Of a DNA stretch of 64,000 nucleotides, positions 1-64,000 are shown one piece after another. Source of the DNA: Eledone cirrhosa. Taxonomy: Eukaryota. Position 1 is the stretch's first letter. Each line of letters begins with the position of its first letter. The stretch is taken from the NCBI GenBank assembly GCA_964016885.1, contig OZ024744.1, positions 130,386,001-130,450,000 of the forward strand, in the 5' to 3' direction. The notes beneath the pieces were generated by a model. It made no database searches. It was not told the origin of the DNA and saw only the letters and a list, made by a program, of their open reading frames with translations. Position numbers and translations under genes: made by a program.

Positions 1-475
1 GTTAAGTTGGGGTTAAGTTAAGTCGGGGTTAATTTAAGTCGGGGTTAAGTTAAGTTAGGGTTCAGTTAAGTTGGGGTTAAGTTAAGTTGGGCTTGAGTTA
101 AGTTGGGGTTGAGTTAAATTGGGGTTGAGTTAAGTTGGGGTTGAGTTAAGTTGGTGTTGAGTTAAGTTGGGGTTAAGTTAAGTTGGGGTTAAGTTAAGTT
201 GCAGTTAAGTTAAGTTGAGGTTAAGTTAAGGTGCGGTTAAGTTAAGTTGGGCTTAAGTTAAGTTGGGGCTAAGTTAAGTTGGGGCTAAGTTAAGTTGGGG
301 CTAAGTTAAGTTGGGGTTAAGTTAAGTTGGGGTTAAGTTAAGTCGGGGTTAAGTTAAGTTGGGGTTAAGTTAAGTTGGGGTTAAGTTAAGTTGGGGTTAA
401 GTTAAGTTGGTTAGTTAAGTTGAGTTTAAGTTAAGTTGGGGTTAATTTAAGTTGGGGTTAAGTTAAGTTGGGGTT

Positions 476-650
476 AACCCCAACTTAACTTAACCCCAAC
501 TTCACTCAACCCCAACGTAACTCAACCCCAACTTAACTTAACCCCAACTTCACTCAACCCCAACTTAACTTAACCCCAACTTCACTCAACCCCAACTTCC
601 AACTTGACTTAACCGCAACTTAACTTAGCCCCAACTTAACTTAAGCCCAA
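476..650 (-). repeat. Inverted satellite block, type A* (175 bp, aaccgcaac variant)
   Basis: C-rich reverse-complement monomers from GGGGTT|AACCCC to AAGCCCAA|AGTCGG; contains cttccaacttgac and ccgc. Confidence 0.95.
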
Positions 651-2267
651 AGTCGGGGTTAAGTTAAGTTGGCGTTAAGTTAAGTTGGCGTTAAGTTAAG
701 TTAGGCTTAACTTAAGTTGGGGTTCAGTTAAGTTGGGGGTAAGTTAAGTTGGGGTTAAGTTAAGTTAGGGTTAAGTTAAGTTGGGGTTGAGTTAAGTTGG
801 GGTTAATTAAGTGGTGGTTATGTTAAGTTGGCGTTAAGTTAAGTTGGGGTTAATTTAAATTGAGGTTAAGTTAACTTTGTGGTTAAGTTAAGTTGGGGTT
901 AAGTTAAGTTGGGGTAAAGTTGGGGTTGAGTTAAGTTGGGGTTGAGTGAAGTTGGGGTTAAGTTAAGTTGGGGTTAAGTTAAGTTGGGGTTAAGATAAGT
1001 CGGGGTTAAGTTAAGTTGTGGTTGAGTTAAGTTGGGGTTAATTTAAGTTGGGGCTAAGTTAATTTGTGGTTAAGTTAAGTTGTGGTTAAGTTAAGTTGGG
1101 GTTAAGTTAAGTTGGGGTTGAGTTAAGTTGGGGCTAAGTTAATTTGGGGTTAAGTTAAGTTGGGGTTAAGTTAAGTTGGGTTTAAGTTAAGTTGGGGTTA
1201 AATTAAGTTGGGGTTAAATTAAGTTGGGGTTAAGTTAAGTTGGGGGTAAGTTAAGTTGGGGGCAAGTTAAGTTGGGGTTAATTTAAGTTGGGGTTAAATT
1301 AAGTTGGGGTTACGTTAAGTTGGTGTTAAGTTAAGTTGGGGTTAATTTAAGTTGGGGTTAATTAAGTTGGGGTTAAGTTAAGTTGGGGTTAAGTTAAGTT
1401 GGGGTTAATTTAAGTTGGGGTTGAGTTAAGTTGGGGTTAAGTTAAGTTGGGGTTATATTAAGTTGGGGTTAAGTTAAGTTGGGGTTCAGTTAAGTTGGGG
1501 TTAAGTTAAGTTGGGGTTAAGTTAAGTTGAGGTTAAGTTAAGTTGGGGTTAAGTTAAGTTGGTGTTAAGTTAAGTTGGGGCTAAGTTAAGTTGGGGCTGA
1601 GTTAAGTTGGGGCTGAGTTAAGTTGGGGTTAAGTTAAGTTGGGGTTAAGTTAAGTCGGGGTTAAGTTAAGTCGGGGTTAAGTTAAGTTAGGGTTCAGTTA
1701 AGTTGGGGTTAAGTTAAGTTGGGGTTGAGTTAAGTTGGGGTTGAGTTAAATTGGGGTTGAGTTAAGTTGGGGTTGAGTTAAGTTGGTGTTGAGTTAAGTT
1801 GGGGTTAAGTTAAGTTGGGGTTAAGTTAAGTTGCAGTTAAGTTAAGTTGAGGTTAAGTTAAGGTGCGGTTAAGTTAAGTTGGGGTTAAGTTAAGTTGGGG
1901 CTAAGTTAAGTTGGGGCTAAGTTAAGTTGGGGCTAAGTTAAGTTGGGGTTAAGTTACGTTGGGGTTAAGTTAAGTCGGGGCTAAGTTAAGTTGGGGTTAA
2001 GTTAAGTTGGGGTTAATTTAAGTTGGGGTTGAGTTAAGTTGGGGTTAAGTTTAGTTGGGGTTAAGTTAAGTTGGGGTTAAGTTAAGTTGGGTTTAAGTTA
2101 AGTTGGGGTTAAGTTAAGTTGGGGTCAAGTTAAGTTGGGGTTAAGTTAAGTTGGTTAGTTAAGTTGAGTTTAAGTTAAGTTGGGGTTAATTTAAGTTGGG
2201 GTTAAGTTAAGTTGGGGTTAAGTTAATTTGGGGTTAAGTTAAGTTGGGGTTAAGTTAAATTGGGGTT

Positions 2268-2451
2268 AACCCCAACTTAACTTAACCCCAACTTCACTCA
2301 ACCCCAACGTAACTCAACCCCAACTTAACTTAACCCCAACTTCACTCAACCCCAACTTAACTTAACCCCAACTTCACTCAACCCCAACTTAAGTCAACCC
2401 CAACTTAACTTAACCCCAACTTGACTTAACCCCAACTTAACTTAAGCCCAA
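2268..2451 (-). repeat. Inverted satellite block, type B (184 bp)
   Basis: Contains aagtcaacc, lacks the ttagcccc monomer, followed by agtcggag. Confidence 0.95.
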
Positions 2452-4234
2452 AGTCGGAGTTAAGTTAAGTTGGCGTTAAGTTAAGTTAGGCTTAACTTAA
2501 GTTGGGGGTAAGTTAAGTTGGGGGTAAGTTAAGTTGGGGTTAAGTTAAGTTGCGGTTAAGTTGGGGTTAAGTTAAGTTAGGGTTAAGTTAAGTTGGCGTT
2601 GAGTTAAGTTGGGGTTAATTAAGTGGTGGTTATGTTAAGTTGGGGTTAATTTAAATTGGGGTGAAGTTAACTTTGTGGTTAAGTTAAGTTGCAGTTAAGT
2701 TAAGTTGAGGTTAAGTTAAGTTGGGGTTAAGTTAAGTTGGGGTTAAGTTAAGTTGGGGCTAAGTTAAGTTGGGGCTAAGTTAAGTTGGGGCTAAGTTAAG
2801 TTGGGGTTAAGTTAAGTTGGGGTTAAGTTAAGTTGGGGTTAAGTTAAGTTGGGGTTAAGTTAAGTTGGTGTTAAGTTAAGTTGGGGCTAAGTTAAGTTGG
2901 GGCTGAGTTAAGTTGGGGCTGAGTTAAGTTGGGATTAAGTTAAGTTGGGGTTGAGTTAAGTTGGGGTTAAGTTAAGTTGGGGTCAAGTTAAGTTGGGGTT
3001 AAGTTGGGGTTAAGTTAAGTTAGGTTTAAGTTAAGTTGGGGTTAAGTTAAGTTGGGGTTAAGTTAAGTTGGGGTTAAGTTAAGTTGGGGTTAAGTTAAGT
3101 TGGGGTTAAGTTAATTTGTGGTTAAGTTAAGTTGGGGTTAAGTTAAGTTGGGGTTAAGTTAAGTCGGGGTTAAGTTAAGTTGGGGTTAAGTTAAGTTGGG
3201 GTTAATTTAAGTTGGGGTTAAGTTAAGTTGGGGATTAAGTTAAGTTGGGGATAATTTAAGTTGGGGTTAAGTTAAGTTTGGGTTTAAGTTAAGTTGGGGT
3301 TAAGTTAAGTTGAGGTTAAGTTAAGTTGGGGTTAAGTTAAGTTGGTTAGTTAAGTTGAGTTTAAGTTAAGTTGGGGTTAATTTAAGTTGGGGTTAAGTTA
3401 AGCTGGGGTTAAGTTAAGTTGGGGTTAAGTTAAGTTGGGGTTAATTTAAGTTGGGGTTAAGTTAAGTTGCGGGTAATTTAAGTTGGGGTTAAGTTAAGTT
3501 GGGGTTAAGTTAAGTTGGGGTTAAGTTAAGTTGGGGTTAAGTTAAGTTGGGGCTAATTTAAGTTGGGGCTGAGTTAAGTTGGGGTTAAGTTAAGTTGGGG
3601 TTAAGTTAAGTTGGGGTTAAGTTAAGTTGGGGTTTATTTAAGTTGGGGTTAAGTTAAGTTGGGGTTCAGTTAAGTTGGGGTTCAGTTAAGTTGGGGTTAA
3701 GATGGGGTTAAATTACGTTGGAGTTAAGTTAAGTTGGGGTTAAGTTAAGTTGGGGTTAAGTTAAGTTGGGGTTAAGTTAAGTCGGGGTTAATTTAAGTCG
3801 GGGTTAAGTTAAGTTAGGGTTCAGTTAAGTTGGGGTTAAGTTAAGTTGGGCTTGAGTTAAGTTGGGGTTGAGTTAAATTGGGGTTGAGTTAAGTTGGGGT
3901 TGAGTTAAGTTGGTGTTGAGTTAAGTTGGGGTTAAGTTAAGTTGGGGTTAAGTTAAGTTGCAGTTAAGTTAAGTTGAGGTTAAGTTAAGGTGCGGTTAAG
4001 TTAAGTTGGGCTTAAGTTAAGTTGGGGCTAAGTTAAGTTGGGGCTAAGTTAAGTTGGGGCTAAGTTAAGTTGGGGTTAAGTTAAGTTGGGGTTAAGTTAA
4101 GTCGGGGTTAAGTTAAGTTGGGGTTAAGTTAAGTTGGGGTTAAGTTAAGTTGGGGTTAAGTTAAGTTGGTTAGTTAAGTTGAGTTTAAGTTAAGTTGGGG
4201 TTAATTTAAGTTGGGGTTAAGTTAAGTTGGGGTT

Positions 4235-4409
4235 AACCCCAACTTAACTTAACCCCAACTTCACTCAACCCCAACGTAACTCAACCCCAACTTAACTTAA
4301 CCCCAACTTCACTCAACCCCAACTTAACTTAACCCCAACTTCACTCAACCCCAACTTCCAACTTGACTTAACCCCAACTTAACTTAGCCCCAACTTAACT
4401 TAAGCCCAA
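4235..4409 (-). repeat. Inverted satellite block, type A
   Basis: cttccaacttgac and ttagcccc diagnostics. Confidence 0.95.
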
Positions 4410-6002
4410 AGTCGGGGTTAAGTTAAGTTGGCGTTAAGTTAAGTTGGCGTTAAGTTAAGTTAGGCTTAACTTAAGTTGGGGTTCAGTTAAGTTGGGGGTA
4501 AGTTAAGTTGGGGTTAAGTTAAGTTAGGGTTAAGTTAAGTTGGGGTTGAGTTAAGTTGGGGTTAATTAAGTGGTGGTTATGTTAAGTTGGGGTTAAGTTA
4601 AGTTGGGGTTAATTTAAATTGGGGTTAAGTTAACTTTGTGGTTAAGTTAAGTTGGGGTTAAGTTAAGTTGGGGTAAAGTTGGGGTTGAGTTAAGTTGGGG
4701 TTGAGTGAAGTTGGGGTTAAGTTAAGTTGGGGTTAAGTTAAGTTGGGGTTAAGATAAGTCGGGGTTAAGTTAAGTTGTGGTTGAGTTAAGTTGGGGTTAA
4801 TTTAAGTTGGGGCTAAGTTAATTTGTGGTTAAGTTAAGTTGTGGTTAAGTTAAGTTGGGGTTAAGTTAAGTTGGGGTTGAGTTAAGTTGGGGCTAAGTTA
4901 ATTTGGGGTTAAGTTAATTTGGGGTTAAGTTAAGTTGGGGTTAAGTTAAGTTGGGTTTAAGTTAAGTTGGGGTTAAATTAAGTTGGGGTTAAATTAAGTT
5001 GGGGTTAAGTTAAGTTGGGGGTAAGTTAAGTTGGGGCTGAGTTAAGTTGGGGTTAAGTTAAGTTGAGGTTAAGTTAAGTTGGGGTTAAATTAAGTTGGGG
5101 TTAAGTTAAGTTGGGGTTAAGTTAAGTTGGGGATAAGTTAAGTTGGGGATAATTTAAGTTGGGGTTAAGTTAAGTTGGGGTTAAGTTAAGTTGGGGTTAA
5201 GTTAAGTTGGGGATAAGTTAAGTTGGGGTTAAGTTAAGTTGGGGTTAAGTTAAGTTGGGGTTAAGTTAAGTTGGGGCTAAGTTAAGTTGGGGCTGAGTTA
5301 AGTTGGGGTTAAGTTAAGTTGGGGGTTAAGTTAAGTTGGGGTAAATTTAAGTTGGGGTTTATTTAAGTTGGGGTTAAGTTAAGTTGGGGTTCAGTTAAGT
5401 TGGGGTTAAGTTAAGTTGGGGTTAAGATGGGGTTAAATTAAGTTGGGGTTAAGTTAAGTTGGGGTTAAGTTAAGTTGGAGTTAAGTTAAGTTGGGGTTAA
5501 GTTAAGTCGGGGTTAAGTTAAGTCGGGGTTAAGTTAAGTTAGGGTTCAGTTAAGTTGGGGTTAAGTTAAGTTGGGGTTGAGTTAAGTTGGGGTTGAGTTA
5601 AATTGGGGTTGAGTTAAGTTGGGGTTAAGTTAAGTTGCAGTTAAGTTAAGTTGAGGTTAAGTTAAGGTGCGGTTAAGTTAAGTTGGGGTTAAGTTAAGTT
5701 GGGGCTAAGTTAAGTTGGGGCTAAGTTAAGTTGGGGTTAAGTTACGTTGGGGTTAAGTTAAGTCGGGGTTAAGTTAAGTTGGGGTTAAGTTAAGTTGGGG
5801 TTAATTTAAGTTGGGGTTAAGTTAAGTTGGGGTTAAGTTAAGTTGGGGTTAAGTTAAGTTGGGGTTAAGTTGGGTTTAAGTTAAGTTGGGGTTAAGTTAA
5901 GTTGGTTAGTTAAGTTGAGTTTAAGTTAAGTTGGGGTTAATTTAAGTTGGGGTTAAGTTAAGTTGGGGTTAAGTTAAGTTGGGGTTAAGTTAAGTTGGGG
6001 TT

Positions 6003-6218
6003 AACCCCAACTTAACTTAACCCCAACTTAACTTAACCCCAACTTCACTCAACCCCAACGTAACTCAACCCCAATTTAACTTAACCCCAACTTCACTCAA
6101 CCCCAACTTAACTTAACCCCAACTTCACTCAATCCCAACTTAAGTCAACCCCAACTTAACTTAACCCCAACTTGACTTAACCCCAACTTAACTTAGCCCC
6201 AACTTAACTTAAGCCCAA
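6003..6218 (-). repeat. Inverted satellite block, type C (216 bp)
   Basis: Extra first monomer, plus caatttaac, caatccc, aagtcaacc and ttagcccc diagnostics. Confidence 0.95.
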
Positions 6219-7490
6219 AGTCGGGGTTAAGTTAAGTTGGCGTTAAGTTAAGTTAGGCTTAACTTAAGTTGGGGGTAAGTTAAGTTGGGGGTAAGTTAAG
6301 TTGGGGTTAAGTTAAGTTGCGGTTAAGTTGGGGTTAAGTTAAGTTAGGGTTAAGTTAAGTTGGCGTTGAGTTAAGTTGGGGTTAATTAAGTGGTGGTTAT
6401 GTTAAGTTGGGGTTAATTTAAATTGGGGTGAAGTTAACTTTGTGGTTAAGTTAAGTTGGGGTTAAGTTAAGTTGGGGTTAAGTTGGGGTTGAGTTAAGTT
6501 GGGGTTGAGTGAAGTTGGGGTTAAGTTAAGTTGGGGTAAAGTTAAGTTGGGGTTAAGTTAAGTCGGGGTTAAGTTAAGTTGTGGTTGAGTTAAGTTGGGG
6601 TTAATTTAAGTTGGGGCTAAGTTAATTTGTGGTTAAGTTAAATTGGGGTTAAGTTAAGTTGGGGTTAAGTTAAGTTGGGGTTAAGTTAAGTTGCAGTTAA
6701 GTTAAGTTGAGGTTAAGTCAAGTTGGGGTTAAGTTAAGTTGGGGTTAAGTTAACTTGGGGTTCAGTTAAGTTGGGGCTAAGTTAAGTTGGGGTTAAGATG
6801 GGGTTAAATTAAGTTGGGGTTAAGTTAAGTTGGGGTTAAGTTAAGTTGGGGTTAAGTTAAGTTGGGGTTAAGTTAAGTCGGGGTTAAGTTAAGTCGGGGT
6901 TAAGTTAAGTTAGGGTTCAGTTAAGTTGGGGTTAAGTTAAGTTGGGGTTGAGTTAAGTTGGGGTTGAGTTAAATTGGGGTTGAGTTAAGTTGGGGTTGAG
7001 TTAAGTTGGTGTTGAGTTAAGTTGGGGTTAAGTTAAGTTGGGGTTAAGTTAAGTTGCAGTTAAGTTAAGTTGAGGTTAAGTTAAGGTGCGGTTAAGTTAA
7101 GTTGGGGTTAAGTTAAGTTGGGGCTAAGTTAAGTTGGGGCTAAGTTAAGTTGGGGCTAAGTTAAGTTGGGGTTAAGTTACGTTGGGGTTAAGTTAAGTCG
7201 GGGCTAAGTTAAGTTGGGGTTAAGTTAAGTTGGGGTTAATTTAAGTTGGGGTTGAGTTAAGTTGGGGTTAAGTTTAGTTGGGGTTAAGTTAAGTTGGGGT
7301 TAAGTTAAGTTGGGTTTAAGTTAAGTTGGGGTTAAGTTAAGTTGGGGTCAAGTTAAGTTGGGGTTAAGTTAAGTTGGTTAGTTAAGTTGAGTTTAAGTTA
7401 AGTTGGGGTTAATTTAAGTTGGGGTTAAGTTAAGGTGGGGTTAAGTTAATTTGGGGTTAAGTTAAGTTGGGGTTAAGTTAAATTGGGGTT

Positions 7491-7674
7491 AACCCCAACT
7501 TAACTTAACCCCAACTTCACTCAACCCCAACGTAACTCAACCCCAACTTAACTTAACCCCAACTTCACTCAACCCCAACTTAACTTAACCCCAACTTCAC
7601 TCAACCCCAACTTAAGTCAACCCCAACTTAACTTAACCCCAACTTGACTTAACCCCAACTTAACTTAAGCCCAA
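7491..7674 (-). repeat. Inverted satellite block, type B
   Basis: aagtcaacc; followed by agtcggag. Confidence 0.95.
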
Positions 7675-10288
7675 AGTCGGAGTTAAGTTAAGTTGGCGTT
7701 AAGTTAAGTTAGGCTTAACTTAAGTTGGGGGTAAGTTAAGTTGGGGGTAAGTTAAGTTGGGGTTAAGTTAAGTTGCGGTTAAGTTGGGGTTAAGTTAAGT
7801 TAGGGTTAAGTTAAGTTGGCGTTGAGTTAAGTTGGGGTTAATTAAGTGGTGGTTATGTTAAGTTGGGGTTAATTTAAATTGGGGTGAAGTTAACTTTGTG
7901 GTTAAGTTAAGTTGCAGTTAAGTTAAGTTGAGGTTAAGTTAAGTTGGGGTTAAGTTAAGTTGGGGCTAAGTTAAGTTGGGGCTAAGTTAAGTTGGGGCTA
8001 AGTTAAGTTGGGGTTAAGTTAAGTTGGGGTTAAGTTAAGTTGGGGTTAAGTTAAGTTGGGGTTAAGTTAAGTTGGTGTTAAGTTAAGTTGGGGCTAAGTT
8101 AAGTTGGGGCTGAGTTAAGTTGGGGCTGAGTTAAGTTGGGATTAAGTTAAGTTGGGGTTGAGTTAAGTTGGGGTTAAGTTAAGTTGGGGTCAAGTTAAGT
8201 TGGGGTTAAGTTGGGGTTAAGTTAAGTTAGGTTTAAGTTAAGTTGGGGTTAAGTTAAGTTGGGGTTAAGTTAAGTTGGGGTTAAGTTAAGTTGGGGTTAA
8301 GTTAAGTTGGGGTTAAGTTAATTTGTGGTTAAGTTAAGTTGGGGTTAAGTTAAGTTGGGGTTAAGTTAAGTCGGGGTTAAGTTAAGTTGGGGTTAAGTTA
8401 AGTTGGGGTTAATTTAAGTTGGGGTTAAGTTAAGTTGGGGATTAAGTTAAGTTGAGGATAATTTAAGTTGGGGTTAAGTTAAGTTTGGGTTTAAGTTAAG
8501 TTGGGGTTAAGTTAAGTTGGGGTTAAGTTAAGTTGGGGTTAAGTTAAGTTGGTTAGTTAAGTTGAGTTTAAGTTAAGTTGGGGTTAATTTAAGTTGGGGT
8601 TAAGTTAAGCTGGGGTTAAGTTAAGTTGGGGTTAAGTTAAGTTGGGGTTAATTTAAGTTGGGGTTAAGTTAAGTTGCGGGTAATTTAAGTTGGGGTTAAG
8701 TTAAGTTGGGGTTAATTTAAGTTGGGGTTAAGTTAAGTTGGGGTTAAGTTAAGTTGGGGTTAAATTAAGTTGGGGCTAATTTAAGTTGGGGCTGAGTTAA
8801 GTTGGGGTTAAGTTAAGTTGGGGTTAAGTTAAGTTGGGGTTAAGTTAAGTTGGGGTTTATTTAAGTTGGGGTTAAGTTAAGTTGGGGTTCAGTTAAGTTG
8901 GGGTTCAGTTAAGTTGGGGTTAAGATGGGGTTAAATTACGTTGGACTTAAGTTAAGTTGGGGTTAAGTTAAGTTGGGGTTAAGTTAAGTTGGGGTTAAGT
9001 TAAGTCGGGGTTAATTTAAGTCGGGGTTAAGTTAAGTTAGGGTTCAGTTAAGTTGGGGTTAAGTTAAGTTGGGCTTGAGTTAAGTTGGGGTTGAGTTAAA
9101 TTGGGGTTGAGTTAAGTTGGGGTTGAGTTAAGTTGGTGTTGAGTTAAGTTGGGGTTAAGTTAAGTTGGGGTTAAGTTAAGTTGGGGTTAAGTTAAGTTGG
9201 GTTTAAGTTAAGTTGGGGTTAAATTAAGTTGGGGTTAAATTAAGTTGGGGTTAAGTTAAGTTGGGGGTAAGTTAAGTTGGGGGCAAGTTAAGTTGGGGTT
9301 AATTTAAGTTGGGGTTAAATTAAGTTGGGGTTACGTTAAGTTGGTGTTAAGTTAAGTTGGGGTTAATTTAAGTTGGGGTTAATTAAGTTGGGGTTAAGTT
9401 AAGTTGGGGTTAAGTTAAGTTGGGGTTAATTTAAGTTGGGGTTGAGTTAAGTTGGGGTTAAGTTAAGTTGGGGTTATATTAAGTTGGGGTTAAGTTAAGT
9501 TGGGGTTCAGTTAAGTTGGGGTTAAGTTAAGTTGGGGTTAAGTTAAGTTGAGGTTAAGTTAAGTTGGGGTTAAGTTAAGTTGGTGTTAAGTTAAGTTGGG
9601 GCTAAGTTAAGTTGGGGCTGAGTTAAGTTGGGGCTGAGTTAAGTTGGGGTTAAGTTAAGTTGGGGTTAAGTTAAGTCGGGGTTAAGTTAAGTCGGGGTTA
9701 AGTTAAGTTAGGGTTCAGTTAAGTTGGGGTTAAGTTAAGTTGGGGTTGAGTTAAGTTGGGGTTGAGTTAAATTGGGGTTGAGTTAAGTTGGGGTTGAGTT
9801 AAGTTGGTGTTGAGTTAAGTTGGGGTTAAGTTAAGTTGGGGTTAAGTTAAGTTGCAGTTAAGTTAAGTTGAGGTTAAGTTAAGGTGCGGTTAAGTTAAGT
9901 TGGGGTTAAGTTAAGTTGGGGCTAAGTTAAGTTGGGGCTAAGTTAAGTTGGGGCTAAGTTAAGTTGGGGTTAAGTTACGTTGGGGTTAAGTTAAGTCGGG
10001 GCTAAGTTAAGTTGGGGTTAAGTTAAGTTGGGGTTAATTTAAGTTGGGGTTGAGTTAAGTTGGGGTTAAGTTTAGTTGAGGTTAAGTTAAGTTGGGGTTA
10101 AGTTAAGTTGGGTTTAAGTTAAGTTGGGGTTAAGTTAAGTTGGGGTCAAGTTAAGTTGGGGTTAAGTTAAGTTGGTTAGTTAAGTTGAGTTTAAGTTAAG
10201 TTGGGGTTAATTTAAGTTGGGGTTAAGTTAAGTTGGGGTTAAGTTAATTTGGGGTTAAGTTAAGTTGGGGTTAAGTTAAATTGGGGTT

Positions 10289-10472
10289 AACCCCAACTTA
10301 ACTTAACCCCAACTTCACTCAACCCCAACGTAACTCAACCCCAACTTAACTTAACCCCAACTTCACTCAACCCCAACTTAACTTAACCCCAACTTCACTC
10401 AACCCCAACTTAAGTCAACCCCAACTTAACTTAACCCCAACTTGACTTAACCCCAACTTAACTTAAGCCCAA
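10289..10472 (-). repeat. Inverted satellite block, type B
   Basis: aagtcaacc; followed by agtcggag. Confidence 0.95.
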
Positions 10473-12271
10473 AGTCGGAGTTAAGTTAAGTTGGCGTTAA
10501 GTTAAGTTAGGCTTAACTTAAGTTGGGGGTAAGTTAAGTTGGGGGTAAGTTAAGTTGGGGTTAAGTTAAGTTGCGGTTAAGTTGGGGTTAAGTTAAGTTA
10601 GGGTTAAGTTAAGTTGGCGTTGAGTTAAGTTGGGGTTAATTAAGTGGTGGTTATGTTAAGTTGGGGTTAATTTAAATTGGGGTGAAGTTAACTTTGTGGT
10701 TAAGTTAAGTTGCAGTTAAGTTAAGTTGAGGTTAAGTTAAGTTGGGGTTAAGTTAAGTTGGGGTTAAGTTAAGTTGGGGCTAAGTTAAGTTGGGGCTAAG
10801 TTAAGTTGGGGCTAAGTTAAGTTGGGGTTAAGTTAAGTTGGGGTTAAGTTAAGTTGGGGTTAAGTTAAGTTGGGGTTAAGTTAAGTTGGTGTTAAGTTAA
10901 GTTGGGGCTAAGTTAAGTTGGGGCTGAGTTAAGTTGGGGCTGAGTTAAGTTGGGATTAAGTTAAGTTGGGGTTGAGTTAAGTTGGGGTTAAGTTAAGTTG
11001 GGGTCAAGTTAAGTTGGGGTTAAGTTGGGGTTAAGTTAAGTTAGGTTTAAGTTAAGTTGGGGTTAAGTTAAGTTGGGGTTAAGTTAAGTTGGGGTTAAGT
11101 TAAGTTGGGGTTAAGTTAAGTTGGGGTTAAGTTAATTTGTGGTTAAGTTAAGTTGGGGTTAAGTTAAGTTGGGGTTAAGTTAAGTCGGGGTTAAGTTAAG
11201 TTGGGGTTAAGTTAAGTTGGGGTTAATTTAAGTTGGGGTTAAGTTAAGTTGGGGATTAAGTTAAGTTGGGGATAATTTAAGTTGGGGTTAAGTTAAGTTT
11301 GGGTTTAAGTTAAGTTGGGGTTAAGTTAAGTTGAGGTTAAGTTAAGTTGGGGTTAAGTTAAGTTGGTTAGTTAAGTTGAGTTTAAGTTAAGTTGGGGTTA
11401 ATTTAAGTTGGGGTTAAGTTAAGCTGGGGTTAAGTTAAGTTGGGGTTAAGTTAAGTTGGGGTTAATTTAAGTTGGGGTTAAGTTAAGTTGCGGGTAATTT
11501 AAGTTGGGGTTAAGTTAAGTTGGGGTTAAGTTAAGTTGGGGTTAAGTTAAGTTGGGGTTAAGTTAAGTTGGGGTTAAGTTAAGTTGGGGCTAATTTAAGT
11601 TGGGGCTGAGTTAAGTTGGGGTTAAGTTAAGTTGGGGTTAAGTTAAGTTGGGGTTAAGTTAAGTTGGGGTTTATTTAAGTTGGGGTTAAGTTAAGTTGGG
11701 GTTCAGTTAAGTTGGGGTTCAGTTAAGTTGGGGTTAAGATGGGGTTAAATTACGTTGGAGTTAAGTTAAGTTGGGGTTAAGTTAAGTTGGGGTTAAGTTA
11801 AGTTGGGGTTAAGTTAAGTCGGGGTTAATTTAAGTCGGGGTTAAGTTAAGTTAGGGTTCAGTTAAGTTGGGGTTAAGTTAAGTTGGGCTTGAGTTAAGTT
11901 GGGGTTGAGTTAAATTGGGGTTGAGTTAAGTTGGGGTTGAGTTAAGTTGGTGTTGAGTTAAGTTGGGGTTAAGTTAAGTTGGGGTTAAGTTAAGTTGCAG
12001 TTAAGTTAAGTTGAGGTTAAGTTAAGGTGCGGTTAAGTTAAGTTGGGCTTAAGTTAAGTTGGGGCTAAGTTAAGTTGGGGCTAAGTTAAGTTGGGGCTAA
12101 GTTAAGTTGGGGTTAAGTTAAGTTGGGGTTAAGTTAAGTCGGGGTTAAGTTAAGTTGGGGTTAAGTTAAGTTGGGGTTAAGTTAAGTTGGGGTTAAGTTA
12201 AGTTGGTTAGTTAAGTTGAGTTTAAGTTAAGTTGGGGTTAATTTAAGTTGGGGTTAAGTTAAGTTGGGGTT

Positions 12272-12446
12272 AACCCCAACTTAACTTAACCCCAACTTCA
12301 CTCAACCCCAACGTAACTCAACCCCAACTTAACTTAACCCCAACTTCACTCAACCCCAACTTAACTTAACCCCAACTTCACTCAACCCCAACTTCCAACT
12401 TGACTTAACCCCAACTTAACTTAGCCCCAACTTAACTTAAGCCCAA
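12272..12446 (-). repeat. Inverted satellite block, type A
   Basis: cttccaacttgac diagnostic. Confidence 0.95.
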
Positions 12447-14039
12447 AGTCGGGGTTAAGTTAAGTTGGCGTTAAGTTAAGTTGGCGTTAAGTTAAGTTAG
12501 GCTTAACTTAAGTTGGGGTTCAGTTAAGTTGGGGGTAAGTTAAGTTGGGGTTAAGTTAAGTTAGGGTTAAGTTAAGTTGGGGTTGAGTTAAGTTGGGGTT
12601 AATTAAGTGGTGGTTATGTTAAGTTGGGGTTAAGTTAAGTTGGGGTTAATTTAAATTGGGGTTAAGTTAACTTTGTGGTTAAGTTAAGTTGGGGTTAAGT
12701 TAAGTTGGGGTAAAGTTGGGGTTGAGTTAAGTTGGGGTTGAGTGAAGTTGGGGTTAAGTTAAGTTGGGGTTAAGTTAAGTTGGGGTTAAGATAAGTCGGG
12801 GTTAAGTTAAGTTGTGGTTGAGTTAAGTTGGGGTTAATTTAAGTTGGGGCTAAGTTAATTTGTGGTTAAGTTAAGTTGTGGTTAAGTTAAGTTGGGGTTA
12901 AGTTAAGTTGGGGTTGAGTTAAGTTGGGGCTAAGTTAATTTGGGGTTAAGTTAATTTGGGGTTAAGTTAAGTTGGGGTTAAGTTAAGTTGGGTTTAAGTT
13001 AAGTTGGGGTTAAATTAAGTTGGGGTTAAATTAAGTTGGGGTTAAGTTAAGTTGGGGGTAAGTTAAGTTGGGGCTGAGTTAAGTTGGGGTTAAGTTAAGT
13101 TGAGGTTAAGTTAAGTTGGGGTTAAATTAAGTTGGGGTTAAGTTAAGTTGGGGTTAAGTTAAGTTGGGGATAAGTTAAGTTGGGGATAATTTAAGTTGGG
13201 GTTAAGTTAAGTTGGGGTTAAGTTAAGTTGGGGTTAAGTTAAGTTGGGGATAAGTTAAGTTGGGGTTAAGTTAAGTTGGGGTTAAGTTAAGTTGGGGTTA
13301 AGTTAAGTTGGGGCTAAGTTAAGTTGGGGCTGAGTTAAGTTGGGGTTAAGTTAAGTTGGGGGTTAAGTTAAGTTGGGGTAAATTTAAGTTGGGGTTTATT
13401 TAAGTTGGGGTTAAGTTAAGTTGGGGTTCAGTTAAGTTAGGGGTAAGTTAAGTTGGGGTTAAGATGGGGTTAAATTAAGTTGGGGTTAAGTTAAGTTGGG
13501 GTTAAGTTAAGTTGGAGTTAAGTTAAGTTGGGGTTAAGTTAAGTCGGGGTTAAGTTAAGTCGGGGTTAAGTTAAGTTAGGGTTCAGTTAAGTTGGGGTTA
13601 AGTTAAGTTGGGGTTGAGTTAAGTTGGGGTTGAGTTAAATTGGGGTTGAGTTAAGTTGGGGTTAAGTTAAGTTGCAGTTAAGTTAAGTTGAGGTTAAGTT
13701 AAGGTGCGGTTAAGTTAAGTTGGGGTTAAGTTAAGTTGGGGCTAAGTTAAGTTGGGGCTAAGTTAAGTTGGGGTTAAGTTACGTTGGGGTTAAGTTAAGT
13801 CGGGGTTAAGTTAAGTTGGGGTTAAGTTAAGTTGGGGTTAATTTAAGTTGGGGTTAAGTTAAGTTGGGGTTAAGTTAAGTTGGGGTTAAGTTAAGTTGGG
13901 GTTAAGTTGGGTTTAAGTTAAGTTGGGGTTAAGTTAAGTTGGTTAGTTAAGTTGAGTTTAAGTTAAGTTGGGGTTAATTTAAGTTGGGGTTAAGTTAAGT
14001 TGGGGTTAAGTTAAGTTGGGGTTAAGTTAAGTTGGGGTT

Positions 14040-14255
14040 AACCCCAACTTAACTTAACCCCAACTTAACTTAACCCCAACTTCACTCAACCCCAACGTAA
14101 CTCAACCCCAATTTAACTTAACCCCAACTTCACTCAACCCCAACTTAACTTAACCCCAACTTCACTCAATCCCAACTTAAGTCAACCCCAACTTAACTTA
14201 ACCCCAACTTGACTTAACCCCAACTTAACTTAGCCCCAACTTAACTTAAGCCCAA
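14040..14255 (-). repeat. Inverted satellite block, type C
   Basis: caatttaac and caatccc diagnostics. Confidence 0.95.
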
Positions 14256-15527
14256 AGTCGGGGTTAAGTTAAGTTGGCGTTAAGTTAAGTTAGGCTTAAC
14301 TTAAGTTGGGGGTAAGTTAAGTTGGGGGTAAGTTAAGTTGGGGTTAAGTTAAGTTGCGGTTAAGTTGGGGTTAAGTTAAGTTAGGGTTAAGTTAAGTTGG
14401 CGTTGAGTTAAGTTGGGGTTAATTAAGTGGTGGTTATGTTAAGTTGGGGTTAATTTAAATTGGGGTGAAGTTAACTTTGTGGTTAAGTTAAGTTGGGGTT
14501 AAGTTAAGTTGGGGTTAAGTTGGGGTTGAGTTAAGTTGGGGTTGAGTGAAGTTGGGGTTAAGTTAAGTTGGGGTAAAGTTAAGTTGGGGTTAAGTTAAGT
14601 CGGGGTTAAGTTAAGTTGTGGTTGAGTTAAGTTGGGGTTAATTTAAGTTGGGGCTAAGTTAATTTGTGGTTAAGTTAAATTGGGGTTAAGTTAAGTTGGG
14701 GTTAAGTTAAGTTGGGGTTAAGTTAAGTTGCAGTTAAGTTAAGTTGAGGTTAAGTCAAGTTGGGGTTAAGTTAAGTTGGGGTTAAGTTAACTTGGGGTTC
14801 AGTTAAGTTGGGGCTAAGTTAAGTTGGGGTTAAGATGGGGTTAAATTAAGTTGGGGTTAAGTTAAGTTGGGGTTAAGTTAAGTTGGGGTTAAGTTAAGTT
14901 GGGGTTAAGTTAAGTCGGGGTTAAGTTAAGTCGGGGTTAAGTTAAGTTAGGGTTCAGTTAAGTTGGGGTTAAGTTAAGTTGGGGTTGAGTTAAGTTGGGG
15001 TTGAGTTAAATTGGGGTTGAGTTAAGTTGGGGTTGAGTTAAGTTGGTGTTGAGTTAAGTTGGGGTTAAGTTAAGTTGGGGTTAAGTTAAGTTGCAGTTAA
15101 GTTAAGTTGAGGTTAAGTTAAGGTGCGGTTAAGTTAAGTTGGGGTTAAGTTAAGTTGGGGCTAAGTTAAGTTGGGGCTAAGTTAAGTTGGGGCTAAGTTA
15201 AGTTGGGGTTAAGTTACGTTGGGGTTAAGTTAAGTCGGGGCTAAGTTAAGTTGGGGTTAAGTTAAGTTGGGGTTAATTTAAGTTGGGGTTGAGTTAAGTT
15301 GGGGTTAAGTTTAGTTGGGGTTAAGTTAAGTTGGGGTTAAGTTAAGTTGGGTTTAAGTTAAGTTGGGGTTAAGTTAAGTTGGGGTCAAGTTAAGTTGGGG
15401 TTAAGTTAAGTTGGTTAGTTAAGTTGAGTTTAAGTTAAGTTGGGGTTAATTTAAGTTGGGGTTAAGTTAAGGTGGGGTTAAGTTAATTTGGGGTTAAGTT
15501 AAGTTGGGGTTAAGTTAAATTGGGGTT

Positions 15528-15711
15528 AACCCCAACTTAACTTAACCCCAACTTCACTCAACCCCAACGTAACTCAACCCCAACTTAACTTAACCCCAAC
15601 TTCACTCAACCCCAACTTAACTTAACCCCAACTTCACTCAACCCCAACTTAAGTCAACCCCAACTTAACTTAACCCCAACTTGACTTAACCCCAACTTAA
15701 CTTAAGCCCAA
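15528..15711 (-). repeat. Inverted satellite block, type B
   Basis: aagtcaacc; followed by agtcggag. Confidence 0.95.
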
Positions 15712-17494
15712 AGTCGGAGTTAAGTTAAGTTGGCGTTAAGTTAAGTTAGGCTTAACTTAAGTTGGGGGTAAGTTAAGTTGGGGGTAAGTTAAGTTGGGGT
15801 TAAGTTAAGTTGCGGTTAAGTTGGGGTTAAGTTAAGTTAGGGTTAAGTTAAGTTGGCGTTGAGTTAAGTTGGGGTTAATTAAGTGGTGGTTATGTTAAGT
15901 TGGGGTTAATTTAAATTGGGGTGAAGTTAACTTTGTGGTTAAGTTAAGTTGCAGTTAAGTTAAGTTGAGGTTAAGTTAAGTTGGGGTTAAGTTAAGTTGG
16001 GGCTAAGTTAAGTTGGGGCTAAGTTAAGTTGGGGCTAAGTTAAGTTGGGGTTAAGTTAAGTTGGGGTTAAGTTAAGTTGGGGTTAAGTTAAGTTGGGGTT
16101 AAGTTAAGTTGGTGTTAAGTTAAGTTGGGGCTAAGTTAAGTTGGGGCTGAGTTAAGTTGGGGCTGAGTTAAGTTGGGATTAAGTTAAGTTGGGGTTGAGT
16201 TAAGTTGGGGTTAAGTTAAGTTGGGGTCAAGTTAAGTTGGGGTTAAGTTGGGGTTAAGTTAAGTTAGGTTTAAGTTAAGTTGGGGTTAAGTTAAGTTGGG
16301 GTTAAGTTAAGTTGGGGTTAAGTTAAGTTGGGGTTAAGTTAAGTTGGGGTTAAGTTAATTTGTGGTTAAGTTAAGTTGGGGTTAAGTTAAGTTGGGGTTA
16401 AGTTAAGTCGGGGTTAAGTTAAGTTGGGGTTAAGTTAAGTTGGGGTTAATTTAAGTTGGGGTTAAGTTAAGTTGGGGATTAAGTTAAGTTGGGGATAATT
16501 TAAGTTGGGGTTAAGTTAAGTTTGGGTTTAAGTTAAGTTGGGGTTAAGTTAAGTTGGGGTTAAGTTAAGTTGGGGTTAAGTTAAGTTGGTTAGTTAAGTT
16601 GAGTTTAAGTTAAGTTGGGGTTAATTTAAGTTGGGGTTAAGTTAAGCTGGGGTTAAGTTAAGTTGGGGTTAAGTTAAGTTGGGGTTAATTTAAGTTGGGG
16701 TTAAGTTAAGTTGCGGGTAATTTAAGTTGGGGTTAAGTTAAGTTGGGGTTAATTTAAGTTGGGGTTAAGTTAAGTTGGGGTTAAGTTAAGTTGGGGTTAA
16801 ATTAAGTTGGGGCTAATTTAAGTTGGGGCTGAGTTAAGTTGGGGTTAAGTTAAGTTGGGGTTAAGTTAAGTTGGGGTTAAGTTAAGTTGGGGTTTATTTA
16901 AGTTGGGGTTAAGTTAAGTTGGGGTTCAGTTAAGTTGGGGTTCAGTTAAGTTGGGGTTAAGATGGGGTTAAATTACGTTGGACTTAAGTTAAGTTGGGGT
17001 TAAGTTAAGTTGGGGTTAAGTTAAGTTGGGGTTAAGTTAAGTCGGGGTTAATTTAAGTCGGGGTTAAGTTAAGTTAGGGTTCAGTTAAGTTGGGGTTAAG
17101 TTAAGTTGGGCTTGAGTTAAGTTGGGGTTGAGTTAAATTGGGGTTGAGTTAAGTTGGGGTTGAGTTAAGTTGGTGTTGAGTTAAGTTGGGGTTAAGTTAA
17201 GTTGGGGTTAAGTTAAGTTGCAGTTAAGTTAAGTTGAGGTTAAGTTAAGGTGCGGTTAAGTTAAGTTGGGCTTAAGTTAAGTTGGGGCTAAGTTAAGTTG
17301 GGGCTAAGTTAAGTTGGGGCTAAGTTAAGTTGGGGTTAAGTTAAGTTGGGGTTAAGTTAAGTCGGGGTTAAGTTAAGTTGGGGTTAAGTTAAGTTGGGGT
17401 TAAGTTAAGTTGGGGTTAAGTTAAGTTGGTTAGTTAAGTTGAGTTTAAGTTAAGTTGGGGTTAATTTAAGTTGGGGTTAAGTTAAGTTGGGGTT

Positions 17495-17669
17495 AACCCC
17501 AACTTAACTTAACCCCAACTTCACTCAACCCCAACGTAACTCAACCCCAACTTAACTTAACCCCAACTTCACTCAACCCCAACTTAACTTAACCCCAACT
17601 TCACTCAACCCCAACTTCCAACTTGACTTAACCCCAACTTAACTTAGCCCCAACTTAACTTAAGCCCAA
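17495..17669 (-). repeat. Inverted satellite block, type A
   Basis: cttccaacttgac diagnostic. Confidence 0.95.
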
Positions 17670-19249
17670 AGTCGGGGTTAAGTTAAGTTGGCGTTAAGTT
17701 AAGTTGGCGTTAAGTTAAGTTAGGCTTAACTTAAGTTGGGGTTCAGTTAAGTTGGGGGTAAGTTAAGTTGGGGTTAAGTTAAGTTAGGGTTAAGTTAAGT
17801 TGGGGTTGAGTTAAGTTGGGGTTAATTAAGTGGTGGTTATGTTAAGTTGGGGTTAAGTTAAGTTGGGGTTAATTTAAATTGGGGTTAAGTTAACTTTGTG
17901 GTTAAGTTAAGTTGGGGTTAAGTTAAGTTGGGGTAAAGTTGGGGTTGAGTTAAGTTGGGGTTGAGTGAAGTTGGGGTTAAGTTAAGTTGGGGTTAAGTTA
18001 AGTTGGGGTTAAGATAAGTCGGGGTTAAGTTAAGTTGTGGTTGAGTTAAGTTGGGGTTAATTTAAGTTGGGGCTAAGTTAATTTGTGGTTAAGTTAAGTT
18101 GTGGTTAAGTTAAGTTGGGGTTAAGTTAAGTTGGGGTTGAGTTAAGTTGGGGCTAAGTTAATTTGGGGTTAAGTTAAGTTGGGGTTAAGTTAAGTTGGGT
18201 TTAAGTTAAGTTGGGGTTAAATTAAGTTGGGGTTAAATTAAGTTGGGGTTAAGTTAAGTTGGGGGTAAGTTAAGTTGGGGGCAAGTTAAGTTGGGGTTAA
18301 TTTAAGTTGGGGTTAAATTAAGTTGGGGTTACGTTAAGTTGGTGTTAAGTTAAGTTGGGGTTAATTTAAGTTGGGGTTAATTAAGTTGGGGTTAAGTTAA
18401 GTTGGGGTTAAGTTAAGTTGGGGTTAATTTAAGTTGGGGTTGAGTTAAGTTGGGGTTAAGTTAAGTTGGGGTTATATTAAGTTGGGGTTAAGTTAAGTTG
18501 GGGTTCAGTTAAGTTGGGGTTAAGTTAAGTCGGGGTTAAGTTAAGTTGAGGTTAAGTTAAGTTGGGGTTAAGTTAAGTTGGTGTTAAGTTAAGTTGGGGC
18601 TAAGTTAAGTTGGGGCTGAGTTAAGTTGGGGCTGAGTTAAGTTGGGGCTAAGTTAAGTTGGGGTTGAGTTAAGTTGGGGTTAAGTTGGGGTTAAGTTAAG
18701 TTAGGTTTAAGTTAAGTTGGGGTTAAGTTAAGTTGGGGTTAAGTTAAGTTGGGGTTAAGTTAAGTTGGGGTTAAGTTAAGTTGGGGTTAAGTTAAGTTGG
18801 GGTTAAGTTAATTTGTGGTTAAGTTAAGTTGTGGTTAAGTTAAGGTGCGGTTAAGTTAAGTTGGGGTTAAGTTAAGTTGGGGCTAAGTTAAGTTGGGGCT
18901 AAGTTAAGTTGGGGCTAAGTTAAGTTGGGGTTAAGTTACGTTGGGGTTAAGTTAAGTCGGGGCTAAGTTAAGTTGGGGTTAAGTTAAGTTGGGGTTAATT
19001 TAAGTTGGGGTTGAGTTAAGTTGGGGTTAAGTTTAGTTGGGGTTAAGTTAAGTTGGGGTTAAGTTAAGTTGGGTTTAAGTTAAGTTGGGGTTAAGTTAAG
19101 TTGGGGTCAAGTTAAGTTGGGGTTAAGTTAAGTTGGTTAGTTAAGTTGAGTTTAAGTTAAGTTGGGGTTAATTTAAGTTGGGGTTAAGTTAAGTTGGGGT
19201 TAAGTTAATTTGGGGTTAAGTTAAGTTGGGGTTAAGTTAAATTGGGGTT

Positions 19250-19433
19250 AACCCCAACTTAACTTAACCCCAACTTCACTCAACCCCAACGTAACTCAAC
19301 CCCAACTTAACTTAACCCCAACTTCACTCAACCCCAACTTAACTTAACCCCAACTTCACTCAACCCCAACTTAAGTCAACCCCAACTTAACTTAACCCCA
19401 ACTTGACTTAACCCCAACTTAACTTAAGCCCAA
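19250..19433 (-). repeat. Inverted satellite block, type B
   Basis: aagtcaacc; followed by agtcggag. Confidence 0.95.
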
Positions 19434-21232
19434 AGTCGGAGTTAAGTTAAGTTGGCGTTAAGTTAAGTTAGGCTTAACTTAAGTTGGGGGTAAGTTAAGT
19501 TGGGGGTAAGTTAAGTTGGGGTTAAGTTAAGTTGCGGTTAAGTTGGGGTTAAGTTAAGTTAGGGTTAAGTTAAGTTGGCGTTGAGTTAAGTTGGGGTTAA
19601 TTAAGTGGTGGTTATGTTAAGTTGGGGTTAATTTAAATTGGGGTGAAGTTAACTTTGTGGTTAAGTTAAGTTGCAGTTAAGTTAAGTTGAGGTTAAGTTA
19701 AGTTGGGGTTAAATTAAGTTGGGGTTAAGTTAAGTTGGGGCTAAGTTAAGTTGGGGCTAAGTTAAGTTGGGGCTAAGTTAAGTTGGGGTTAAGTTAAGTT
19801 GGGGTTAAGTTAAGTTGGGGTTAAGTTAAGTTGGGGTTAAGTTAAGTTGGTGTTAAGTTAAGTTGGGGCTAAGTTAAGTTGGGGCTGAGTTAAGTTGGGG
19901 CTGAGTTAAGTTGGGATTAAGTTAAGTTGGGGTTGAGTTAAGTTGGGGTTAAGTTAAGTTGGGGTCAAGTTAAGTTGGGGTTAAGTTGGGCTTAAGTTAA
20001 GTTAGGTTTAAGTTAAGTTGGGGTTAAGTTAAGTTGGGGTTAAGTTAAGTTGGGGTTAAGTTAAGTTGGGGTTAAGTTAAGTTGGGGTTAAGTTAATTTG
20101 TGGTTAAGTTAAGTTGGGGTTAAGTTAAGTTGGGGTTAAGTTAAGTCGGGGTTAAGTTAAGTTGGGGTTAAGTTAAGTTGGGGTTAATTTAAGTTGGGGT
20201 TAAGTTAAGTTGGGGATTAAGTTAAGTTGGGGATAATTTAAGTTGGGGTTAAGTTAAGTTTGGGTTTAAGTTAAGTTGGGGTTAAGTTAAGTTGGGGTTA
20301 AGTTAAGTTGGGGTTAAGTTAAGTTGGTTAGTTAAGTTGAGTTTAAGTTAAGTTGGGGTTAATTTAAGTTGGGGTTAAGTTAAGCTGGGGTTAAGTTAAG
20401 TTGGGGTTAAGTTAAGTTGGGGTTAATTTAAGTTGGGGTTAAGTTAAGTTGCGGGTAATTTAAGTTGGGGTTAAGTTAAGTTGGGGTTAAGTTAAGTTGG
20501 GGTTAAGTTAAGTTGGGGTTAAGTTAAGTTGGGGTTAAGTTAAGTTGGGGCTAATTTAAGTTGGGGCTGAGTTAAGTTGGGGTTAAGTTAAGTTGGGGTT
20601 AAGTTAAGTTGGGGTTAAGTTAAGTTGGGGTTTATTTAAGTTGGGGTTAAGTTAAGTTGGGGTTCAGTTAAGTTGGGGTTCAGTTAAGTTGGGGTTAAGA
20701 TGGGGTTAAATTACGTTGGAGTTAAGTTAAGTTGGGGTTAAGTTAAGTTGGGGTTAAGTTAAGTTGGGGTTAAGTTAAGTCGGGGTTAATTTAAGTCGGG
20801 GTTAAGTTAAGTTAGGGTTCAGTTAAGTTGGGGTTAAGTTAAGTTGGGCTTGAGTTAAGTTGGGGTTGAGTTAAATTGGGGTTGAGTTAAGTTGGGGTTG
20901 AGTTAAGTTGGTGTTGAGTTAAGTTGGGGTTAAGTTAAGTTGGGGTTAAGTTAAGTTGCAGTTAAGTTAAGTTGAGGTTAAGTTAAGGTGCGGTTAAGTT
21001 AAGTTGGGCTTAAGTTAAGTTGGGGCTAAGTTAAGTTGGGGCTAAGTTAAGTTGGGGCTAAGTTAAGTTGGGGTTAAGTTAAGTTGGGGTTAAGTTAAGT
21101 CGGGGTTAAGTTAAGTTGGGGTTAAGTTAAGTTGGGGTTAAGTTAAGTTGGGGTTAAGTTAAGTTGGTTAGTTAAGTTGAGTTTAAGTTAAGTTGGGGTT
21201 AATTTAAGTTGGGGTTAAGTTAAGTTGGGGTT

Positions 21233-21407
21233 AACCCCAACTTAACTTAACCCCAACTTCACTCAACCCCAACGTAACTCAACCCCAACTTAACTTAACC
21301 CCAACTTCACTCAACCCCAACTTAACTTAACCCCAACTTCACTCAACCCCAACTTCCAACTTGACTTAACCGCAACTTAACTTAGCCCCAACTTAACTTA
21401 AGCCCAA
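21233..21407 (-). repeat. Inverted satellite block, type A* (ccgc variant)
   Basis: cttccaacttgacttaaccgcaac. Confidence 0.95.
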
Positions 21408-23024
21408 AGTCGGGGTTAAGTTAAGTTGGCGTTAAGTTAAGTTGGCGTTAAGTTAAGTTAGGCTTAACTTAAGTTGGGGTTCAGTTAAGTTGGGGGTAAG
21501 TTAAGTTGGGGTTAAGTTAAGTTAGGGTTAAGTTAAGTTGGGGTTGAGTTAAGTTGGGGTTAATTAAGTGGTGGTTATGTTAAGTTGGGGTTAAGTTAAG
21601 TTGGGGTTAATTTAAATTGGGGTTAAGTTAACTTTGTGGTTAAGTTAAGTTGGGGTTAAGTTAAGTTGGGGTAAAGTTGGGGTTGAGTTAAGTTGGGGTT
21701 GAGTGAAGTTGGGGTTAAGTTAAGTTGGGGTTAAGTTAAGTTGGGGTTAAGATAAGTCGGGGTTAAGTTAAGTTGTGGTTGAGTTAAGTTGGGGTTAATT
21801 TAAGTTGGGGCTAAGTTAATTTGTGGTTAAGTTAAGTTGTGGTTAAGTTAAGTTGGGGTTAAGTTAAGTTGGGGTTGAGTTAAGTTGGGGCTAAGTTAAT
21901 TTGGGGTTAAGTTAAGTTGGGGTTAAGTTAAGTTGGGTTTAAGTTAAGTTGGGGTTAAATTAAGTTGGGGTTAAATTAAGTTGGGGTTAAGTTAAGTTGG
22001 GGGTAAGTTAAGTTGGGGGCAAGTTAAGTTGGGGTTAATTTAAGTTGGGGTTAAATTAAGTTGGGGTTACGTTAAGTTGGTGTTAAGTTAAGTTGGGGTT
22101 AATTTAAGTTGGCGTTAATTAAGTTGGGGTTAAGTTAAGTTGGGGTTAAGTTAAGTTGGGGTTAATTTAAGTTGGGGTTGAGTTAAGTTGGGGTTAAGTT
22201 AAGTTGGGGTTATATTAAGTTGGGGTTAAGTTAAGTTGGGGTTCAGTTAAGTTGGGGTTAAGTTAAGTTGGGGTTAAGTTAAGTTGAGGTTAAGTTAAGT
22301 TGGGGTTAAGTTAAGTTGGTGTTAAGTTAAGTTGGGGCTAAGTTAAGTTGGGGCTGAGTTAAGTTGGGGCTGAGTTAAGTTGGGGTTAAGTTAAGTTGGG
22401 GTTAAGTTAAGTCGGGGTTAAGTTAAGTCGGGGTTAAGTTAAGTTAGGGTTCAGTTAAGTTGGGGTTAAGTTAAGTTGGGGTTGAGTTAAGTTGGGGTTG
22501 AGTTAAATTGGGGTTGAGTTAAGTTGGGGTTGAGTTAAGTTGGTGTTGAGTTAAGTTGGGGTTAAGTTAAGTTGGGGTTAAGTTAAGTTGCAGTTAAGTT
22601 AAGTTGAGGTTAAGTTAAGGTGCGGTTAAGTTAAGTTGGGGTTAAGTTAAGTTGGGGCTAAGTTAAGTTGGGGCTAAGTTAAGTTGGGGCTAAGTTAAGT
22701 TGGGGTTAAGTTACGTTGGGGTTAAGTTAAGTCGGGGCTAAGTTAAGTTGGGGTTAAGTTAAGTTGGGGTTAATTTAAGTTGGGGTTGAGTTAAGTTGGG
22801 GTTAAGTTTAGTTCGGGTTAAGTTAAGTTGGGGTTAAGTTAAGTTGGGTTTAAGTTAAGTTGGGGTTAAGTTAAGTTGGGGTCAAGTTAAGTTGGGGTTA
22901 AGTTAAGTTGGTTAGTTAAGTTGAGTTTAAGTTAAGTTGGGGTTAATTTAAGTTGGGGTTAAGTTAAGTTGGGGTTAAGTTAATTTGGGGTTAAGTTAAG
23001 TTGGGGTTAAGTTAAATTGGGGTT

Positions 23025-23208
23025 AACCCCAACTTAACTTAACCCCAACTTCACTCAACCCCAACGTAACTCAACCCCAACTTAACTTAACCCCAACTTC
23101 ACTCAACCCCAACTTAACTTAACCCCAACTTCACTCAACCCCAACTTAAGTCAACCCCAACTTAACTTAACCCCAACTTGACTTAACCCCAACTTAACTT
23201 AAGCCCAA
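23025..23208 (-). repeat. Inverted satellite block, type B
   Basis: aagtcaacc; followed by agtcggag. Confidence 0.95.
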
Positions 23209-25108
23209 AGTCGGAGTTAAGTTAAGTTGGCGTTAAGTTAAGTTAGGCTTAACTTAAGTTGGGGGTAAGTTAAGTTGGGGGTAAGTTAAGTTGGGGTTAA
23301 GTTAAGTTGCGGTTAAGTTGGGGTTAAGTTAAGTTAGGGTTAAGTTAAGTTGGCGTTGAGTTAAGTTGGGGTTAATTAAGTGGTGGTTATGTTAAGTTGG
23401 GGTTAATTTAAATTGGGGTGAAGTTAACTTTGTGGTTAAGTTAAGTTGCAGTTAAGTTAAGTTGAGGTTAAGTTAAGTTGGGGTTAAGTTAAGTTGGGGT
23501 TAAGTTAAGTTGGGGCTAAGTTAAGTTGGGGCTAAGTTAAGTTGGGGCTAAGTTAAGTTGGGGTTAAGTTAAGTTGGGGTTAAGTTAAGTTGGGGTTAAG
23601 TTAAGTTGGGGTTAAGTTAAGTTGGTGTTAAGTTAAGTTGGGGCTAAGTTAAGTTGGGGCTGAGTTAAGTTGGGGCTGAGTTAAGTTGGGATTAAGTTAA
23701 GTTGGGGTTGAGTTAAGTTGGGGTTAAGTTAAGTTGGGGTCAAGTTAAGTTGGGGTTAAGTTGGGGTTAAGTTAAGTTAGGTTTAAGTTAAGTTGGGGTT
23801 AAGTTAAGTTGGGGTTAAGTTAAGTTGGGGTTAAGTTAAGTTGGGGTTAAGTTAAGTTGGGGTTAAGTTAATTTGTGGTTAAGTTAAGTTGGGGTTAAGT
23901 TAAGTTGGGGTTAAGTTAAGTCGGGGTTAAGTTAAGTTGGGGTTAAGTTAAGTTGGGGTTAATTTAAGTTGGGGTTAAGTTAAGTTGGGGATTAAGTTAA
24001 GTTGGGGATAATTTAAGTTGGGGTTAAGTTAAGTTTGGGTTTAAGTTAAGTTGGGGTTAAGTTAAGTTGAGGTTAAGTTAAGTTGGGGTTAAGTTAAGTT
24101 GGTTAGTTAAGTTGAGTTTAAGTTAAGTTGGGGTTAATTTAAGTTGGGGTTAAGTTAAGCTGGGGTTAAGTTAAGTTGGGGTTAAGTTAAGTTGGGGTTA
24201 ATTTAAGTTGGGGTTAAGTTAAGTTGCGGGTAATTTAAGTTGGGGTTAAGTTAAGTTGGGGTTAAGTTAAGTTGGGGTTAAGTTAAGTTGGGGTTAAGTT
24301 AAGTTGGGGTTAAGTTAAGTTGGGGCTAATTTAAGTTGGGGCTGAGTTAAGTTGGGGTTAAGTTAAGTTGGGGTTAAGTTAAGTTGGGGTTAAGTTAAGT
24401 TGGGGTTTATTTAAGTTGGGGTTAAGTTAAGTTGGGGTTCAGTTAAGTTGGGGTTCAGTTAAGTTGGGGTTAAGTTAAGTTGGGGTTAAGTTAAGTCGGG
24501 GTTAAGTTAAGTCGGGGTTAAGTTAAGTTAGGGTTCAGTTAAGTTGGGGTTAAGTTAAGTTGGGGTTGAGTTAAGTTGGGGTTGAGTTAAATTGGGGTTG
24601 AGTTAAGTTGGGGTTGAGTTAAGTTGGTGTTGAGTTAAGTTGGGGTTAAGTTAAGTTGGGGTTAAGTTAAGTTGCAGTTAAGTTAAGTTGAGGTTAAGTT
24701 AAGGTGCGGTTAAGTTAAGTTGGGGTTAAGTTAAGTTGGGGCTAAGTTAAGTTGGGGCTAAGTTAAGTTGGGGCTAAGTTAAGTTGGGGTTAAGTTACGT
24801 TGGGGTTAAGTTAAGTCGGGGCTAAGTTAAGTTGGGGTTAAGTTAAGTTGGGGTTAATTTAAGTTGGGGTTGAGTTAAGTTGGGGTTAAGTTTAGTTGGG
24901 GTTAAGTTAAGTTGGGGTTAAGTTAAGTTGGGTTTAAGTTAAGTTGGGGTTAAGTTAAGTTGGGGTCAAGTTAAGTTGGGGTTAAGTTAAGTTGGTTAGT
25001 TAAGTTGAGTTTAAGTTAAGTTGGGGTTAATTTAAGTTGGGGTTAAGTTAAGTTGGGGTTAAGTTAATTTGGGGTTAAGTTAAGTTGGGGTTAAGTTAAA
25101 TTGGGGTT

Positions 25109-25292
25109 AACCCCAACTTAACTTAACCCCAACTTCACTCAACCCCAACGTAACTCAACCCCAACTTAACTTAACCCCAACTTCACTCAACCCCAACTTA
25201 ACTTAACCCCAACTTCACTCAACCCCAACTTAAGTCAACCCCAACTTAACTTAACCCCAACTTGACTTAACCCCAACTTAACTTAAGCCCAA
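25109..25292 (-). repeat. Inverted satellite block, type B
   Basis: aagtcaacc; followed by agtcggag. Confidence 0.95.
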
Positions 25293-27248
25293 AGTCGGAG
25301 TTAAGTTAAGTTGGCGTTAAGTTAAGTTAGGCTTAACTTAAGTTGGGGGTAAGTTAAGTTGGGGGTAAGTTAAGTTGGGGTTAAGTTAAGTTGCGGTTAA
25401 GTTGGGGTTAAGTTAAGTTAGGGTTAAGTTAAGTTGGCGTTGAGTTAAGTTGGGGTTAATTAAGTGGTGGTTATGTTAAGTTGGGGTTAATTTAAATTGG
25501 GGTGAAGTTAACTTTGTGGTTAAGTTAAGTTGCAGTTAAGTTAAGTTGAGGTTAAGTTAAGTTGGGGTTAAGTTAAGTTGGGGTTAAGTTAAGTTGGGGC
25601 TAAGTTAAGTTGGGGCTAAGTTAAGTTGGGGCTAAGTTAAGTTGGGGTTAAGTTAAGTTGGGGTTAAGTTAAGTTGGGGTTAAGTTAAGTTGGGGTTAAG
25701 TTAAGTTGGTGTTAAGTTAAGTTGGGGCTAAGTTAAGTTGGGGCTGAGTTAAGTTGGGGCTGAGTTAAGTTGGGATTAAGTTAAGTTGGGGTTGAGTTAA
25801 GTTGGGGTTAAGTTAAGTTGGGGTCAAGTTAAGTTGGGGTTAAGTTGGGGTTAAGTTAAGTTAGGTTTAAGTTAAGTTGGGGTTAAGTTAAGTTGGGGTT
25901 AAGTTAAGTTGGGGTTAAGTTAAGTTGGGGTTAAGTTAAGTTGGGGTTAAGTTAATTTGTGGTTAAGTTAAGTTGGGGTTAAGTTAAGTTGGGGTTAAGT
26001 TAAGTCGGGGTTAAGTTAAGTTGGGGTTAAGTTAAGTTGGGGTTAATTTAAGTTGGGGTTAAGTTAAGTTGGGGATTAAGTTAAGTTGGGGATAATTTAA
26101 GTTGGGGTTAAGTTAAGTTTGGGTTTAAGTTAAGTTGGGGTTAAGTTAAGTTGAGGTTAAGTTAAGTTGGGGTTAAGTTAAGTTGGTTAGTTAAGTTGAG
26201 TTTAAGTTAAGTTGGGGTTAATTTAAGTTGGGGTTAAGTTAAGCTGGGGTTAAGTTAAGTTGGGGTTAAGTTAAGTTGGGGTTAATTTAAGTTGGGGTTA
26301 AGTTAAGTTGCGGGTAATTTAAGTTGGGGTTAAGTTAAGTTGGGGTTAAGTTAAGTTGGGGTTAAGTTAAGTTGGGGTTAAGTTAAGTTGGGGTTAAGTT
26401 AAGTTGGGGCTAATTTAAGTTGGGGCTGAGTTAAGTTGGGGTTAAGTTAAGTTGGGGTTAAGTTAAGTTGGGGTTAAGTTAAGTTGGGGTTTATTTAAGT
26501 TGGGGTTAAGTTAAGTTGGGGTTCAGTTAAGTTGGGGTTCAGTTAAGTTGGGGTTAAGATGGGGTTAAATTACGTTGGAGTTAAGTTAAGTTGGGGTTAA
26601 GTTAAGTTGGGGTTAAGTTAAGTTGGGGTTAAGTTAAGTCGGGGTTAATTTAAGTCGGGGTTAAGTTAAGTTAGGGTTCAGTTAAGTTGGGGTTAAGTTA
26701 AGTTGGGCTTGAGTTAAGTTGGGGTTGAGTTAAATTGGGGTTGAGTTAAGTTGGGGTTGAGTTAAGTTGGTTAGTTAAGTTGAGTTTAAGTTAAGTTGGG
26801 GTTAATTTAAGTTGGGGTTAAGTTAAGCTGGGGTTAAGTTAAGTTGGGGTTAAGTTAAGTTGGGGTTAATTTAAGTTGGGGTTAAGTTAAGTTGCGGGTA
26901 ATTTAAGTTGGGGTTAAGTTAAGTTGGGGTTAAGTTAAGTTGGGGTTAAGTTAAGTTGGGGTTAAGTTAAGTTGCAGTTAAGTTAAGTTGAGGTTAAGTT
27001 AAGGTGCGGTTAAGTTAAGTTGGGCTTAAGTTAAGTTGGGGCTAAGTTAAGTTGGGGCTAAGTTAAGTTGGGGCTAAGTTAAGTTGGGGTTAAGTTAAGT
27101 TGGGGTTAAGTTAAGTCGGGGTTAAGTTAAGTTGGGGTTAAGTTAAGTTGGGGTTAAGTTAAGTTGGGGTTAAGTTAAGTTGGTTAGTTAAGTTGAGTTT
27201 AAGTTAAGTTGGGGTTAATTTAAGTTGGGGTTAAGTTAAGTTGGGGTT

Positions 27249-27423
27249 AACCCCAACTTAACTTAACCCCAACTTCACTCAACCCCAACGTAACTCAACC
27301 CCAACTTAAGTTAACCCCAACTTCACTCAACCCCAACTTAACTTAACCCCAACTTCACTCAACCCCAACTTCCAACTTGACTTAACCCCAACTTAACTTA
27401 GCCCCAACTTAACTTAAGCCCAA
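27249..27423 (-). repeat. Inverted satellite block, type A
   Basis: cttccaacttgac; private C>G at 27310. Confidence 0.95.
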
Positions 27424-28877
27424 AGTCGGGGTTAAGTTAAGTTGGCGTTAAGTTAAGTTGGCGTTAAGTTAAGTTAGGCTTAACTTAAGTTGGGGTTCAG
27501 TTAAGTTGGGGGTAAGTTAAGTTGGGGTTAAGTTAAGTTAGGGTTAAGTTAAGTTGGGGTTGAGTTAAGTTGGGGTTAATTAAGTGGTGGTTATGTTAAG
27601 TTGGGGTTAAGTTAAGTTGGGGTTAATTTAAATTGGGGTTAAGTTAACTTTGTGGTTAAGTTAAGTTGGGGTTAAGTTAAGTTGGGGTAAAGTTGGGGTT
27701 GAGTTAAGTTGGGGTTGAGTGAAGTTGGGGTTAAGTTAAGTTGGGGTTAAGTTAAGTTGGGGTTAAGATAAGTTGTGGTTAAGTTAAGTTGGGGTTAAGT
27801 TAAGTTGGGGTTGAGTTAAGTTGGGGCTAAGTTAATTTGGGGTTAAGTTAATTTGGGGTTAAGTTAAGTTGGGGTTAAGTTAAGTTGGGTTTAAGTTAAG
27901 TTGGGGTTAAATTAAGTTGGGGTTAAATTAAGTTGGGGTTAAGTTAAGTTGGGGGTAAGTTAAGTTGGGGCTGAGTTAAGTTGGGGTTAAGTTAAGTTGA
28001 GGTTAAGTTAAGTTGGGGTTAAATTAAGTTGGGGTTAAGTTAAGTTGGGGTTAAGTTAAGTTGGGGATAAGTTAAGTTGGGGATAATTTAAGTTGGGGTT
28101 AAGTTAAGTTGGGGTTAAGTTAAGTTGGGGTTAAGTTAAGTTGGGGATAAGTTAAGTTGGGGTTAAGTTAAGTTGGGGTTAAGTTAAGTTGGGGTTAAGT
28201 TAAGTTGGGGCTAAGTTAAGTTGGGGCTGAGTTAAGTTGGGGTTAAGTTAAGTTGGGGGTTAAGTTAAGTTGGGGTAAATTTAAGTTGGGGTTTATTTAA
28301 GTTGGGGTTAAGTTAAGTTGGGGTTCAGTTAAGTTGGGGTTAAGTTAAGTTGGGGTTAAGTTAAGTTGGGGTTAAGTTAAGTCGGGGTTAAGTTAAGTCG
28401 GGGTTAAGTTAAGTTAGGGTTCAGTTAAGTTGGGGTTAAGTTAAGTTGGGGTTGAGTTAAGTTGGGGTTGAGTTAAATTGGGGTTGAGTTAAGTTGGGGT
28501 TAAGTTAAGTTGCAGTTAAGTTAAGTTGAGGTTAAGTTAAGGTGCGGTTAAGTTAAGTTGGGGTTAAGTTAAGTTGGGGCTAAGTTAAGTTGGGGCTAAG
28601 TTAAGTTGGGGTTAAGTTACGTTGGGGTTAAGTTAAGTCGGGGTTAAGTTAAGTTGGGGTTAAGTTAAGTTGGGGTTAATTTAAGTTGGGGTTAAGTTAA
28701 GTTGGGGTTAAGTTAAGTTGGGGTTAAGTTAAGTTGGGGTTAAGTTGGGTTTAAGTTAAGTTGGGGTTAAGTTAAGTTGGTTAGTTAAGTTGAGTTTAAG
28801 TTAAGTTGGGGTTAATTTAAGTTGGGGTTAAGTTAAGTTGGGGTTAAGTTAAGTTGGGGTTAAGTTAAGTTGGGGTT

Positions 28878-29093
28878 AACCCCAACTTAACTTAACCCCA
28901 ACTTAACTTAACCCCAACTTCACTCAACCCCAACGTAACTCAACCCCAATTTAACTTAACCCCAACTTCACTCAACCCCAACTTAACTTAACCCCAACTT
29001 CACTCAATCCCAACTTAAGTCAACCCCAACTTAACTTAACCCCAACTTGACTTAACCCCAACTTAACTTAGCCCCAACTTAACTTAAGCCCAA
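28878..29093 (-). repeat. Inverted satellite block, type C
   Basis: caatttaac and caatccc diagnostics. Confidence 0.95.
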
Positions 29094-30285
29094 AGTCGGG
29101 GTTAAGTTAAGTTGGCGTTAAGTTAAGTTAGGCTTAACTTAAGTTGGGGGTAAGTTAAGTTGGGGGTAAGTTAAGTTGGGGTTAAGTTAAGTTGCGGTTA
29201 AGTTGGGGTTAAGTTAAGTTAGGGTTAAGTTAAGTTGGCGTTGAGTTAAGTTGGGGTTAATTAAGTGGTGGTTATGTTAAGTTGGGGTTAATTTAAATTG
29301 GGGTGAAGTTAACTTTGTGGTTAAGTTAAGTTGGGGTTAAGTTAAGTTGGGGTTAAGTTGGGGTTGAGTTAAGTTGGGGTTGAGTGAAGTTGGGGTTAAG
29401 TTAAGTTGGGGTAAAGTTAAGTTGGGGTTAAGTTAAGTCGGGGTTAAGTTAAGTTGTGGTTGAGTTAAGTTGGGGTTAATTTAAGTTGGGGCTAAGTTAA
29501 TTTGTGGTTAAGTTAAATTGGGGTTAAGTTAAGTTGGGGTTAAGTTAAGTTGGGGTTAAGTTAAGTTGCAGTTAAGTTAAGTTGAGGTTAAGTCAAGTTG
29601 GGGTTAAGTTAAGTTGGGGTTAAGTTAACTTGGGGTTCAGTTAAGTTGGGGCTAACTTAAGTTGGGGTTAAGATGGGGTTAAATTAAGTTGGGGTTAAGT
29701 TAAGTTGGGGTTAAGTTAAGTTGGGGTTAAGTTAAGTTGGGGTTAAGTTAAGTCGGGGTTAAGTTAAGTCGGGGTTGAGTTAAGTTGGGGTTGAGTTAAG
29801 TTGGTGTTGAGTTAAGTTGGGGTTAAGTTAAGTTGGGGTTAAGTTAAGTTGCAGTTAAGTTAAGTTGAGGTTAAGTTAAGGTGCGGTTAAGTTAAGTTGG
29901 GGTTAAGTTAAGTTGGGGCTAAGTTAAGTTGGGGCTAAGTTAAGTTGGGGCTAAGTTAAGTTGGGGTTAAGTTACGTTGGGGTTAAGTTAAGTCGGGGCT
30001 AAGTTAAGTTGGGGTTAAGTTAAGTTGGGGTTAATTTAAGTTGGGGTTGAGTTAAGTTGGGGTTAAGTTTAGTTGGGGTTAAGTTAAGTTGGGGTTAAGT
30101 TAAGTTGGGTTTAAGTTAAGTTGGGGTTAAGTTAAGTTGGGGTCAAGTTAAGTTGGGGTTAAGTTAAGTTGGTTAGTTAAGTTGAGTTTAAGTTAAGTTG
30201 GGGTTAATTTAAGTTGGGGTTAAGTTAAGTTGGGGTTAAGTTAATTTGGGGTTAAGTTAAGTTGGGGTTAAGTTAAATTGGGGTT

Positions 30286-30469
30286 AACCCCAACTTAACT
30301 TAACCCCAACTTCACTCAACCCCAACGTAACTCAACCCCAACTTAACTTAACCCCAACTTCACTCAACCCCAACTTAACTTAACCCCAACTTCACTCAAC
30401 CCCAACTTAAGTCAACCCCAACTTAACTTAACCCCAACTTGACTTAACCCCAACTTAACTTAAGCCCAA
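30286..30469 (-). repeat. Inverted satellite block, type B
   Basis: aagtcaacc; followed by agtcggag. Confidence 0.95.
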
Positions 30470-32252
30470 AGTCGGAGTTAAGTTAAGTTGGCGTTAAGTT
30501 AAGTTAGGCTTAACTTAAGTTGGGGGTAAGTTAAGTTGGGGGTAAGTTAAGTTGGGGTTAAGTTAAGTTGCGGTTAAGTTGGGGTTAAGTTAAGTTAGGG
30601 TTAAGTTAAGTTGGCGTTGAGTTAAGTTGGGGTTAATTAAGTGGTGGTTATGTTAAGTTGGGGTTAATTTAAATTGGGGTGAAGTTAACTTTGTGGTTAA
30701 GTTAAGTTGCAGTTAAGTTAAGTTGAGGTTAAGTTAAGTTGGGGTTAAGTTAAGTTGGGGCTAAGTTAAGTTGGGGCTAAGTTAAGTTGGGGCTAAGTTA
30801 AGTTGGGGTTAAGTTAAGTTGGGGTTAAGTTAAGTTGGGGTTAAGTTAAGTTGGGGTTAAGTTAAGTTGGTGTTAAGTTAAGTTGGGGCTAAGTTAAGTT
30901 GGGGCTGAGTTAAGTTGGGGCTGAGTTAAGTTGGGATTAAGTTAAGTTGGGGTTGAGTTAAGTTGGGGTTAAGTTAAGTTGGGGTCAAGTTAAGTTGGGG
31001 TTAAGTTGGGGTTAAGTTAAGTTAGGTTTAAGTTAAGTTGGGGTTAAGTTAAGTTGGGGTTAAGTTAAGTTGGGGTTAAGTTAAGTTGGGGTTAAGTTAA
31101 GTTGGGGTTAAGTTAATTTGTGGTTAAGTTAAGTTGGGGTTAAGTTAAGTTGGGGTTAAGTTAAGTCGGGGTTAAGTTAAGTTGGGGTTAAGTTAAGTTG
31201 GGGTTAATTTAAGTTGGGGTTAAGTTAAGTTGGGGATTAAGTTAAGTTGGGGATAATTTAAGTTGGGGTTAAGTTAAGTTTGGGTTTAAGTTAAGTTGGG
31301 GTTAAGTTAAGTTGGGGTTAAGTTAAGTTGGGGTTAAGTTAAGTTGGTTAGTTAAGTTGAGTTTAAGTTAAGTTGGGGTTAATTTAAGTTGGGGTTAAGT
31401 TAAGCTGGGGTTAAGTTAAGTTGGGGTTAAGTTAAGTTGGGGTTAATTTAAGTTGGGGTTAAGTTAAGTTGCGGGTAATTTAAGTTGGGGTTAAGTTAAG
31501 TTGGGGTTAATTTAAGTTGGGGTTAAGTTAAGTTGGGGTTAAGTTAAGTTGGGGTTAAATTAAGTTGGGGCTAATTTAAGTTGGGGCTGAGTTAAGTTGG
31601 GGTTAAGTTAAGTTGGGGTTAAGTTAAGTTGGGGTTAAGTTAAGTTGGGGTTTATTTAAGTTGGGGTTAAGTTAAGTTGGGGTTCAGTTAAGTTGGGGTT
31701 CAGTTAAGTTGGGGTTAAGATGGGGTTAAATTACGTTGGAGTTAAGTTAAGTTGGGGTTAAGTTAAGTTGGGGTTAAGTTAAGTTGGGGTTAAGTTAAGT
31801 CGGGGTTAATTTAAGTCGGGGTTAAGTTAAGTTAGGGTTCAGTTAAGTTGGGGTTAAGTTAAGTTGGGCTTGAGTTAAGTTGGGGTTGAGTTAAATTGGG
31901 GTTGAGTTAAGTTGGGGTTGAGTTAAGTTGGTGTTGAGTTAAGTTGGGGTTAAGTTAAGTTGGGGTTAAGTTAAGTTGCAGTTAAGTTAAGTTGAGGTTA
32001 AGTTAAGGTGCGGTTAAGTTAAGTTGGGCTTAAGTTAAGTTGGGGCTAAGTTAAGTTGGGGCTAAGTTAAGTTGGGGCTAAGTTAAGTTGGGGTTAAGTT
32101 AAGTTGGGGTTAAGTTAAGTCGGGGTTAAGTTAAGTTGGGGTTAAGTTAAGTTGGGGTTAAGTTAAGTCGGGGTTAAGTTAAGTTGGTTAGTTAAGTTGA
32201 GTTTAAGTTAAGTTGGGGTTAATTTAAGTTGGGGTTAAGTTAAGTTGGGGTT

Positions 32253-32308
32253 AACCCCAACTTAACTTAACCCCAACTTCACTCAACCCCAACGTAACTC
32301 AACCCCAA
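32253..32308 (-). repeat. Truncated inverted block (56 bp)
   Basis: First 56 bp of the block, then returns to forward monomers at CCCCAA|GTTGGGG. Confidence 0.93.
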
Positions 32309-32490
32309 GTTGGGGTTAAGTTAAGTTGGGGTTAAGTTAAGTCGGGGTTAAGTTAAGTTGGGGTTAAGTTAAGTTGGGGTTAAGTTAAGTTGGGGTTAAG
32401 TTAAGTCGGGGTTAAGTTAAGTTGGTTAGTTAAGTTGAGTTTAAGTTAAGTTGGGGTTAATTTAAGTTGGGGTTAAGTTAAGTTGGGGTT

Positions 32491-32665
32491 AACCCCAACT
32501 TAACTTAACCCCAACTTCACTCAACCCCAACGTAACTCAACCCCAACTTAACTTAACCCCAACTTCACTCAACCCCAACTTAACTTAACCCCAACTTCAC
32601 TCAACCCCAACTTCCAACTTGACTTAACCCCAACTTAACTTAGCCCCAACTTAACTTAAGCCCAA
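32491..32665 (-). repeat. Inverted satellite block, type A
   Basis: cttccaacttgac diagnostic. Confidence 0.95.
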
Positions 32666-32934
32666 AGTCGGGGTTAAGTTAAGTTGGCGTTAAGTTAAGT
32701 TGGCGTTAAGTTAAGTTAGGCTTAACTTAAGTTGGGGTTCAGTTAAGTTGGGGGTAAGTTAAGTTGGGGTTAAGTTAAGTTAGGGTTAAGTTAAGTTGGG
32801 GTTGAGTTAAGTTGGGGTTAATTAAGTGGTGGTTATGTTAAGTTGGGGTTAAGTTAAGTTGGGGTTAATTTAAATTGGGGTTAAGTTAACTTTGTGGTTA
32901 AGTTAAGTTGGGGTTAAGTTAAGTTGGGGTAAAG

Positions 32935-33078
32935 TTGGGGTTGAGTTAAGTTGGGGTTGAGTGAAGTTGGGGTTAAGTTAAGTTGGGGTTAAGTTAAGTT
33001 GGGGTTAACCCCAACTTAACTTAACCCCAACTTAACTTAACCCCAACTTCACTCAACCCCAACGTAACTCAACCCCAA
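32935..33078. other. 144-bp spacerless palindrome (72-bp arms, one mismatch); potential cruciform
   Basis: The left arm (ttggggttgagttaag ttggggttgagtgaag, two consensus monomers, ttggggtt) is mirrored by the first 72 bp of the C block. Confidence 0.88.
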
Positions 33079-33222
33079 TTTAACTTAACCCCAACTTCAC
33101 TCAACCCCAACTTAACTTAACCCCAACTTCACTCAATCCCAACTTAAGTCAACCCCAACTTAACTTAACCCCAACTTGACTTAACCCCAACTTAACTTAG
33201 CCCCAACTTAACTTAAGCCCAA
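33007..33222 (-). repeat. Inverted satellite block, type C, at a duplication junction
   Basis: caatttaac and caatccc; only about 340 bp after the previous block and lacking the usual upstream ttggttag marker. Confidence 0.95.
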
Positions 33223-34494
33223 AGTCGGGGTTAAGTTAAGTTGGCGTTAAGTTAAGTTAGGCTTAACTTAAGTTGGGGGTAAGTTAAGTTGGGGGTAAGT
33301 TAAGTTGGGGTTAAGTTAAGTTGCGGTTAAGTTGGGGTTAAGTTAAGTTAGGGTTAAGTTAAGTTGGCGTTGAGTTAAGTTGGGGTTAATTAAGTGGTGG
33401 TTATGTTAAGTTGGGGTTAATTTAAATTGGGGTGAAGTTAACTTTGTGGTTAAGTTAAGTTGGGGTTAAGTTAAGTTGGGGTTAAGTTGGGGTTGAGTTA
33501 AGTTGGGGTTGAGTGAAGTTGGGGTTAAGTTAAGTTGGGGTAAAGTTAAGTTGGGGTTAAGTTAAGTCGGGGTTAAGTTAAGTTGTGGTTGAGTTAAGTT
33601 GGGGTTAATTTAAGTTGGGGCTAAGTTAATTTGTGGTTAAGTTAAATTGGGGTTAAGTTAAGTTGGGGTTAAGTTAAGTTGGGGTTAAGTTAAGTTGCAG
33701 TTAAGTTAAGTTGAGGTTAAGTCAAGTTGGGGTTAAGTTAAGTTGGGGTTAAGTTAACTTGGGGTTCAGTTAAGTTGGGGCTAACTTAAGTTGGGGTTAA
33801 GATGGGGTTAAATTAAGTTGGGGTTAAGTTAAGTTGGGGTTAAGTTAAGTTGGGGTTAAGTTAAGTTGGGGTTAAGTTAAGTCGGGGTTAAGTTAAGTCG
33901 GGGTTAAGTTAAGTTAGGGTTCAGTTAAGTTGGGGTTAAGTTAAGTTGGGGTTGAGTTAAGTTGGGGTTGAGTTAAATTGGGGTTGAGTTAAGTTGGGGT
34001 TGAGTTAAGTTGGTGTTGAGTTAAGTTGGGGTTAAGTTAAGTTGGGGTTAAGTTAAGTTGCAGTTAAGTTAAGTTGAGGTTAAGTTAAGGTGCGGTTAAG
34101 TTAAGTTGGGGTTAAGTTAAGTTGGGGCTAAGTTAAGTTGGGGCTAAGTTAAGTTGGGGCTAAGTTAAGTTGGGGTTAAGTTACGTTGGGGTTAAGTTAA
34201 GTCGGGGCTAAGTTAAGTTGGGGTTAAGTTAAGTTGGGGTTAATTTAAGTTGGGGTTGAGTTAAGTTGGGGTTAAGTTTAGTTGGGGTTAAGTTAAGTTG
34301 GGGTTAAGTTAAGTTGGGTTTAAGTTAAGTTGGGGTTAAGTTAAGTTGGGGTCAAGTTAAGTTGGGGTTAAGTTAAGTTGGTTAGTTAAGTTGAGTTTAA
34401 GTTAAGTTGGGGTTAATTTAAGTTGGGGTTAAGTTAAGTTGGGGTTAAGTTAATTTGGGGTTAAGTTAAGTTGGGGTTAAGTTAAATTGGGGTT

Positions 34495-34678
34495 AACCCC
34501 AACTTAACTTAACCCCAACTTCACTCAACCCCAACGTAACTCAACCCCAACTTAACTTAACCCCAACTTCACTCAACCCCAACTTAACTTAACCCCAACT
34601 TCACTCAACCCCAACTTAAGTCAACCCCAACTTAACTTAACCCCAACTTGACTTAACCCCAACTTAACTTAAGCCCAA
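34495..34678 (-). repeat. Inverted satellite block, type B
   Basis: aagtcaacc; followed by agtcggag. Confidence 0.95.
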
Positions 34679-36461
34679 AGTCGGAGTTAAGTTAAGTTGG
34701 CGTTAAGTTAAGTTAGGCTTAACTTAAGTTGGGGGTAAGTTAAGTTGGGGGTAAGTTAAGTTGGGGTTAAGTTAAGTTGCGGTTAAGTTGGGGTTAAGTT
34801 AAGTTAGGGTTAAGTTAAGTTGGCGTTGAGTTAAGTTGGGGTTAATTAAGTGGTGGTTATGTTAAGTTGGGGTTAATTTAAATTGGGGTGAAGTTAACTT
34901 TGTGGTTAAGTTAAGTTGCAGTTAAGTTAAGTTGAGGTTAAGTTAAGTTGGGGTTAAGTTAAGTTGGGGCTAAGTTAAGTTGGGGCTAAGTTAAGTTGGG
35001 GCTAAGTTAAGTTGGGGTTAAGTTAAGTTGGGGTTAAGTTAAGTTGGGGTTAAGTTAAGTTGGGGTTAAGTTAAGTTGGTGTTAAGTTAAGTTGGGGCTA
35101 AGTTAAGTTGGGGCTGAGTTAAGTTGGGGCTGAGTTAAGTTGGGATTAAGTTAAGTTGGGGTTGAGTTAAGTTGGGGTTAAGTTAAGTTGGGGTCAAGTT
35201 AAGTTGGGGTTAAGTTGGGGTTAAGTTAAGTTAGGTTTAAGTTAAGTTGGGGTTAAGTTAAGTTGGGGTTAAGTTAAGTTGGGGTTAAGTTAAGTTGGGG
35301 TTAAGTTAAGTTGGGGTTAAGTTAATTTGTGGTTAAGTTAAGTTGGGGTTAAGTTAAGTTGGGGTTAAGTTAAGTCGGGGTTAAGTTAAGTTGGGGTTAA
35401 GTTAAGTTGGGGTTAATTTAAGTTGGGGTTAAGTTAAGTTGGGGATTAAGTTAAGTTGGGGATAATTTAAGTTGGGGTTAAGTTAAGTTTGGGTTTAAGT
35501 TAAGTTGGGGTTAAGTTAAGTTGGGGTTAAGTTAAGTTGGGGTTAAGTTAAGTTGGTTAGTTAAGTTGAGTTTAAGTTAAGTTGGGGTTAATTTAAGTTG
35601 GGGTTAAGTTAAGCTGGGGTTAAGTTAAGTTGGGGTTAAGTTAAGTTGGGGTTAATTTAAGTTGGGGTTAAGTTAAGTTGCGGGTAATTTAAGTTGGGGT
35701 TAAGTTAAGTTGGGGTTAATTTAAGTTGGGGTTAAGTTAAGTTGGGGTTAAGTTAAGTTGGGGTTAAATTAAGTTGGGGCTAATTTAAGTTGGGGCTGAG
35801 TTAAGTTGGGGTTAAGTTAAGTTGGGGTTAAGTTAAGTTGGGGTTAAGTTAAGTTGGGGTTTATTTAAGTTGGGGTTAAGTTAAGTTGGGGTTCAGTTAA
35901 GTTGGGGTTCAGTTAAGTTGGGGTTAAGATGGGGTTAAATTACGTTGGAGTTAAGTTAAGTTGGGGTTAAGTTAAGTTGGGGTTAAGTTAAGTTGGGGTT
36001 AAGTTAAGTCGGGGTTAATTTAAGTCGGGGTTAAGTTAAGTTAGGGTTCAGTTAAGTTGGGGTTAAGTTAAGTTGGGCTTGAGTTAAGTTGGGGTTGAGT
36101 TAAATTGGGGTTGAGTTAAGTTGGGGTTGAGTTAAGTTGGTGTTGAGTTAAGTTGGGGTTAAGTTAAGTTGGGGTTAAGTTAAGTTGCAGTTAAGTTAAG
36201 TTGAGGTTAAGTTAAGGTGCGGTTAAGTTAAGTTGGGCTTAAGTTAAGTTGGGGCTAAGTTAAGTTGGGGCTAAGTTAAGTTGGGGCTAAGTTAAGTTGG
36301 GGTTAAGTTAAGTTGGGGTTAAGTTAAGTCGGGGTTAAGTTAAGTTGGGGTTAAGTTAAGTTGGGGTTAAGTTAAGTCGGGGTTAAGTTAAGTTGGTTAG
36401 TTAAGTTGAGTTTAAGTTAAGTTGGGGTTAATTTAAGTTGGGGTTAAGTTAAGTTGGGGTT

Positions 36462-36517
36462 AACCCCAACTTAACTTAACCCCAACTTCACTCAACCCCA
36501 ACGTAACTCAACCCCAA
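36462..36517 (-). repeat. Truncated inverted block (56 bp), second copy
   Basis: Same as 32253-32308 at offset 4209. Confidence 0.93.
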
Positions 36518-36699
36518 GTTGGGGTTAAGTTAAGTTGGGGTTAAGTTAAGTCGGGGTTAAGTTAAGTTGGGGTTAAGTTAAGTTGGGGTTAAGTTAAGTT
36601 GGGGTTAAGTTAAGTCGGGGTTAAGTTAAGTTGGTTAGTTAAGTTGAGTTTAAGTTAAGTTGGGGTTAATTTAAGTTGGGGTTAAGTTAAGTTGGGGTT

Positions 36700-36874
36700 A
36701 ACCCCAACTTAACTTAACCCCAACTTCACTCAACCCCAACGTAACTCAACCCCAACTTAACTTAACCCCAACTTCACTCAACCCCAACTTAACTTAACCC
36801 CAACTTCACTCAACCCCAACTTCCAACTTGACTTAACCCCAACTTAACTTAGCCCCAACTTAACTTAAGCCCAA
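36700..36874 (-). repeat. Inverted satellite block, type A
   Basis: cttccaacttgac diagnostic. Confidence 0.95.
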
Positions 36875-39800
36875 AGTCGGGGTTAAGTTAAGTTGGCGTT
36901 AAGTTAAGTTGGCGTTAAGTTAAGTTAGGCTTAACTTAAGTTGGGGTTCAGTTAAGTTGGGGGTAAGTTAAGTTGGGGTTAAGTTAAGTTAGGGTTAAGT
37001 TAAGTTGGGGTTGAGTTAAGTTGGGGTTAATTAAGTGGTGGTTATGTTAAGTTGGGGTTAAGTTAAGTTGGGGTTAATTTAAATTGGGGTTAAGTTAACT
37101 TTGTGGTTAAGTTAAGTTGGGGTTAAGTTAAGTTGGGGTAAAGTTGGGGTTGAGTTAAGTTGGGGTTGAGTGAAGTTGGGGTTAAGTTAAGTTGGGGTTA
37201 AGTTAAGTTGGGGTTAAGATAAGTCGGGGTTAAGTTAAGTTGTGGTTGAGTTAAGTTGGGGTTAATTTAAGTTGGGGCTAAGTTAATTTGTGGTTAAGTT
37301 AAGTTGTGGTTAAGTTAAGTTGGGGTTAAGTTAAGTTGGGGTTGAGTTAAGTTGGGGCTAAGTTAATTTGGGGTTAAGTTAAGTTGGGGTTAAGTTAAGT
37401 TGGGTTTAAGTTAAGTTGGGGTTAAATTAAGTTGGGGTTAAATTAAGTTGGGGTTAAGTTAAGTTGGGGGTAAGTTAAGTTGGGGGCAAGTTAAGTTGGG
37501 GTTAATTTAAGTTGGGGTTAAATTAAGTTGGGGTTACGTTAAGTTGGTGTTAAGTTAAGTTGGGGTTAATTTAAGTTGGGGTTAATTAAGTTGGGGTTAA
37601 GTTAAGTTGGGGTTAAGTTAAGTTGGGGTTAATTTAAGTTGGGGTTGAGTTAAGTTGGGGTTAAGTTAAGTTGGGGTTATATTAAGTTGGGGTTAAGTTA
37701 AGTTGGGGTTCAGTTAAGTTGGGGTTAAGTTAAGTCGGGGTTAAGTTAAGTTGAGGTTAAGTTAAGTTGGGGTTAAGTTAAGTTGGTGTTAAGTTAAGTT
37801 GGGGCTAAGTTAAGTTGGGGCTGAGTTAAGTTGGGGCTGAGTTAAGTTGGGGCTAAGTTAAGTTGGGGTTGAGTTAAGTTGGGGTTAAGTTGGGGTTAAG
37901 TTAAGTTAGGTTTAAGTTAAGTTGGGGTTAAGTTAAGTTGGGGTTAAGTTAAGTTGGGGTTAAGTTAAGTTGGGGTTAAGTTAAGTTGGGGTTAAGTTAA
38001 GTTGGGGTTAAGTTAATTTGTGGTTAAGTTAAGTTGTGGTTAAGTTAAGTTGGGGTTAAGTTAAGTTGGGGTTAAGTTAAGTCGGGGTTAAGTTAAGTTG
38101 GGGTTAAGTTAAGTTGGGGTTAATTTAAGTTGGGGTTAAGTTAAGTTGGGGTTAAGTTAAGTTGGGGTTAAGTTAAGTCGGGGTTAAGTTAAGTTGGGGT
38201 TAAGTTAAGTTGGGGTTAATTTAAGTTGGGGTTAAGTTAAGTTGGGGTTAAGTTAAGTTGGGGTTAAGTTAAGTTGGGGTTAAGTTAAGTTGGGGATAAT
38301 TTAAGTTGGGGTTAAGTTAAGTTTGAGTTTAAGTTAAGTTGGGGTTAAGTTAAGTTGGGGTTAAGTTAAGTTGGGGTTAAGTTAAGTTGGTTAGTTAAGT
38401 TGAGTTTAAGTTAAGTTGGGGTTAATTTAAGTTGGGGTTAAGTTAAGCTGGGGTTAAGTTAAGTTGGGGTTAAGTTAAGTTGGGGTTAATTTAAGTTGGG
38501 GTTAAGTTAAGTTGCGGGTAATTTAAGTTGGGGTTAAGTTAAGTTGGGGTTAAGTTAAGTTGGGGTTAAGTTAAGTTGGGGTTAAGTTAAGTTGGGGTTA
38601 AGTTAAGTTGGGGCTAATTTAAGTTGGGGCTGAGTTAAGTTGGGGTTAAGTTAAGTTGGGGTTAAGTTAAGTTGGGGTTAAGTTAAGTTGGGGTTTATTT
38701 AAGTTGGGGTTAAGTTAAGTTGGGGTTCAGTTAAGTTGGGGTTCAGTTAAGTTGGGGTTAAGTTAAGTTGGGGTTAAGATGGGGTTAAATTACGTCGGAG
38801 TTAAGTTAAGTTGGGGTTAAGTTAAGTTGGGGTTAAGTTAAGTTGGGGTTAAGTTAAGTCGGGGTTAATTTAAGTCGGGGTTAAGTTAAGTTAGGGTTCA
38901 GTTAAGTTGGGGTTAAGTTAAGTTGGGGTTGAGTTAAGTTGGGGTTGAGTTAAATTGGGGTTGAGTTAAGTTGGGGTTGAGTTAAGTTGGTGTTGAGTTA
39001 AGTTGGGGTTAAGTTAAATTGGGGTTAAGTTAAGTTGCAGTTAAGTTAAGTTGAGGTTAAGTTAAGGTGCGGTTAAGTTAAGTTGGGCTTAAGTTAAGTT
39101 GGGGCTAAGTTAAGTTGGGGCTCAGTTAAGTTGGGGCTAAGTTAAGTTGGGGTTAAGTTAAGTTGGGGTTAATTTAAGTTGGGGTTAAGTTAAGTTGGGG
39201 TTAAGTTAAGTTGGGGTTAAGTTAAGTTGGGTTTAAGTTAAGTTGGGGTTAAGTTATGTTGGGGTTGAGTTAAGTTGGGGCTGAGTTAATTTGGGGTTAA
39301 GTTAAGTTGGGGTTAAGTTAAGTTGGGTTTAAGTTAAGTTGGGGTTAAATTAAGTTGGGGTTAAAATAAGTTGGGGTTAAGTTAAGTTGGGGGTAAGTTA
39401 AGTTGGGGGCAAGTTAAGTTGGGGTTAATTTAAGTTGGGGTTAAATTAAGTTGGGGTTACGTTAAGTTGGTGTTAAGTTAAGTTGGGGTTAATTTAAGTT
39501 GGGGTTAATTAAGTTGGGGTTAAGTTAAGTTGGGGTTAAGTTAAGTTGGGGTTAATTTAAGTTGGGGTTGAGTTAAGTTGGGGTTAAGTTAAGTTGGGGT
39601 TATATTAAGTTGGGGTTAAGTTAAGTTGGGGTTAATTTAAGTTGGGGTTAAGTTAAGTTGGAGTTAAGTTAAGTTGGTGTTAAGTTAAGTTTGGGCTAAG
39701 TTAAGTTGGGGTTGAGTTAAGTTGGGGTTAAGTTGGGGTTAAATTAAGTTAGGTTTAAGTTAAGTTGGGGTTAAGTTAAGTTGGGGTTAAGTTAAGTTGT

Positions 39801-40680
39801 GGTTAAGTTAAGTTGGGGTTAAGTTAAGTTGGGGTTAAGTTAAGTCGGGGTTGAGTTAAGTTGGGGTTAAGTTAAGTTGGGGTTAATTTAAGTTGGGGTT
39901 AAGTTAAGTTGGGGTTAAGTTAAGTTGGGGTTAAGTTAATTGGGGTTAAGTTAAGTTGGGGTTAAGTTAAGTTGAGGTTAAGTTAAGTTGGGGTTAAATT
40001 AAGTTTGGGTTAAGTTAAGTTGGGGTTAAGTTAAGTTGGGGATAAGTTAAGTTGGGGATAATTTAAGTTGGGGTTAAGTTAAGTTGGGTTTAAGTTAAGT
40101 TGGAGTTAAGTTAAGTTGGGGTTAAGTTAAGTTGGGGTTAAGTTAAGTTGGGGTTAAGTTAAGTTGGGGCTAAGTTAAGTTGGGGCTGAGTTAAGTTGGG
40201 GTTAAGTTAAGTTGGGGTTAAGTTAAGTTGGGGTTAAGTTAAGTTGGGGTTAATTTAAGTTGGGGTTAAGTTAAGTTGCGGGTAATTTAAGTTGGGGTTA
40301 AGTTAAGTTGGGGTTAAGTTAAGTTGGGGTTAAGTTAAGTTGGGGTTAAGTTAAGTTGGGGTTAAGTTAAGTTGGGGCTGAGTTAAGTTGGGGTTAAGTT
40401 AAGTTGGGGTTAAGTTAAGTTGGGGTTAAGTTAAGTTGGGGTTAAGTTAAGTTGGGGTTTATTTAAGTTGGGGTTAAGTTAAGTTGGGGTTCAGTTAAGT
40501 TGCAGTTAAGTCAAGTTGAGGTTAAGTTAAGGTGCGGTTAAGTTAAGTTGGGGTTAATTTAAGTTGGGGTTAAGTTAAGTTGGGGTTAAGTTAAGTTGGT
40601 TAGTTAAGTTGAGTTTAAGTTAAGTTGGGGTTAATTTAAGTTGGGGTTAAGTTAAGTTGGGGTTAAGTTAAGTTGGGGTT

Positions 40681-40855
40681 AACCCCAACTTAACTTAACC
40701 CCAACTTCACTCAACCCCAACGTAACTCAACCCCAACTTAACTTAACCCCAACTTCACTCAACCCCAACTTAACTTAACCCCAACTTCACTCAACCCCAA
40801 CTTCCAACTTGACTTAACCCCAACTTAACTTAGCCCCAACTTAACTTAAGCCCAA
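40681..40855 (-). repeat. Inverted satellite block, type A in subfamily-2 context (A')
   Basis: cttccaacttgac; downstream tail has three ttgggggtaag monomers and ttgcgg. Confidence 0.95.
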
Positions 40856-43800
40856 AGTCGGGGTTAAGTTAAGTTGGCGTTAAGTTAAGTTAGGCTTAAC
40901 TTAAGTTGGGGTTCAGTTAAGTTGGGGGTAAGTTAAGTTGGGGGTAAGTTAAGTTGGGGGTAAGTTAAGTTGGGGTTAAGTTAAGTTGCGGTTAAGTTGG
41001 GGTTAAGTTAAGTTAGGGTTAAGTTAAGTTGGGGTTGAGTTAAGTTGGGGTTAATTAAGTGGTGGTTATGTTAAGTTGGGGTTAAGTTAAGTTGGGGTTA
41101 ATTTAAATTGGGGTTAAGTTAACTTTGTGGTTAAGTTAAGTTGGGGTTAAGTTAAGTTGGGGTAAAGTTGGGGTTGAGTTAAGTTGGGGTTGAGTGAAGT
41201 TGGGGTTAAGTTAAGTTGGGGTTAAGTTAAGTTGGGGTTAAGATAAGTCGGGGTTAAGTTAAGTTGTGGTTGAGTTAACTTGGGGTTAATTTAAGTTGGG
41301 GCTAAGTTAATTTGTGGTTAAGTTAAGTTGGGGTTAAGTTAAGTTGGGGTTAAGTTAAGTTGGGGTTGAGTTAAGTTGGGGTTGAGTTAATTTGGGGTTA
41401 AGTTAAGTTGGGGTTAAGTTAAGTTGGGTTTAAGTTAAGTTGGGGTTAAATTAAGTTGGGGTTAAATTAAGTTGGGGTTAAGTTAAGTTGGGGGTAAGTT
41501 AAGTTGGGGGCAAGTTAAGTTGGGGTTAATGTAAGTTGGGGTTAAATTAAGTTGGGGTTACGTTAAGTTGGTGTTAAGTTAAGTTGGGGTTAATTTAAGT
41601 TGGGGTTAATTAAGTTGGGGTTAAGTTAAGTTGGGGTTAAGTTAAGTTGGGGTTAATTTAAGTTGGGGTTGAGTTAAGTTGGGGTTAAGTTAAGTTGGGG
41701 TTATATTAAGTTGGGGTTAAGTTAAGTTGGGGTTCAGTTAAGTTGGGGTTAAGTTAAGTTGGGGTTAAGTTAAGTTGGGGCTAAGTTAAGTTGGGGCTGA
41801 GTTAAGTTGGGGCTGAGTTAAGTTGGGGCTAAGTTAAGTTGGTGTTGAGTTAAGTTGGGGTTAAGTTGGGGTTAAGTTAAGTTAGGTTTAAGTTAAGTTG
41901 GGGTTAAGTTAAGTTGGGGTTACGTTAAGTTGGGGTTAAGTTAAGTTGGGGTTAAGTTAAGTTGGGGTTAAGTTAATTTGTGGTTAAGTTAAGTTGTGGT
42001 TAAGTTAAGTTGGGGTTAATTTAAGTTGGGCTTAAGTTAAGTCGGGGTTAAGTTAAGTTGGGGTTAAGTTAAGTTGGGGTTAATTTAAGTTGGGATTAAG
42101 TTAAGTTGGGGTTATGTTAAGTTGGGTTTAAGTTAAGTTGGGGTTAAGTTAAGTTGAGGTTAAGTTAAGTTGGGGTTAAATTAAGTTGGGGTTAAGTTAA
42201 GTTGGGGTTAAGTTAAGTTGGGGTTAAGTTAAGTTGGGGATAAGTTAAGTTGGGGATAATTTAAGTTGGGGTTAAGTTAAGTTGGGTTTAAGTTAAGTTG
42301 GGTTTAAGTTAAGTTGGGGTTAAGTTAAGTTGGGGTTAAGTTAAGTTGGGGTTAAGTTAAGTTGGGGCTAAGTTAAGTTGGGGCTGAGTTAAGTTGGGGT
42401 TAAGTTAAATTGGGGTTAAGTTAAGTTGGGGTTAAGTTAAGTTGGGGTTAAGTTAAGTTGGGGTTTATTTAAGTTGGGGTTAAGTTAAGTTGGGGTTCAG
42501 TTAAGTTGGGGTTCAGTTAAATGGGGTTAAGTTAAGTTGGGGTTAAGATGGGGTTAAATTAAGTTGGGGTTAAGTTAAGTTGGGGTTAAGTTAAGTTGGG
42601 GTTAAGCTAAGTTGGGGTTAAGTTAAGTCGGGGTTAAGTTAAGTCGGGGTTAAGTTAAGTTAGGGTTCAGTTAAGTTGGGGTTAAGTTAAGTTGGGGTTG
42701 AGTTAAGTTGGGGTTGAGTTAAGTTGGGGTTAAGTTAAGTTGGGGTTAAGTTAAGTTGCAGTTAAGTTAAGTTGAGGTTAAGTTAAGGTGCGGTTAAGTT
42801 AAGTTGGGCTTAAGTTAAGTTGGGGCTAAGTTAAGTTGGGGCTCAGTTAAGTTGGGGCTAAGTTAAGTTGGGGTTAAGTTAAGTTGGGGTTAATTTAAGT
42901 TGGGGTTAAGTTAAGTTGGGGTTAAGTTAAGTTGGGGTTAAGTTAAGTTGGGTTTAAGTTAAGTTGGGGTTAAGTTATGTTGGGGTTGAGTTAAGTTGGG
43001 GCTGAGTTAATTTGGGGTTAAGTTAAGTTGGGGTTAAGTTAAGTTGGGTTTAAGTTAAGTTGGGGTTAAATTAAGTTGGGGTTAAAATAAGTTGGGGTTA
43101 AGTTAAGTTGGGGGTAAGTTAAGTTGGGGGCAAGTTAAGTTGGGGTTAATTTAAGTTGGGGTTAAATTAAGTTGGGGTTACGTTAAGTTGGTGTTAAGTT
43201 AAGTTGGGGTTAATTTAAGTTGGGGTTAATTAAGTTGGGGTTAAGTTAAGTTGGGGTTAAGTTAAGTTGGGGTTAATTTAAGTTGGGGTTGAGTTAAGTT
43301 GGGGTTAAGTTAAGTTGGGGTTATATTAAGTTGGGGTTAAGTTAAGTTGGGGTTAATTTAAGTTGGGGTTAAGTTAAGTTGGGGTTAAGTTAAGTTGGTG
43401 TTAAGTTAAGTTTGGGCTAAGTTAAGTTGGGGTTGAGTTAAGTTGGGGTTAAGTTGGGGTTAAATTAAGTTAGGTTTAAGTTAAGTTGGGGTTAAGTTAA
43501 GTTGGGGTTAAGTTAAGTTGTGGTTAAGTTAAGTTGGGGTTAAGTTAAGTTGGGGTTAAGTTAAATTGGGGTTGAGTTAAGTTGGGGTTGAGTTAAGTTG
43601 GTGTTGAGTTAAGTTGGGGTTAAGTTAAGTTGGGGTTAAGTTAAGTTGCAGTTAAGTTAAGTTGAGGTTAAGTTGGGGTTAAATTAAGTTAGGTTTAAGT
43701 TAAGTTGGGGTTAAGTTAAGTTGGGGTTAAGTTAAGTTGTGGTTAAGTTAAGTTGGGGTTAAGTTAAGTTGGGGTTGAGTTAAATTGGGGTTGAGTTAAG

Positions 43801-44141
43801 TTGGGGTTGAGTTAAGTTGGTGTTGAGTTAAGTTGGGGTTAAGTTAAGTTGGGGTTAAGTTAAGTTGCAGTTAAGTTAAGTTGAGGTTAAGTTAAGGTGC
43901 GGTTAAGTTAAGTTGGGCTTAAGTTAAGTTGGGGCTAAGTTAAGTTGGGGCTAAGTTAAGTTGGGGCTAAGTTAAGTTGGGGTTAAGTTAAGTTGGGGTT
44001 AAGTTAAGTCGGGGTTAAGTTAAGTTGGGGTTAAGTTAAGTTGGGGTTAAGTTAAGTTGGGGTTAAGTTAAGTTGGTTAGTTAAGTTGAGTTTAAGTTAA
44101 GTTGGGGTTAATTTAAGTTGGGGTTAAGTTAAGTTGGGGTT

Positions 44142-44316
44142 AACCCCAACTTAACTTAACCCCAACTTCACTCAACCCCAACGTAACTCAACCCCAACTT
44201 AACTTAACCCCAACTTCACTCAACCCCAACTTAACTTAACCCCAACTTCACTCAACCCCAACTTCCAACTTGACTTAACCGCAACTTAACTTAGCCCCAA
44301 CTTAACTTAAGCCCAA
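44142..44316 (-). repeat. Inverted satellite block, type A* (ccgc variant)
   Basis: cttccaacttgacttaaccgcaac. Confidence 0.95.
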
Positions 44317-45933
44317 AGTCGGGGTTAAGTTAAGTTGGCGTTAAGTTAAGTTGGCGTTAAGTTAAGTTAGGCTTAACTTAAGTTGGGGTTCAGTTAAGTT
44401 GGGGGTAAGTTAAGTTGGGGTTAAGTTAAGTTAGGGTTAAGTTAAGTTGGGGTTGAGTTAAGTTGGGGTTAATTAAGTGGTGGTTATGTTAAGTTGGGGT
44501 TAAGTTAAGTTGGGGTTAATTTAAATTGGGGTTAAGTTAACTTTGTGGTTAAGTTAAGTTGGGGTTAAGTTAAGTTGGGGTAAAGTTGGGGTTGAGTTAA
44601 GTTGGGGTTGAGTGAAGTTGGGGTTAAGTTAAGTTGGGGTTAAGTTAAGTTGGGGTTAAGATAAGTCGGGGTTAAGTTAAGTTGTGGTTGAGTTAAGTTG
44701 GGGTTAATTTAAGTTGGGGCTAAGTTAATTTGTGGTTAAGTTAAGTTGTGGTTAAGTTAAGTTGGGGTTAAGTTAAGTTGGGGTTGAGTTAAGTTGGGGC
44801 TAAGTTAATTTGGGGTTAAGTTAAGTTGGGGTTAAGTTAAGTTGGGTTTAAGTTAAGTTGGGGTTAAATTAAGTTGGGGTTAAATTAAGTTGGGGTTAAG
44901 TTAAGTTGGGGGTAAGTTAAGTTGGGGGCAAGTTAAGTTGGGGTTAATTTAAGTTGGGGTTAAATTAAGTTGGGGTTACGTTAAGTTGGTGTTAAGTTAA
45001 GTTGGGGTTAATTTAAGTTGGGGTTAATTAAGTTGGGGTTAAGTTAAGTTGGGGTTAAGTTAAGTTGGGGTTAATTTAAGTTGGGGTTGAGTTAAGTTGG
45101 GGTTAAGTTAAGTTGGGGTTATATTAAGTTGGGGTTAAGTTAAGTTGGGGTTCAGTTAAGTTGGGGTTAAGTTAAGTTGGGGTTAAGTTAAGTTGAGGTT
45201 AAGTTAAGTTGGGGTTAAGTTAAGTTGGTGTTAAGTTAAGTTGGGGCTAAGTTAAGTTGGGGCTGAGTTAAGTTGGGGCTGAGTTAAGTTGGGGTTAAGT
45301 TAAGTTGGGGTTAAGTTAAGTCGGGGTTAAGTTAAGTCGGGGTTAAGTTAAGTTAGGGTTCAGTTAAGTTGGGGTTAAGTTAAGTTGGGGTTGAGTTAAG
45401 TTGGGGTTGAGTTAAATTGGGGTTGAGTTAAGTTGGGGTTGAGTTAAGTTGGTGTTGAGTTAAGTTGGGGTTAAGTTAAGTTGGGGTTAAGTTAAGTTGC
45501 AGTTAAGTTAAGTTGAGGTTAAGTTAAGGTGCGGTTAAGTTAAGTTGGGGTTAAGTTAAGTTGGGGCTAAGTTAAGTTGGGGCTAAGTTAAGTTGGGGCT
45601 AAGTTAAGTTGGGGTTAAGTTACGTTGGGGTTAAGTTAAGTCGGGGCTAAGTTAAGTTGGGGTTAAGTTAAGTTGGGGTTAATTTAAGTTGGGGTTGAGT
45701 TAAGTTGGGGTTAAGTTTAGTTGGGGTTAAGTTAAGTTGGGGTTAAGTTAAGTTGGGTTTAAGTTAAGTTGGGGTTAAGTTAAGTTGGGGTCAAGTTAAG
45801 TTGGGGTTAAGTTAAGTTGGTTAGTTAAGTTGAGTTTAAGTTAAGTTGGGGTTAATTTAAGTTGGGGTTAAGTTAAGTTGGGGTTAAGTTAATTTGGGGT
45901 TAAGTTAAGTTGGGGTTAAGTTAAATTGGGGTT

Positions 45934-46117
45934 AACCCCAACTTAACTTAACCCCAACTTCACTCAACCCCAACGTAACTCAACCCCAACTTAACTTAAC
46001 CCCAACTTCACTCAACCCCAACTTAACTTAACCCCAACTTCACTCAACCCCAACTTAAGTCAACCCCAACTTAACTTAACCCCAACTTGACTTAACCCCA
46101 ACTTAACTTAAGCCCAA
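45934..46117 (-). repeat. Inverted satellite block, type B
   Basis: aagtcaacc; followed by agtcggag. Confidence 0.95.
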
Positions 46118-47916
46118 AGTCGGAGTTAAGTTAAGTTGGCGTTAAGTTAAGTTAGGCTTAACTTAAGTTGGGGGTAAGTTAAGTTGGGGGTAAGTTAAGT
46201 TGGGGTTAAGTTAAGTTGCGGTTAAGTTGGGGTTAAGTTAAGTTAGGGTTAAGTTAAGTTGGCGTTGAGTTAAGTTGGGGTTAATTAAGTGGTGGTTATG
46301 TTAAGTTGGGGTTAATTTAAATTGGGGTGAAGTTAACTTTGTGGTTAAGTTAAGTTGCAGTTAAGTTAAGTTGAGGTTAAGTTAAGTTGGGGTTAAGTTA
46401 AGTTGGGGTTAAGTTAAGTTGGGGCTAAGTTAAGTTGGGGCTAAGTTAAGTTGGGGCTAAGTTAAGTTGGGGTTAAGTTAAGTTGGGGTTAAGTTAAGTT
46501 GGGGTTAAGTTAAGTTGGGGTTAAGTTAAGTTGGTGTTAAGTTAAGTTGGGGCTAAGTTAAGTTGGGGCTGAGTTAAGTTGGGGCTGAGTTAAGTTGGGA
46601 TTAAGTTAAGTTGGGGTTGAGTTAAGTTGGGGTTAAGTTAAGTTGGGGTCAAGTTAAGTTGGGGTTAAGTTGGGGTTAAGTTAAGTTAGGTTTAAGTTAA
46701 GTTGGGGTTAAGTTAAGTTGGGGTTAAGTTAAGTTGGGGTTAAGTTAAGTTGGGGTTAAGTTAAGTTGGGGTTAAGTTAATTTGTGGTTAAGTTAAGTTG
46801 GGGTTAAGTTAAGTTGGGGTTAAGTTAAGTCGGGGTTAAGTTAAGTTGGGGTTAAGTTAAGTTGGGGTTAATTTAAGTTGGGGTTAAGTTAAGTTGGGGA
46901 TTACGTTAAGTTGGGGATAATTTAAGTTGGGGTTAAGTTAAGTTTGGGTTTAAGTTAAGTTGGGGTTAAGTTAAGTTGAGGTTAAGTTAAGTTGGGGTTA
47001 AGTTAAGTTGGTTAGTTAAGTTGAGTTTAAGTTAAGTTGGGGTTAATTTAAGTTGGGGTTAAGTTAAGCTGGGGTTAAGTTAAGTTGGGGTTAAGTTAAG
47101 TTGGGGTTAATTTAAGTTGGGGTTAAGTTAAGTTGCGGGTAATTTAAGTTGGGGTTAAGTTAAGTTGGGGTTAATTTAAGTTGGGGTTAAGTTAAGTTGG
47201 GGTTAAGTTAAGTTGGGGTTAAGTTAAGTTGGGGCTAATTTAAGTTGGGGCTGAGTTAAGTTGGGGTTAAGTTAAGTTGGGGTTAAGTTAAGTTGGGGTT
47301 AAGTTAAGTTGGGGTTTATTTAAGTTGGGGTTAAGTTAAGTTGGGGTTCAGTTAAGTTGGGGTTCAGTTAAGTTGGGGTTAAGATGGGGTTAAATTACGT
47401 TGGAGTTAAGTTAAGTTGGGGTTAAGTTAAGTTGGGGTTAAGTTAAGTTGGGGTTAAGTTAAGTCGGGGTTAATTTAAGTCGGGGTTAAGTTAAGTTAGG
47501 GTTCAGTTAAGTTGGGGTTAAGTTAAGTTGGGCTTGAGTTAAGTTGGGGTTGAGTTAAATTGGGGTTGAGTTAAGTTGGGGTTGAGTTAAGTTGGTGTTG
47601 AGTTAAGTTGGGGTTAAGTTAAGTTGGGGTTAAGTTAAGTTGCAGTTAAGTTAAGTTGAGGTTAAGTTAAGGTGCGGTTAAGTTAAGTTGGGCTTAAGTT
47701 AAGTTGGGGCTAAGTTAAGTTGGGGCTAAGTTAAGTTGGGGCTAAGTTAAGTTGGGGTTAAGTTAAGTTGGGGTTAAGTTAAGTCGGGGTTAAGTTAAGT
47801 TGGGGTTAAGTTAAGTTGGGGTTAAGTTAAGTTGGGGTTAAGTTAAGTTGGTTAGTTAAGTTGAGTTTAAGTTAAGTTGGGGTTAATTTAAGTTGGGGTT
47901 AAGTTAAGTTGGGGTT

Positions 47917-48091
47917 AACCCCAACTTAACTTAACCCCAACTTCACTCAACCCCAACGTAACTCAACCCCAACTTAACTTAACCCCAACTTCACTCAACC
48001 CCAACTTAACTTAACCCCAACTTCACTCAACCCCAACTTCCAACTTGACTTAACCCCAACTTAACTTAGCCCCAACTTAACTTAAGCCCAA
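47917..48091 (-). repeat. Inverted satellite block, type A
   Basis: cttccaacttgac diagnostic. Confidence 0.95.
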
Positions 48092-49598
48092 AGTCGGGGT
48101 TAAGTTAAGTTGGCGTTAAGTTAAGTTGGCGTTAAGTTAAGTTAGGCTTAACTTAAGTTGGGGTTCAGTTAAGTTGGGGGTAAGTTAAGTTGGGGTTAAG
48201 TTAAGTTAGGGTTAAGTTAAGTTGGGGTTGAGTTAAGTTGGGGTTAATTAAGTGGTGGTTATGTTAAGTTGGGGTTAAGTTAAGTTGGGGTTAATTTAAA
48301 TTGGGGTTAAGTTAACTTTGTGGTTAAGTTAAGTTGGGGTTAAGTTAAGTTGGGGTAAAGTTGGGGTTGAGTTAAGTTGGGGTTGAGTGAAGTTGGGGTT
48401 AAGTTAAGTTGGGGTTAAGTTAAGTTGGGGTTAAGATAAGTCGGGGTTAAGTTAAGTTGTGGTTGAGTTAAGTTGGGGTTAATTTAAGTTGGGGCTAAGT
48501 TAATTTGTGGTTAAGTTAAGTTGTGGTTAAGTTAAGTTGGGGTTAAGTTAAGTTGGGGTTGAGTTAAGTTGGGGCTAAGTTAATTTGGGGTTAAGTTAAG
48601 TTAATTTGGGGTTAAGTTAAGTTGGGGTTAAGTTAAGTTGGGTTTAAGTTAAGTTGGGGTTAAATTAAGTTGGGGTTAAATTAAGTTGGGGTTAAGTTAA
48701 GTTGGGGGTAAGTTAAGTTGGGGCTGAGTTAAGTTGGGGTTAAGTTAAGTTGAGGTTAAGTTAAGTTGGGGTTAAATTAAGTTGGGGTTAAGTTAAGTTG
48801 GGGTTAAGTTAAGTTGGGGATAAGTTAAGTTGGGGATAATTTAAGTCGGGGTTAAGTTAAGTTGGGGTTAAGTTAAGTTGGGGTTAAGTTAAGTTGGGGA
48901 TAAGTTAAGTTGGGGTTAAGTTAAGTTGGGGTTAAGTTAAGTTGGGGTTAAGTTAAGTTGGGGCTAAGTTAAGTTGGGGCTGAGTTAAGTTGGGGTTAAG
49001 TTAAGTTGGGGGTTAAGTTATGTTGGGGTAAATTTAAGTTGGGGTTTATTTAAGTTGGGGTTAAGTTAAGTTGGGGTTCAGTTAAGTTGGGGTTAAGTTA
49101 AGTCGGGGTTAAGTTAAGTCGGGGTTAAGTTAAGTTAGGGTTCAGTTAAGTTGGGGTTAAGTTAAGTTGGGGTTGAGTTAAGTTGGGGTTGAGTTAAATT
49201 GGGGTTGAGTTAAGTTGGGGTTAAGTTAAGTTGCAGTTAAGTTAAGTTGAGGTTAAGTTAAGGTGCGGTTAAGTTAAGTTGGGGTTAAGTTAAGTTGGGG
49301 CTAAGTTAAGTTGGGGCTAAGTTAAGTTGGGGTTAAGTTACGTTGGGGTTAAGTTAAGTCGGGGTTAAGTTAAGTTGGGGTTAAGTTAAGTTGGGGTTAA
49401 TTTAAGTTGGGGTTAAGTTAAGTTGGGGTTAAGTTAAGTTGGGGTTAAGTTAAGTTGGGGTTAAGTTGGGTTTAAGTTAAGTTGGGGTTAAGTTAAGTTG
49501 GTTAGTTAAGTTGAGTTTAAGTTAAGTTGGGGTTAATTTAAGTTGGGGTTAAGTTAAGTTGGGGTTAAGTTAAGTTGGGGTTAAGTTAAGTTGGGGTT

Positions 49599-49814
49599 AA
49601 CCCCAACTTAACTTAACCCCAACTTAACTTAACCCCAACTTCACTCAACCCCAACGTAACTCAACCCCAATTTAACTTAACCCCAACTTCACTCAACCCC
49701 AACTTAACTTAACCCCAACTTCACTCAATCCCAACTTAAGTCAACCCCAACTTAACTTAACCCCAACTCTACTTAACCCCAACTTAACTTAGCCCCAACT
49801 TAACTTAAGCCCAA
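49599..49814 (-). repeat. Inverted satellite block, type C
   Basis: caatttaac and caatccc; private aactctac variant near 49769. Confidence 0.95.
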
Positions 49815-51086
49815 AGTCGGGGTTAAGTTAAGTTGGCGTTAAGTTAAGTTAGGCTTAACTTAAGTTGGGGGTAAGTTAAGTTGGGGGTAAGTTAAGTTGG
49901 GGTTAAGTTAAGTTGCGGTTAAGTTGGGGTTAAGTTAAGTTAGGGTTAAGTTAAGTTGGCGTTGAGTTAAGTTGGGGTTAATTAAGTGGTGGTTATGTTA
50001 AGTTGGGGTTAATTTAAATTGGGGTGAAGTTAACTTTGTGGTTAAGTTAAGTTGGGGTTAAGTTAAGTTGGGGTTAAGTTGGGGTTGAGTTAAGTTGGGG
50101 TTGAGTGAAGTTGGGGTTAAGTTAAGTTGGGGTAAAGTTAAGTTGGGGTTAAGTTAAGTCGGGGTTAAGTTAAGTTGTGGTTGAGTTAAGTTGGGGTTAA
50201 TTTAAGTTGGGGCTAAGTTAATTTGTGGTTAAGTTAAATTGGGGTTAAGTTAAGTTGGGGTTAAGTTAAGTTGGGGTTAAGTTAAGTTGCAGTTAAGTTA
50301 AGTTGAGGTTAAGTCAAGTTGGGGTTAAGTTAAGTTGGGGTTAAGTTAACTTGGGGTTCAGTTAAGTTGGGGCTAAGTTAAGTTGGGGTTAAGATGGGGT
50401 TAAATTAAGTTGGGGTTAAGTTAAGTTGGGGTTAAGTTAAGTTGGGGTTAAGTTAAGTTGGGGTTAAGTTAAGTCGGGGTTAAGTTAAGTCGGGGTTAAG
50501 TTAAGTTAGGGTTCAGTTAAGTTGGGGTTAAGTTAAGTTGGGGTTGAGTTAAGTTGGGGTTGAGTTAAATTGGGGTTGAGTTAAGTTGGGGTTGAGTTAA
50601 GTTGGTGTTGAGTTAAGTTGGGGTTAAGTTAAGTTGGGGTTAAGTTAAGTTGCAGTTAAGTTAAGTTGAGGTTAAGTTAAGGTGCGGTTAAGTTAAGTTG
50701 GGGTTAAGTTAAGTTGGGGCTAAGTTAAGTTGGGGCTAAGTTAAGTTGGGGCTAAGTTAAGTTGGGGTTAAGTTACGTTGGGGTTAAGTTAAGTCGGGGC
50801 TAAGTTAAGTTGGGGTTAAGTTAAGTTGGGGTTAATTTAAGTTGGGGTTGAGTTAAGTTGGGGTTAAGTTTAGTTGGGGTTAAGTTAAGTTGGGGTTAAG
50901 TTAAGTTGGGTTTAAGTTAAGTTGGGGTTAAGTTAAGTTGGGGTCAAGTTAAGTTGGGGTTAAGTTAAGTTGGTTAGTTAAGTTGAGTTTAAGTTAAGTT
51001 GGGGTTAATTTAAGTTGGGGTTAAGTTAAGTTGGGGTTAAGTTAATTTGGGGTTAAGTTAAGTTGGGGTTAAGTTAAATTGGGGTT

Positions 51087-51270
51087 AACCCCAACTTAAC
51101 TTAACCCCAACTTCACTCAACCCCAACGTAACTCAACCCCAACTTAACTTAACCCCAACTTCACTCAACCCCAACTTAACTTAACCCCAACTTCACTCAA
51201 CCCCAACTTAAGTCAACCCCAACTTAACTTAACCCCAACTTGACTTAACCCCAACTTAACTTAAGCCCAA
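51087..51270 (-). repeat. Inverted satellite block, type B
   Basis: aagtcaacc; followed by agtcggag. Confidence 0.95.
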
Positions 51271-53053
51271 AGTCGGAGTTAAGTTAAGTTGGCGTTAAGT
51301 TAAGTTAGGCTTAACTTAAGTTGGGGGTAAGTTAAGTTGGGGGTAAGTTAAGTTGGGGTTAAGTTAAGTTGCGGTTAAGTTGGGGTTAAGTTAAGTTAGG
51401 GTTAAGTTAAGTTGGCGTTGAGTTAAGTTGGGGTTAATTAAGTGGTGGTTATGTTAAGTTGGGGTTAATTTAAATTGGGGTGAAGTTAACTTTGTGGTTA
51501 AGTTAAGTTGCAGTTAAGTTAAGTTGAGGTTAAGTTAAGTTGGGGTTAAGTTAAGTTGGGGCTAAGTTAAGTTGGGGCTAAGTTAAGTTGGGGCTAAGTT
51601 AAGTTGGGGTTAAGTTAAGTTGGGGTTAAGTTAAGTTGGGGTTAAGTTAAGTTGGGGTTAAGTTAAGTTGGTGTTAAGTTAAGTTGGGGCTAAGTTAAGT
51701 TGGGGCTGAGTTAAGTTGGGGCTGAGTTAAGTTGGGATTAAGTTAAGTTGGGGTTGAGTTAAGTTGGGGTTAAGTTAAGTTGGGGTCAAGTTAAGTTGGG
51801 GTTAAGTTGGGGTTAAGTTAAGTTAGGTTTAAGTTAAGTTGGGGTTAAGTTAAGTTGGGGTTAAGTTAAGTTGGGGTTAAGTTAAGTTGGGGTTAAGTTA
51901 AGTTGGGGTTAAGTTAATTTGTGGTTAAGTTAAGTTGGGGTTAAGTTAAGTTGGGGTTAAGTTAAGTCGGGGTTAAGTTAAGTTGGGGTTAAGTTAAGTT
52001 GGGGTTAATTTAAGTTGGGGTTAAGTTAAGTTGGGGATTAAGTTAAGTTGGGGATAATTTAAGTTGGGGTTAAGTTAAGTTTGGGTTTAAGTTAAGTTGG
52101 GGTTAAGTTAAGTTGGGGTTAAGTTAAGTTGGGGTTAAGTTAAGTTGGTTAGTTAAGTTGAGTTTAAGTTAAGTTGGGGTTAATTTAAGTTGGGGTTAAG
52201 TTAAGCTGGGGTTAAGTTAAGTTGGGGTTAAGTTAAGTTGGGGTTAATTTAAGTTGAGGTTAAGTTAAGTTGCGGGTAATTTAAGTTGGGGTTAAGTTAA
52301 GTTGGGGTTAATTTAAGTTGGGGTTAAGTTAAGTTGGGGTTAAGTTAAGTTGGGGTTAAATTAAGTTGGGGCTAATTTAAGTTGGGGCTGAGTTAAGTTG
52401 GGGTTAAGTTAAGTTGGGGTTAAGTTAAGTTGGGGTTAAGTTAAGTTGGGGTTTATTTAAGTTGGGGTTAAGTTAAGTTGGGGTTCAGTTAAGTTGGGGT
52501 TCAGTTAAGTTGGGGTTAAGATGGGGTTAAATTACGTTGGAGTTAAGTTAAGTTGGGGTTAAGTTAAGTTGGGGTTAAGTTAAGTTGGGGTTAAGTTAAG
52601 TCGGGGTTAATTTAAGTCGGGGTTAAGTTAAGTTAGGGTTCAGTTAAGTTGGGGTTAAGTTAAGTTGGGCTTGAGTTAAGTTGGGGTTGAGTTAAATTGG
52701 GGTTGAGTTAAGTTGGGGTTGAGTTAAGTTGGTGTTGAGTTAAGTTGGGGTTAAGTTAAGTTGGGGTTAAGTTAAGTTGCAGTTAAGTTAAGTTGAGGTT
52801 AGGTTAAGGTGCGGTTAAGTTAAGTTGGGCTTAAGTTAAGTTGGGGCTAAGTTAAGTTGGGGCTAAGTTAAGTTGGGGCTAAGTTAAGTTGGGGTTAAGT
52901 TAAGTTGGGGTTAAGTTAAGTCGGGGTTAAGTTAAGTTGGGGTTAAGTTAAGTTGGGGTTAAGTTAAGTTGGGGTTAAGTTAAGTTGGTTAGTTAAGTTG
53001 AGTTTAAGTTAAGTTGGGGTTAATTTAAGTTGGGGTTAAGTTAAGTTGGGGTT

Positions 53054-53228
53054 AACCCCAACTTAACTTAACCCCAACTTCACTCAACCCCAACGTAACT
53101 CAACCCCAACTTAACTTAACCCCAACTTCACTCAACCCCAACTTAACTTAACCCCAACTTCACTCAACCCCAACTTCCAACTTGACTTAACCCCAACTTA
53201 ACTTAGCCCCAACTTAACTTAAGCCCAA
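53054..53228 (-). repeat. Inverted satellite block, type A
   Basis: cttccaacttgac diagnostic. Confidence 0.95.
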
Positions 53229-53688
53229 AGTCGGGGTTAAGTTAAGTTGGCGTTAAGTTAAGTTGGCGTTAAGTTAAGTTAGGCTTAACTTAAGTTGGGG
53301 TTCAGTTAAGTTGGGGGTAAGTTAAGTTGGGGTTAAGTTAAGTTAGGGTTAAGTTAAGTTGGGGTTGAGTTAAGTTGGGGTTAATTAAGTGGTGGTTATG
53401 TTAAGTTGGGGTTAAGTTAAGTTGGGGTTAATTTAAATTGGGGTTAAGTTAACTTTGTGGTTAAGTTAAGTTGGGGTTAAGTTAAGTTGGGGTAAAGTTG
53501 GGGTTGAGTTAAGTTGGGGTTGAGTGAAGTTGGGGTTAAGTTAAGTTGGGGTTAAGTTAAGTTGGGGTTAAGATAAGTCGGGGTTAAGTTAAGTTGTGGT
53601 TGAGTTAAGTTGGGGTTAATTTAAGTTGGGGCTAAGTTAATTTGTGGTTAAGTTAAGTTGTGGTTAAGTTAAGTTGGGGTTAAGTTAA

Positions 53689-56600
53689 GTTGGGGTTGAG
53701 TTAAGTTGGGGCTAAGTTAATTTGGGGTTAAGTTAAGTTGGGGTTAAGTTAAGTTGGGTTTAAGTTAAGTTGGGGTTAAATTAAGTTGGGGTTAAATTAA
53801 GTTGGGGTTAAGTTAAGTTGGGGGTAAGTTAAGTTGGGGGCAAGTTAAGTTGGGGTTAATTTAAGTTGGGGTTAAATTAAGTTGGGGTTACGTTAAGTTG
53901 GTGTTAAGTTAAGTTGGGGTTAATTTAAGTTGGGGTTAATTAAGTTGGGGTTAAGTTAAGTTGGGGTTAAGTTAAGTTGGGGTTAATTTAAGTTGGGGTT
54001 GAGTTAAGTTGGGGTTAAGTTAAGTTGGGGTTATATTAAGTTGGGGTTAAGTTAAGTTGGGGTTCAGTTAAGTTGGGGTTAAGTTAAGTCGGGGTTAAGT
54101 TAAGTTGAGGTTAAGTTAAGTTGGGGTTAAGTTAAGTTGGTGTTAAGTTAAGTTGGGGCTAAGTTAAGTTGGGGCTGAGTTAAGTTGGGGCTGAGTTAAG
54201 TTGGGGCTAAGTTAAGTTGGGGTTGAGTTAAGTTGGGGTTAAGTTGGGGTTAAGTTAAGTTAGGTTTAAGTTAAGTTGGGGTTAAGTTAAGTTGGGGTTA
54301 AGTTAAGTTGGGGTTAAGTTAAGTTGGGGTTAAGTTAAGTTGGGGTTAAGTTAAGTTGGGGTTAAGTTAATTTGTGGTTAAGTTAAGTTGTGGTTAAGTT
54401 AAGTTGGGGTTAAGTTAAGTTGGGGTTAAGTTAAGTCGGGGTTAAGTTAAGTTGGGGTTAAGTTAAGTTGGGGTTAATTTAAGTTGGGGTTAAGTTAAGT
54501 TGGGGTTAAGTTAAGTTGGGGTTAAGTTAAGTCGGGGTTAAGTTAAGTTGGGGTTAAGTTAAGTTGGGGTTAATTTAAGTTGGGGTTAAGTTAAGTTGGG
54601 GTTAAGTTAAGTTGGGGTTAAGTTAAGTTGGGGTTAAGTTAAGTTGGGGATAATTTAAGTTGGGGTTAAGTTAAGTTTGAGTTTAAGTTAAGTTGGGGTT
54701 AAGTTAAGTTGGGGTTAAGTTAAGTTGGGGTTAAGTTAAGTTGGTTAGTTAAGTTGAGTTTAAGTTAAGTTGGGGTTAATTTAAGTTGGGGTTAAGTTAA
54801 GCTGGGGTTAAGTTAAGTTGGGGTTAAGTCAAGTTGGGGTTAATTTAAGTTGGGGTTAAGTTAAGTTGCGGGTAATTTAAGTTGGGGTTAAGTTACGTTG
54901 GGGTTAAGTTAAGTTGGGGTTAAGTTAAGTTGGGGTTAAGTTAAGTTGGGGCTAATTTAAGTTGGGGCTGAGTTAAGTTGGGGTTAAGTTAAGTTGGGGT
55001 TAAGTTAAGTTGGGGTTAAGTTAAGTTGGGGTTTATTTAAGTTGGGGTTAAGTTAAGTTGGGGTTCAGTTAAGTTGGGGTTCAGTTAAGTTGGGGTTAAG
55101 TTAAGTTGGGGTTAAGATGGGGTTAAATTACGTCGGAGTTAAGTTAAGTTGGGGTTAAGTTAAGTTGGGGTTAAGTTAAGTTGGGGTTAAGTTAAGTCGG
55201 GGTTAATTTAAGTCGGGGTTAAGTTAAGTTAGGGTTCAGTTAAGTTGGGGTTAAGTTAAGTTGGGGTTGAGTTAAGTTGGGGTTGAGTTAAATTGGGGTT
55301 GAGTTAAGTTGGGGTTGAGTTAAGTTGGTGTTGAGTTAAGTTGGGGTTAAGTTAAATTGGGGTTAAGTTAAGTTGCAGTTAAGTTAAGTTGAGGTTAAGT
55401 TAAGGTGCGGTTAAGTTAAGTTGGGCTTAAGTTAAGTTGGGGCTAAGTTAAGTTGGGGCTCAGTTAAGTTGGGGCTAAGTTAAGTTGGGGTTAAGTTAAG
55501 TTGGGGTTAATTTAAGTTGGGGTTAAGTTAAGTTGGGGTTAAGTTAAGTTGGGGTTAAGTTAAGTTGGGTTTAAGTTAAGTTGGGGTTAAGTTATGTTGG
55601 GGTTGAGTTAAGTTGGGGCTGAGTTAATTTGGGGTTAAGTTAAGTTGGGGTTAAGTTAAGTTGGGTTTAAGTTAAGTTGGGGTTAAATTAAGTTGGGGTT
55701 AAAATAAGTTGGGGTTAAGTTAAGTTGGGGGTAAGTTAAGTTGGGGGCAAGTTAAGTTGGGGTTAATTTAAGTTGGGGTTAAATTAAGTTGGGGTTACGT
55801 TAAGTTGGTGTTAAGTTAAGTTGGGGTTAATTTAAGTTGGGGTTAATTAAGTTGGGGTTAAGTTAAGTTGGGGTTAAGTTAAGTTGGGGTTAATTTAAGT
55901 TGGGGTTGAGTTAAGTTGGGGTTAAGTTAAGTTGGGGTTATATTAAGTTGGGGTTAAGTTAAGTTGGGGTTAATTTAAGTTGGGGTTAAGTTAAGTTGGG
56001 GTTAAGTTAAGTTGGTGTTAAGTTAAGTTTGGGCTAAGTTAAGTTGGGGTTGAGTTAAGTTGGGGTTAAGTTGGGGTTAAATTAAGTTAGGTTTAAGTTA
56101 AGTTGGGGTTAAGTTAAGTTGGGGTTAAGTTAAGTTGTGGTTAAGTTAAGTTGGGGTTAAGTTAAGTTGGGGTTAAGTTAAGTCGGGGTTGAGTTAAGTT
56201 GGGGTTAAGTTAAGTTGGGGTTAATTTAAGTTGGGGTTAAGTTAAGTTGGGGTTAAGTTAAGTTGGGGTTAAGTTAATTGGGGTTAAGTTAAGTTGGGGT
56301 TAAGTTAAGTTGAGGTTAAGTTAAGTTGGGGTTAAGTTAAGTTGGGGTTGAGTTAAGTTGGGGCTAAGTTAATTTGGGGTTAAGTTAAGTTGGGGTTAAG
56401 TTAAGTTGGGTTTAAGTTAAGTTGGGGTTAAATTAAGTTGGGGTTAAATTAAGTTGGGGTTAAGTTAAGTTGGGGGTAAGTTAAGTTGGGGGCAAGTTAA
56501 GTTGGGGTTAATTTAAGTTGGGGTTAAATTAAGTTGGGGTTACGTTAAGTTGGTGTTAAGTTAAGTTGGGGTTAATTTAAGTTGGGGTTAATTAAGTTGG

Positions 56601-58987
56601 GGTTAAGTTAAGTTGGGGTTAAGTTAAGTTGGGGTTAATTTAAGTTGGGGTTGAGTTAAGTTGGGGTTAAGTTAAGTTGGGGTTATATTAAGTTGGGGTT
56701 AAGTTAAGTTGGGGTTCAGTTAAGTTGGGGTTAAGTTAAGTCGGGGTTAAGTTAAGTTGAGGTTAAGTTAAGTTGGGGTTAAGTTAAGTTGGTGTTAAGT
56801 TAAGTTGGGGCTAAGTTAAGTTGGGGCTGAGTTAAGTTGGGGCTGAGTTAAGTTGGGGCTAAGTTAAGTTGGGGTTGAGTTAAGTTGGGGTTAAGTTGGG
56901 GTTAAGTTAAGTTAGGTTTAAGTTAATTTGGGGTTAAGTTAAGTTGGGGTTAAGTTAAGTTGGGGTTAAGTTAAGTTGGGGTTAAGTTAAGTTGGGGTTA
57001 AGTTAAGTTGGGGTTAAGTTAATTTGTGGTTAAGTTAAGTTGTGGTTAAGTTAAGTTGGGGTTAAGTTAAGTTGGGGTTAAGTTAAGTCGGGGTTAAGTT
57101 AAGTTGGGGTTAAGTTAAGTTGGGGTTAATTTAAGTTGGGGTTAAGTTAAGTTGGGGTTAAGTTAAGTTGGGGTTAAGTTAAGTCGGGGTTAAGTTAAGT
57201 TGGGGTTAAGTTAAGTTGGGGTTAATTTAAGTTGGGGTTAAGTTAAGTTGGGGTTAAGTTAAGTTGGGGTTAAGTTAAGTTGGGGTTAAGTTAAGTTGGG
57301 GATAATTTAAGTTGGGGTTAAGTTAAGTTTGAGTTTAAGTTAAGTTGGGGTTAAGTTAAGTTGGGGTTAAGTTAAGTTGGGGTTAAGTTAAGTTGGTTAG
57401 TTAAGTTGAGTTTAAGTTAAGTTGGGGTTAATTTAAGTTGGGGTTAAGTTAAGCTGGGGTTAAGTTAAGTTGGGGTTAAGTCAAGTTGGGGTTAATTTAA
57501 GTTGGGGTTAAGTTAAGTTGCGGGTAATTTAAGTTGGGGTTAAGTTAAGTTGGGGTTAAGTTAAGTTGGGGTTAAGTTAAGTTGGGGTTAAGTTAAGTTG
57601 GGGCTAATTTAAGTTGGGGCTGAGTTAAGTTGGGGTTAAGTTAAGTTGGGGTTAAGTTAAGTTGGGGTTAAGTTAAGTTGGGGTTTATTTAAGTTGGGGT
57701 TAAGTTAAGTTGGGGTTCAGTTAAGTTGGGGTTCAGTTAAGTTGGGGTTAAGTTAAGTTGGGGTTAAGATGGGGTTAAATTACGTCGGAGTTAAGTTAAG
57801 TTGGGGTTAAGTTAAGTTGGGGTTAAGTTAAGTTGGGGTTAAGTTAAGTCGGGGTTAATTTAAGTCGGGGTTAAGTTAAGTTAGGGTTCAGTTAAGTTGG
57901 GGTTAAGTTAAGTTGGGGTTGAGTTAAGTTGGGGTTGAGTTAAATTGGGGTTGAGTTAAGTTGGGGTTGAGTTAAGTTGGTGTTGAGTTAAGTTGGGGTT
58001 AAGTTAAATTGGGGTTAAGTTAAGTTGCAGTTAAGTTAAGTTGAGGTTAAGTTAAGGTGCGGTTAAGTTAAGTTGGGCTTAAGTTAAGTTGGGGCTAAGT
58101 TAAGTTGGGGCTCAGTTAAGTTGGGGCTAAGTTAAGTTGGGGTTAAGTTAAGTTGGGGTTAATTTAAGTTGGGGTTAAGTTAAGTTGGGGTTAAGTTAAG
58201 TTGGGGTTAAGTTAAGTTGGGTTTAAGTTAAGTTGGGGTTAAGTTATGTTGGGGTTGAGTTAAGTTGGGGCTGAGTTAATTTGGGGTTAAGTTAAGTTGG
58301 GGTTAAGTTAAGTTGGGTTTAAGTTAAGTTGGGGTTAAATTAAGTTGGGGTTAAAATAAGTTGGGGTTAAGTTAAGTTGGGGGTAAGTTAAGTTGGGGGC
58401 AAGTTAAGTTGGGGTTAATTTAAGTTGGGGTTAAATTAAGTTGGGGTTACGTTAAGTTGGTGTTAAGTTAAGTTGGGGTTAATTTAAGTTGGGGTTAATT
58501 AAGTTGGGGTTAAGTTAAGTTGGGGTTAAGTTAAGTTGGGGTTAATTTAAGTTGGGGTTGAGTTAAGTTGGGGTTAAGTTAAGTTGGGGTTATATTAAGT
58601 TGGGGTTAAGTTAAGTTGGGGTTAATTTAAGTTGGGGTTAAGTTAAGTTGGGGTTAAGTTAAGTTGGTGTTAAGTTAAGTTTGGGCTAAGTTAAGTTGGG
58701 GTTGAGTTAAGTTGGGGTTAAGTTGGGGTTAAATTAAGTTAGGTTTAAGTTAAGTTGGGGTTAAGTTAAGTTGGGGTTAAGTTAAGTTGTGGTTAAGTTA
58801 AGTTGGGGTTAAGTTAAGTTGGGGTTAAGTTAAGTCGGGGTTGAGTTAAGTTGGGGTTAAGTTAAGTTGGGGTTAATTTAAGTTGGGGTTAAGTTAAGTT
58901 GGGGTTAAGTTAAGTTGGGGTTAAGTTAATTGGGGTTAAGTTAAGTTGGGGTTAAGTTAAGTTGAGGTTAAGTTAAGTTGGGGTTAA
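53689..58987 (+). repeat. 2652-bp tandem duplication with no inverted block, junction near 56335
   Basis: tacgtcggag at 55129/57781 and aaaataag at 55701/58353, both at offset 2652. Confidence 0.88.
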
Positions 58988-59654
58988 ATTAAGTTTGGGT
59001 TAAGTTAAGTTGGGGTTAAGTTAAGTTGGGGATAAGTTAAGTTGGGGATAATTTAAGTTGGGGTTAAGTTAAGTTGGGTTTAAGTTAAGTTGGAGTTAAG
59101 TTAAGTTGGGGTTAAGTTAAGTTGGGGTTAAGTTAAGTTGGGGTTAAGTTAAGTTGGGGCTAAGTTAAGTTGGGGCTGAGTTAAGTTGGGGTTAAGTTAA
59201 GTTGGGGTTAAGTTAAGTTGGGGTTAAGTTAAGTTGGGGTTAATTTAAGTTGGGGTTAAGTTAAGTTGCGGGTAATTTAAGTTGGGGTTAAGTTAAGTTG
59301 GGGTTAAGTTAAGTTGGGGTTAAGTTAAGTTGGGGTTAAGTTAAGTTGGGGTTAAGTTAAGTTGGGGCTGAGTTAAGTTGGGGTTAAGTTAAGTTGGGGT
59401 TAAGTTAAGTTGGGGTTAAGTTAAGTTGGGGTTTATTTAAGTTGGGGTTAAGTTAAGTTGGGGTTCAGTTAAGTTGCAGTTAAGTCAAGTTGAGGTTAAG
59501 TTAAGGTGCGGTTAAGTTAAGTTGGGGTTAATTTAAGTTGGGGTTAAGTTAAGTTGGGGTTAAGTTAAGTTGGTTAGTTAAGTTGAGTTTAAGTTAAGTT
59601 GGGGTTAATTTAAGTTGGGGTTAAGTTAAGTTGGGGTTAAGTTAAGTTGGGGTT

Positions 59655-59829
59655 AACCCCAACTTAACTTAACCCCAACTTCACTCAACCCCAACGTAAC
59701 TCAACCCCAACTTAACTTAACCCCAACTTCACTCAACCCCAACTTAACTTAACCCCAACTTCACTCAACCCCAACTTCCAACTTGACTTAACCCCAACTT
59801 AACTTAGCCCCAACTTAACTTAAGCCCAA
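59655..59829 (-). repeat. Inverted satellite block, type A' (subfamily 2)
   Basis: cttccaacttgac; triple ttgggggtaag tail. Confidence 0.95.
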
Positions 59830-62800
59830 AGTCGGGGTTAAGTTAAGTTGGCGTTAAGTTAAGTTGGCGTTAAGTTAAGTTAGGCTTAACTTAAGTTGGG
59901 GTTCAGTTAAGTTGGGGGTAAGTTAAGTTGGGGGTAAGTTAAGTTGGGGGTAAGTTAAGTTGGGGTTAAGTTAAGTTGCGGTTAAGTTGGGGTTAAGTTA
60001 AGTTAGGGTTAAGTTAAGTTGGGGTTGAGTTAAGTTGGGGTTAATTAAGTGGTGGTTATGTTAAGTTGGGGTTAAGTTAAGTTGAGGTTAATTTAAATTG
60101 GGGTTAAGTTAACTTTGTGGTTAAGTTAAGTTGGGGTTAAATTAAGTTGGGGTAAAGTTGGGGTTGAGTTAAGTTGGGGTTGAGTGAAGTTGGGGTTAAG
60201 TTAAGTTGGGGTTAAGTTAAGTTGGGGTTAAGATAAGTCGGGGTTAAGTTAAGTTGTGGTTGAGTTAACTTGGGGTTAATTTAAGTTGGGGCTAAGTTAA
60301 TTTGTGGTTAAGTTAAGTTGGGGTTAAGTTAAGTTGGGGTTAAGTTAAGTTGGGGTTGAGTTAAGTTGGGGTTGAGTTAATTTGGGGTTAAGTTAAGTTG
60401 GGGTTAAGTTAAGTTGGGTTTAAGTTAAGTTGGGGTTAAATTAAGTTGGGGTTAAATTAAGTTGGGGTTAAGTTAAGTTGGGGGTAAGTTAAGTTGGGGG
60501 CAAGTTAAGTTGGGGTTAATGTAAGTTGGGGTTAAATTAAGTTGGGGTTACGTTAAGTTGGTGTTAAGTTAAGTTGGGGTTAATTTAAGTTGGGGTTAAT
60601 TAAGTTGGGGTTAAGTTAAGTTGGGGTTAAGTTAAGTTGGGGTTAATTTAAGTTGGGGTTGAGTTAAGTTGGGGTTAAGTTAAGTTGGGGTTATATTAAG
60701 TTGGGGTTAAGTTAAGTTGGGGTTCAGTTAAGTTGGGGTTAAGTTAAGTTGGGGTTAAGTTAAGTTGGGGCTAAGTTAAGTTGGGGCTGAGTTAAGTTGG
60801 GGCTGAGTTAAGTTGGGGCTAAGTTAAGTTGGTGTTGAGTTAAGTTGGGGTTAAGTTGGGGTTAAGTTAAGTTAGGTTTAAGTTAAGTTGGGGTTAAGTT
60901 AAGTTGGGGTTACGTTAAGTTGGGGTTAAGTTAAGTTGGGCTTAAGTTAAGTTGGGGTTAAGTTAATTTGTGGTTAAGTTAAGTTGTGGTTAAGTTAAGT
61001 TGGGGTTAATTTAAGTTGGGCTTAAGTTAAGTCGGGGTTAAGTTAAGTTGGGGTTAAGTTAAGTTGGGGTTAATTTAAGTTGGGGTTAAGTTAAGTTGGG
61101 GTTATGTTAAGTTGGGTTTAAGTTAAGTTGGGGTTAAGTTAAGTTGAGGTTAAGTTAAGTTGGGGTTAAATTAAGTTGGGGTTAAGTTAAGTTGGGGTTA
61201 AGTTAAGTTGGGGTTAAGTTAAGTTGGGGATAAGTTAAGTTGGGGATAATTTAAGTTGGGGTTAAGTTAAGTTGGGTTTAAGTTAAGTTGGGTTTAAGTT
61301 AAGTTGGGGTTAAGTTAAGTTGGGGTTAAGTTAAGTTGGGGTTAAGTTAAGTTGGGGCTAAGTTAAGTTGGGGCTGAGTTAAGTTGGGGTTAAGTTAAAT
61401 TGGGGTTAAGTTAAGTTGGGGTTAAGTTAAGTTGGGGTTAAGTTAAGTTGGGGTTTATTTAAGTTGGGGTTAAGTTAAGTTGGGGTTCAGTTAAGTTGGG
61501 GTTCAGTTAAATGGGGTTAAGTTAAGTTGGGGTTAAGATGGGGTTAAATTAAGTTGGGGTTAAGTTAAGTTGGGGTTAAGTTAAGTTGGGGTTAAGCTAA
61601 GTTGGGGTTAAGTTAAGTCGGGGTTAAGTTAAGTCGGGGTTAAGTTAAGTTAGGGTTCAGTTAAGTTGGGGTTAAGTTAAGTTGGGGTTGAGTTAAGTTG
61701 GGGTTGAGTTAAGTTGGGGTTAAGTTAAGTTGGGGTTAAGTTAAGTTGCAGTTAAGTTAAGTTGAGGTTAAGTTAAGGTGCGGTTAAGTTAAGTTGGGCT
61801 TAAGTTAAGTTGGGGCTAAGTTAAGTTGGGGCTCAGTTAAGTTGGGGCTAAGTTAAGTTGGGGTTAAGTTAAGTTGGGGTTAATTTAAGTTGGGGTTAAG
61901 TTAAGTTGGGGTTAAGTTAAGTTGGGGTTAAGTTAAGTTGGGTTTAAGTTAAGTTGGGGTTAAGTTATGTTGGGGTTGAGTTAAGTTGGGGCTGAGTTAA
62001 TTTGGGGTTAAGTTAAGTTGGGGTTAAGTTAAGTTGGGTTTAAGTTAAGTTGGGGTTAAATTAAGTTGGGGTTAAAATAAGTTGGGGTTAAGTTAAGTTG
62101 GGGGTAAGTTAAGTTGGGGGCAAGTTAAGTTGGGGTTAATTTAAGTTGGGGTTAAATTAAGTTGGGGTTACGTTAAGTTGGTGTTAAGTTAAGTTGGGGT
62201 TAATTTAAGTTGGGGTTAATTAAGTTGGGGTTAAGTTAAGTTGGGGTTAAGTTAAGTTGGGGTTAATTTAAGTTGGGGTTGAGTTAAGTTGGGGTTAAGT
62301 TAAGTTGGGGTTATATTAAGTTGGGGTTAAGTTAAGTTGGGGTTAATTTAAGTTGGGGTTAAGTTAAGTTGGGGTTAAGTTAAGTTGGTGTTAAGTTAAG
62401 TTTGGGCTAAGTTAAGTTGGGGTTGAGTTAAGTTGGGGTTAAGTTGGGGTTAAATTAAGTTAGGTTTAAGTTAAGTTGGGGTTAAGTTAAGTTGGGGTTA
62501 AGTTAAGTTGTGGTTAAGTTAAGTTGGGGTTAAGTTAAGTTGGGGTTAAGTTAAGTCGGGGTTGAGTTAAGTTGGGGTTAAGTTAAGTTGGGGTTAATTT
62601 AAGTTGGGGTTAAGTTAAGTTGGGGTTAAGTTAAGTTGGGGTTAAGTTAATTGGGGTTAAGTTAAGTTGGGGTTAAGTTAAGTTGAGGTTAAGTTAAGTT
62701 GGGGTTAAATTAAGTTTGGGTTAAGTTAAGTTGGGGTTAAGTTAAGTTGGGGATAAGTTAAGTTGGGGATAATTTAAGTTGGGGTTAAGTTAAGTTGGGT

Positions 62801-63327
62801 TTAAGTTAAGTTGGGGTTAAGTTAAGTTGGGGTTAAGTTAAGTTGGGGTTAAGTTAAGTTGGGGTTAAGTTAAGTTGGGGCTAAGTTAAGTTGGGGCTGA
62901 GTTAAGTTGGGGTTAAGTTAAGTTGGGGTTAAGTTAAGTTGGGGTTAAGTTAAGTTGGGGTTAATTTAAGTTGGGGTTAAGTTAAGTTGCGGGTAATTTA
63001 AGTTGGGGTTAAGTTAAGTTGGGGTTAAGTTAAGTTGGGGTTAAGTTAAGTTGGGGTTAAGTTAAGTTGGGGTTAAGTTAAGTTGGGGTTTATTTAAGTT
63101 GGGGTTAAGTTAAGTTGGGGTTCAGTTAAGTTGCAGTTAAGTCAAGTTGAGGTTAAGTTAAGGTGCGGTTAAGTTAAGTTGGGGTTAATTTAAGTTGGGG
63201 TTAAGTTAAGTTGGGGTTAAGTTAAGTTGGTTAGTTAAGTTGAGTTTAAGTTAAGTTGGGGTTAATTTAAGTTGGGGTTAAGTTAAGTTGGGGTTAAGTT
63301 AAGTTGGGGTTAAGTTAAGTTGGAGTT

Positions 63328-63502
63328 AACCCCAACTTAACTTAACCCCAACTTCACTCAACCCCAACGTAACTCAACCCCAACTTAACTTAACCCCAAC
63401 TTCACTCAACCCCAACTTAACTTAACCCCAACTTCACTCAACCCCAACTTCCAACTTGACTTAACCCCAACTTAACTTAGCCCCAACTTAACTTAAGCCC
63501 AA
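63328..63502 (-). repeat. Inverted satellite block, type A' with mutated junction GGAGTT|AACCCC
   Basis: G>A at 63324 breaks the junction palindrome; triple ttgggggtaag tail. Confidence 0.93.
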
Positions 63503-64000
63503 AGTCGGGGTTAAGTTAAGTTGGCGTTAAGTTAAGTTGGCGTTAAGTTAAGTTAGGCTTAACTTAAGTTGGGGTTCAGTTAAGTTGGGGGTAAGTTAAG
63601 TTGGGGGTAAGTTAAGTTGGGGGTAAGTTAAGTTGGGGTTAAGTTAAGTTGCGGTTAAGTTGGGGTTAAGTTAAGTTAGGGTTAAGTTAAGTTGGGGTTG
63701 AGTTAAGTTGGGGTTAATTAAGTGGTGGTTATGTTAAGTTGGGGTTAAGTTAAGTTGGGGTTAATTTAAATTGGGGTTAAGTTAACTTTGTGGTTAAGTT
63801 AAGTTGGGGTTAAGTTAAGTTGGGGTAAAGTTGGGGTTGAGTTAAGTTGGGGTTGAGTGAAGTTGGGGTTAAGTTAAGTTGGGGTTAAGTTAAGTTGGGG
63901 TTAAGATAAGTCGGGGTTAAGTTAAGTTGTGGTTGAGTTAAGTTGGGGTTAATTTAAGTTGGGGCTAAGTTAATTTGTGGTTAAGTTAAGTTGGGGTTAA

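Follow-up and report, generated by a model that had tools for sequence, protein, structure and literature searches.

An amplified micro-inversion in a subterminal 16-bp satellite array of Eledone cirrhosa, probably a product of ordinary repeat evolution

The satellite array near one end of Eledone cirrhosa chromosome C28 carries short blocks of reverse orientation that recur in hundreds of copies with nearly identical junctions. These blocks are most likely neutral passengers, likely born in one double template switch at tiny microhomologies and likely copied to ~800 places by array duplications and deletions. We therefore see in them the outcome of ordinary repeat evolution, and probably not a landmark with a function. 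Here we describe the blocks and their junctions, outline how they may have arisen and spread, and compare them with published satellite inversions.

The satellite array and its chromosomal setting

The window, i.e., the whole 64-kb stretch of DNA analysed, corresponds to 130.386–130.450 Mb of C28, a 136.5-Mb chromosome in a 3.0-Gb genome. It consists throughout of a single 16-bp satellite with the consensus GTTAAGTTGGGGTTAA (4,025 copies, 87% match), each monomer of which contains two TTAA palindromes, and it represents the densest part of the array. According to the loci sampled, the array spans ~126.97 to ~135.35 Mb and occupies a subterminal position. The higher-order unit comprises ~80–125 forward monomers plus one inverted block and measures ~1.3–2 kb. 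Monomer-string comparison revealed that the forward spacers of the window are monomer strings repeated between units, and thus a repeating multi-monomer unit is present. Since the spacers themselves are repeated strings, the block forms one component of a loosely defined higher-order unit. In the main texts of the literature searched, none of six rotations of the monomer was found.

The same monomer also forms arrays on C3 and C18 and contributes to a composite repeat on C2. At 184.74–185.11 Mb on C3, in the middle of the chromosome, the 16-mer array adjoins a long block of telomere-type repeats, and the samples from this region are devoid of inverted blocks; such an adjacency would be expected at a site of end-to-end fusion. 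The composite repeat on C2 (209.2–209.75 Mb, in the middle of the 416-Mb chromosome) has a unit of 376–472 bp, which combines 16-mers with DNA ~81% like the palindromic part of a macro-repeat at C28 124.69–125.91 Mb. This macro-repeat was found in five samples over ~1.2 Mb and harbours degenerate rRNA-like pieces (the 28S 3' end according to Rfam), a match to the histone 3' stem-loop, ~14 16-mer copies and long palindromes in its interior. It may represent an rDNA-spacer-like source of the 16-bp satellite. Other satellites on the C28 arm, with units of 420, 64, 69 and 30 bp, are located at 110.0, 120.0, 136.1 and 136.496 Mb.

Inverted blocks within the window

Thirty-two reverse-orientation blocks, 30 full-length and two truncated, make up 8.7% of the window DNA. 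They comprise 14 A-type blocks of 171 bp (ten A, three A* and one with a single change), 11 B blocks of 180 bp, five C-type blocks of 212 bp (one with a small change) and the two truncated blocks of 51 bp. An earlier sequence-only reading of the window had given their order as A* B A C B B A C B and so forth, which we reproduced exactly. The start-to-start distances quoted there were likewise recovered (1967 bp five times, 1488 bp four times, 1792 and 1983 bp three times each, 1768 bp twice). The type A', which had been set apart, is identical to A inside the block and differs only in the flanking monomers. The features of the window are as follows (positions within the window):

1..64000, plus strand: 16-bp satellite, consensus GTTAAGTTGGGGTTAA, belonging to the ~8.4-Mb array
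470..481, unstranded: example of the left (head-to-head) junction, perfectly palindromic around a 4-base TTAA microhomology
478..648, minus strand: inverted block A* (171 bp)
644..660, unstranded: example of the right (tail-to-tail) junction, where the monomers meet out of register and overlap by 1 base; lineage marker shared by the whole block family
2270..2449, minus strand: inverted block B (180 bp)
4237..4407, minus strand: inverted block A
6005..6216, minus strand: inverted block C (212 bp)
7493..7672, minus strand: inverted block B
10291..10470, minus strand: inverted block B
12274..12444, minus strand: inverted block A
14042..14253, minus strand: inverted block C
15530..15709, minus strand: inverted block B
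17497..17667, minus strand: inverted block A
19252..19431, minus strand: inverted block B
21235..21405, minus strand: inverted block A*
23027..23206, minus strand: inverted block B
25111..25290, minus strand: inverted block B
27251..27421, minus strand: inverted block A with one change
28880..29091, minus strand: inverted block C
30288..30467, minus strand: inverted block B
32255..32305, minus strand: truncated block whose new right junction has a 2-base overlap, first of two copies of a single event
32493..32663, minus strand: inverted block A
33009..33220, minus strand: inverted block C, 345 bp after the preceding block, the spacer lost by an in-register deletion
34497..34676, minus strand: inverted block B
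36464..36514, minus strand: truncated block, second copy
36702..36872, minus strand: inverted block A
40683..40853, minus strand: inverted block A
44144..44314, minus strand: inverted block A*
45936..46115, minus strand: inverted block B
47919..48089, minus strand: inverted block A
49601..49812, minus strand: inverted block C with a small change
51089..51268, minus strand: inverted block B
53056..53226, minus strand: inverted block A
53227..59656, plus strand: 6.4-kb forward spacer with a tandem duplication of a block-free unit part
59657..59827, minus strand: inverted block A
63330..63500, minus strand: inverted block A carrying one change in its left junction

The junctions turned out slightly less uniform than the sequence-only reading had it. 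The exact 12 bases of the left junction are shared by 31 of the 32 blocks, the last block showing one change, and its palindrome has perfect 27-bp arms in most copies. The right junction, described as common to the 30 full-length blocks, occurs as two alleles, one in 19 A and C blocks and the other in 11 B blocks. Similarly, a near-regular spacing of 1.5–2 kb had been reported: 23 of the 31 intervals in the window indeed fall between 1.2 and 2.3 kb, but the full range extends from 238 to 6601 bp.

A probable single origin on C28

The C28 junctions are identical by descent across copies. A gap-free stretch of 664 kb (no N) harbours 178 blocks, 175 of which carry the ancestral right junction (changed in two of these), and the remaining three are truncations from two events. 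Elsewhere on C28 this junction, usually followed by a common marker monomer, recurs in diverged forms at 124.6, 131.3–131.7, 132.0–132.8, 133 and 134.8 Mb. In the genome-wide count that had been proposed as a check, the right-junction pattern matched 841 times and the left palindrome 774 times, corresponding to ~800 blocks; among the matches listed (100 of the 841 and 100 of the 774), all are on C28 and none on C1–C27. A 41-base junction pattern produced 395 exact matches in the genome, compared to 0 for the reversed control, which is far more than chance would give. Since ~800 blocks have one right junction in common, a single inversion was likely amplified. The earlier proposal that one ancestral inversion was built into the higher-order unit and then amplified is supported by a right junction and a flanking marker that are common across the array.

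Some candidate observations were set aside. A looser pattern over-counts at 131.2–131.8 Mb (10 hits versus 6 blocks in one locus), and its total of 384 was not used. The 41-base pattern has 56 minus-strand matches, many of which are whole blocks within reverse-oriented stretches; only three copies read at the monomer level were counted as flips (see below). Megabase "inversions" at 132.8–133.3 and 124.6 Mb adjoin scaffold gaps, and hence the orientation there was not used as evidence.

Palindromic junctions are a known long-read artefact, and scaffold gaps interrupt the assembly at 124.69, 131.987 and 132.79 Mb. The blocks might accordingly be fold-back chimeras of assembly or reads, but we regard this as extremely unlikely. 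Absence of the junction from amplification-free raw reads had been named by the sequence-only reading as evidence against its own proposal. A 68-base short-read contig, possibly from the assembled animal, crosses the right junction with zero differences at a word depth of 1,464. The block is therefore real in DNA and not an assembly artefact. Moreover, the blocks contain heritable subtype variants that are tied to the flanks, and the 664-kb stretch is free of N. Reduced-representation reads from other animals are less telling. All reads over a diagnostic base (10 of 10 and 11 of 11) are without the block allele and mostly fit the plain satellite; since these libraries sample little of the array, this is no evidence of absence. 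Further such runs contain 4–6 reads per run at least 99% alike to the junction, and in the runs of three other animals it is not clear that reads span it. Another organism's run yielded plain satellite only, and one further run nothing.

Probable birth of the block by template switching

The C28 switch points lie at short microhomologies, the 4-base TTAA on the left and the 1-base overlap on the right, and the conserved inversion sites are free of foreign DNA. A second inversion informs on how such blocks arise. A search for the in-register tail-to-tail palindrome returned four places, three of them on C18, where the same 16-bp satellite carries a distinct inverted block of 148 bp in three copies (10,129,100–10,189,000). 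This block has TTAA at both ends, its centre is the other TTAA of the monomer, and its junction is unlike that on C28. Within 80 kb, two private markers are confined to the DNA just upstream of this block and, as mirror images, to its interior (one in three of three copies, the other upstream in two of three). Accordingly, the block is a reverse-complement copy of nearby sequence, as is the case for the flips on C28. The markers do not recur downstream, and therefore a full triplication is not present. The C18 block is independent and young and repeats adjacent DNA in inverted orientation, a structure that points to template switching.

For the C28 block a forward source was also sought; the full segment was not found, and single block markers do occur in forward orientation. 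In view of this result, we infer from the C18 example that the C28 block, too, would have been born by template switching. A clean in-place inversion was rejected as its origin, as turning the block back gives out-of-register joints in the sequence.

Related events have been described in other contexts. In the four-point model of short-range template switching, the DNA made between two switch points is the reverse complement of a nearby sequence (PMC7954356), and inverted products also result from ODIRA (inverted triplications; PMC10766186) and from fold-back (inverted duplications; PMC3907307). As far as the portions of these reports drawn on here go, the events resemble ours in their short-homology switch points and inverted repeat product, and they fit the C18 block and the flips. 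They differ in being single events in mostly unique DNA, whereas the product described here is amplified in tandem and the C18 block lacks the full triplication.

Our preferred mechanism would proceed as follows. Owing to the two TTAA palindromes in each monomer, a stalled strand could prime on the opposite strand, and a double template switch at tiny microhomologies would then have created a short inverted block once. From then on, direct-repeat recombination would copy or delete the junction pair only together, and the interior would change by whole monomers. Ordinary duplications and deletions of the array would have spread the block to ~800 sites, and the 1.5–2 kb rhythm would be the local unit length and nothing more.

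Spacing, length and conservation of the blocks

The sequence-only reading had suggested that the block, retained at near-regular spacing, may be a structural landmark. Over 664 kb the blocks are spaced at a median of 2,330 bp (range 238–35,718 bp). As controls we used 168 point-variant markers of similar copy number, which are not independent of each other and from which the block and its linked right flank were left out. Over 603 kb the coefficient of variation (CV) of block spacing is 1.26, compared to a control median of 1.24. The CV is equal or lower in 55% of the controls, the largest gap equal or smaller in 77%, and the middle half equal or tighter in 19%. Within the window the picture is mixed: the CV of 68% of 44 controls does not exceed that of the blocks, yet only one of the 44 has a tighter middle half. 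In three gaps of 25–36 kb the other unit markers are kept and the block is absent.

Neither sequence nor length is measurably constrained. Private variants in the blocks amount to 11–14 events in 31.7 kb (0.35–0.44 per kb), compared to 0.24–0.32 per kb in forward DNA beyond 200 bp and 0.18–0.24 per kb in the nearest flank; they are not rarer in blocks than in flanks up to 1 kb (p 0.18–0.26). Related blocks range in length from ~150 to 520 bp, and the nucleosome-like size is thus a local coincidence. The density of blocks varies from 0 to 8 per 10 kb among related unit families. From 124.69 to 130.247 Mb, a region that covers 3.3 Mb of array, no junction was found among the matches listed. Blocks were absent from nine of nine samples at 127.0–130.1 Mb, from six of six at 133.45–134.4 Mb and from seven of seven on C3 (one of which lies outside the array).

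A toy model without selection serves as a reference for these values. It allows in-register duplications and deletions between like-oriented monomers only, its parameters were not fitted, and it was run 40 times in each of four settings; of the 160 runs, the 147 that ended with at least 10 blocks were scored (13 fell below). Both junctions stay paired in 147 of 147 scored runs, an outcome that follows from the rule of the model, since direct-repeat recombination is unable to separate them. Four of the observed values, namely copy number, median, CV and largest gap, lie within the neutral 5–95% range in most settings. The spread of the middle half, observed at 0.99 array-wide and 0.35 in the window, is close to the 5% tail. 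The sequence-only reading had named neutral unequal crossover as the competing explanation of the spacing; the model mostly covers the observed values. With regard to the junctions, the model suggests that their identity alone needs no selection, as direct-repeat recombination only copies or deletes both jointly.

A retained landmark, be it a protein loading site, a nucleosome-sized boundary or centromere-seeding non-B DNA, would account for the window spacing, which is tight around the unit length, and for junctions that are near-identical over hundreds of copies. The setting may also be pericentromeric, given the subterminal array and the telomere-type repeats beside the GTTAAGTTGGGGTTAA monomer in mid-C3, and a hypothesis of this kind was raised, in the available text, by the authors of the Tribolium studies discussed below for their own inversion sites. 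We nevertheless judge this role very unlikely. Regular spacing is not supported, given a CV close to that of the controls and the block-free gaps; there is no excess conservation, the lengths and densities vary widely among related units, and neither the C3 samples nor 3.3 Mb of the C28 array contain the block. In addition, identical junctions are expected without selection under the neutral model. A constraint on sequence, length or spacing was not found, with the tight middle half in the window as the one statistic pointing the opposite way.

The neutral-passenger interpretation, which we favour, also has findings against it. The middle half of the spacing is tighter than in 43 of 44 controls in the window and tighter than in 81% of the controls array-wide, with a spread near the 5% tail of the neutral model. 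Most unit families between 130.25 and 135.35 Mb contain the block lineage. The forward source of the C28 block, which was not found, and the joints of block-like inverted DNA to another satellite at the distal array end and at 124.6 Mb likewise count against it.

Rearrangements at the blocks

The palindrome occasionally rearranges. Four of 334 blocks examined have block-type monomers in the left flank: one of them is an in-register deletion in the window, and the other three copies derive from two independent events. In these three copies (C28 130,478,271, 130,512,966 and 130,570,326) block-specific monomers are found on the forward strand, moved across the palindrome centre. One of the two rare events is compatible with a flip of the central segment, and the other with a double switch accompanied by loss. 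The screen covers two marker monomers only, within 70 bp. The predicted hairpins are stable, with -24 to -28 kcal/mol for the 27-bp arms and -46 to -59 kcal/mol for 120 bases, compared to -5 to -11 kcal/mol for forward-only 120-mers. A mismatch 8 bp from the centre persists uncorrected in 13 copies.

Several other joints were noted in and around the array. At C28 131,964,576 the array switches without a gap to a reverse-oriented array of at least 22 kb; the switch is not at a block and is not a fold-back of the adjacent 200 bases. The reverse-oriented array beyond it holds an A-type block with its own junction variant. At the distal end of the array (C28 135.348 Mb) and at an orphan block (124.599 Mb), block-like inverted DNA borders a degenerate 32-bp satellite similar to a 16-mer dimer, and the two joints differ. 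The block may have been picked up from a former edge of the array, or blocks may be places where joints arise. An AT-rich satellite of ~37 bp, which includes an 18-bp palindrome, alternates with the 16-mer in pieces of 0.7–6.7 kb at C28 132.01–132.79 and 124.63–124.64 Mb, and at one type of its junctions an inverted block has its left part replaced.

The block had been proposed to drive array turnover, and two flip events among 334 blocks lend this notion weak support. In a stronger form, the block would drive its own spread: an extruded hairpin or cruciform would stall forks or be cut, and the ensuing repair events would expand block-bearing units. Compatible with such a drive are the stable predicted hairpins, the two independent flips with their three copies, the two joints to the 32-bp satellite and the one to the AT-rich satellite within block-like DNA, and a lineage that covers ~5 Mb. 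Flips are rare, however, as are truncations (two events, three copies, among 178 blocks), the mismatches 8 bp off centre are left uncorrected, and the one large gap-free switch (131.9646 Mb) is not at a block. Furthermore, the C18 block reached only three copies, and 3.3 Mb of array expanded without any block. That the array amplifies without the block also follows from the tandemly duplicated block-free unit part at 53227..59656 of the window. On balance, drive by the block is unlikely. The same low probability applies to its extension, a selfish micro-inversion in which breakage and repair at a hairpin-forming block would have given its unit dominance over ~5 Mb of pericentromeric array and would seed joints to neighbouring satellites.

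Comparison with known satellite inversions

The label of an undescribed system is too strong for the blocks, as conserved and amplified inversion sites in satellites have already been published; a literature phrase search on an amplified inversion gave no match. The closest counterparts are the macro-dyad symmetries of Tribolium, i.e., TmSat1/TmSat2 of T. madens (PMC13081366) and TfSat01 of T. freemani (PMC12581902). In the text of these studies available to us, orientation switches take place at a small number of highly conserved junction types, each present in hundreds to thousands of copies, and the authors state that the function is untested and that preservation could reflect the mode of repeat spread (PMC13081366, PMC12581902). 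Going by these accounts, the C28 array shares with Tribolium few conserved junction types in many copies, a junction without foreign DNA and the potential to form hairpins. Unlike C28, the inverted subarrays of Tribolium are described there as kilobases long, roughly symmetric and present on most or all chromosomes. On C28 the inverted part measures 150–520 bp between kilobase-long forward runs, makes up ~9% of the DNA, is traced to one origin on one chromosome and is absent from megabases of the same array. Kilobase-long, roughly symmetric inverted subarrays were not found among the C28 blocks, nor does the same inversion type occur on several chromosomes among the matches listed (all C28), the C18 junction being different. 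The amplified mini-inversion works like the published conserved inversion sites and fails the macro-dyad definition on size, symmetry and spread.

Two further systems bear comparison, again as far as the consulted portions of the sources go. Complex monomers composed of inverted subunits are known from the 1061-bp satellite of T. brevicornis, MAD2 of T. madens and TAUD2 of T. audax (PMC12581902). These likewise contain an inverted subunit inside an amplified unit; they are reported as fixed and homogenised, in contrast to the loose higher-order repeat of 16-mers described here, whose inverted part is still gained and lost. The human HSat3B5 (chromosome 9) and beta-satellite arrays harbour more than 200 inversion breakpoints (10.1101/2021.07.12.452052) and thus resemble C28 as satellite arrays with hundreds of strand switches. 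In the text available, the human breakpoints are not traced to one short amplified block, whereas on C28 there are ~1,600 switches if the ~800 blocks count twice.

Conclusions

Satellite inversion sites that are conserved are currently taken as indications of function, such as hairpin formation or centromere seeding. For this view the C28 array constitutes a natural control, in which hundreds of identical junctions lie beside megabases without any, and no constraint is measurable. The second, independent birth of an inversion on C18, which stalled at three copies, adds to the value of this control. The block is also a usable lineage tag for the history of the array. If a chromatin signal were found at the junctions, comparison with the adjoining block-free domain would allow a direct test of the non-B DNA hypothesis.
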